A DNA stretch of 40,042 nt from Psammoneis japonica (taxonomy: Eukaryota): contig QPGO01000045.1 of assembly GCA_008632985.1 (NCBI GenBank), forward strand, positions 496,001 through 536,042. The letters are read 5' to 3'. The position numbers and the translations under genes were made by a program. The notes below the pieces were generated by a model, which was not told the origin of the DNA, did not search any database, and was given only the letters and a program-made list of their open reading frames with translations. Below are positions 1-40,042 of the stretch, piece by piece (the stretch's first letter is position 1; every line of letters begins with the position of its first letter).

Positions 1-115
1 ACACCTGCCAACAATTCTCCCCATTTTTTGCGTGTTGTTCTTCTTTTCCCTTCTCATCCACAAGACAAGGATGATGAGCATGAGTCTTGATGAAGGCCCT
101 GTCAACATTGTCTGA

Positions 116-3100
116 TTGAAAATGGACGGAAACCCTCTTCTCTGTCCCGGTTGTTGCCAAAGTTTTTTGCGAACAGCCTGCCATTGGAGATGCTTGCCAA
201 CGTGTTGCTCAGTTGCCCAAGAGTTGCAAACCCAAGATCTGATCCCAGATCAAAGTGACATTCCTGCCACAACAGAGGGGCCACCCAAAGAAAGTGGCAG
301 TTCTTCCTCTTTGTCCTCTGATGATGATGAATCCCATCCGAGGCGATCTGCTTGCAGCAGATTCCCAAGATCTTCAATGAGTGATCCGAGCAGCAGCCCC
401 TTGCTCCCCTCCCCAGATGACGCGCCGCACGGAATGGACGACATGTCCTCCATTTCATTCAACCACAGCATGCATGGAGCTGAGCTTTCAGCAATGAACG
501 ATTTGGATGTTGGCGGTGATCAATCCTTTGCTGCAGTGTTGGACGTGACAATGGAGGAGGAAGAGGACATTCACGATGAGGATCAACGTTTGGGGATCAG
601 GTGTGACGCTCTCCTGCAGAAGAGGCCTTGGCTTCTGCTCCCTCTTTGACAAATCTTGAGGGAGCTTGTGCAGAGTTGTGCAAGAAGCTCATGGACACAC
701 GTGGTGCTCCTCTGGAATTGTGCGACTGCATTGTTGATTTCATTGAGAGGCACACTGGCAACAGCAAAATTGAGCTTGGTGCAGTTCTGCCAAGGAGAAA
801 AGAGTTGATGCGCACCTTAACCAAGCATTTCCCTCTTCCACCCAGCGAGTCCATTCCTGTCACTCTAGAAACCAAAAATTTCAAAGCCGGTTTGCCAAAA
901 TGAGTGTCAGTGCCAAGATGGGATTTCACAAAGGTCTGGGAACAGTTTTTGCTCGATCCTCACCTGCGGTGCAGCAGAGAGAACATGGCCGATCCAGACA
1001 ATCCTTTTGGGAAGCACAAAGTGAAGGGACCGGATGACAAGTGCCTTTTGGCGGGTGAGTGGCACAGGCGCAGTTGCGCAGAATGGATGACTGACCCAAA
1101 GAAACAATTTTTTGAGTGCAATGTCATTTGCCTCAACAAGACTGGCAGGACACAAGGGATGGGATCACATTGTGGAGAACCAGTGATCATGACCTCTGCG
1201 CATGTTGCCTTCAACAAATGGTCAGACAAGAGTGTCTGGAAACCAATTGGTTGTCTCCCGGATTTGGAAAAGATGTCGTCATCTGCGGCAAAGAATCTCT
1301 CAAACAATTGCAAGGCGGAGAAGGGACGCTTGTTGAGAGACTGCCACACTTGCTTGCGTGTCATTTTGGAGCCACTTTTGGAAGTCATGAGAAAAGGAGG
1401 CATGAACACACACGTGTGACGAGGGGATGAGATGCGATGCCTCCACGCAATCCCGCTGATCATTCTGATCACAGGAGATGCAAAAAGCGGCGACTGTCTC
1501 GTCGGATGATGCGGAGGTCACAACTGTCGTCAACGTTGCTGTCGTTTTTGCCTCGCTGGCTCAACAAACTGGACAACCCATGGATTGAATGCGAGTTCAT
1601 CAGAGGACTGGATCTCCAACAAGTGCAAACTAAGGCCAACAATGACAACAGATCAGACCAAGAAAGGAAGTGCTGGTTGGGCATCTTGCATCACCTCAAG
1701 CAACACAACGCACCCACCAACTGTCTTTTTGAGGCAGACTTTGGTGCACAACCATGTGGGCGTCACCCTTGCGACAGCAAGCAACATGATGCATCTCTTT
1801 GAAAATGGCACCTTGAAAAGGGCAATCAATTCATTTGTAGACAGCATGACACCTGTGGTCGCAAGTGAGGTGGACAGAACAGTGGAAAGGATTTTCAGCA
1901 ATCACCGGTCAACTTGCAAAGCCTCCTTTTTGCGAACAAACTTCAAAGGAGGAGCAACGTCGCTTGCCTTCCTCAACTCTCACCACTGGGCTGGAATGGC
2001 TTTTGTTTTCTACCTTCTCCTGTTGACCAGCGAGGGACGAAACGCATGTGAGTCATGCTTCCTTGATGAGGACGCTGACAAACCCATTGTTCCAGAGAAT
2101 CACAAGATGCCCAAAGCGAGCTTTGAGAGTTGCTGCCAACCTGGTGCATGCTTGGACTCTGACGATGAAAGGTCGGAGGAGTCCGAAGAGGGTGACTGGG
2201 ACGAAAATGAGGATGAGAAAGAGGAGAGTGAGACAGAGGATGGTGACGACAACCAAAAAAAGAAAAAATGCAAGGGAAAAAGACTTGACTGCAGCACCCG
2301 GCAATTCATTCAATTGCTCGAGGACCTTCTTGTCTTCCATGCATGGCACAGGCTGGGCAATCCACCCATCACAAGCATGACTCCCAGTTCATCTGTTCAG
2401 AAAACAAACAAGAAAATCCGTCTCCTCATTGACCGGACAGTGCAATTCGTCCCGCTAACAGAAGGATGCGGGCGGAAGCTTCAAAAGCTTCATGAAACAC
2501 TCCATCTCCCAGTGTTTCTTTGTCATTGCCAACACGCGATGAACTTTGATGCAGGCTTGGGGGAGTGTCTCTTGAAAGACTTTTTCAAGCTGCCATCATC
2601 TGCTGCACAACAACGTGACCTCGACAGTTTTCTGAAGCACAGGTCGTGTCGCGTGTGGAGGACCAAGTGAGGCTCAACGCCGCAATTTCAGCTGACAGTT
2701 GGATTTTGCCAACTGGGAAAAAGGAAACATCAATGGTCAGGATGGACAATCACATGCTGGGAGGAAGTGCGTTCACTCTCACCTGCAATCGAGGGATCGG
2801 TGCTGTGATGTTTGAGTGGAACAGCTTGCATGCTCGATGCCAAGTTCATCCTGTGTTGCCAAACTTCATGTCGGAACAGTGGGAGGATTGTGTTGGCGAA
2901 GATGGTGAAAATGCACATCTGACTTGTAAGACAGAGTTTTGCAATGCAAGTGGGAGGGACATGCACTGTGCGCACCCCAGTTGCAAAAGCGAAGGCCCAT
3001 GGCATGACTTTGCCCATGTGACCTTTGGCACACAAAAGGGCGATCAACAGTTTCCCTCCCGTTTGCTGTGTTTCTTTGAACAGGAAGACACAGGATCGAT

Positions 3101-3400
3101 TTTTGCAGTGGTCCATCCAACTGCTTGTCAAGCTGACCAGAGAACCTTGAGGCAATGGCGTCAGCACACAGACTTGGTCAGTCGCTGGCAGCTTGATCAC
3201 AAACAAAACAGCTGGCTTTCAACACCTGAGAAGACTCAGCACTCACCCAAGTTGCAGGTTGTCCCTGTCGAAGCAATTGGGGACAATGTTTTGGTTTACA
3301 AAGAACGTCCAGGAGTGGTGGAAGCACAAGAAAAGGCCCCATTTGTTTGGGCTGCACAGGACAGAAGGAAGTGTTGGTCACATTTGTTTCTAAAATGGGA
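116..3400 (+). pseudogene. Plavaka-like DNA transposase, degenerate (frameshifts and stops)
   Basis: Consecutive ORFs 116-649, 628-903, 904-1419, 1437-1802, 1585-2670 and 2646-3536 give an N-terminal CxxC..H Zn-finger-like motif and an acidic linker. They continue with DPDNPF, [D]KTG, WKPIG[Y]LPDL, [Y]HTCLRVILEPL, ITGDAKSGD, MMHLFENG, KLQKLHETLH..NFDAGLGE and AHPS[Y]KSEGPW[Y]DFA..FPSRLLCFF. This motif order matches Plavaka-type transposases as I recall them. Confidence 0.7.
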
Positions 3401-3424
3401 TGCGCGCATCAATCTGTCATTCAC

Positions 3425-4537
3425 TCACAGTGATTTCCTGACTCTTTCTTGCAAACATGATGAATTTGATCCTTTCAGAATTGGCAAAGTCATTCTGATG
3501 TCTTCTTCCGAAACTCCAAGACAAGCTTCTTCCTGATCGGAAGGCTCTCCCAACCACCGTTCTTGTTGTTCTTGGGTTGTGAGGTCACTTGCAAAGAACA
3601 CACTCGCGCGGCTCTTTGCAGCATCATTGTCCATTGTGCACATGTCAAACACAGCTGACAATTTCTTCCATTGTTTGACAACCTGGAAGAAGGTTGCAAG
3701 AGCAAAGGGAATCACTGCATCCCCCCCTTCTCCCTTTTTTGAAGGCAAGGCCCAAAGATCAATTAGATTCTGGAAAAATTGAGTCGTCCCAAAACGAGAA
3801 TCGTGCCACTCTCCATCTGGCATCCAGCGGCAGTCCAACATGATTTGGTCAAACCCATGATTGTTGAAATCAACAGCATTCTCAAACTGCTGCTTGACTC
3901 TCTTGATGAAATCTCTTGCTTTCACATTGCAATTTAAGCGCAGATCAGGATGGCTGTCTTGGAGAGAAACTGTCAGAACGACGTTTGTGATTGTTTTGTC
4001 AGTTTCCTCAAATGCCATGGCGTGTGCCTTGTCTTGCCTGTGTTGGTCAGACAACACTGAGGCCACCCCCTTCTCAGAGCACAGTTCTTGAGAAGACAGT
4101 TGCCTGGCATTGAGCGGACGGGTCATCCCCAACCACAGCACATGGTTTGTTTCCCCGTTGGTTTCGTCATCTGTGAAACAATCTCCCAAGTCACTGTGGT
4201 CCTCTTCACCCTTGGAGCAATGTGCAACTTGGTTGTGCTCATTGTCAACAGGCTCTTTGCTTTTGTCCTCTTCACCCATGCAAGCAGTTGGAAGTTCACT
4301 TGTTTTCTCATCAATTGACTCCTCCTTGCAATCGTCACTTTTGTTCATTGCGAATGACAACAAATCACCGGCGGCCTTCTTCCTGTTAGAACGAGAATTC
4401 AATGTGACAATGTCAGCAAAATCAGACAAAAAACAAATGTGATTGCCACAAAAAAAGAACCTCTCTTTGCCATTCCAGTTCGGCTTGAACTTCATCAATC
4501 GACACGAATGGGACTGGCTCCCATTCACTCCTTCCAA
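3425..4537 (-). pseudogene. Hypothetical protein, possibly the C-terminal part of the large interrupted ORF
   Basis: 370-aa ORF with an acidic N-terminal part and a globular-looking part (LWLGM..QDKAHAMAFEE..FDQIMLDCRWMP..FFQNL). It overlaps the end of ORF 4422-4868 in another frame and is convergent with the transposase. Confidence 0.45.
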
Positions 4538-6456
4538 ACTGCTTGATCATTGATTGCCCATCAGAGAACAAGAGCAACAGATGCTGTCTGCAACAAAAGA
4601 CATCGCAGATTCCCATCTTTTCACGAGCGACACTCAGGTCACATGGTGAAGACTCTGGGCCATTCTTTCCACACTCTTCCAAATCAAAATCACCCTCTGT
4701 CCGTTCCAAGAGTAAATCGCGCTCCTCCACCGGGACCTTCATTTCCTCCATTTGCTTCGCCGCTCCCAACTTTGCTGCCGGACAGACAAGATTGCGAAGG
4801 TCAGGGTGAGGATGGATCCCTGTGCCACACAGCATCAACATCTGCACAGAGTTCATCAATCTGAACACTCCACAAACAGCGCCTGCATGATCTCATGTTT
4901 GGACCATGGCTTCAAACACATCCTCGATCGCCTTGTGGCCAAACGTTGGCTTGCCAACATTGTCATTGATCCAGTCCATGATGACGACAACCAGTCCCCC
5001 AACAAGCAAGTCCATCAAACCGTCGAGTTTCGTCCCGCACTCTGCCACATGAACCTCCTCGAAATCGAGTCGGCTGTTGCGATCCCCCGCAATGCTGCCG
5101 AACAGCCTCGTGGCTTCTCTGAAGCAATGAAGGACACGATCGCCAGCCACGAAAGGACGCTTCACAGCATCTGTGTTGCACAACAAGCAGCAAAAATGGG
5201 AGAATCCAGTTTGACACCCAGCCACAATGGCGCAACGAAAGCAATCATGCGCGCCAACCTCATCGAGGTTGTCGATGATTGCCGAGCAACCGCGCGAGAA
5301 ATCAAAGTCCTTCACGATGGCAAACAGAAGATGTTTCCTCTGCATGACAATGGCGGGATGCTTGACTTTGTCGGACGGAAGATTTGGCTTGCCAATTTCC
5401 TCTTCCACCCACACAGAGTGAGGGTCAAGGGGAAAATCTTTGATGTTTCTGTGGGTTGGCTTGCCCGACGGAGGACAACAAGGGCCACAACATCTCATCA
5501 TTTCTGCAGCGTGTGACAGATCAAGTTTTGCGAAATGACCATGCACGCACAATTGGAACTCAGCACACCCATGCACCAAACTGACACAGTTTCCAGCATT
5601 GCCTTTGGATGCAGTGACAACCTTCAAGGACCAAGAGCGACCAACAGCGTCTCGCAGTGACACGCAAAGAGCACCAGTCTTGGTGCACCCATCCATGTCA
5701 CAATCCTCTTTGTCAGTGTGTGGCTCGGTGTTCGAATTGACGGATTTTTTGCCGGACGACGAGATGCACTTCACTTGAATTTCCACGCCTTCCCTTCTGA
5801 CATGCTTGGCTCCAACCATCTCACGGAGCTCATCCTCAAAAAGACCATCACAGTGCGGGTCATGGAAGGAGCGCATTTCTTTCAAAGCAACAAGATTGAT
5901 CTTGTCTTTGCAGAGTTGCGCGGCATCCAAGATTGAGGCCATCATCAGCTGCACATCCTTTGGAAGCTTCTCCCACTTGTCTCTGCCAAAGATGGCACCA
6001 GGCTTGTGAGTGGGTCCCACTTCAGCTAACTCACCATCTGCAACTTTGCAATTCTGGCCACAACAACCAAAACAGATCCGACAGCGCCACTTGCATTCTG
6101 GTCCATCCCTTTTTTTGTTCGGCTTGCCATGTTCCAACACTGCACAGAGTGTCAATGACACACTGACTTGCAATCCAAAAAAGTGTTTCTGATGCATCTT
6201 GTCCGTGTGTCGCAAACATGTGACCACGTCAGAAAAATGAGAGGTTGGCTGGGTCGGGTGAGTGATTGCAACCATCGATTCTTGCGCTGGATTGTTGGGA
6301 GCTGCGCCGTTTTCAAATCCATGCACAAACTTGCGGGGGTGATTCGCCAAGCAGAAATCGGAGATGCTGTGGAATGACTGGTGCTTGACACAGTTCCCCT
6401 TGAAAGAACCGGAAATGGGGGTTTCCTCAAAGACGACAAGGTGAGAATGTTGTGAC
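4422..6456 (-). pseudogene. Large hypothetical ORF, central and 3' segment
   Basis: ORFs 4893-6497 and 4422-4868 share one frame, separated by a single TGA at 4893-4895. The 5' side is cut by the MITE at 6461. Confidence 0.55.
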
Positions 6457-6460
6457 TTCA

Positions 6461-6856
6461 GACGGGTTCCAGCCCCAGGTGGGACTTTTTGTGACATTGG
6501 GCCCGTGGAATTCTGCGTGCGAGCTCCACAGTGAAATTGTCAAGCAATGAACACATGAATGATCGCCAACAGAAAAAGAGGCAATTTTGCGAACGTGTCT
6601 CCTCCTCCACACTTGAAGTGCATTCTTTGCAGCATGCCCGGGTGTGTTCTTCAGACATTGAAGAACACACCCAGTGCATTTTTGTTGACACAAGTGCAGA
6701 TGACAGAAAGCCTTTGGCTTCGCAAAACAGACAGTGTGGAACAATTTTTTGTGATGGAACACATGGAAATGTGCACGCGAAACATGCGACGGATGACAAA
6801 AAACAATCATGTCACAGTTCAGTGGTGCGAGGTCCCACCCAGAGCTGGAGCACGTC
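6461..6856 (+). mobile_element. MITE family A, copy 1 (396 bp, ~25-bp imperfect TIRs, TSD TTCA)
   Basis: Starts GACGGGTTCCAGCCCCAGGTGGGAC and ends GTCCCACCCAGAGCTGGAGCACGTC. TTCA lies at 6457-6460 and 6857-6860. Removing it restores the frame EVK-SQHS. Confidence 0.9.
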
Positions 6857-6860
6857 TTCA

Positions 6861-7046
6861 CCTCACCCAGAATCGCAAATGGAGATGGTTCAGGAAACAC
6901 TTTCACAAGCCCTTCTTTTGTGAAATTGTCTGGCGGAGGAGGAGGTGACTGACAGGTTGTGCCGTGCGTCGGCCACTTTGTTCGGGAACACTCAAATTGT
7001 TCCTCAAGAGTCGGCACATCTTGGAGAATCAGCGATTCGTTCTGAG
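6861..7046 (-). pseudogene. Middle segment of the large hypothetical ORF, between the Gypsy and MITE insertions
   Basis: Translates SQNESLILQDVPTLEEQ...ILGEVK and is in frame with both neighbouring segments once the insertions are excised. Confidence 0.65.
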
Positions 7047-7050
7047 AAAC

Positions 7051-7481
7051 TGCCCCACGCATGTGCCAGGTGCTGAAAAGAAGATGTGTTGCGACCTTGT
7101 CGTTGTGAAAATCATGAGCCAGTTTGGAGCAGAGAAAGTGGGATCGTGCGAACAGGGAATCTTGCCAAATCCACATTCGCTCGCATTTGGATCACGTCAA
7201 ATCGATTGTGCGTTCACATTGTGGATCGTGCGAATCAAGCCATCGCGTGCCATGCACGAGTGATGTCATCGTGTGGAATCACGCTGCCATCGTGGGCCAG
7301 ACGACGGGCCAGTGTGCTTCACACGGATGCTCTCTTGGCACCCTTCTGGAGTTTCCCAAGACCTGGAGCCACGCCCTCCTGTGGTCGTGCTTCCCAGGTG
7401 CGTGTTGACAATGCTGCGTTGTCACGCACAAGAGGCTCATGCACGGTCTCGCCGTGTTGTCCTGCAGTGAGGCACACTGCA
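7051..7481 (-). repeat. 3' LTR of the Gypsy element
   Basis: Direct repeat of 11819-12249 with TG..CA ends, adjacent to the polypurine tract. Confidence 0.92.
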
Positions 7482-7494
7482 CACTCCCCCATGA
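7482..7494 (-). promoter_or_regulatory. Polypurine tract of the Gypsy element
   Basis: Minus strand TCATGGGGGAGTG immediately precedes the 3' LTR. Confidence 0.7.
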
Positions 7495-7520
7495 TCAGGG
7501 CAGCCAAGTGACAGGATGTC

Positions 7521-9134
7521 TCACTGGTGACAGGGTGCAATCTGCCGTAGATTGTGCGTTTCCATCAGCGCTCCGTTCTGGATGCGCAACGTGCCGGGTC
7601 CTGCACAGCTGTCAGAACCGCACCCAGAGGATTGTTCCTGTTTGACAAGTGCCAATTGCCCTGCGGTGTGTTGATGCTCCTTGCGTTTCTGATTTTCACG
7701 CTTGTCATTTGAGTGGACAAGCTTCTGCTTTCTGGTTTCTATGTGCTTCCACTTGGCACGATGGGCAACAGACAAAACCGCATCGCGTCCGAAGACCAAT
7801 TGCGCGGGACTTGCACGCGTGGTTGTGTGCACTGCAGCCCCAATGGCGAAGGCCACTGCTGCGGAGAGGATGCCACTCCATGGGTCATCTTCATCCAGTT
7901 CCACACCCTGCACTGAAAAGGAACGCACCATGTCACCAAGTGTCTGGTGTGCATGTTCCACTGTGGCACTCGCCTGTGGATTCCGCTCACTCGTGGGTTT
8001 CTTCAAAATCCCACAGTCATTTTTAATCATCTGGCTAAATTCTGCCATAAATTCTGTCCCACGGTCATAAACCACCTGGGTTGGCCACAGATGTCTGCAT
8101 GGCCACGTTTGTTCCACGACGTTTGCTGCGACGTCTGCGCGTTTCGTGGACACTTCTTCAATCTCGAACCACCCGGTTGCTGGGTCAATCATTGTGACTG
8201 CCCACAATTGCAAAGCGTCCTTTCCGCGTCTTTGAATTTCATGTGGCCCCATCACATCCATGCACAGAGTCTCCCATGGAATTATCTCGGCGACCTTTTC
8301 TGGCAGCTTCCCACAACGCTGCGTTCGGCGTTTTGTCTTCTGACATCGATCGCACTCAACGCACGTAGAATGCACCGTAGACCTCATGCCAGGCCAGCAG
8401 AAGTGCTGGGCAACAGACATTTCCGCACGTGTCTCACCTGGATGACACAGTGTCTCGTGGTGCCATTCAGTTAGCGGGATCTGCAATGACTGTGGCACTG
8501 CGATTTTGTCCTTGTGACAGATTAATTGTCGTGATGACCCTCCCCCACAACACGCGCGAATGGAGCAGTCGGACGAGTCCTCAGCTCGTGAGAGCAGGCG
8601 CTTGTCCTTTTGTTGTTCTTTTTGAATGCGCTTGAAGCTGATGGGCAGAGATGCATCGTCTTGCGCGTCTGCATTAAAAGCTTCATGCAAAGGACGACTC
8701 GATGGAGTGTCTTTTACATCCGGATTGGCCTCGGAAGGCAAGCTGGGTGCCAGCCGAAGGCGACTAAGACCGCCAGCGACTGGGTTGTGGGTGCCCTTGA
8801 CATGGCGTAATTCGGGACCGCATTCTTCGCATGTCAACCGCCAGCGCACAACGCGCTCGGTGTTGAATGCTTTGCACGCAAGATTTTTATGATCAGCACA
8901 TGCAAGTGTGCGATGACCGAGGAGAATCGTTCGAAATTCTTTCAACGTCTCCACAATGGCGAGCAATTCTCTCTCCATTGTTGCACAATTTAATTGCGCA
9001 CTGCTGAGCTTTCTGCCACAAAAGGCGACAGGTTTGTCATCTTGGGATGCAACTGCTCCCCAATTGACATTTAGAGGCATCAGCACGCACCTCAAAGGGT
9101 TTGCCAAAATCAGGATGTGACAATGAAACATCAT
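7521..9134 (-). pseudogene. Gypsy RNase H and integrase
   Basis: RNase H motifs PVAF[Y]..KL..AQLN[Y]..ERELLAIVE and DHKNL; HHCC zinc finger HETLCHPG..CxxC; catalytic core DVMGP / DRGTEF / NPQASATVE. Confidence 0.92.
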
Positions 9135-9213
9135 CCGATGTCACCCATTTGACGGTTTTGAACGCCTCGTCTTCAACGGACGTCCACTCCCACTTGACAG
9201 TCTTGCTTGCGAG

Positions 9214-9870
9214 TCATGTTGGCGGAGCCAAGACTTCAGAACGTCCAATCCACGCATCATGGCAGCAGCTCACCATGCCAACAAATGACTGCAGGTCGCG
9301 TTTGTTGGTTGGGTTCGCGATTCGCTCAATGGCATTGACTTCATTGGGTGTTGGTCGCATTCCGTCTCTGTTGACCAGATGACCCAAGCACTCTAATTGG
9401 GTTTGACAGAAATGAGATTTAACTGCACTGACTTTTAGCCCTGCTTTCTGGACCCTCAACAAAACTTCTTCAAGTTTGTTGAGGTGATCTTCACAGGTGC
9501 CTTTCATCATGACGAGAAGGTCATCCAAGCACGTTCGAACAAACGACAGATCTTCAAACAAGCCTGACATGCGTTCTTGGAAAATGTCTGGCAAATTGCA
9601 TGATCCCATGGGCAATGCCTGCATCTCATGCTTGCCCCACGGGAAGATGAGCGTGCAGAGCTTCTTGCCATCAGCATCCAATCGGATGTGACAATGGCCC
9701 ATGTTTGAATCCAGCAATGCAGCCCACACAAAGCCTTCGAGCTCAAGTGGCACATCTTGGATGTGAGGAATCGCAGTCGCTTGATCCGTTCACTCAGCTC
9801 TCTGAAATCATTGACAAAGCGCACTGTTAAATCTTTCTTCGGTGTGATGAATGATGGAGCTGCCCATTGG
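9214..9870 (-). pseudogene. Gypsy reverse transcriptase, frameshifted
   Basis: RFVNDFREL, LD.NMG[YY]HI, WGK[Y]E..LPMG and RT[Y>C]LDD. Confidence 0.92.
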
Positions 9871-9872
9871 GA

Positions 9873-11711
9873 TCAGTTGACGCGTTTGAGAACACCAATG
9901 CGCGCTGGGCGTTCCACTTCTTTACATGGCGCAGCTTCGCACGCACGAGGTGCTTTGCACGGACGAGCGTGGCATGGTTCCACACCCTCCTTGAGTTGGA
10001 CATGGCAGGGTTCTCCCTTCCATTCTCCTGATGTCCCATCAAACAAGGACTCGTGGCGCTTCAACAGTGCCAAAAGGTCATTTCGTTGAACTGCAGAAAG
10101 TCCCATTGCCTCTCGTGTTATGTCCTCAAGGCAGGCCGGCGCGCACTTGGCGCCCAAAATGCATGAAATCCGGTCGGTTTCCGAAGATGAGGCTTCTGGA
10201 TCTTGAAGATAGAAGGAGGTTTCTACCGCAGCATCTGCGCGCCTCATTGGTGCTTCTCCATTGACCAACGGCCACTCTGTCATCTGTTTGGAGAAGACAA
10301 TGTCAATGCCTTGTGTCTCCAGAATGTCACGTCCAACAATCACATCGCACTTGCCCAACTTTCCATTGTGCACGTGGACGGCATGTTTGAGTTCTGCAGT
10401 TTCGGACAATTCTGGCAACCGAAATTTAACGGTGCAGTCGTTGGACGTGCTGAACGAGCCTGCCACCGTGGTCCAGTTTGTCTCAGCCGTTGGACGGCTT
10501 TGCAGATGCTTGCAGCATCGACTGTCGAGCAGAGTGGTGCTGGCACCACTGTCCAGCAGTGCCTTGATGGTTTGAGTCTTGCCCTTGCCATGTTCAGTGT
10601 TCACAGCTGCAAACAAGATTGGAGCAAGATGAGTCTTTTTAACTCGTTTGTGGGATTGGCCTGCAACACGTGTGCGATGGCAATTCAATTGTTCATTGAT
10701 GCATTCGCCCAATGTGTCAAAACTGCCTGTGTTGTGTCGGCCCCCTTCTCCGGTGTCCGAATCTTTGGAATCACTCAAGTTGAGGTCGCGGAAGTGATCA
10801 AGCTCCTCCTTGCGTGCCTTGCGTTTTTTCTGAGCGTTGGCAAAGAACTCCTCGACCTTTGATCCGATGAGAGTGTCAATGTTTTCCTCATTCCGAGGTT
10901 TTGCATTGGGCTTGCTGCCTCCGTTGCTGGAATGTCCAGTCTTGACACGTTTCACGTGGGTGCTCGGTTGGGTCGTGATCAACGACTCAGGATTGTCCGT
11001 TCTACATCCCCGCTTGCGTGGAACCTCAGCATGTTGGTCCAGGTTACCTTCGGCAAGCTCGACCTGCTCGATGCGCTCGCAGAACTGCACAAATTTGGTG
11101 ACAGTGTGCGCCAATGGGTCAAAATTCTGCAACGTCATGAACTTCTGCCATGCGTTTGGCACACCACACTCGAACATGTCGCACAGTTTGTCGTTGGGCA
11201 ATGGTGCCGGTGCTTCTCCATCCTCCATCACAGGTGGAAACTGAGAGACACAGCCGTTAATTTCAACAGCCCTTGCGACACAGTCACGAGCAGAAACCTC
11301 TGCGGGCTTGCGCATGAAGCACCTCAGATGACGCTTCTTCAACAGCACCGCCCCATGTGGGAAGATGCTTTCCTTTGGCTTTGCGATGCATGCTGTGTGC
11401 GTGGCGTTGGTTTGGGATGCCTGCTTGTCAGCGGCATCATTGAATGACATCAGAGCATCGCCCTGCAGCAGGTCACGCATGAGGGCAAATTTCGCTGGCC
11501 CTGTCGTGATGTTTTGTCCTTCGCGCACGCGATCCACGTTGCGCAGAAAGATCAGGAGTGTCTCGCATGCAGCCGTGGAAAGGTGCGGGATGCCCATCTC
11601 GTGCGTTGGACTGCCCGGATCAGCAGGGTTGTTGCGCAGTTTGAACGTCTGGTGCTCGCCCTTGCTGCAGCTCTTTCTTCTCCGGCCATGCGAATGGAGT
11701 TGGAGGCTCAA
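9873..11711 (-). pseudogene. Gypsy gag, aspartic protease and start of RT
   Basis: 612-aa ORF with a gag-like N-terminus, ALLDSGAST protease motif, DVIVGRD, and the start of the RT region. Confidence 0.88.
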
Positions 11712-11797
11712 CTCGCTTCTTCATGGTCGTTTTGAGATTTGTCGGTCCTGCCAACATTTCATAGTTTCGTTTCTGCAGATTTCGTCACCTCGCACAA

Positions 11798-11815
11798 CAT
11801 GCGGGAGCAACACCA
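11798..11815 (-). promoter_or_regulatory. Putative primer-binding site
   Basis: TGGTGTTGCTCCCGCATG starts 3 nt after the 5' LTR; TGG is complementary to tRNA CCA. The cognate tRNA was not identified. Confidence 0.45.
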
Positions 11816-11818
11816 CTG

Positions 11819-12249
11819 TGCCCCATGCATGCACCAGGCGCTGAAAAGAAGATGTGTTGCGACCTTGTCATTGTGAAAATCATGAGCCAGTTTAAAGCAG
11901 AGAAAGTGGGATCGTGCAAACAGGGAATCTTGCCAAATCCCTGTTCGTTTGCATTTGGATCGCATCAAATCGATCGTGCGTTCGCATTGTGGATCGTGCA
12001 AATCAAGCCATCACACGCTGTGCACGAGTGATGTCATCGTGTGGAATCACGCCACCATCGTGGGCCAGACAATGGGCCAGTGTGCTTCACACGGATGCTC
12101 TCTTGGCATCCTTCTGGAATTTCCTGAGACCCAGAGCCATGCCCTCCAGTGGTCGTGCTTCCCAGGTGCACGTCAACAACACCGCGTTGTCACGTGCAAG
12201 AGGCTTGTGCATGGTCTCGCCGTGTTGTCCAGCGGCAAGGCATGCTGCA
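11819..12249 (-). repeat. 5' LTR of the Gypsy element
   Basis: Direct repeat of 7051-7481, same length, flanked by AAAC. Confidence 0.92.
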
Positions 12250-12253
12250 AAAC

Positions 12254-13295
12254 ATCAGAAGGTTTGCCATCTTTGGGGGTTTTGAGACTGGGCCTTGAGG
12301 AGCAAAGGGAGGCGGCTAAAGAGGTGGCAAGAAGAACGGAAGAATTGGAGACAAGAAGAGGAGCACAGACAATCAATCAAACAATGTGGTGGATTCACAC
12401 CATTTGGATTTTTTTGTTTCCTGGCATTTTTCGTAACGGATGGAATTGCATTGCCGACTTCTTTCTTCTTGTGCTGAGTGGCAAAGTCACGAAGCCTGGC
12501 TTTCCACACAGCCTCAAAACGATCCCTTGTGGCCTTGCTTTTGCCAGAATCGTCAGCGGCAGAAACCACACGATCAATTTTCACACATCTTAAAAGAGTC
12601 TCATCGACATGTGTTGCGCACATTTGTTCTCGCTTGACATCGAGCATCGCCAGTCGCACAGGCTTTTCCCAAGAATTTTTGTGTTGGTGGAACAATGACT
12701 TTACGAATTCAGGGAAGGACACAGGGAACTCGTCTTTGGTCGTCTCACAGTGACCAAGAGCCAGGACATTCTCCAAAAATTTGATGTGGGTTGATGTCTT
12801 GTCACATTTGCCGAACAGGGAGTGAAGCCAACAATCGCGGTCACCATTCCTTTCAGGTGCGCACGGCAGAATCTTGTCACGAAGAATCAAAAAACCAATG
12901 TGAAGGCATTGCACGCAACGCAAAACCTTCCCTTCAAAACTTCTCAGCTCAATGTGCTTGACAAGTGGCTCTCCCTTTGGGTCGCACAATCCGGGATCAT
13001 GGAGAAGCTTGCACAACATGGAAATCTTTGCCATCATGTTGGTTGCAATGTCTGTTGATTTTGCCTTGTCGCCGACGACTTTCATGTCCTCTGCTTTGGG
13101 AGCATGGCAATGCTCCAACGCATGAGGATGTTTGGTGCCTTGACTGGAACAACTCCATCCTTTTGCAGAAAGAAAGTGCAGCAAGCTCTTGTGCCCAAGT
13201 TCCTTTGCAACAATGTGGTTCACAGCCATTGGTTCTACAAAAAAAAATGAGGTCTGCCCTTTGACTTTTGCCACACACAGGCAAGCGCGATCCAA
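12254..13295 (-). pseudogene. 5' segment of the large hypothetical ORF
   Basis: Frame 12173-12376 (..TPKDGKPSDV) joins SQNESL after Gypsy removal. The upstream 346-aa ORF is in a shifted frame. Confidence 0.5.
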
Positions 13296-13710
13296 TTCGG
13301 AGAGGGGTCACAAGTGGAATCGCGGTGGAACTGAACCTTGGATTTCACCGTCTTGATTGTCACTTTGACACGGCTCTGCTCATTGCCATGGATCACTCCA
13401 AAACTGTTGGCAAAGAGAGATTCAAATGCGGCATCCTCGAGGTGGGAATCATTGTTGTCTTGTGACAGAGAGGCGACCGACAGGTCACGTGGCGCCATGG
13501 TTGCTGTTCCAACACCAAAAAATCTGGTTTCTGCAGAAACACACCAGAGTGGTGTGTGGGAGAAGTCACACACGCGCCTGGTGCGATTTGGAGTTTTAAA
13601 CACAAAAACCTGCCAGACGCGCATGTGACTTCTCCCAGGGAAATCCCACGTGAGATCATGCTGGGAAAGGGCAACACGGAGTGCAGAATTGATGGAAGAA
13701 AATGTTGTGC

Positions 13711-13972
13711 AAAACAGCATCAGGAGAAAGGGTGCATGTGCTGGAAAACAACATGGATTTCCACATGCACATCAAGGTGCGTGAAGAACATGTGGGTGCC
13801 TTCAAGTGATGCATGCAAACAATCACAAAGAAACACTCGGAAAAACAGCATCAGGAGAAAGGGTGCATGTGCTGGAAAACAACATGGATTTCCACATGCG
13901 CGTTGAGGTGTGTGAAGAACACGTGGGTGCCTTCAAGTGATGCACGCAAACAATCACAAAGAAACACTTGGA
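13711..13972. repeat. Tandem duplication, 131-bp unit x2
   Basis: AAAACAGCATCAGGAGAAAGGGTGCATG starts at 13711 and at 13842. Confidence 0.9.
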
Positions 13973-15106
13973 AACGGAGACAGCATGGAGAGAAGTCAGA
14001 AACATGGATCCAAAACAAAGTGACACACAACAGAAAAAAACAACAACAACAAGAGACGATGAAGGCAACGGCAACGGGGTCGATGAAAAAGAAGGATTCG
14101 GATGGAAAGACACCGGAGACGGTGAAAACAGGCGGTGCCAAGACAAAGAAGGAAGAGAAAAATGGGGTGGGAAAAATGAAGAAAGAGAAAAAGAAGTCAA
14201 TGACACAACGTCAAGAGGGGAGCAGCGACGCGATTCTGTGTTTCGAGGGACCTCTTCCTCTCAATGATGTTCACCCAAATGCAAGAAATGCAGTGTGGCT
14301 TTTTTGGAACGGTGACGAGGAAACATCCAACGTGGCAGCAGCGCATTTGCAATTCTTGCAAGAGAGCGGACAAGACACATGGAATGAAGGGGACGATGCA
14401 GACGACTGGGCAAATTGGAGCACAGTTGTTGATCAAACAATCAGCGCACACTTTGCATGATGAAAATTTCATTGCACGCAACTGCAATGTTTGGCTTGTC
14501 GTTAAAGACCGTCAGCTGTTGTGAAAAAGGCAGAGCACAAAAATTAAAAAGCATCTGTGTTCAAACATGAAGAATGGCAGGAGATTGACAATTGGCTGTT
14601 TGTGATGTGGCAATGCAATTTTGTCATGTGTGCAGATGTTGCGATGTCGTGCACTCTGATGTTGACATTTAAATGGTTTTTTGTGGGGTGCTCAAGTCCT
14701 CATGGGACATGTGTCACAAACTTTCTCAGTGGAGCCAGCGCTGATTGCACGTCAGTGCATTTGTGCTGAGATCTCTTTGCAGGCAGAAAACCCACCAAGC
14801 AGCATTGCATGAAGATGTGCTTGGGTGACATCCAAATGAAGGCAACAATTTTGCCGAAAATCATCCGCTGTGTTGCAATTTGTTTGCCACAATGAAAAAC
14901 ATGGACAACACAACAACGATGACATTGCAACACTCACACAAGTCTTGTCAGTGTTGCAGAACATTCGAGTTTGAACAAATCTGCACTTTTGGTGGTGAAA
15001 AATCGTTTGCAAGTCAGAGACTGTGCAAAAATTGCACAAATGTTGTTTTTGTGCATGACTTGGGTCATGCGCAGCTGGAACACATCAACACAATGGCAAA
15101 TGTCAA

Positions 15107-17400
15107 GTGAGATTCACTGACGATGGCAGGATCTGTTGTTGTGTTGTCACATTTGACTCACTCTCACCCACCATTGTTGCTCAGAGCACGGGCCGCATGA
15201 AGATGAAAGAGTTTCATGATTCCAGAGGGAGTCAAAAGCCGCTTGCAACTTGCCATGCAGCAGCCCAACAGCACCTGCAAGATCACCCAGAAGAACTCGA
15301 CAAGGCATCAAAACGTTCACGGACAAGAGCGCAAAAATGCAAAGACAGCAATGCTTTGGATTTGAGCGAAGATCACATTGGGAAGAAGCGCACTTGGCAA
15401 AAGGAATCAGTGACAGATGCAGAGAATCTCAGATGCAGCTTGCACGCCAAAAAAGCACAAACAGCATTGGAGCTCTCAACCAAGCACCGCGATGCTTCAT
15501 CACGGAGCTCATCAATGCGGGAGCATTTGTCCTTGGCCAGCTCAGAAGCTCGTCTCTCAGACACATCACACTCACATGCTGGAGACCAATTGACCACTCA
15601 CAATCCAGGTCACTTCATGACTGGCCTTCCTGCACCTTCAAAAGGGGAGCCATGCGCCAAAGAAAGTGTGCGGCGTTTGCACAATCCACCGGTGCCTTCC
15701 AGCCAGAGCGAATTTGGCAAGTTGCAGCTGCAATCACTTGCACCACCTCCAAGCCTGCCACAGTTTTCACACACTGGCCTTTGTGAATGGACGTGGGATG
15801 AAGAATCTCAAGTTCTCTTTGGCAATTTCAGAAAGAACAGAAGCGGCAAGGTGGAAGTCAGCAAGGAGGATGAAGAGTTCCTGTTGTGCATGATGGAACA
15901 CAGCAACATTTCAGTTGTTGGCAAAGGACTGGCTGATGATTTCGATGGTGCGATCTGGACACCGCAGTGTGTCACAGACACAGCAGGCCACACATTTTAC
16001 CACAAGTTTTGCAGATTCAAGCAAACAAAGGGCTGCGCTTCCCTGCAGTGCGATGAAGTGGACGAGTGGGTTTCCATGAAAATTGAAGATTTCTTTCATC
16101 ATTTGGATGCACGTCAGACAGCCCTGAGCAACCAACATGTCAACATGATTTCTTCCAGCACACGCTCTCCGTTTGTTGACGACGAAGGCAAGGAGATTGT
16201 TGTTGACATGATTGGCGCCGTTTTGCACATGATTGATCTCGACATTGTCAAGCTGCTGCCATCCATTTGCAAAAATTTTGTTGACAACTTCAAGCTGCCT
16301 GGTGTTTTGCCCGGTGGAAAGCATTGCTTGATGAACGCAGCAAGTCCATCAGTCTCAGAAGTTGCTTCCTGGTGCCCCATTGACTTCTTGCGTGTTGTGC
16401 ATTTGTGTTGTGCCCAGGTCAACCAAAATGGTCGCCCCTTCATGGGACCGAACCCACATGTCATCCCTCCAGCTTCCTTTGCCCATTTCCACCAGATGGT
16501 CATGGTGCTGTTGACAGTGGGCACCAATGCCTCACAGGCTACAACGAAGTCTCAATGTTGCGACGACTGCCAGAAAGCCACAAAAAGTGCACTCTGCACC
16601 TTCTGAATGGCTTGGGAAAGAACGGCACAAGCCAGTTTGATGCTTTGCATGGTTTTCCTCACGGGGATGGAGTGGAGCATCTTGATGTGTGCATTGTGTT
16701 GCCAAGTCCATTTTAAATGGGCTGTCATCACAGAGACCCAAACCAGTTTGGCCAGAAGGCAATTCCATGGACAAGTGCAAAGAAATGGGGCAAGCAGCTG
16801 CCAACATTCTCAGCATGCCATTCTCCTGCACTTTGCATCTCTTGCATTTTGTTCTCATTGCTGTGGCAAAGGCATTGTCCTTCGGTTTTCATTCTGAAAC
16901 CAGGTCAGCTTGTCCATGTCAACAAGGGCAAGCTGTGCACTTTTGGGAAGATGGCGCCGGCCCAGCTCCCTGAGAACAACTGCCACGTGACACTCTCCGT
17001 GGTGAGTTTCTTTGTGATCCAGGTGGTGCACACAAGGAAAAAATCTGCGTCTCTGTTGCCTGGGATTTTGGATGCACCGAGGTGTTTCAAGCAAAGGCAC
17101 CAACTGGGAAGTTGTGTCAATGCTCGAATGTGCAGCTTTTGACCACAACAATCAGTCCAAAGAAACCTTGCTGTTCCAGAGCATTCCATCACACAGATGG
17201 CACGGAATGCCATCGCAGAGCCAGACAGGTCAGGGCCAGTGCCAAAGAGCTCTTGGATGCAGCTCCATGGAAACCCAGATTTTTCAGAAACACATGGGTT
17301 CCCTTCCAGCAAGACTGTGATGAAAAGAACCCTTCCTTTGCTTCGACACACGGTGGAGAAGCACGCCGAAGCCAAGAGCAGTGCAGAGAAGAGTTGCTGT
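15107..17400 (+). pseudogene. JmjC/cupin-like 2OG-Fe(II) dioxygenase pseudogene with introns
   Basis: GRPFMGPN..PPASFAHFHQ/DGHGAVDSGH (HxD split by a frameshift), NEVSMLRRL, and FILKPGQLVHVNKG (cupin strand before the distal His position). Putative introns lie at 16340-16417 and 16790-16871. Confidence 0.6.
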
Positions 17401-17885
17401 GAAGGCCAGCGCGGAACTCACCCTGCTGCGTCTGGCACTCATTCAACCTCTTGAACGCTGGCCACTCCTGACACATCATTTTTTGTTTCGTCACAAGCCA
17501 CAGGTGGTGCAGGTGCATTTTTTGCTCCTGCTCGGGTGAATCCTGCAGCATCCCATCCATCATCTTTGGGCCACAGCTCTGTTCAAAATCCCTGTGGAGC
17601 ACGCCTGTTTTCTCCATTTCCTTGCCATCGAACATGAATGTGACACTAAGGAACATCACCTTTGCCATGTCCTGCATCACCTTGGTGTGATCCGCCATCC
17701 AATTGGCTGAGCTTGTGTCCCACTCCACAACAATCATCATCCTCTGCTGCTGCCTCAGTTCTTTTCTGGTGTGTGCCAAATGAAGTGCACTGAAGTGATG
17801 CTCAGTTGAGCCATGTCCCGCTCCACAATGACCATTGTTCTCCACTGCTGTCTCAGTTTTTTTCTGGTGTGTGCTGAAGTGCGGC

Positions 17886-19320
17886 ACATCTGCGAACCAA
17901 TTTCAAAGGCGGGGCCACTTCACTCACCTTCTTAAACTCTCATGCATCACTGGGCGGGGATGGCCTTCATCTTTTGCCTGCTGTTGCTGACAAAGGAGGG
18001 TTGTGAGGTGTGTGCCTCCTGCTTCAGCAAGGAAGATGCAGAGGAATCGTCACTTCCCTTGGGTGCCACATCNNNNNNNNNNNNNNNNNNNNNNNNNNNN
18101 NNNNNNNNNNNNNNNNNNNNNNNNNNNNNNNNNNNNNNNNNNNNNNNNNNNNNNNNNNNNNNNNNNNNNNNNNNNNNNNNNNNNNNNNNNNNNNNNNNNN
18201 NNNNNNNNNNNNNNNNNNNNNNNNNNNNNNNNNNNNNNNNNNNNNNNNNNNNNNNNNNNNNNNNNNNNNNNNNNNNNNNNNNNNNNNNNNNNNNNNNNNN
18301 NNNNNNNNNNNNNNNNNNNNNNNNNNNNNNNNNNNNNNNNNNNNNNNNNNNNNNNNNNNNNNNNNNNNNNNNNNNNNNNNNNNNNNNNNNNNNNNNNNNN
18401 NNNNNNNNNNNNNNNNNNNNNNNNNNNNNNNNNNNNNNNNNNNNNNNNNNNNNNNNNNNNNNNNNNNNNNNNNNNNNNNNNNNNNNNNNNNNNNNNNNNN
18501 NNNNNNNNNNNNNNNNNNNNNNNNNNNNNNNNNNNNNNNNNNNNNNNNNNNNNNNNNNNNNNNNNNNNNNNNNNNNNNNNNNNNNNNNNNNNNNNNNNNN
18601 NNNNNNNNNNNNNNNNNNNNNNNNNNNNNNNNNNNNNNNNNNNNNNNNNNNNNNNNNNNNNNNNNNNNNNNNNNNNNNNNNNNNNNNNNNNNNNNNNNNN
18701 NNNNNNNNNNNNNNNNNNNNNNNNNNNNNNNNNNNNNNNNNNNNNNNNNNNNNNNNNNNNNNNNNNNNNNNNNNNNNNNNNNNNNNNNNNNNNNNNNNNN
18801 NNNNNNNNNNNNNNNNNNNNNNNNNNNNNNNNNNNNNNNNNNNNNNNNNNNNNNNNNNNNNNNNNNNNNNNNNNNNNNNNNNNNNNNNNNNNNNNNNNNN
18901 NNNNNNNNNNNNNNNNNNNNNNNNNNNNNNNNNNNNNNNNNNNNNNNNNNNNNNNNNNNTTGTTCTTCCCTTCACGGCTTCATTCTTTCTTTCGAAGAGA
19001 GACCAATGGTGAGTCATTTGCAATTGTTCATCCTTGCACTTGCCAGGTGGACAAGCACACCATGGTGGAGCACTTGCAACACACCGACCTTGTCAGTCAA
19101 TGGCAATTGGGTCAAGCAAAAAAGCAAGATTTGTTCACACGTGAAAAAGCCGTGCATGCTCCAAAACTGCATTTGGTTCCCATTGAGGCCATCGGCAACA
19201 AATTGCAGGTTTGCAAGAAACAACCGGGAATTTCCGAGTCACACAAGAAGACAAAGCACGTTTTGGTGGTTCAAGACAGGAGAAAAACATGGGCAGACAA
19301 GTTTCACAAAAAGCGGTTGA
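17886..19320 (+). pseudogene. Second Plavaka-like transposase copy, 3' half, spanning a gap
   Basis: LRTNFKGGATSL.FLNS and HHWAGMAFIFCLLLLTKEG match 1931-2060. After the gap, FPSRL..FF..AIVHP..QHTDLVSQWQL..PKLHLVPIEAIG..QDRRK.W match 3050-3390. Confidence 0.75.
18073..18959. other. Assembly gap
   Basis: Run of N. Confidence 1.
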
Positions 19321-20364
19321 TGGGCAGTTTCAACACTGGCAACTGCAAACAGCAGCTTGCAATTCGAAAGCATGTTGGAGCCTGCCATTTCTGGAACATG
19401 AGCAATTTCAACAACAGACAACACAACCAGGACAACCACCACTCACCCTGTTCAAGCAGTTGACAACGCACTTAGAATTGAACAAGTCAACATCGTTTGT
19501 TGATGGATGGCTCCAGAAACCACTTGGGCCACACTCGCACACTCACCTTGGGTTGTTTGATTTCTCATCTGGTGTCAACTGCATCTCCACTCGCCTCAAA
19601 ATCAAACTCCCCTTGGTTTGTGTTGGACTCAGTGCTTGTTCTGATTCCTCACAGAACCTGTCAGTTGTTGGACTGACATTGTTGTTCGCAGTGCTGTGCA
19701 GACTGTGCATGGAAGCTCGAGTCATTGTGACCGCGATGATTTTGGCAGTTGTGCAGAAGCCACGTGGGAACTTGGCACACAGGTGGGAACCAATGTTTGA
19801 ATTTTGTCTCATTCCAACCATCGGATTTTGACAAATTTGGCCGATTCCCAACGCAGAGCCACACAGGCATGTGCCAGTGTTCCTGGAACTGGTCGTCGCG
19901 TTCCCGGAGTCAGCGATGCACATGACGCGACACTGGAGGGTCGCTTCTGTCTCGCAGAAATCCACGTGCTGTCCAGCATTGAAGCTCGAAAAGTGCTTTC
20001 GACCCAATGGTGGTTCCTGCACATGCTGGCTGTGACAATGTTGTGCAGGTTGCTGGTGCATGACGTCGCAGAGTTCAATCGTGTTTGACTTGCAAAAACC
20101 AACGCTGAATCAGAAAAGCCTGTGCAAATGGACAAAACACATGAACAGAGCTGCCCAACAAAAACAAATGCACACCTGCATGTGTTGACAACACAGACAA
20201 AAAAGCAAACCCACGCAATGAACCACAATCAAAGAGGCCATCACCATCGACAATGGCATTTCCAGCAGTCCTGCAACAAGAGTGCATCACCAGGATCAGA
20301 CAACAGAGAGCCACATCAATGAATTTTGTTGGCATCTGCTGCGTCAGTCCTCCAACTGATGGGT

Positions 20365-20760
20365 GACACACCCCAGCTCTGGGTGGGACCTTGCACTGCT
20401 GCACTGTGACATCAATGGTTTTTTGGATTGCGTCGCATGTCATGCGCGCACATTTCTGCGTGTTGCATTCTACGAAATTGTCTCATGCTCCCTGTTTTGC
20501 AAAGCCAAAGGCTTTCTATTTTCAACATTTGTGAGAATGAAAACATGCTGGGTGTGTTCTTTGATGTCTGCAGAATGCACCCGGGCAAACCATTGATGAT
20601 GTGCTCCAAGTCTGACGGAGGAGATGCGTTCGTAAAATTGCCTCTTTTTCTGTTGGCTGTCATTTGCATTTGCACTGCAGCACAAATTTGCTGTCGAGCT
20701 TGCACGCAGAATTCTGTGGCCCAATGTCACACGGAGTCCCACCTGGGGCTGGAACCCGTT
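20365..20760 (-). mobile_element. MITE family A, copy 2 (396 bp, TSD GGGT)
   Basis: Reverse-complement homolog of copy 1. GGGT lies at 20361-20364 and 20761-20764. Confidence 0.9.
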
Positions 20761-21263
20761 GGGTTCTGCATGGAAACCGGTTGGTCATGTGGATGCATCC
20801 TCACCATTGGGTGTGCCTTGGCCTTCACCTCGGCACGCCCTCAGGTTCGGCCACTCCAGCCTCTGTGGAATTTGCACAGGGGAACCGGTGCTCAGCCTGC
20901 CGGCTTTGTGACTGACTCCGATGACCTCAGCTGACGCTTTGGTCATTCCCGCACAAATTCTGCATTGGCCGGCCAGCGACTGAACAGTTTCCACGCATGG
21001 TGCCTTCATCAAGATGTTGTCACAGTGATCGTCATGCACGGCTTGAGACAAAATGGCCTTGGCAACAAAGTGGCGATTGAGGCTGTTAAAGACACCAGAG
21101 TCATCTGCTGCAGCAACAGCAGTGGCAGCAGTGGGTGGAGCTTGTGTCATGGATTGCATCATTTGAGTCCAGAGGTTTCGAACATGAGCACAAACACTGC
21201 TCGGCGGTGGCACAATTGTCTGAGTGACGATCGATGTTGTCTCTGGATCATCTTCTTTTTCCC

Positions 21264-21488
21264 GACGTGTTCCAGTCCCAGGCGGGGCTCCGTGTGACAT
21301 TGGGCCTGCAGAATTCTGCGTGTGAGCTCCGCAGCAAATTTGCGCTGCAATGAAAATGTGTGTGATCGCCAACAGAAAAAGAGGCAATTTTGCAAACGCA
21401 TCTCCTCCTTCATGCTTGCAGCGCATCATTGACAGTTTGCCCGGGCACATTCTTAGACATCAATGCCAAGTGGCCATGTTGAAGGACA
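21264..21488 (+). mobile_element. MITE family A, copy 3 (partial, runs toward the gap)
   Basis: GACGTGTTCCAGTCCCAGGCGGGGCTCCGTGTGACATTGGGCC matches the left end of the family. Confidence 0.85.
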
Positions 21489-22240
21489 NNNNNNNNNNNN
21501 NNNNNNNNNNNNNNNNNNNNNNNNNNNNNNNNNNNNNNNNNNNNNNNNNNNNNNNNNNNNNNNNNNNNNNNNNNNNNNNNNNNNNNNNNNNNNNNNNNNN
21601 NNNNNNNNNNNNNNNNNNNNNNNNNNNNNNNNNNNNNNNNNNNNNNNNNNNNNNNNNNNNNNNNNNNNNNNNNNNNNNNNNNNNNNNNNNNNNNNNNNNN
21701 NNNNNNNNNNNNNNNNNNNNNNNNNNNNNNNNNNNNNNNNNNNNNNNNNNNNNNNNNNNNNNNNNNNNNNNNNNNNNNNNNNNNNNNNNNNNNNNNNNNN
21801 NNNNNNNNNNNNNNNNNNNNNNNNNNNNNNNNNNNNNNNNNNNNNNNNNNNNNNNNNNNNNNNNNNNNNNNNNNNNNNNNNNNNNNNNNNNNNNNNNNNN
21901 NNNNNNNNNNNNNNNNNNNNNNNNNNNNNNNNNNNNNNNNNNNNNNNNNNNNNNNNNNNNNNNNNNNNNNNNNNNNNNNNNNNNNNNNNNNNNNNNNNNN
22001 NNNNNNNNNNNNNNNNNNNNNNNNNNNNNNNNNNNNNNNNNNNNNNNNNNNNNNNNNNNNNNNNNNNNNNNNNNNNNNNNNNNNNNNNNNNNNNNNNNNN
22101 NNNNNNNNNNNNNNNNNNNNNNNNNNNNNNNNNNNNNNNNNNNNNNNNNNNNNNNNNNNNNNNNNNNNNNNNNNNNNNNNNNNNNNNNNNNNNNNNNNNN
22201 NNNNNNNNNNNNNNNNNNNNNNNNNNNNNNNNNNNNNNNN
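21489..22240. other. Assembly gap
   Basis: Run of N. Confidence 1.
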
Positions 22241-22647
22241 CTTTTGACGGGGTTTTCATCTTGGCTGAAACTTTGGCAGCAGCCACAGCACTTGAAGGGT
22301 TGTCATCATCTGATGCATCAATCTCCGATTCAGAGGATGATTTGGAGGATGAGGAGACCAAATCCTTTCTTGCCCATCTTTTCCTTGCAGCGGAACGCGG
22401 CACTTGGTTGATTCGATTCAGGAGGGAGCAACTGCTGTCGCTGTCACTCCCGCTCACAAGGGGTTCGTCGTTCGAATCTGCACCACTCCAAGCCACATCC
22501 ATGTTTTGTTCATCCTCTTCCACCTGTTGCTCAGGGTTTGCAGCAGACGGTTCCTCTTCATCTGCTTTGTCATTTCCTTGCCCCCCCTGTTGATGGTCGT
22601 TCTCCTCTGACATTCCGTCTCTGTCAGAAGTCGCTTTGTCATCTGGC
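22241..22647. repeat. Dispersed duplicate of 32744-33149 (acidic low-complexity ORF remnant on the minus strand)
   Basis: Colinear, highly similar sequence from CTTTTGACGGG to GTCATCTGGC. Confidence 0.9.
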
Positions 22648-24280
22648 TTAGGGTTCGGGCAATGGGCAGTGGGCAAAGGCTAAAAAGAAAGGCCAAAGGG
22701 AAAGCGAAGCTGAGAAGGGAAAAGGAAACGGAAAAGGGGACAAGGAAGTGGGAAAGAGGACCACAAATGACATCAAATGCAAATTAATTTGGCCAATTTT
22801 GCAGAAGAAAATGCAGACAAATGAACTGCAGAAAAGAAATGCAATGTGAGAGATTCAAGTGGAGGTTCGAGAGAGCAAGGAAGGAGCTCAAAAAGGAGCT
22901 GACATTTCTGAAACAACTGAAGTGTCATCTTTGGTTCCAAGGGCATTGTTTGCAAGCTGGAGCTGGTCGGTGTTTCCAAACATTTGCATGGCCAGACGGG
23001 AAAGAACCAGACCTTCATGGCGCTCTTGATTGAGTGTCTGAACTGTTGCATCATCTGGGCAAATGAAAAGTCTGAAGTGATGGAAGTGATTGAGGAATGT
23101 TTGTCCAAGCTCAGCTGTGGGAATGGAGGCAGCTTCTTCTGGAGAAAGCCCGATCTTGAGGCCAGTGTGGAAGAGATCTTCAAGGTGGGCTGAATCTTCA
23201 GATCCAACAGAGAAGCTGTCCAGAGCATCTAATTCACTGATGTTGCCACAAACTGACCAGAGACAAAGTTGTGCAAAGATGAGGCAGGGAAGAAGTGCCT
23301 TGCTGGTCCATGCAGACAGTTTGTTTCAGTGTTTCCAATGAGGGAAAACCTGACAACAGAGTGGGGAATGGAGTCAACCACTCCTTGTTTGCAGGCTTCA
23401 AGGTGGAGCTTGAAAGGAAAGTCATGTTTCAAAGGGCACTTGGACTCTGACTGCCAAAACAGGTGGAGAAAAGTGAAGAGCTTGGCTTGAGAAGGAGAGT
23501 CTGGACAAAGCTTCTTCTGCTTCTTCCATTGCTTGCAGAAGCAAGAGGAACAATTTTTCCTCATCCTCTTGTCCCATCCAGTGGCATGAACACAATCCAT
23601 CCATGACATGGAAGACAAGGCCTTGTCACAGCAGGCAGCGTGCATGTTTGCTGATGCTGTTTTTTTTTTTGCATCAAGTGGTGTGACATTTTGTGAAGTC
23701 GAGCATTTTGGAAGTCGTGGGACAGCTCGCACGGTTCATGAGGCATGAGATGTGCCAGTGGAAATGCACAGGAAAGTGTGGCAGTTGCATCCGTTGAATG
23801 TGATGATGCGCCATGTCAGCGCTGTGTTGCCAAGCAATTGCCATGGGAAACAGATGTTGTGCGAATGTGGGAATGTGCTGACATGAATGCAACACAGTGA
23901 CATGTTTTGCACACAAAAAATGTGTGTGAAAAAATGTGTGACGATTGAAGGAACCGAGCGTGTGTTGCATTTAACGATGCACATAAAACAAACGCAGTTT
24001 TAACCTCAGAATTGTCGGAATTGAACTGGAAATTCAGCGGCAATTGAAAGGAAATTGAGTGCAAAATGATTGGCTCTGAGACAAAACAATGAGTGGCATT
24101 GAGATGAGTGTAACAGCACTGTTCTGTTGCAGCTCAAATGGAAGAGATTGTAGAAGATGGCAGCAGACAAGATTTGCTGCATGAAACAGCAGCAATGGCA
24201 CTGTTGTCATGGCGGCAAAAGCTGTGTGTGGTGCGTGGCTGATGAGAGGAAAAAGATTCGACACACTGTCTGTTGAAGAT

Positions 24281-24682
24281 GAAAAGAGGTGGTGCAGTGA
24301 CTCAGTTAAGGAGTTTGGAGGCTGAGTGGAGTGGGGGTGGGTGTTTGACAAGTGGGTTTTGGAAAACAGAGGAGAGGCATGGTTGTTGTTGTTTGTGCAG
24401 GGGGCAAGTTAAGACGTTTGAAGAAGGCGCTTGCAGTGCATTTGATGTTGATTGATGTGGGGCATGGTTGGATGCAGGCTGTTGAAAAGAGGTGGTGCAG
24501 TGACACAGTTGAGGAGTTTGGAGGCTGAGTGGAGTGGTGCTGGGTGTTTGACAAATGGGTTTTGGAAAACAGAGGAAAGGCATGGTTGTTGTTGTTTGTG
24601 CAGGGGGCAAGTTAAGATGTCTGAAGAAGGCGCTCACAGCGCATTTGATGTTGATTGATGTGGGTGTGGTTGGATGCAGGCT
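24281..24682. repeat. Tandem duplication, ~203-bp unit x2
   Basis: AAAAGAGGTGGTGCAGTGAC recurs near 24281 and 24484. Confidence 0.88.
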
Positions 24683-24759
24683 GAAGGTGGGCAGGTGATG
24701 TTGAGGACAAGAGAGAGGTGAGGAAGTGGTGTGGACCATTGGGCTGAGGAATGACTTGA

Positions 24760-25450
24760 CAAGACAGCAGAGGGACGTGGTTGCAAGTGTTGGAAGGGGG
24801 GGGGGGATTTGCATTTGGTGGCTGTGACTCAGCATGTGTGGCAAGAACATGGAGGGGGTCAAGCGGACAAAGAGAGGCACAAAAATGCAAAGTGTTTTGT
24901 GTGCTTTCTGTCTGTCATGGATTGATGAAAGGGGGTGGGGTTGTGTGTGGTGGGAGGAGTGGCTTGAACCCCAATTGGATGGAAGAAGCCCTTTGGGCCG
25001 AGGTTTGTGTTGACAAGATGGCAAAGGCACGTGGTTGCAGGTGTTGGCAGGGGGGGGGGGATTTGCATGGCCAGTTTGGGGGCTGTGACTCTAGAGCATC
25101 TGGGGCAAGAAAGTGGAGAGTGTTGAGTGGGTGAACAGGGGCAAAAAAATGCAATGTGGTCTGTGTGCTTCATGTCATGGACACATGGAAAGGGGTGTGG
25201 TTGTGTGTGGTGGGAAGTGCGGCTTGAACCCCAATGGGATGGAAGAAGACATTTTGGTCACAGGATGAGTTGACACAATGGCAAAGAGGTGCAGTTGTGA
25301 TTGTCGGGGGGGGGGATTTGCACAGCCAGTTTGGGGGCTGTGACTCAGGAACATCTGTGGCAAAAAGGTGGAGGGTGTCATGTGGACAAACAGGGGTGCA
25401 GAAATGCAGTGTGTTCCATGTTCTTCATGTCTGTCTTGGATGGTGTGGGG
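24760..25450. repeat. Diverged tandem repeat, ~255-bp unit x~2.7, with poly-G
   Basis: G9-11 followed by ATTTGCA..GGCTGTGACTC near 24796, 25050 and 25306; GGCTTGAACCCCAAT occurs twice. Confidence 0.8.
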
Positions 25451-27290
25451 CATGGTTGTGCATGATGGGAGGAGCAGCTTTGTGAGGGGGGTCTGACACA
25501 GGCTTTCAGGCTCAAGATTGCGTTTTTGAAGAAGGCAAAGGTGACAAGCAGGGGTCAGAAAAGCGTTTGCATGACATTGAAAACATGGATGTGTCATGTG
25601 ACAGCCCCAAATGACACTGGCGGGTCAAAGAAAAAGCTGGAAAAAGAGTGAGTGGGTCAAAAGGCAATGACTTGCTCAGCCAAGTGCTTGTTTGCTGTGT
25701 TGAGCAGGTTTGAGCCTTTGGGGAACAAGCAGGGGCAAGGAAAGTTTCTGTGTGAAAGTGGAGTGGCACGTGGAGATTTGGCAATGGATGTTGCATGAAA
25801 GTTGTTTGAAACAGAGCAAGATGGTTGAAGTGAACTCAGACAACAGAAGAAAAAAGAACAGGAAATGTTTGATGAACCAAACAAGATGTAAAATGCATGT
25901 GCAAATTGCGCGGATTTGTTCTGAATTTTTTGCAAGTGTTTGTTGTTGTTGAAGAACATGGATTGTGCAAGACATGTGAAAGTGGAAGTGTTGCAGATTG
26001 TGCAAAGATGAATGGATTTTTGTTTTGTTTTTGTTGGTGTTGAGAAACATGAATTGTGCAAGAGAAATGAAACTGAAATGAAGGTGATTGAGCTGATGGC
26101 AAATGAAGACAAGGAAAGGCTGGAATCAGCTTGTGCAAAGGCGGCAGTGTTGCTCAAGGTGTGGAATGCGATCCACCATGAAGAATGGTGGGGAATGACC
26201 CATCTGCTCCAACAGAAAAGAAGTCCAAATCCGAGCAAGTGGGGTGACCGGGGGGTGTGTTGTCACGCCAAAATCCAATCAACATGAAGCTGGAACGACC
26301 ACATTTGTCTGTGGTTGAGAGAGTGGCATGGAACTTGCCCCTGGACTTTTGGTTGATGACCTGCTTGCAGAGAAACAATGGACAGAAGCCATGTTTTCGT
26401 CCTTCCCTGACAACAGGGCTGTCCATGAAATTTTTGAAAATCCGCGCGTGCTTGTTTCAAAGAGTGAGCTTGAAATGCTCCCCACCAACTCCAATGCCAT
26501 TGTTGCCTGGAATGTGCTCAATGATGTTGTCATGGGCAGCTTTGTCTTCGTCAGCGAGAAGAAAACAAGGGATGAAAGCTGCAAGTTGCGCGCGCTTGTT
26601 GATGCCTCCATGATTGAGTTGGTTGAACCAAAAATGTGGGTGGAGTTGTTTCTGTCCATCCAGAAGGAGAGTCCACTCAAACTGCCCAGTGCGATTTTCA
26701 AGGGTGGGCTTGTTGTCATCAGAGATTGGAGTGGCGCTGAAAAAAAGATTCCTGGTGCATGTGTTGTTGACCATTTCACTGTCGTTCCCCACTGTGACCC
26801 AGTGTTGAATTCCTGGAATTTTGGGGACTCCAATGTTGGCAAGGTGAGACCCAAATGTTTGCTGGACAAGGGCGTTGAGACGAGCTTTGGCTGTGTCAAA
26901 TGCAACATTGAGAGTTGGCAGGCCACTGCTGGCAATGGTGGGGCGATGAGCAGGATTTAGAAGGGCTCAGTTGTCCATGATGGTGGAGACTTGGCCATTT
27001 TCTGTCCTGATGTTCTCATTGCACACAGCTGCTGACACTCCAAATGGATTGGTGGATGTGTTGCGGGCAAAACGGGCAAGAGACATGGCAGCAGGGGATG
27101 GTTCTTGCCATTGGTGCAAATGCCTTGCGCCACAACAGTCAAAGGACGTGGCACCTGAGTTGGAGAGGTTGTGGGATGAGGCAGATGTTGCTGATGCTGG
27201 GGAGGAACAGCAGAAAATTTGTGGGCTGTTTTTTGTTGCTTGGGAGGAGGCACAACAGCAAATCCTGGGTTGTGTTTTGGAAGGCCATGT

Positions 27291-27737
27291 GCAGCATGCA
27301 TGCAGACAAAAGGTTGTTTTTGTCATGCCCTTTGTGACATTTAAAGGCTGCAACACGTTGCAGCGACACATTGGCTCTTGTTGGCAGCTGCGCACTGCAC
27401 TCCTCCCCATGTGTCACGCGTCCATGCGGCTCTTTGCTGACGTGTGCTGACACTGCACAGTTTTGGTGGAACAGTGTGGGTGCGCACGAAGGAACACACA
27501 GAACTGCACAGAGTTTTGCACGTTCAACAGTGATCAACGTTGCTGCAGACAACTCCCACTCAGGGTTTCGAACCCCTGGCCTCCTGCCCAATGGTTGCGA
27601 TGAACCACTCCGCTGTGAATTCACAGCGCAGCATGCATGCAGACAAAAGGTTGTTTTTGTCAGGCCCTTTGTGACATTCAAAGGCTGCAACACGCCACCG
27701 TGATGCATCGACTCTTGTTGGCAGCTGCGTGTTGCAC
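27291..27737 (-). mobile_element. Family B tRNA-headed SINE-like element: one full 337-bp unit plus a partial tandem unit
   Basis: The minus strand begins with the palindrome CGCTGTGAATTCACAGCG, then an A-box-like [C]AGCGGAGTGGTT and a B-box GGGGTTCGAAACCC. The unit repeats at 27628 and again at 33322-34008. Confidence 0.6.
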
Positions 27738-28189
27738 ATGGTTGATGTGGTGAGTCTTGTTGGCCTGTTGCACTGAGGCGCGTTTGTGGGAAGGGGATGG
27801 AGGGTTGGGGTTGGCTGGAAGGGGTGCAGGAGGCTGAAGGTGTGGGGTGTTGACCTCGTCAACTTGTTTGTCATTGTTGTTGTTGACAATGGGAGTGCCT
27901 TCTGCAGCTTCATGTGGTTCGTTGGGCTGGAGATCTGATGCATGTCTCCGCTGTGGAGAGGGAGGAATGGGGTTTGGGGGCACAGTTGCAGGAGCCTCTG
28001 GCTGGGGGGTGTTGAGCTGCTTGTCCATGTTGGCGTCGGTCTTGGAAGAGGCAGAAGAGTCGTCCATGATGACACAAATGAGCTGTGAGGAGAGAAAGTG
28101 AGGTGCAAGCTGGGGAGAAATGAGTGCGGCAATGTTGAGGCGCGAAGGTGGGTGTGGCGACAGGCCAAGAAATGTGGCGAACAGTCCCG

Positions 28190-29470
28190 CGCCAGTCATT
28201 GTTGCTGGCATTGTTGCTGGCACTTGGCATTCTGGAGGTGCTGCAGGCAGCATTGTTGCTGGCATTGTCACACACAGCTGGTGTGAATGGCAGCATTGCC
28301 GCTGGCATTGCAGCTGGCATTGTTGTTTGCCTGTTGGTGACTTGCTGTGTTGGCAATGTTGGCGGCACTGTCGCTGATGTTGACACAGAGAAATGCACAG
28401 ACACAACATGTTTTTGGTGGGTGTGACAGTGTGTGGTGGGTGTTGGAGTCAGTTGAAAAAGTGAGCAGCTGTCCTGTGCTGGTCATTGTTGCTGGCATTG
28501 TTGCTGGCTGTTGCAGTTGATGTTGGGAGTGGAGCTGGCATTGTTGCTGGCATTGTGGCACATGACTCTGTGCAAGTCATTGCAGGTGGAGGTTGCCAGG
28601 AAACGGGCGTCAACGCTGGCATTGTTGCTGGCGCAAATGGTGTTGTCGCTGGCATTGTGGCACATGACTTTGTGCAGGTCATTGCAGGTGGCGTCGTTGC
28701 CAGGAAACGGGCGTCAATGCTGGCATTGTCACCGGTAAATGGCACCGTCGCTGGCATTGTGGCACATGACTCTGTGCAGGTCAGTGCATGTGGCATCGTT
28801 GCCAGCAAATGGGCGTCGACGCTGGCATTGTTCGCTGGCATTGCAAACGGCATTGTGCTGGCGTTGTTGCCAACAACAGGAGAAAAGTGGAGAGTCATGG
28901 AGGAAGTTTGTCTCCACGTTTGTGTGGGATGAAGTTTTCAACATGGCTGTCAATGTGATGAAATGCTCTTTGTTTGCAGCCTCCAAAGCAAATCTTGGAA
29001 GAATGTGTTGTTGCAAAAACTGCTGATCTTGACACTGTGAAGTGCGCCAACACAACGTGTTTGTGGTGGGTGTGACAGTGTGTGGTGGGGGTTGGAGTCA
29101 GTTGAACAAGTGGGGAGCCATCCTGTGCTGGTCATTGTTGTCGGCATTGTCGGCGGCTGTTGCAGTTGATGTTGGGAGTGCAGCTGGCGTTGTCGCTGGC
29201 ATTGTGGCGCGTGACTCTGCGCAGGTCATTGCAGGTGGCGTTGTTGCCATGAAACGGGCGTCAACGCTGGCATTGTCGCTGGTGCTGCAAATGGCATTGT
29301 TGCTGGCGTTGAGGCAGCATTGTGGCACATGACTCTGTGTGGGTCATTGCAAGTGGCGTCATTGCCAGGAAACGGGCATCGACGCTGGCATTGTCGCTGG
29401 CATTGCAAGTGGCATTGTCGCTGGTGTTGAGGCACAGTGATCTGTGGTGGTCTTTGTTGGCGGCACTGCA
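28190..29470. repeat. Complex minisatellite of GCTGGCATTGTT-like 12-mers with higher-order units
   Basis: Many GCTGGCATTGT[TGC] repeats, recurring GGCACATGACTCTGTGCAGGTCATTGCAGGTGG blocks, and a block at ~28400 repeated at ~29050. Confidence 0.85.
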
Positions 29471-29695
29471 GCTGGCAGGTGGCGCACATGATGGCATTGA
29501 CGCTGGCTCTGTGTTGAGAGCAGGACATGATGTTTGTTGTCTGGAGGTCATTGTGGCGGTGGATTGGTGCGATGAGCTGGGTTGTGGCTGCCACTGTTGG
29601 CGGCGCATGTCGCTGTGCGCGGCATTGTCGGCAGCGCATTCAAAATGACAATGTGGTGCAGATGTCCTCACAGCAGCTCAAAAAATGGAGCAAAG

Positions 29696-30143
29696 ATGTC
29701 TCAAAAAGAACGGTTTTGGGTTGAAGATGTGGGGGCTTCTGTGGAGTTGGTTGAAAGGCGATTTTTTAAAGTGGTCATCAAAGGAAGACCACAGCCCATG
29801 AGGCGAGCAAGAACAGGCAGGAGGCATTTTTGCAGCACATGTGAAAGTGAAATGGAATGTTTTCGTTCGTTGATCAAGGGGTGGATGAGGAAGCAAGCTG
29901 TGGAGAAGCCGATGTTCAAGGAGTGGGTGCGGCTGTCCATTGAAATGGAGCTTCGCCTGACCCACTCAGGCAGTCGTGAGCCAGACTTGGACAATCTTTG
30001 CAAATTTGTGATGGACTGTGCCAATGGACTGGTTTGCAATGACGACATTGATGTTGAAAAATCCACGCACGAAAGTTCAGCTGTGCTTCCAAGTCTGATG
30101 TTGGGAGCACCTTCTTTTTGGCGAAAAGAGTGGATCTTTAAAT
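29696..30143 (+). pseudogene. RusA-family Holliday junction resolvase pseudogene
   Basis: I.GRPQPMRRAR N-terminal motif and PDLDNLCKFVMDCANGLV[Y>C]NDD.DV, the RusA D..N..K...D.....DD signature. A probable 1-nt deletion lies near 30060 (alternative frame IHARKF), and a MITE is inserted at 30144. Confidence 0.8.
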
Positions 30144-30533
30144 GGCGCGTTCCAGGTCCAGGTGGGACCTCGCACTGCTGAACTGCGACATCGACAGTTT
30201 TTTGAATCACGTCGCATGTCGCGCACGCAGATTTCTGCATGGTTTTTTTGACATTTTGTGTCATTTTACGGTGCACTCATTGAGCGATCCGTCCAACAAC
30301 TTTTGACATTTTTTGTTGCAGCGCGATTCTGTGATGTCTTAAGAATCGCGCAAGGCAGGTGCATTTGCAAAAACGTCGAGTGGCAAGAGGCATGATTGTG
30401 CCACAAACTTGGCCGTTTGTTTGATGTTGAAGACAAATGTGTCCATTGATTAAATTCTCGCACTGCGGAGCTCGCACGTAGAATTCCAAGGGCCCAATGT
30501 CACACGGAGTCCCGCCCGGGGCTGGAGCGCGTC
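30144..30533 (-). mobile_element. MITE family A, copy 4 (390 bp, diverged interior, TSD AAAT)
   Basis: TIRs GGCGCGTTCCAGG..GGTGGGAC / GTCCCGCCCGGGGCTGGAGCGCGTC. AAAT lies at 30140-30143 and 30534-30537. Confidence 0.88.
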
Positions 30534-30764
30534 AAATTGCAGCGTGCGGAGTTGAGAAGGAAAGGGCACGTGCAAAGACAAGGTGAAAGCATCTTGTGAA
30601 CTCACCGCACATGAAAACACACAATTTGGTTTGCAAACTCATTGCAGAAATCTGCTTTTTAGACAACACGAAATGTGCACCGTCAGAGGTGCATGCAAAT
30701 GCACTGCAGCCGGGAAACAAGACATCCATGGACAAAAAAACATGGACAAAGTGACACTTCCAGA

Positions 30765-31225
30765 CAATTTTTGCATTGAGAATTTGCCAGGGAAATGACT
30801 CACCCACAGACAAAGCAACACAGACATTTTGACACTGCCAAACAACAATTTTGTGAGCAAATGGGGAGGGAAATGAAACACTCACAGACAAACTAACACA
30901 GACATTATAACACCGCCAAACAAAAATTTTGTGAGCAAATGGGGAGGGAAATGACACATCCATGGACAAAGTCACACAGACCTTAAGACACTGCCAAACA
31001 AAAAATTTTGTGAGCACATGGGGAGGGAAATGACACACCCACGGACAAACTAGCAAAGACAATTTGACACTGCCAAACAAAAATTTTGTGAGCACATGGG
31101 GAGGGAAATGACACAGCCACGGACAAACTAACAAAGACAAAATGACACCGCCAAACAAAAATTTTGTGAGCAAACAGGGAGGGGAAATGACACACCCACG
31201 GACAAACAAACACAGACAAACTGAC
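30765..31225. repeat. Tandem repeat, ~78-bp unit x~6
   Basis: GGGAAATGA..CAC..ACAAA..GACACTGCCAAACAA.AATTTTGTGAGCA recurs about every 78-79 bp. Confidence 0.9.
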
Positions 31226-31317
31226 ACAGAAGCTGTAAAAGCTCATAACCTAATTGAACAAGCCGAGAACTTTTAGGTCCATAACCCATTTGATGTAAAA
31301 GCTCATAACCTGTTTAA

Positions 31318-31365
31318 CACATGTGCAACACATGTGTGTGTGTGTGTGCACACATGCACACATGT
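31318..31365. repeat. CA/TG mosaic microsatellite, probably a decayed (TA)n
   Basis: CACATGTGCAACACATGTGTGTGTGTGTGTGCACACATGCACACATGT consists almost entirely of CA and TG dinucleotides. Confidence 0.6.
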
Positions 31366-31379
31366 TTCAGCTGCCAGCT

Positions 31380-31775
31380 GACGCGTTCCAGACGCAGGTG
31401 GGAATCCGTGTGACGTTGGGCCCGCAGAATTCTACGTGCGAGCTCCGCAGCAAAATTGTGCGGCAATTAGAGCGCCGATGTTCGCCAACAGAAAATGAGG
31501 CAATTTTGCGAACGCACAAACTCGCACATGATTGAAGCACATCGATTTTTGCTTGGCCAGCTGCGTTCTTCAGACATTGAAGAATGCAGCTGGCGCGTTG
31601 TTGTTTCTACAAGCGCGCCATGCAAAACGTCTGGGGCTTCGCAAAACAGCAAGTCTGGGCAATTTTTTTTAAACGCCGCACGTGGAAATGCACGTGCGAA
31701 ACATGCGACGGATGACAAAAATTGTTTGTGTCACACGCCAGCACTGCGAGCTCCCACCTGGGGCTGGAGCGCGTC
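31380..31775 (+). mobile_element. MITE family A, copy 5 (396 bp, TSD AGCT)
   Basis: GACGCGTTCCAG..CTGGAGCGCGTC, with AGCT at 31376-31379 and 31776-31779. Confidence 0.9.
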
Positions 31776-31777
31776 AG

Positions 31778-31838
31778 CTGAGCACCTGGCTGAGCACCTG
31801 ACTGAGCACCTGACTGAGCACCCAGCTGAGCACCCAAC
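31778..31838. repeat. 12-bp tandem repeat CTGAGCACC(TGG/TGA/CAG/CAA) x5
   Basis: Directly visible in the sequence. Confidence 0.85.
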
Positions 31839-32170
31839 TTGGGAAGCAGCAAGCAGCCACCAGCAAATGGCAGCCAACAGGTCGCCACTGGGGTTCAGCA
31901 CATGTGGCGCATTTGGGGTGGGAGGGTTTGGGTTTGGGTTGTGAGGTGGCGCGAAACGCTTCCGGTTGAACGACAGACCCCACCTGCCGCGCCAAATGGG
32001 CGCGCACCCGCACCCATTTCTCATCAACAGCCGACCTCATGACGCGCATTTGCCAAAGCGATCGACACAAATTTGCTCCTGTCAATGGACAGACCATGCC
32101 AAATGGGTGCGCACCCGCACCTGCTTCTCATCCACAGTCAAACTCAGGACAAGTCGCTGCACACATCGAA

Positions 32171-33321
32171 TCAGCCAAGCATTGTTCTCACATGTTGTGA
32201 CCAGCAGCGTGGCTGCAAGCAACACCCAAAACAAGTGACTGAGTGCCAAAATCGCCACAAACCTGAAAACAAAAAGTGGGCAATGAGTGTTGCGGGATTC
32301 ACAGCAGCACAGCCATTTTGAGACTGCGATGCTCCCCGCACACATTTTTGTGGTCGATGCATGTGCCCAACTGCCCAAACTTCATTTTTGTTGTTTTTTG
32401 TTCCACGGGTGGTTGTGCGTCTTTTTTTCTTTGACGAATTCGTTGGGGTCGGCGGTGGTTGTTCTGCTGTCATTCTTCCTGTCGGCGGCGTGTCCTTCTT
32501 TGGCTTGCTGGCGTTCTTCATTTTTTCCATTTCCTTTCTCTTTGCCTCCATTGCCTTCGCTCTTGCCGCCGCCTTCCCCCCTTTTCTTGTCTGCCTCAGT
32601 TCTCTTCCTCCTTGCCTGCTCCTTTCTTTCCTCCATTTCGGCCAGCGCCATCGCCCTGCGTTTCTTTGCGTCCATTTTTGTCTCACGATCCGGAGCTGCT
32701 CGAACAACTCTTTTCCTCACATTCTTGTTTGGCAGTTCAGACACTTTTGACGGGTTTCATCTTGGCTGAAACTTTGGCAGCAGCCACAGCACTTGAAGGG
32801 TCGTCATCATCTGACGCGCCAATCTCCGATTCAGAGGATGATTCAGAGGATGAGGAGACCAGATCCATTCTCAGCTGTCTTTTCCTTGCAGCGGAGCGCG
32901 GCACTTGGTTGATTCGATTCAGGAGGGAGCAACTGCTGTCGCTGTCACTCCCCGCTTGCAAGGGGTTCGTCGCTCGAATCTGTGCCACTCCCAGCCACAT
33001 CCATGTTTTGTTCGTCCTCTTCCACCTGTTGCTCAGGGTTTGCAGCAGACGGTTCCTCTTCATCTGCTTTGTCATTTCCTTGCCCCCCCTGTTGACGGTC
33101 GTTCTCCTCTGACATTCCCTCTCTGTCAGAAGTCGCTTTGTCATCTGGCGACTGGCCGGCGCCCCCATCGCCCCCCTCATCTGAACCATCTTTCTTTTGT
33201 TCTTCATCTTGAGGGGGCGCGCAATCTCCATCTTTGTCAGGGGTGTGATCGTCATCGTCATCATTGTCGTTGTTGTCGCGTGTTTTGTCCTCATCCTTCT
33301 CTGATGCCTCCTCCTCCTTCT
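32171..33321 (-). pseudogene. Low-complexity acidic then K/R/E-rich ORF remnant of unknown function
   Basis: Frameshifted ORFs: EEEASEKDEDK..DDDDD, SSSESSSESE and KRRAMALAEMEERKEQARRKR. Partly duplicated at 22241-22647. Confidence 0.35.
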
Positions 33322-34008
33322 GCAGCATGCGTGCAGACAAAAGGTCATTTGACGCGTTCCAGACGCAGGTGGGAATCCGTGTGACATTGGGCCCGCAGAC
33401 TTCTGCGTGCAAGCTCCGCAGCAAAATTGCGCGGCAATTAAAGCGCCAATGATCGCCAACAGAAAATGAGGCAATTTTGCGAACACACAAACTCGCACAT
33501 GATTGAAGTGCGCGCTGTTGTTTCCACAAATTCGCCATGTGAAACGTCTGGGGCTTCGCAAAACAGCGAGTCTGGACAATTTTTTTTAAACATCGCACGC
33601 AGAAATCTGCGTGCGAAACATGCGACGGATGACAAAAATTGTTGTTGTCACACGTCAGTGCTGCGAGCTCCCACCTGGGGCTGGAACGCGTCATTTTTGT
33701 CACGCCCTTTGTGACATTTAAAGGCTGCAACACGTTGCCGTGACACGTTGACTCTCATTGGCAGCTGTGTGCTGCACTCCTCCCCATGCATCGCGCATCC
33801 ACGCGGCTCTTTGCTGAAGTGTGCTGACACTGCATGGTTTTGGCAGAACAGTGTGGGTGCGTGCGAAGGAACATGCAGAGCTGCACAGAGTTTTGCGCGT
33901 TCGACAGTGGTCAACGTTGCTGCAGACAACTCCCACTCAGGGTTTCGAACCCCTGGCCTCCTGCCTGATGGTTGCGACAAACCACTCCGCTGTGAATTCA
34001 CAGCGCAG
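33322..34008 (-). mobile_element. Family B SINE-like copy interrupted by MITE copy 6
   Basis: Colinear with 27291-27631 after removing 33351-33696; palindrome at 33988-34005. Confidence 0.7.
33351..33692 (+). mobile_element. MITE family A, copy 6 (342 bp, internal deletion, TSD ATTT)
   Basis: TIRs are intact, with ATTT at 33347-33350 and 33693-33696. The empty site is visible in the family B copy near 27311. Confidence 0.92.
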
Positions 34009-34088
34009 TTTCGGATGATTCTGGTGGCTGAATTTTAACGGCACAGTCGTCAGACGTGCTGAACGAGCCTGCCACCGCAGCCCAGTTT
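34005..34088 (-). mobile_element. Short fragment of a related Gypsy protease region
   Basis: Matches 10396-10480 (W..VAGSFSTS.DC.VK...PE.SETA). Confidence 0.8.
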
Positions 34089-34317
34089 TGGCACGTTTCA
34101 CGTGGTGCTTGAGCTGACGGCATGACAGAGTGCCGAAGGTCGACAGTGACAGAGGTGTGAAAGACTCCCCAAAGCACCAGGACTGTGATGACACGAGCAC
34201 CAGCAGATGAGAAAGGTGAGAAGCAGATCTCAGAGAGATCTGCTCGTCCACCCAAATGGTCTGGCCATCATCCACATCCAGTCTGTCCATCATGCGACAG
34301 GCACAGACAGGCTGACA
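34089..34317 (-). repeat. Putative 3' LTR of the Copia element
   Basis: Begins TG right after the polypurine tract. The distal end is inferred from where Gypsy homology resumes; there is no second LTR to confirm it. Confidence 0.5.
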
Positions 34318-34499
34318 CCCTCCCCTGATCTGCAATGTCTCAACACAGAGAACAGTGCAGATCAAACCAAAGAACAGGGATGATGTGAGGAAAAAACAGA
34401 GAGACTGGACACAGGACATGAGAAGTGTCCATGCCCAACGCGCCATCAAACAAGAGGGCAATGCGCAGCAGGGAGGCCACCGCGGAAAAAAACATCAAC

Positions 34500-36200
34500 A
34501 GCAGCGTCCCATCATGCGTNGCGAGCGTGTGGCACCCAGCCAAGGGCCTTGGTGAGGTCATCGCTGGGGTTGACAATGCCAGGAACATGTCTTGTGACAA
34601 TCTTGCCCGCTTCCTTCCATTCTTGGATCGCAAAAAACTGAATCTCAATGTGACGGGATCGCTCAGTCGGGATCGAGTGATTGATGATCTTGATCGCCGA
34701 TTCGTTGTCAATGTGTGCGGGGTTGGCTCCGTCTGAGGGAAGCCCAGGTCTTGTAGAACGTGACGAAGGTGCAGGACATGCTTGGCAGCAGTTCCAGCAG
34801 CACAAAATTCAGCTTCCGTAGAGCTCGCAGCGGTCACCGATTGGGTCTTGCACCGAAAAGACACAGCAGCGCCAGCCAACATGCAAGCATGGCCAGTCGT
34901 AGAACGATGGTTGCGGAGGTCATTGCCACAAGCAGCATCCAAGAAAGCAACGAGTTGATGATCACATGCAGGACAAGGGAACGATGGCAAGGTCGGGTCC
35001 GGAGTGAGACGTTCGAAGGGGCAGGCGGGCAGTTTGGAGTCTCGGGCAGGCTTCCTGCAGTTCAATTCCCAATGTTTGGTGCGTCGAAGGTGCTTGCACA
35101 TTCCTTTGAGCACGTCACAGTGAACCACAGCAGGACAGGTCGAGAACTTGGATGGAGTGGTGACAGCATGCCCAATGTCCAGTCGACAGACAACGCACGC
35201 ACACAACAATTCGCCAAGAAGAGTTCGGCAGCCGAAACCAGCAGCTTGTTGTGGTTCCGCATGCTCCGGGGTTCCTTCAGCTGGGCCAATGGCACCACAC
35301 AGTTTGCGAAAAGAGTCAACAGGTGGTGGCGCAGCCTTGCAGTCGTCGTCAAGTTCCTCGTCCGTCAGTGTCGACCAACCATGCTGGGCACAAACCCGAT
35401 CCATGTGGCTGTGAACAGCAACACCAATGGAGTCATTGCATTGATGAACATCTGCGCCATTGAATTCGTCAATCATGCCAAGACACTTGAACGGCGGAGA
35501 GGTCTCCGATTCCAATTGGAGAGCTTTGCCAATCTTGTCACAGATCTTGATCGCAATGGACTCTTCAGGACAAGCGAGAGAGAAATCATCAACCTGACGG
35601 AGGAGCAAGATCTTGTGTCCTTCAAAAGCAGCAGAGTGGGCACATTTGTCATGAGCAGTGTTGTGAAAAAGCTGGTTCACATCNAGATGAAATGCCGTTG
35701 ATGTGCGTCTCCCAGAGCACGCCGGCTTCTGGGTGTCCTTGAAGTGCATGTTGCATCGGGAGCACCGTGCTCCTGTCCAAGTCAATGCCAAACCGAGCCT
35801 TGTGCCAGGTTGCGCATGCCTCGTCTGTGGCAACACACACGGGGTGTGACGGTCGTGGAGAGTGTGCACAGACATCACGAGCATCCCCACCAAAGACAGG
35901 ATAGCTCATGGTCGCAGCAAGGGCAAAAAACATGCGTTGGATGGGCTGCTCAACACAGGATGAGTGCGTCGAGTAGAGTCAATGTAGCATCAACGCAGCA
36001 TGGGGAGATCCATCACAGCACTGTCGAGAGCGCCGTGTGCCATCATGCTTGAGGTCATGTTGCCAATGTGGACAAAGTGCGACAGCATCCTTGGGTCATT
36101 TAATCGGTGCACCAAACATCCCCAACTCATGGAACTGGTCAAGTTGTTTGAATTCACCTGCACGCCATTCAGGCCACGTGTCCAACTTCTTGAGGCAGTG
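34500..36200 (-). pseudogene. Copia reverse transcriptase and RNase H
   Basis: ALQGHPEAG.LWE, LLRQVDDF, GF.[Y]RTLLGELL[Y], DAA[Y]GND, SSTEAEF, DNESA and NPSDDLTKALG. Confidence 0.92.
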
Positions 36201-37900
36201 GCGGGTGAAAGCACCTGAGGCTTGTTCCTCTGGAGTGACAGCGTGAGATGAGACAGCACAGATGTTGACCACACCATTGTCACAATCAACAAAGAACGGC
36301 GGAGGGACATCGTCATCGTCCGTTTCGGAGAAATCAATGTCGGGGTGGCGGATGGCAGCAACAGCACGTGTGTCGGCGTTGGTGATTTCCGGAACATGCT
36401 CATCATCAGGATCAGGACTCGGTGCACATGTGTTGTGTTCCATCAGAGCACGTTGCAGGGCTTGAGAGTCCAGGCGACGTTCCGGCGCGAATTCAATTTC
36501 AAAATGAGTCTTGCCAGAATCACAGACTTGCTGAAAACGTTTGACAGCCTCCTCTGCCGTGAACACAGGATGATCGTCGATCGACACGACACACGCACCC
36601 TTGATCTTGTTGCGGGTGGCCTTCAAAGAAGAGAAAAGACGCGCAGCAGGAGAACCACGCTTGATGTCAGAGACAAATGCTCGCCGATGGAGATCGTCCG
36701 TAGCCAAGGAAAGTCCAAACGTGGGATCAGCAAATGGTCCCTTCATCATGCGCTCAATGGTCTTGGCAAAAGGATTCCCATGAAAGTGGAGCTCATCCAT
36801 CGTGGTTTCTTCAGTCTCGGCAGGCAAAGCCTTGCCATCTTGAGTGCGTTCCAAGTGAACCACATTCGGCGGAAGAGAGTCGTGGGGAAGATCATTCATG
36901 CCCTCATCGCAGCGAATGTGCTTGGCAAGCTTGACACGCGATGTCTCAGTGTCACACCAAAGAATGTTCTTGGCAGTGTCCGGAAGACAGCCTAAGAACA
37001 TTCCCTTGCGAGAGACAGACCGAAATTTTGCTGGGCGGTGATTCGACGCACGCACCCACACTTGACAACCAAATGCACGAAAGTTCTTGAAATCATCCTT
37101 CCGACCAGTGGCGAGAGCAATCGGAGCAGCAGGTTGTCCGCGGGATGGCACAGCGTTGTTGATTCGAATGAAATGATGAAAAGCACAGGGCCAGAATTTG
37201 ATGGGCAAATCGGCACCGATTGGCATCGCCCGGATGGCATTGGCAACAGACAAATGACTGCGTTCCACTGGGCCACTCTGATTTGAAGCATCTTTTCCCG
37301 CAGGACGAATTGCACAATGAAAGTCATCCTCGAAGAGTTGCCGAACTTCTGGGTTCTGATGTTCACCTCCTTGATCCATGAATGCATGTTTGTCTGGACA
37401 TTTTGGTGAGTGCTCTTCCAGAAAGTGGCGAATCCAATTCAAAGGGGTTGCCTTGGAGACACGAGTCGCACCATGGAGACGCTTCGTTTTATGATCATAA
37501 ACAGCAATCCAACAAGTCTCGCCATTCAATCCAACACAGTCCTTGGTGCGCTCCGAGTTCTTGGAGCGCAGGCCAGAGAAGGAAAAATCAATCGCAAGGC
37601 CTTGGTGGTTGGCAGCAGAGAGTGTTCGGACCGGCAGGTTCCTTCGTCTGCTTTTGTGTGCATGTGGGACAAGTGTCGAGAGGAGAAGTTCCGTGGGCAA
37701 ACTTGGGGACGCCATCAACATGTTCATGGGCATGACAAAGGCAGTGATCACTCGGATGACCAAGTCGCTGATGCCACAAAAGACGTTCCGTGTCGGCCTT
37801 GAGAGACTGGACAGGAATGTTCTTCTCAGCATGCTTCTCGAAAGGAATGTCTTGACAGACACGGGGGATCAACTTGCGTTCATCACGAAGAGCTTCATGT
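36200..37900 (-). pseudogene. Copia pre-integrase, integrase and PDZ-like linker
   Basis: LLWHQRLGH..CPTC, IDFSFSG, MDQGGE, NQSGPVER, FWP[Y]AF, FGCQVWVR and GMFLG[Y]. Confidence 0.9.
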
Positions 37901-38052
37901 TGGTGGGTGCGACAAGTCTCAATCACACGCAGAGACCGCTTCACACTCATCGGCAAAAGAAGGATCAGCAGTCTTGAGGCGCTCGACAGATGCATCCAGT
38001 TCGTCGTTAGATTCCGGGAGAATGAGAGGGTGAGCAAAACATTTTCCATTGA

Positions 38053-39687
38053 TCAATTTTCCATGAATGACAACATCCTGACTCTTGCGCAATCGGTGTC
38101 GTGCAACAAACTTGCAGGTGCCGAGATCATGGAACTTGAGATGCAATCGACATTGCAATCTGCGCGACGAGAACCATTTTGACGAAGGAGGAGTCGCTCA
38201 TCGACCAACGTAGATTGGATCTGTGGGTGGCAGCATGCACGGACCTCAACACAGCCATCAGAGTTCTCTGCAGGGATGCGAAGACAGCCGAATCCAACTG
38301 GGACAGCTTGGTGGCCAAGGGCCGGGTTGACGGCAAGGGGACAGGGATGGGACGGAGTGAAGTCTTGGCAGCGATGGAGGAGGTCACGGTCGCCTGCACA
38401 CGCAATGTCGGCACCTGCATCCAACTGAGCACAATGTTCATTCGGAGCAAAGTTTTCCCCATTGACAGAACAAGTGGATCGCAGCAGTTCCGGCTCAGGT
38501 GAGTGATTCGCCTGGCATGGATTGATCGGAGCAACACGAACAGAATTGATGGCAGCAAAACCGTCTTCAACAGCCATGTCATCACAGGTGAGATCAACAC
38601 ATTCCTCAAAAACCGGTGTTTCTGGGTCTTCCCTGCCCTGTTCCAAAGGATCCGGAACATGAGCAGCATCGACGGAGGCTTCTTGAGGAGCAGGGTCATC
38701 ATCGGGCAGCGTGTCAGTGTCAAATTATGTGGCAACCTGAATCAAAGGCATGACGTTGGAGATTTTGGTGCCATGCTCGCATCCCAGGGGGGAGAGTCGT
38801 CATGACATGCAGGAGGTTCTCTGAACAGCATTTTCTGATCAGGAGTCGAGCTCATGATGAAAAGGGCACCATCGTTGAGGATGACACGATCGGATGCATC
38901 AACACAGTGATGGAATCCATGGTCGCAAGGGACGAGAGAGCTCTGAAGAGCAACTTTTTCATCTTCTTTGCGGTCGTAGCGTGCAGGAACGTCTGCAGGA
39001 AGTGTGCTTGGATTGAAGAGGCATTTTGATGTTGCGGAAGATGCAGTGCTTCCAGATGTCTTAGCAGAAGCTGTAGAAGCGGAGCATGGCTCGACGCGCA
39101 TGCATTGGGTGCAGTTGCCAAGTCAGTCACAGTCAATGTAGCAGGTCCTGTGGGTTTCTGAGAAGAAGACGGAGGCTGCTGTTTCTTCTGGCAGGGCGCA
39201 AGAGAGAACTCGTTCCAACTGCAACAGTTCCATGTCATGTCCAGATCAACATGCATGTGTTGGGTAGACACGACAATGAACAGAGATTGTCCACCGTTCT
39301 GAAGATTCGTCTTGATCATCTTTGACAAGATTGGAGTCGTCAGGCAGACTGGACGAGCCTTTGAGGGTCAAGAAGTCTGAACGGGGCTTGATCCACAATC
39401 GTCTTGATTGATTCTATGTCCGTGGGATCAGCTGTGTAAGGTGGAAACGCTTCATGGATGAAACAATCGCAAAGCATGTCCGCAAAATCGTTCTTGGGTT
39501 GCGCACGCTCTGGATCGTCAAAAAATCGATCGAGATCAGTCATGGAGTCTGCACAAACCGCACTCAGGCACTGATGTAGATGTGGTGTCGTTGCATGTGC
39601 CTCAAATTCACAGTGGATCTCTGCAATTGACGCAGGAGTGACTTTTGCAAGGTCGGGAGACGCCATGGTTTTAGTGGTTGGAGCCAT
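38053..39687 (-). pseudogene. Copia gag and protease, fragmented
   Basis: Protease-like AQLDAGA..GDRDLLH..G.G.LRIP motif. Upstream fragmented ORFs from MAPTTK are assigned to gag by position. Confidence 0.7.
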
Positions 39688-39847
39688 TTTTGGTCATGCA
39701 CGCACAGAAATCTGGTGTGTTTCTACAGTCGTGAAAAATGCCGGGAAAGCGAAACAAAAAGTTGTCGGATCAGACAATGAGGCTCGCTCGATCGGCTCAC
39801 AAAACAAATGAACCGAGATAGAAAGCTTGGCGCAGAAGTCTGTGGCA

Positions 39848-40042
39848 GACGCGTTCCAGCTCTGGGTGGGACCTCACACCACTGAACTGTGACACAATTG
39901 TTTTTTGTCATCCGTCACATGTTTTGCACTTGCATTTCTACGTGTTCCATTGTAAAAATTTGTTCCACACTGCCTGTTTTGCGAAGCCAAAGGCTCTCTG
40001 TTGTCCACATTCATGACAACAAAAATGTGCTGGGTGTGTTCT
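39848..40042 (-). mobile_element. MITE family A, copy 7 (cut by the window end), in the Copia leader
   Basis: GACGCGTTCCAGCTCTGGGTGGGACCTCACACCACTGAACTGTGAC matches the reverse complement of the right end of copy 1. Confidence 0.9.

Follow-up and report, generated by a model that had tools for sequence, protein, structure and literature searches.

The window, the whole stretch of 40,042 nt analysed here, is a transposon-rich nest of repeats in a eukaryotic nuclear genome. A complete Gypsy element, a Copia element, seven MITE-like copies, a RusA-like gene and unknown high-copy open reading frames (ORFs) fill it, and we found no host gene across the 40 kb. The preliminary description had extended its claims to neighbouring genes; that part is not supported. 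Read depth in run X1 identifies positions 1-15000 as high-copy repeat and 15000-18000 as low multi-copy.

The Gypsy LTR retrotransposon (7051..12249, minus strand) was delimited by its LTR pair, its flanks and Pfam matches. It sits inside another repeat, where its insertion duplicated a 4-bp target site, AAAC; an X1 contig ending at 7050 runs on into the sequence after 12253 and represents the empty Gypsy site. Both LTRs measure 431 bp and lie on the minus strand: the 3' copy (7051..7481) has TG...CA ends and no TpA, the 5' copy (11819..12249) a single one. On the same strand they enclose an RNase H and integrase ORF (7521..9140; PF17917, PF17921, PF00665), a reverse transcriptase fragment (9217..9789; PF00078, E = 2.2e-9) and a gag and aspartic protease ORF (9873..11720; PF13975 and PF13650, under curated cut-off). 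The internal part of the Copia-type element (34340..38052, minus strand; PF13976, PF25597) comprises a gag-pre-integrase (37591-38052), an integrase (36096-37868) and a reverse transcriptase-like ORF (34340-35905), all on the minus strand; no Copia LTR pair was found inside the window.

One MITE-like element (6460..6857, plus strand) is 398 bp long and ends in inverted repeats of 26 nt, and further copies or fragments lie at 20373-20759 (minus), 21264-21463, 30140-30545 (minus), 31380-31776, 33350-33693 and 39847-40042 (minus); X1 depth over MITE-like sequence reaches ~50,000, against ~60 for single-copy DNA. A RusA-like Holliday-junction resolvase ORF (29576..30178, plus strand; PF05866, E = 6.8e-10; phrog_140) is followed by a 78-bp tandem repeat of 5.5 copies (30789..31227, plus strand). 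Two dispersed repeats on the plus strand, 32744..33149 and 33694..34008, have partners at 22241-22647 (93.6% alike) and 27317-27631 (89.8%, no gaps). Read depth also places high-copy ORFs at 1510..6539 (1510-3536 plus, 3425-4546 minus, 4893-6539 minus), none of which has a family match, and two further unknown ORFs occupy 12255..17902 (12255-13307 minus, 15059-16606 plus).

Composition of the window and its coding remnants

TpA is nearly absent. Among 38,401 non-N bases we counted 140 TpA (observed/expected, o/e, 0.06), against 2370 expected (sd 37, minimum 2263) from 200 mononucleotide shuffles of the window, and o/e stays between 0.02 and 0.19 in all 2-kb bins, with no edge to normal DNA inside 1..40042. 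TG (3974, o/e 1.64) and CA (3803, o/e 1.75) are in matching excess. CG stands at 1487 (o/e 0.64), and arithmetic on the dinucleotide counts balances some 2230 missing TA and 935 missing CG against a TG+CA surplus of about 2980. ApA (o/e 1.28) and TpT (1.32) lie above expectation. The loss is equally deep in MITE-like elements, the RusA gene and spacers, and o/e is 0.01-0.05 in the ORFs of 1510..6539 and 0.02-0.07 over 12255..17902; the tandem repeat retains several TpA, in the contexts CTAA and TTAT. These counts bear out the TpA deficit and TG/CA abundance first described, along with the accompanying scarcity of Tyr (0.09% of residues in six-frame translation) and prevalence of TGA (1719 six-frame stops, or 89%, with 141 TAA and 71 TAG).

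Cys or His stands in place of conserved Tyr. All seven motifs cited earlier were recovered in place: in Gypsy, CLDD for the reverse transcriptase YxDD (9520-9531, minus strand), MGHCHI (9685-9702), ECLGH (9379-9393) and PVAFC (9018-9032); in Copia, GELLCAC (35195-35215), STTGH (34889-34903) and FWPCAF (37179-37196). Across 17 Gypsy pol columns in which 40 homologues conserve Tyr, the window has Cys in 10, His in 6, Phe in 1 and Tyr in none; six such columns of the Copia integrase (29 homologues) give Cys 4, His 1 and Trp 1. The exchange thus touches 16 of 17 and 5 of 6 columns, and two sites of the RusA-like ORF, where a homologue has Tyr and the window Cys. Tyr content is normal in 120 of 120 Gypsy homologues (overall median 4.1%, Gypsy minimum 2.4%), and these comparisons polarise the change as TAY>TGY/CAY. 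The Cys of FWPCAF may be ancestral within its Copia clade: two TA-rich relatives, L001 and L005, have exactly one Cys each among the conserved-Tyr columns, plausibly in this same KFWPCAFH motif.

Timing, strands and authenticity of the TpA loss

The Gypsy LTRs date the loss. Identical at insertion, they now differ by 53 mismatches, without gaps over 431 bp: 12-13 CA/TG doubles, 17 single CG versus TG/CA differences, 4 other transitions and 3 transversions. Only 7 differences per 431 bp thus involve neither CpG nor TA, and CpG decay would be expected to yield about 2 of the doubles. No TA is common to the pair, and each LTR resolved about 21-26 ancestral TA (5-6%) on its own. The loss of TpA therefore postdates integration; it struck the two copies independently, on either strand. 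At a single LTR site, TAAA faces TGGA, an adjacent AA>GG. The same doubles recur elsewhere: 115 CA/TG against 6 control AC/GT doubles in 29 non-tandem self-alignments, including 5 between the copies of 32744..33149 and 9, with 9 CG versus TG/CA singles, between those of 33694..34008. Variable sites of the MITE family show TG/CA with or without TA, or CG/TG/CA; TA and CG never meet at one site.

That last class reflects CpG decay, probably derived from 5-methylcytosine and superimposed on TpA loss in the same elements. The LTRs share 16 CpG and differ at 17 (~35% lost per copy), and 11 of 40 window-private sites read TG/CA against CG in every other copy. By dinucleotide arithmetic this decay supplies about one third of the surplus TG and CA; as had been noted, the retroelements still have many CpG (o/e 0.82 in Gypsy, 0.77 in Copia).

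A metagenomic Copia family holds both TA-rich and TA-poor copies. From the TA-rich L001, 82 TA correspond to TG/CA in L003 (10 in reverse) and 86 in L008 (6 in reverse), in a set whose 16 loci were all fetched by peptide patterns from the mutated protein, including KFWPCAFH, and are thereby biased towards edited relatives. In the contigs, some of which may be chimeras, depletion goes no further than the homology to the element (0.18-0.23 within, 0.50-0.75 beyond). A compositional bias of the whole genome, or selection acting against TpA/UpA without targeted mutation, would accommodate the missing edge within the window and the mild TpA under-representation common in eukaryotes. We find it scarcely credible, since the loss followed insertion and differs between LTRs of an element that entered with normal TA (~5-6%), a proteome with 0.09% Tyr could not work, and the metagenomic depletion ends with element homology. 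Outside its targets, moreover, the alga Bigelowiella natans (B. natans) keeps 6.0% TpA in the data of a preprint on TpA hypermutation (Mettrop et al., bioRxiv 10.64898/2026.01.13.699255, 2026). That figure, and contig ends with TA in two sister libraries, hint at a normal TA content in the single-copy genes of the window's genome.

The changes are present in reads: contigs from a public run reach 98.5-99.4% identity to low-copy stretches of the window over 497-728 nt, although this run may be the assembly's own source and so not independent of it. The extremity of the signature, the possible shared origin of the sole strong read source, and TA in contig ends adjoining window-like segments in two small sister libraries could suggest a sequencing, base-calling or assembly artefact, for instance conversion on one strand only or misreading of a modified base at TpA. 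We give this a very slim chance. The matching contigs stand at single-copy depth; an artefact on one strand would yield two variants per former TA and shatter contigs; TG and CA outcomes are intermixed on single molecules, and surviving TA obey a sequence rule (below). Independent metagenome assemblies carry the signature with TA-rich copies alongside, as do 10 Copia proteins without Tyr in a public library, and de novo events were seen in Illumina-sequenced B. natans lines (10.64898/2026.01.13.699255).

Sequence context and candidate chemistry

The 140 surviving TA follow a strict pattern: 72 lie in YTAR, 68 in RTAR or YTAY and none in RTAY, a context whose share is 22% in those 500-bp segments of related metagenome loci that have kept most TA (o/e at least 0.45). 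In the metagenomic Copia family, edits per opportunity were 0.41, 0.42, 0.26 and 0.18 with C, T, A and G at +1. A pyrimidine there raises editing over a purine (OR 2.8, p = 9e-7, pseudo-replicated because the four depleted copies share sites), and the -2 base had no effect among the same pseudo-replicated copies (p = 0.14). The edited A thus favours a 3' pyrimidine, T-A-Y, so that RTAY is the first context to disappear and YTAR, as in TTAA, the last. Both strands are hit without coordination. Along one Gypsy ORF, Cys, from A>G in the sense strand, and His, from the antisense strand, form 10 runs against 8.8 expected, and runs tests on TG/CA outcomes in the metagenomic Copia family found no strand-coordinated runs (z -1.35 to +0.95).

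RNA-level A-to-I editing of retroelement transcripts by an ADAR/ADAT-like enzyme, fixed by reverse transcription and re-integration, would explain why retroelements are the clearest cases here. RNA adenosine deaminases also typically favour a 5' U, a point made in the preprint's discussion (10.64898/2026.01.13.699255). Even so, this route is very improbable: no event before integration could set the two LTRs of a single insertion apart at 12-13 former TA sites, T>C in the sense strand (Tyr>His) is frequent (6 of 17 Gypsy columns), metagenomic RTAY sites resolved to TG 35 and CA 27 times, and MITE-like DNA elements, the RusA gene and spacers are depleted to equal degree. ADAR, moreover, prefers a 3' G, which is the least edited 3' neighbour in our data.

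Targeted error-prone repair, in which a Pol-eta-like polymerase is drawn to silenced or foreign chromatin and misincorporates opposite T at WA to give A>G, is somewhat less remote but still improbable. In immunoglobulin hypermutation, Pol eta does produce A:T>G:C at WA, with TA above AA, and the adjacent AA>GG of the TAAA/TGGA site fits such a polymerase. Against it, ApA and TpT are enriched rather than depleted, and a 94% loss of a single dinucleotide beside 7 other LTR differences is too specific for polymerase errors. All 230 of 230 A>G/T>C mutations in two viral regions of the preprint also lie at TpA, and the spectrum of the accumulating lines already largely lacks an ApA component and transversions beside it (10.64898/2026.01.13.699255).

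We favour host DNA editing at TpA, acting after integration and to near saturation with the chemistry of adenine deamination, at a probability of roughly 0.55. Once an element has integrated, A:T pairs of its TpA are changed to G:C, in this reading by deamination of adenine to hypoxanthine in DNA, with a TadA/ADAT2-like enzyme as the candidate. Strands are hit independently, an A changed on one giving TG and on the other CA, and the 3' pyrimidine preference clears the palindromic RTAY first and spares YTAR, such as TTAA, longest. Tyr codons are destroyed, with many Ile, Asn, Lys and Thr codons; TAA and TAG stops go, G+C rises by ~6 points and the elements are inactivated, with concurrent CpG decay on the same elements. 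The data above establish the direction of the change, its dinucleotide, its timing after insertion, the independence of copies and strands and the +1 context; the deamination chemistry and a role in defence are inferred. For bacterial TadA, whose context is U33-A34-C35, T-A-C/T is a fit; in eukaryotic ADAT2/3 substrates a purine mostly follows A34, a mismatch with T-A-Y. We know of no established natural genome-wide DNA adenine deaminase, and to our knowledge no enzyme, inosine or modified base behind TpA hypermutation has been shown in any organism.

The same targeted post-integration process could instead start at thymine, with a TET/JBP-like dioxygenase converting the T of TpA to 5hmU/5fU. 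This product, or another T modification, would mispair with G and give T>C, and the modified strand would carry the motif 5'-R-T-A-3'. Because TpA is its own complement, an A start and a T start look alike in sequence alone: TG/CA with a 3' pyrimidine reads equally well as a modified T preceded by a purine. Dinoflagellates have thymine hypermodification with a TpA preference, and 5hmU is only weakly mutagenic. The preliminary description had raised the thymine route, and we regard it as unlikely but worth keeping in view. Neither this analysis nor the preprint's main text holds anything that points to thymine modification, and the preprint's authors prefer adenine deamination, with an ADAT2-like candidate (10.64898/2026.01.13.699255).

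Relation to known hypermutation systems

The claim that no mechanism had been described stands for the enzyme, of which the 2026 preprint names only a candidate, the ADAT2-like protein Bn78255, and falls for TpA hypermutation itself, which that preprint reports from one alga (10.64898/2026.01.13.699255). In B. natans lines, TpA-only A:T>G:C hypermutation arises de novo: 230 of 231 mutations in two integrated viral regions were A>G or T>C changes, every one at TpA, and 324 coding sequences with a TpA frequency of 0.0018 are enriched in reverse transcriptase and DDE domains. As in the window, NCLDV and virophage DNA there changes at TpA only, to TpG or CpA by strand, and integrated foreign DNA shows long-term TpA depletion with CpA+TpG enrichment. 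This spectrum, the LTR pair and the homologue comparisons together support the earlier claim of a process acting on either strand of class I and class II elements. The window clears the preprint's cluster thresholds (rho TpA <=0.43; CpA+TpG >=1.52) widely, being saturated at o/e 0.06 over at least 40 kb where the B. natans NCLDV region has 0.45. It also extends the targets to LTR retrotransposons, MITE-like elements and other high-copy repeats, whereas the preprint calls transposable elements merely 'potential' targets; the words 'LTR', 'retrotransposon', 'tetranucleotide' and 'flanking' are absent from its main text. New here are LTR retrotransposons hit to saturation, the T-A-Y context, the timing from an LTR pair, the absence of strand runs, the parallel CpG decay and a depletion that ends with element homology.

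AID/APOBEC enzymes offer a precedent for host deaminase-type hypermutation as defence within a short sequence context, as proposed here. They convert C to U (G>A or C>T), often in strand-coordinated fashion and, for retroelements, mostly during reverse transcription, whereas the window shows A:T>G:C after integration, with TG and CA free of strand runs. TadA and ADAT2-ADAT3 target A after U/T (U33-A34), the bacterial TadA site U-A-C fits T-A-Y, and evolved TadA deaminates A in DNA in laboratory adenine base editors; in nature these enzymes work on the anticodon loop of tRNA, unlike the DNA change in the window. ADAR hyper-editing of repeat-derived double-stranded RNA shares A>G, the 5' U preference and repeats as targets, but it edits RNA and can explain neither LTR-LTR differences nor edited DNA transposons. 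Methylation-driven CpG decay likewise gives TpG/CpA, but is unable to remove TpA or turn TAY into TGY/CAY.

Fungal RIP is likewise a post-integration mutational inactivation of mobile DNA by dinucleotide-specific transitions that skew dinucleotide indices. It requires duplicated sequence and a sexual phase. In B. natans, a single-copy viral insert that is hit argues against a need for duplication (10.64898/2026.01.13.699255). RIP turns CpA into TpA by C>T, leaving AT-rich DNA and stop codons; the window turns TpA into CpA/TpG and gains G+C. The LTR pair and the TAY>TGY/CAY polarity thus support the original suggestion of a RIP-like inactivation that runs in the reverse direction.

Composition and contents of the window

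Dinucleotide counts bore out the near-absence of TpA and the abundance of TG and CA reported in the preliminary description. Across 38,401 determined bases (N runs occupy 18073-18959 and 21489-22240), we counted 140 TpA (observed/expected ratio, o/e, 0.06), compared with 2370 ± 37 (minimum 2263) in 200 shuffles of the window. This 17-fold depletion is accompanied by enrichment of CpA (3803, o/e 1.75) and TpG (3974, o/e 1.64), and CpG numbers 1487 (o/e 0.64). Over 20 bins of 2 kb, o/e ranges from 0.02 to 0.19 for TpA, from 1.34 to 2.82 for TG and from 1.51 to 3.24 for CA. Arithmetic on the window counts places a deficit of ~2230 TA plus ~935 CG in near balance with a TG + CA surplus of ~2980. 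A Pol-eta-like process making errors at WA is an unlikely source of this pattern, since ApA shows no depletion (o/e 1.28). Residual TpA peaks (24, o/e 0.19) in the 2-kb bin that contains a 78-bp tandem repeat (5.5 copies, 30789-31227), which keeps several TpA in the contexts CTAA and TTAT. Positions 24000-30000 show strong G-over-C skew (GC skew 0.2-0.5) and CpG o/e down to 0.23; the region consists of repeats of 102-255 bp, arranged in tandem or dispersed, and its minus strand carries long ORFs of low complexity.

The coding consequences were likewise as described, with Tyr at 0.09% of six-frame residues and stops dominated by TGA (1719, versus 141 TAA and 71 TAG). The near lack of TAA and TAG leaves 191 stretches of 90 or more codons free of stops across all six frames. 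Regions of such TpA loss yield many false gene calls and hidden homology, and can mislead gene prediction and repeat annotation. Were the loss a genome-wide compositional trait, the proteome would have to operate at 0.09% Tyr, which is impossible; this explanation is also contradicted by the dating of the loss to after insertion.

All genes identified in the window with Pfam and PHROGs are mobile or virus-like. A complete Gypsy LTR retrotransposon occupies 7051-12249 on the minus strand, with 431-bp LTRs ending in TG...CA and a 4-bp target-site duplication (AAAC). On the minus strand, its protease ORF (9873-11720), RT (9217-9789) and RNase H plus integrase ORF (7521-9140) follow one another as expected of Ty3/Gypsy elements (gag-PR-RT-RH-IN). 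A contig from X1, a public sequencing run, ends its match at 7050 and continues into sequence found from 12254, after the Gypsy element; it represents an empty site, and the Gypsy is therefore nested inside another repeat. A Copia-type element on the minus strand (~34340-38052) comprises gag-pre-integrase (37591-38052) and integrase (36096-37868) upstream of an RT-like ORF (34340-35905) with no Pfam match. Because no Copia LTR pair was found within the window, the LTR timing test rests on the Gypsy element. A MITE-like element of 398 bp lies at 6460-6857, and its 26-nt terminal inverted repeats are 81% complementary. Its family has seven copies or fragments in the window and very high X1 depth, as expected of class II/MITE sequences; the exact 24-nt core had no match in metagenome contigs. 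Lastly, a plus-strand ORF (29576-30178) encodes a RusA-like Holliday-junction resolvase (Pfam E 6.8e-10, phrog_140). It lies within this eukaryotic repeat region and has only two homologues in a large protein collection; it may be what is left of an integrated virus, or else a mobile element of unusual type.

The preliminary description had extended the change to neighbouring genes. This part was not sustained: neither Pfam nor PHROGs found a host gene in the window, and the genes in question are probably unrecognised mobile DNA. For an ORF at 4893-6539, none of 5434 candidates reached E ≤ 0.001, and the other unassigned long ORFs matched no Pfam or PHROG family. They may encode transposon proteins or be decayed host genes, and their homology may be hidden by hypermutation itself. 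Comparing X1 contigs with positions 1-18000, we found depths of thousands to ~50,000 over 1-15000 and ~200-600 over 15000-18000, and near-perfectly matching contigs had depths of 53-64. Positions 1-15000 are therefore repeat DNA of high copy number, and 15000-18000 is multi-copy at a low level. Two small sister libraries of the same sample, X2 and X3, share next to none of the window's words, and none of the public runs listed is an RNA run containing a stretch of the window.

Direction and timing of the change

For the Gypsy RNase H/integrase ORF we built an alignment with the best 40 of 120 homologues, all metagenomic and none more than 57% identical. At 17 conserved-Tyr columns, the window carries Cys at ten, His at six, Phe at one and Tyr at none. 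Other conserved residues are mostly retained (G 22/22, W 10/11, R 23/28), and the commoner non-Tyr replacements, Ile>Val (7), Ile>Thr (4) and Thr>Ala (5), are the changes predicted for TA across or inside codons. Tyr content is ordinary in all 120 Gypsy homologues (overall median 4.1%, lowest Gypsy value 2.4%). The same replacement is seen in the Copia integrase ORF, where six conserved-Tyr columns read Cys (4), His (1) and Trp (1) in an alignment of 29 of 150 representatives; the closest Copia proteins are metagenomic and at most 55% identical. The RusA-like ORF has Cys at two Tyr of its homologue. All seven retroelement motifs previously cited are present where they had been placed. CpG decay is unable to produce the Cys and His readings at conserved Tyr, in line with the earlier argument that CpG deamination does not turn TAY into TGY or CAY. 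Among the 150 Copia-type representatives, ten lack Tyr altogether (P0180, P0202, P0205, P0206, P0225, P0236, P0251, P0262, P0265 and P0267) and 18 have at most 1%, with Cys or His at conserved-Tyr columns in the Tyr-poor proteins. Edited Copia copies of several lineages are therefore already in public protein sets; when aligned, the Tyr-poor proteins proved too divergent for a locus search to be started from them.

Along the single Gypsy ORF, Cys and His outcomes, and thus TG and CA, alternate at Tyr sites (10 runs versus 8.8 expected). This alternation contradicts a sequencing or assembly artefact arising by strand-wise conversion, which would also leave two variants per former TA and broken contigs. 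X1 contigs of 497-728 nt instead match the low-copy part of the window with 3-11 differences, although X1 is possibly the assembly's own data.

The LTRs of one retrotransposon insertion are identical at integration. The Gypsy pair aligns without gaps and differs at 53 of 431 positions. These differences comprise 12-13 adjacent double mismatches with CA in one copy and TG in the other (CA<>TG doubles), one TA<>TG, 17 single CG<>TG/CA, four other transitions and three transversions. Both LTRs share 16 CpG and no TpA. From the 16 shared and 17 discordant CpG, loss per copy is ~35%, which predicts ~2 CA<>TG doubles and so leaves ~10-11 derived from TA. Since sites that resolve independently finish in the same state half of the time, ~21-26 ancestral TpA per LTR are implied, or 5-6% of dinucleotides, a normal value. 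Every one of these ancestral TpA was lost after insertion, copy by copy. We considered CpG decay as the sole source of the doubles and rejected it, as it would need ~59 CpG per 431 bp with 16 still shared. At one LTR site (11894-11895 versus 7126-7127), TTTAAAG in one copy faces TTTGGAG in the other, two adjacent A>G changes with the second outside TpA; it is the sole such case in the pair.

Repeat copies give the same picture. Across 29 non-tandem self-alignments of the window, there are 115 CA<>TG doubles compared with six control AC<>GT doubles. Variable sites in the MITE family are of two kinds: some show TG/CA, in part alongside a surviving TA, and others combine CG with TG/CA. At no site are both TA and CG seen. 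Among the 40 best-supported sites where all X1 contigs are unlike the window, CG in every other copy faces TG/CA in the window at 11, three show the reverse, and one has TG in the window and TA in the others, at CTAA. Two overlapping processes therefore shaped this DNA: near-complete TpA>TpG/CpA change and ordinary CpG>TpG/CpA decay. Secondary CpA>CpG editing was also considered and rejected, given the 11 versus 3 window-private sites and conserved His, Gln, Cys and Trp that rarely read Arg. X1 copies differ almost entirely by transitions, which run about equally in both directions (A>G 257, G>A 269, C>T 314, T>C 273; each transversion type 11-27), as predicted if different copies resolve to TG or CA. 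X2 and X3 contigs less than 90% like the window (sites 6809 and 15359-17151) have non-matching ends with normal TpA, and one X3 contig end resembles a MITE terminus with TA where X1 copies have TG. These ends could come from copies that escaped editing, or mark where edited DNA gives way to normal DNA.

These comparisons also bear on ADAR-type RNA editing fixed by retrotransposition. This explanation is contradicted by LTRs of one insertion that are unlike each other, by T>C on the sense strand (the six Tyr>His in Gypsy), and by editing of MITEs and the RusA-like ORF, which are not retroelements. The Gypsy, Copia and MITE comparisons thus support the core of the preliminary description, namely TpA>TpG/CpA change on either strand in class I and class II elements.

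Sequence context in a metagenomic Copia family

Starting from the Copia integrase of the window, we retrieved 16 metagenome loci (L001-L016); the patterns used were taken from the mutated protein, so that edited copies are favoured in this set. Loci L001, L003-L008 and L011-L016 belong to a single Copia family. Their DNA is 80-99% alike, and the protein is ~50% identical to that of the window's Copia element. Across the metagenome loci, TpA o/e runs from 0.65 to 0.24. TA in the TA-rich L001 faces TG/CA in the depleted L003 at 82 sites (reverse 10), in L008 at 86 (reverse 6) and in L006 at 63 (reverse 8), compared with 20 versus 19 in a control between TA-rich L001 and L013. Depleted copies differ from one another by 43-51 TG<>CA doubles. 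In L003, L008 and L016, TpA o/e is 0.18-0.23 in the family-homologous part and 0.50-0.75 in the rest of the contig, which suggests that depletion is confined to the element, with the proviso that metagenome contigs may be chimeric. The same metagenome assemblies hold the family in TA-rich (L001, L005) and depleted form (L003/L004, L006/L007, L008, L016), and the depleted copies contain many stops. Together, the TA-rich to depleted copies look like a natural series of editing stages.

We compared this family with the window to define the context of the change. The window's 140 surviving TpA divide into 72 YTAR, 42 RTAR, 26 YTAY and no RTAY; 39 are TTAA, and ATAT, GTAC, ATAC and GTAT are absent. 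Counted on both strands, the base 3' of A at survivors is A at 141, G at 71, C at 47 and T at 21. In the least TA-depleted 500-bp windows of related metagenome loci (TA o/e ≥0.45), RTAY makes up 22% of TpA, so ~31 would be expected among the window's survivors. We then chose 139 sites that read TA in L001 as well as in one or more further TA-rich copies. These were scored, flanks unchanged, in four depleted copies, L004 and L007 being left out as near-duplicates; the resulting p-values are optimistic as the four copies have sites in common. TA was retained at 14% of RTAY sites versus 33-39% in the other classes (Fisher p=1e-5). Edits per opportunity on each strand, by base 3' of A, were 0.41 for C, 0.42 for T, 0.26 for A and 0.18 for G (pyrimidine versus purine, odds ratio 2.8, p=9e-7), and the base 5' of T had no effect (p=0.14). 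The edited-strand motif is therefore T-A-Y, on which the metagenome family and the window's survivors agree.

At RTAY, where T-A-Y lies on both strands, outcomes were 35 TG and 27 CA, indicating no sense-strand bias. An apparent excess of TG over CA in retroelement interiors was not upheld as such a bias, since TA-rich relatives also have TG>CA. TG and CA outcomes are randomly interspersed along each depleted copy (runs test z -1.35 to +0.95).

A candidate genome defence and its relation to known systems

The change is DNA-level, post-integration and TpA-specific, converts A:T to G:C on either strand and favours a 3' pyrimidine. It reaches ~94% of sites without strand-coordinated outcome runs, alongside CpG decay. 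We know of no enzyme for natural A:T>G:C DNA editing as genome defence. U-A-C is the context of the tRNA site of bacterial TadA, and evolved TadA edits DNA. A host-driven defence in which a TadA/ADAT2-like enzyme deaminates adenine to hypoxanthine would account for the pattern. Modification of the paired thymine in place of adenine would have the same sequence outcome, and the two routes cannot be told apart by sequence.

The preliminary description knew of no described mechanism. The phenomenon itself has already been described in a 2026 preprint on Bigelowiella natans by Mettrop et al. (10.64898/2026.01.13.699255). A full-text literature search, in which subscription journals lay outside coverage, found the signature described only there. 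According to that preprint, 231 of 302 nuclear point mutations in mutation-accumulation lines fell in two viral inserts, a single-copy integrated NCLDV of 186 kb and a virophage insert; 230 of the 231 were A>G or T>C, all at TpA. Hypermutation occurred in 11 of 15 lines, and in some of them the de novo rate was about 1e-6 to 1e-7 for each site and generation. The authors further report 124 TpA-poor, CpA+TpG-rich clusters and 324 CDS whose TpA frequency is 0.0018 and in which RT and DDE domains are over-represented. They name an ADAT2-like candidate enzyme (Bn78255) and describe transposable elements as 'potential' targets; the main text contains none of the words LTR, retrotransposon, tetranucleotide and flanking. 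The window falls within the preprint's footprint thresholds (rho(TpA) no higher than 0.43 combined with a rho(CpA+TpG) of 1.52 or more, over three or more consecutive 1-kb windows), as judged by o/e, the same kind of ratio, in 2-kb bins rather than by the preprint's own script. AC:GT microsatellites are reported to be very common in B. natans (PMC13746701). Editing of (AT)n tracts by TpA>CpA could in principle produce (AC)n, which is pure speculation.

Numbers from the preprint (211 mutations, 6169 TpA, 3132 generations) give a rate of ~1.1e-5 per TpA per generation, at which, by our own arithmetic, 95% of TpA would be lost in ~3e5 generations. The seven non-CpG, non-TA differences between the Gypsy LTRs (1.6%) correspond to ~2e7 generations at the preprint's background rate of 3.46e-10. 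If rates are comparable across organisms, which is an assumption, editing was active for ~1% of the Gypsy's residence. This fits the view of the preprint's authors that editing is switched on and off.

Against this single report of two viral inserts in one alga, the window presents the end state on ordinary transposons and dates TpA editing to after integration. Its contribution to a phenomenon already known from the preprint is a set of mechanistic constraints and a searchable footprint. Window and metagenomic Copia family together constrain a candidate enzyme to a T-A-Y motif, both strands, no TG/CA runs and confinement to the element, and TpA o/e <0.2 with Tyr replaced by Cys or His in retroelement ORFs offers a footprint for finding other hosts. 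We tentatively propose, at a probability of roughly 0.35, a general eukaryotic defence pathway that acts on genomic double-stranded DNA after integration. It would recognise T-A-Y and hence work fastest at palindromic RTAY, choose strands at random without processive tracts, be switched on transiently, and be able to erase ~94% of TpA from transposon families of 70-800 copies, with its footprint also in uncultured organisms of metagenomes. If so, the process is not peculiar to two viral inserts in one alga, and Tyr-free, Cys/His-rich retroelement ORFs with TGA-only stops would be a searchable marker for the enzyme by phylogenetic profiling.

Among known systems, B. natans is the closest in kind: the window's changes are also A>G/T>C transitions at TpA, giving TpG or CpA. 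The B. natans targets are described as integrated foreign or mobile DNA and not the ordinary genome; the same restriction may apply to the window, whose identifiable parts are all mobile or virus-like and repeated. Fungal RIP proceeds by C>T, mostly CpA>TpA, and enriches TpA, whereas the window is the reverse; the opposite direction originally claimed is confirmed by TA>CA/TG in the Gypsy Tyr columns and the polarised metagenome counts. RIP also needs duplicated sequence and is premeiotic; every part of the window is present in multiple copies, and the preprint reports a single-copy target in B. natans. APOBEC-type editing is G>A or C>T and strand-coordinated, unlike the A:T>G:C changes here, for which runs tests indicate no strand coordination. 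ADAR-type editing makes A>G on the transcript strand before integration, whereas the window was changed after integration and carries Tyr>His on the sense strand.

Follow-up and report, generated by a model that had tools for sequence, protein, structure and literature searches.

In fungi, repeat-induced point mutation (RIP) changes C to T, mostly at CpA, and thereby creates TpA. Hypermutation of retroelements by APOBEC3 proceeds by cytosine deamination on minus-strand cDNA before integration and leaves strand-biased G to A changes, and ADAR enzymes act on RNA, where they convert A to I, a base read as G, and favor a 5′ U (bioRxiv 10.64898/2026.01.13.699255, Discussion). The mutational signature described below was already reported in 2026 for Bigelowiella natans: of 231 de novo mutations recorded in mutation-accumulation lines within two integrated viral regions, 230 were A>G/T>C, all at TpA (Mettrop et al., bioRxiv 10.64898/2026.01.13.699255). 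The same study finds that Pfam families of reverse transcriptases and transposases are enriched among the TpA-depleted coding sequences of this species. In the literature searched, this report on two viral inserts in one alga is the single earlier account of TA to CA or TG rewriting of integrated DNA in a eukaryotic nucleus.

The locus considered here lies in a 40-kb window (40,042 nucleotides, the whole stretch of DNA that was analyzed), in which positions 7051–12249 are a Ty3/gypsy (Metaviridae-type) LTR retrotransposon on the minus strand, a dead member of its family. Its features, in window coordinates, are as follows.

7047–7050, no strand: left copy of the target-site duplication, AAAC (4 bp; read from the sequence)
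7051–7481, minus: 3′ LTR (left in window coordinates), 431 bp, with TG...CA termini and 0 TA remaining
7064–7476, no strand: span of the 12 reciprocal CA/TG doublets; partner sites lie at +4768 bases
7126–7127, no strand: TGG in the left LTR versus TAA in the right LTR (11894–11895), the one place in either LTR where a TA is present
7482–7496, minus: putative polypurine tract region; minus strand ...ATGGGGGAGTG immediately ahead of the 3′ LTR
7524–9140, minus: frame with RNase H, integrase zinc-binding and integrase core domains (Pfam RT_RNaseH 8.8e-16, Integrase_H2C2 3.7e-11, rve 5.8e-6)
9217–9789, minus: reverse transcriptase frame (Pfam RVT_1 2.2e-9), separated from its neighbors by frame breaks
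9876–11720, minus: gag and aspartic protease frame (gag-asp_proteas 2.9e-4, under the curated cut-off; DSGAS motif in the translation)
11799–11818, minus: putative primer-binding site adjoining the 5′ LTR; minus strand CAGTGGTGTTGCTCCCGCA
11819–12249, minus: 5′ LTR (right in window coordinates), 431 bp, with 1 TA remaining, at 11893
12250–12253, no strand: right copy of the target-site duplication, AAAC (from the sequence and the empty-site contigs)

The Pfam domains are arranged on the minus strand in the order protease, RT, RNase H and integrase, as given by their coordinates; as read from the sequence alone, a GGGGGAG purine run abuts the 3′ LTR and a stretch starting with TGG is located 3 bases from the 5′ LTR. 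The insertion is confirmed by empty-site contigs, because five contigs of the public run X1, which do not carry the element, pass from position 7050 straight into ATCAGAAGG..., the window sequence that follows 12253. The element no longer has intact coding capacity: its gag-PR, RT and RH-IN frames are set apart by frame breaks and stops, and the catalytic YxDD motif of the RT reads CLDD. Comparison of the element with the window by BLAST returned no further copy, only an 84-bp piece at 34005–34088. Protein searches at near and longer lengths placed the closest relatives among metagenome proteins at 56–57% identity, with no copy of the element above 57% and no unmutated sister copy among them, and a degenerate LTR pattern gave 0 matches in a metagenome scan. 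Among the other frames of the window, a RusA-like ORF and a fragment of a copia-type pol/gag were all that Pfam and PHROGs recognized; Rfam (gathering thresholds) and ARAGORN found no RNA gene, and none of these four resources revealed a recognizable host gene in the 40 kb.

The two LTRs align without gaps at 87.7% identity, and their 53 differences over 431 positions are 50 transitions and three transversions. These differences comprise 12 reciprocal CA/TG doublets, 21 CpG-type changes, in which CG in one LTR corresponds to TG or CA in the other, and eight of neither class. The 21 CpG-type differences had gone unmentioned in the original prediction, which was made from the sequence before this analysis. 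The reciprocal doublets are located, in left-LTR coordinates, at 7064, 7174, 7251, 7285, 7357, 7364, 7406, 7412, 7427, 7438, 7468 and 7475, and include all six that the original prediction had quoted (7064, 7251, 7406, 7438, 7468 and 7475). Its statement that both outcomes occur inside each LTR also stands, since each LTR has six CA and six TG at these sites; the two outcomes are interleaved, and a runs test (8 runs versus 7 expected) indicates no clustering. A TA said to be retained in the right LTR only has a less certain standing: the TGG/TAA difference at 7126–7127 is present, but it is equivocal, as two adjacent bases differ.

Loss of TA extends far beyond the LTR pair. In the whole window the observed/expected ratio is 0.06 for TA, 1.68 for CA and 1.57 for TG; for TA alone, the LTRs give 0.00 and 0.04 and the element body 0.13. 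The depletion is equal across the window, including sequence that bears no retroelement signature, the repeat that hosts the insertion and the RusA-like ORF. The 33 TA that survive in the element and the 140 in the window are found mostly in TTAA/TAA contexts and rarely in TAT. At the protein level, alignment with 30 full-length relatives shows that all 28 conserved Tyr columns of the pol and gag-PR frames are occupied by Cys (TGY, 19) or His (CAY, 9), with Cys or His at 15/15 columns in RNase H/integrase and 8/8 in RT and Cys at 5/5 in gag-PR; a smaller set based on 60 relatives gives Cys or His at 13/13 conserved columns. In the same 30-relative alignment the element retains 10 of 11 His, 7 of 7 Cys, 15 of 16 Trp and 37 of 38 Gly columns. 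Replacements of Leu by Pro (CCA) or Ser (TCA), of Val by Ala (GCA) and of Ile by Thr (ACA) or Met also fit a change of xTA to xCA or xTG. The loss of all 28 conserved tyrosines together with the CLDD motif means that this copy, as it now reads, could not have encoded working enzymes. Direct comparison with related copies points the same way: among 38 of the 40 variant rows listed (of 466 in all, the listed ones lying outside the LTRs), 11 have TA in other copies in X1 against CA or TG in the window, for example at 10799 (84% of depth), 10776 (69%) and 10926 (66%), and six columns of A1, a multi-copy family within the window, have TA beside CA and/or TG.

The explanation that is likely to account for these observations as a whole is insertion of a gypsy element, followed by the action of a TpA-directed process and of CpG decay on chromosomal DNA. 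The Ty3/gypsy element would have inserted into an older repeat, making the 4-bp duplication, and would then have resided in the chromosome as double-stranded DNA under two context-dependent mutational processes. The first would be specific for TpA and would change A to G, which is read as T to C when the other strand is struck, so that each TA would become TG or CA, the outcome being apparently random and decided separately at each site; about 97–100% of TA would have been removed in this way from the LTRs and about 85% from the body. The second would be the ordinary decay of CpG to TpG or CpA. The two LTRs would have mutated independently, so that about half of the former TA sites would read CA in one and TG in the other. 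The data show the signature itself, its occurrence after insertion, its action on both strands and the ensuing inflation of LTR divergence. An enzyme is presumably involved; by likeness to the proposal made for B. natans, the leading candidate activity would be an adenine deamination that acts on DNA at TpA.

The alternative that survives best retains the same post-integration TpA process and replaces its chemistry: a modified or oxidized thymine, of the hydroxymethyl- or formyl-uracil type, would mispair with G and give T to C. T>C changes can arise from oxidized derivatives of thymine, and T at TpA is modified in some protists. The palindromic nature of TA makes a T>C origin look the same as an A>G origin at the sequence level. 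The sole published proposal found is nevertheless adenine deamination by a candidate ADAT2-like enzyme (bioRxiv 10.64898/2026.01.13.699255), and the thymine-based chemistry is rather unlikely, though it keeps some weight.

A further alternative assigns the reciprocal CA/TG sites to methylated CpG that was deaminated independently in each LTR, in which case a TA-directed process is not needed for the pair. CpG decay is clearly active, as is evident from the 21 CpG-type differences in the LTRs and the CG observed/expected ratio of 0.61 in the window. Moreover, in 9 of the same 38 listed variant rows other copies have CG against TG or CA in the window. Some copy of A1 has CG at 9 of the 22 CA/TG-mixed columns, which means that older repeats commonly contain reciprocal sites derived from CpG. 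CpG-type change also seems commoner in the LTRs (8/24 and 13/29 sites) than at conserved Arg CGN codons (3/26). However, a CpG-only model with 16 sites that are CG in both LTRs, eight decayed in the left only and 13 in the right only predicts 3.25 reciprocal sites, against the 12 observed. The probability of 12 or more is 1.5e-4 under this model by Poisson from the point estimates and 8e-5 by simulation; for the LTR pair alone, it is 0.013 once the uncertainty of the three counts is propagated and 0.14 if the CpG expectation is set at its upper 95% bound (8.3). Reciprocal sites like those derived from TA would also arise if some CpG sites decayed very fast, a situation compatible with the LTR pair taken alone, and the flanks of the 12 sites do not discriminate a TA from a CG origin.

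This alternative is improbable. Four other repeat pairs in the window have 5, 9, 4 and 11 reciprocal sites where 0.3, 1.1, 0.3 and 0.8, respectively, are expected, and pairs with little CpG decay (p about 0.11–0.15) still have 4–5 such sites versus 0.2–0.3 expected; the pair formed by 29022–29452 and 28373–28782 shows no excess (4 observed versus 8–11 expected). A CpG model also leaves unexplained the near-absence of TA from the LTRs and the replacement of Tyr by Cys or His in all 28 columns, in agreement with the original prediction, which had taken the Tyr codons to favor TA over CpG. CpG decay is a second real contributor beside the TpA-directed process and probably accounts for about a quarter of the 12 reciprocal sites (about 3). 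The remaining excess, about 8.75 sites, corresponds to about 18.6 ancestral TA in 430 dinucleotides (4.3%), which is a normal TA content and therefore leaves little room for conversion before insertion.

Editing before integration, whether by ADAR-like conversion of A to I at UA in the RNA of the retrotransposon or by editing of its cDNA, with subsequent insertion of the mutated copy, is highly improbable. In its favor are the retroelement nature of the sequence, the A to G change that ADAR-like editing is expected to give and the 5′ U preference of ADAR enzymes; however, RNA editing predicts identical LTRs, because both are copied from one template, and the LTRs differ reciprocally at 12 sites. 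Single-strand editing, moreover, gives one outcome, whereas both are found in each LTR and among the former Tyr codons (19 TGY and 9 CAY). The equal depletion of TA in window DNA that has no retroelement signature, in the host repeat and in the RusA-like ORF also argues against such editing, as does the loss of all 28 conserved Tyr together with the CLDD motif, since such a copy could not have encoded working enzymes. An artefact of base miscalling or assembly, or selection against TA, has a negligible probability: there are assembly gaps in the window (N runs at 18073–18959 and 21489–22240), but 872 of 5287 element-matching contigs in X1 agree at 99% or more, X1 also contains other copies with TA at homologous places, miscalling would not make two copies read CA and TG, respectively, at one site, and selection cannot account for the loss of catalytic tyrosines in a dead element.

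A process acting after integration on both strands and changing TpA to CpA or TpG is, on these comparisons, well supported, and TA would be the ancestral doublet at most of the 12 LTR sites. We infer its action after integration from the discordance of the LTRs and from the other repeat pairs. The central proposal of the original prediction, that hypermutation took place on chromosomal DNA after integration and with both outcomes, is thus upheld by the 12 reciprocal sites against about 3.3 expected, the excess in the four other pairs, the A1 columns, the Tyr columns and the TA present in other copies. Its warning that dating by LTR divergence would overestimate the age of the element holds as well: divergence is 12.3% raw and 2.1% at sites outside CG, TG, CA and TA, so LTR dating is inflated about six-fold unless these sites are masked.

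Such a process is reminiscent of a genome defence that targets foreign or repeated DNA once it is integrated. We tentatively suggest, as a possibility that falls short of being probable, that it could be a RIP-like defence of opposite direction, in which TpA-specific base editing of DNA would run near to completion on LTR retrotransposons and on all other sequence in a block of at least 40 kb and would strike individual sites on either strand, not strand-coordinated tracts. The contexts of the surviving TA, TTAA/TAA over TAT, may reflect a wider sequence preference of the TpA process, and these residual sites in the element and the window are natural material for reading the context preference of the enzyme. 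If the suggestion is true, this preference could fingerprint the enzyme, and if the organism is, in addition, not B. natans, the locus would represent a second lineage with such a system.

Compared with known systems, the locus is similar to fungal RIP in that dinucleotide-specific transitions arise at the DNA level after integration, ruin repeated or foreign DNA on both strands and inflate the divergence of copies. The direction is opposite, since TpA is destroyed here and G+C rises; RIP itself is ruled out by the TA observed/expected ratio of 0.06 and by the conversion of TA codons to CA or TG. APOBEC3 provides a likeness in the deaminase-driven hypermutation of retroelements, but the changes here, A>G/T>C, affect both strands and postdate integration. 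With ADAR the likeness lies in the conversion of A to a base read as G and in the favored 5′ U (bioRxiv 10.64898/2026.01.13.699255, Discussion), whereas ADAR edits RNA, the LTRs would inherit its edits identically and window DNA that bears no retroelement signature is equally affected here. Pre-integration editing of either the APOBEC or the ADAR type, with edits common to both LTRs and confined to one strand, is contradicted by the 12 reciprocal sites and their six CA and six TG per LTR. Methylation and deamination of CpG likewise yield TG and CA and account for 21 LTR differences, but can neither remove TA nor turn Tyr codons into Cys or His codons. The B. natans case concerns NCLDV and virophage inserts that are only partly depleted (Rho TpA 0.45 in the NCLDV region), whereas the ratio here is 0.06 over at least 40 kb; its mutations were de novo, whereas the timing here comes from the LTR pair; and its main text does not use the terms "LTR," "retrotransposon" or "long terminal," whereas the present case is an LTR retrotransposon. 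The element thus adds a TpA signature that is nearly complete on a retrotransposon, together with an LTR pair that serves as an internal clock argument for damage after insertion and on both strands. The two cases share the TpA target, both outcomes (TpG and CpA) by A>G/T>C, TpA depletion with enrichment of CpA and TpG, and action on chromosomal DNA, which for the present locus is the probable reading.

The element at 7051-12249 is a single LTR retrotransposon on the minus strand, bounded by the following repeats.

7051-7481 and 11819-12249: LTR direct repeats, 431 bp each, aligning without gaps, starting with TG and ending with CA

A GGGGGAG purine run (minus strand) adjoins the 3′ (left) LTR, and a stretch that can be read as starting with TGG adjoins the 5′ (right) LTR. 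Three broken frames lie between the LTRs, the first aspartic-protease-like, the second matching RVT_1 and the third RT_RNaseH, Integrase_H2C2 and rve, in the Ty3/gypsy order. AAAC is present on both flanks, and five contigs of the public run X1 pass directly from 7050 to the sequence following 12253; they represent empty sites, where other copies of the host repeat lack the element. Together with the LTR structure, these features indicate that both LTRs derive from one insertion event. The LTRs of one retrotransposon are identical at insertion. The host repeat at 6800-7050 and from 12250 onward is of high copy number, with a summed X1 contig depth of ~40000 at 6800-6967.

Comparison of the two LTRs gives 53 mismatches over 431 positions, 50 of them transitions and 3 transversions. 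Twenty-four of these mismatches form 12 reciprocal doublets, in which CA in one LTR faces TG in the other, 21 are CpG-type (CG in one LTR against TG or CA in the other), and 8 are neither. At these doublets, CA and TG each occur 6 times per LTR, interleaved in 8 runs (7 expected). All seven LTR sites quoted in the original prediction are present in the sequence, and the reciprocal pattern is stronger than was claimed there. The sole TA of the pair, at 11893 in the right LTR, is matched by TGG in the left; two neighbouring bases differ, so the site does not polarise itself.

The original prediction, which attributed the reciprocal sites to loss of TpA, conceded that they might also derive from CpG. 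CG is found in both LTRs at 16 sites and has decayed in the left only at 8 and in the right only at 13, from which independent decay of CpG is expected to yield 3.25 reciprocal sites versus the 12 observed. The probability of at least 12 under this model is 1.5e-4 (Poisson) or 8e-5 (simulation), rises to 0.013 once uncertainty from sampling of the three CpG counts is taken into account, and reaches 0.14 if the expectation is set to its upper 95% limit of 8.3. The LTR pair by itself thus counts as good, though not overwhelming, evidence, and its reciprocal pattern could also be imitated by a hidden class of CpG sites that decay very fast. The caveat stands insofar as decay of CpG is the other large contributor, from which about a quarter of the 12 reciprocal sites probably derive; for the LTR sites themselves, the ancestral state is one that we infer. 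CpG-type change seems heavier in the LTRs (8/24 and 13/29 surviving-or-single-hit sites) than at conserved Arg codons (CGN) in the body, of which 3/26 have changed to CAN and none to TGN. A possible cause is that the LTRs are methylated more heavily, or that a weak secondary activity generates CG. At 11524, where the window has CG, all aligned X1 contigs have TG.

Other repeat pairs in the window replicate the excess, which helps the case for loss of TpA.

Reciprocal sites in repeat pairs of the window, observed versus expected from CpG decay only (P is the range across the four pairs with a clear excess)
32744/22241: 5 versus 0.3; P 0.0006-0.002
33694/27317: 9 versus 1.1; P 0.0006-0.002
33350/31379: 4 versus 0.3; P 0.0006-0.002
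20373/6848: 11 versus 0.8; P 0.0006-0.002
Three more pairs: weaker excess; P 0.05-0.08

The pair 29022/28373 is without excess (4 observed versus 8-11 expected from CpG decay only). A further reciprocal site lies outside the element, where the empty-site contigs have CA and the window flank TG (GGTTCACC versus GGTTTGCC). Mixed states are also seen in a repeat family of ~400 bp, with up to seven copies or fragments in the window (alignment A1).

6461-6856: A1 copy
20364-20759 (-): A1 copy
31379-31776: A1 copy
33350-33693: A1 copy
21264-21463: A1 copy
39845-40042 (-): A1 copy
30437-30533 (-): A1 copy

In this alignment, 11 columns combine CA with TG and lack both CG and TA, 9 contain CA, TG and CG, and 6 retain TA next to CA and/or TG, all three states being present in 2 of the 6. 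These mixtures indicate that both TA and CpG origins exist, and that CpG-derived reciprocal sites are common in the older repeats.

Evidence for loss of TA is also provided independently of the LTR pair. The observed/expected ratio of TA is 0.06 in the whole 40-kb window (CA 1.68, TG 1.57, CG 0.61), 0.00 for the left LTR, 0.04 for the right and 0.13 for the element body. When the RNase H-integrase frame is compared with 60 relatives, all 13 conserved Tyr columns are now Cys (8) or His (5); across all three frames, aligned with 30 full-length relatives, 28/28 are lost, to Cys at 19 (all TGY) and His at 9 (all CAY), and the same alignment retains His in 10/11, Cys in 7/7, Trp in 15/16 and Gly in 37/38 columns. 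CLDD stands in place of the catalytic YxDD motif in the reverse transcriptase, and conserved Leu, Val or Ile columns are now Pro (CCA), Ser (TCA), Ala (GCA), Thr (ACA) or Met (ATG), which fits an origin from xTA codons. Other genomic copies are sampled by the 5287 X1 contigs that align to the element at a likeness of at least 80%. We considered 38 of the best-supported variant rows (of 466), all of which lie outside the LTRs. In 11 of them, other copies have TA at a place that is CA or TG in the window, with for example 84, 69 and 66% of the X1 depth at 10799, 10776 and 10926, respectively; in 9, other copies have CG at a place that is TG or CA in the window.

TA depletion spans the whole 40-kb window, beyond the element; in 2-kb bins, the observed/expected ratio is 0.02-0.19 for TA, 1.3-2.3 for CA and TG, and 0.23-0.87 for CG. 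Neither a recognisable host gene nor any tRNA or Rfam family was found in the 40-kb window, which includes the following features.

29576-30178 (+): RusA-like Holliday junction resolvase open frame (Pfam PF05866, 6.8e-10; phrog_140, 6.6e-11)
36099-38052 (-): copia-type retroelement fragment (SH3_retrovirus, 4.3e-10; gag_pre-integrs, 1e-6)
24.3-25.5, 28.4-29.5 and 30.7-31.2 kb: tandem-like repeats
18073-18959 and 21489-22240: N runs (assembly gaps)
34520 and 35684: single N

The RusA-like frame is a phage or virus-type gene amid eukaryote-like repeats. The copia-type fragment, for which no LTR pair was found in the window, is as TA-poor as the rest. The 24-30 kb block, which excludes the third tandem-like repeat, has a strong skew of G over C (up to 0.53) and a CA observed/expected ratio of up to 2.29. 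Of the 140 surviving TA in the window, 33 belong to the element, and 39 of the 140 are in TTAA. The base following the surviving TA on both strands (n=280) is A in 141, G in 71, C in 47 and T in 21, and that following TG is C in 2241, T in 2069, G in 1748 and A in 1719; these counts suggest that TAA may be relatively refractory and that TAT and TAC may be preferred.

After subtraction of the 3.25 CpG-derived sites, ~8.75 reciprocal sites are TA-derived, corresponding to ~18.6 ancestral TA in the 430 LTR dinucleotides (4.3%) if conversion was near-complete, the two LTRs were independent and the two outcomes were evenly split. A TA content of 4.3% is ordinary, so that scarcely any conversion need have preceded insertion. 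RNA or cDNA editing prior to integration is disfavoured, because editing of RNA predicts identical LTRs and editing of a single cDNA strand predicts one outcome, whereas each LTR carries both. The two outcomes in the Tyr codons (19 versus 9; binomial P=0.087) are unclustered (17 runs versus 13.2 expected), and the DNA around the element, including the host repeat of insertion and the RusA-like frame, is as TA-depleted as the element. The presence of both outcomes in each LTR and in the Tyr codons, together with the depleted surroundings, points to a process that targets double-stranded DNA in the chromosome, either strand of which would be struck site by site, presumably by an enzyme. The predicted process is thus supported, and its post-integration timing, TpA target and action on both strands are shown at the level of sequence by the reciprocal excess, the two outcomes per LTR and the complete loss of conserved Tyr.

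The expectation that LTR dating overestimates the age of the element is borne out by masking: outside CG, TG, CA and TA of either LTR, divergence is 4/189 (2.1%) versus 12.3% raw, or 0.0215 versus 0.134 after Jukes-Cantor correction, a ratio of 6.3. At the baseline mutation rate of 3.46e-10 given for Bigelowiella natans in a preprint (Mettrop et al., bioRxiv 10.64898/2026.01.13.699255), the clean divergence corresponds to ~3e7 generations, an illustration only, valid only if the present organism behaves like B. natans. From 211 mutations, 6169 TpA and 3132 generations in the same preprint, we calculate ~1.1e-5 changes per TpA per generation and 97% conversion in ~3e5 generations. At an age of ~3e7 generations, near-complete depletion would be expected in a B. 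natans-like organism.

No report of a TpA-directed process besides that of Mettrop et al. was found by full-text literature search, and the nearest proteins to the element that were found are metagenome sequences (56-57% identity). According to that preprint (bioRxiv 10.64898/2026.01.13.699255), 231 of 302 nuclear mutations in B. natans mutation-accumulation lines lie in integrated NCLDV and virophage regions, 230 of the 231 being A>G or T>C and every one of these at TpA; reverse-transcriptase and transposase domains are enriched among TpA-depleted coding sequences, and DNA adenine deamination by a candidate ADAT2-like enzyme, as a defence, is proposed. The terms 'LTR', 'retrotransposon' and 'long terminal' do not occur in its main text. 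The present element bears the same signature as B. natans, carried much further, and adds to a process of this type a timing argument from an LTR pair.
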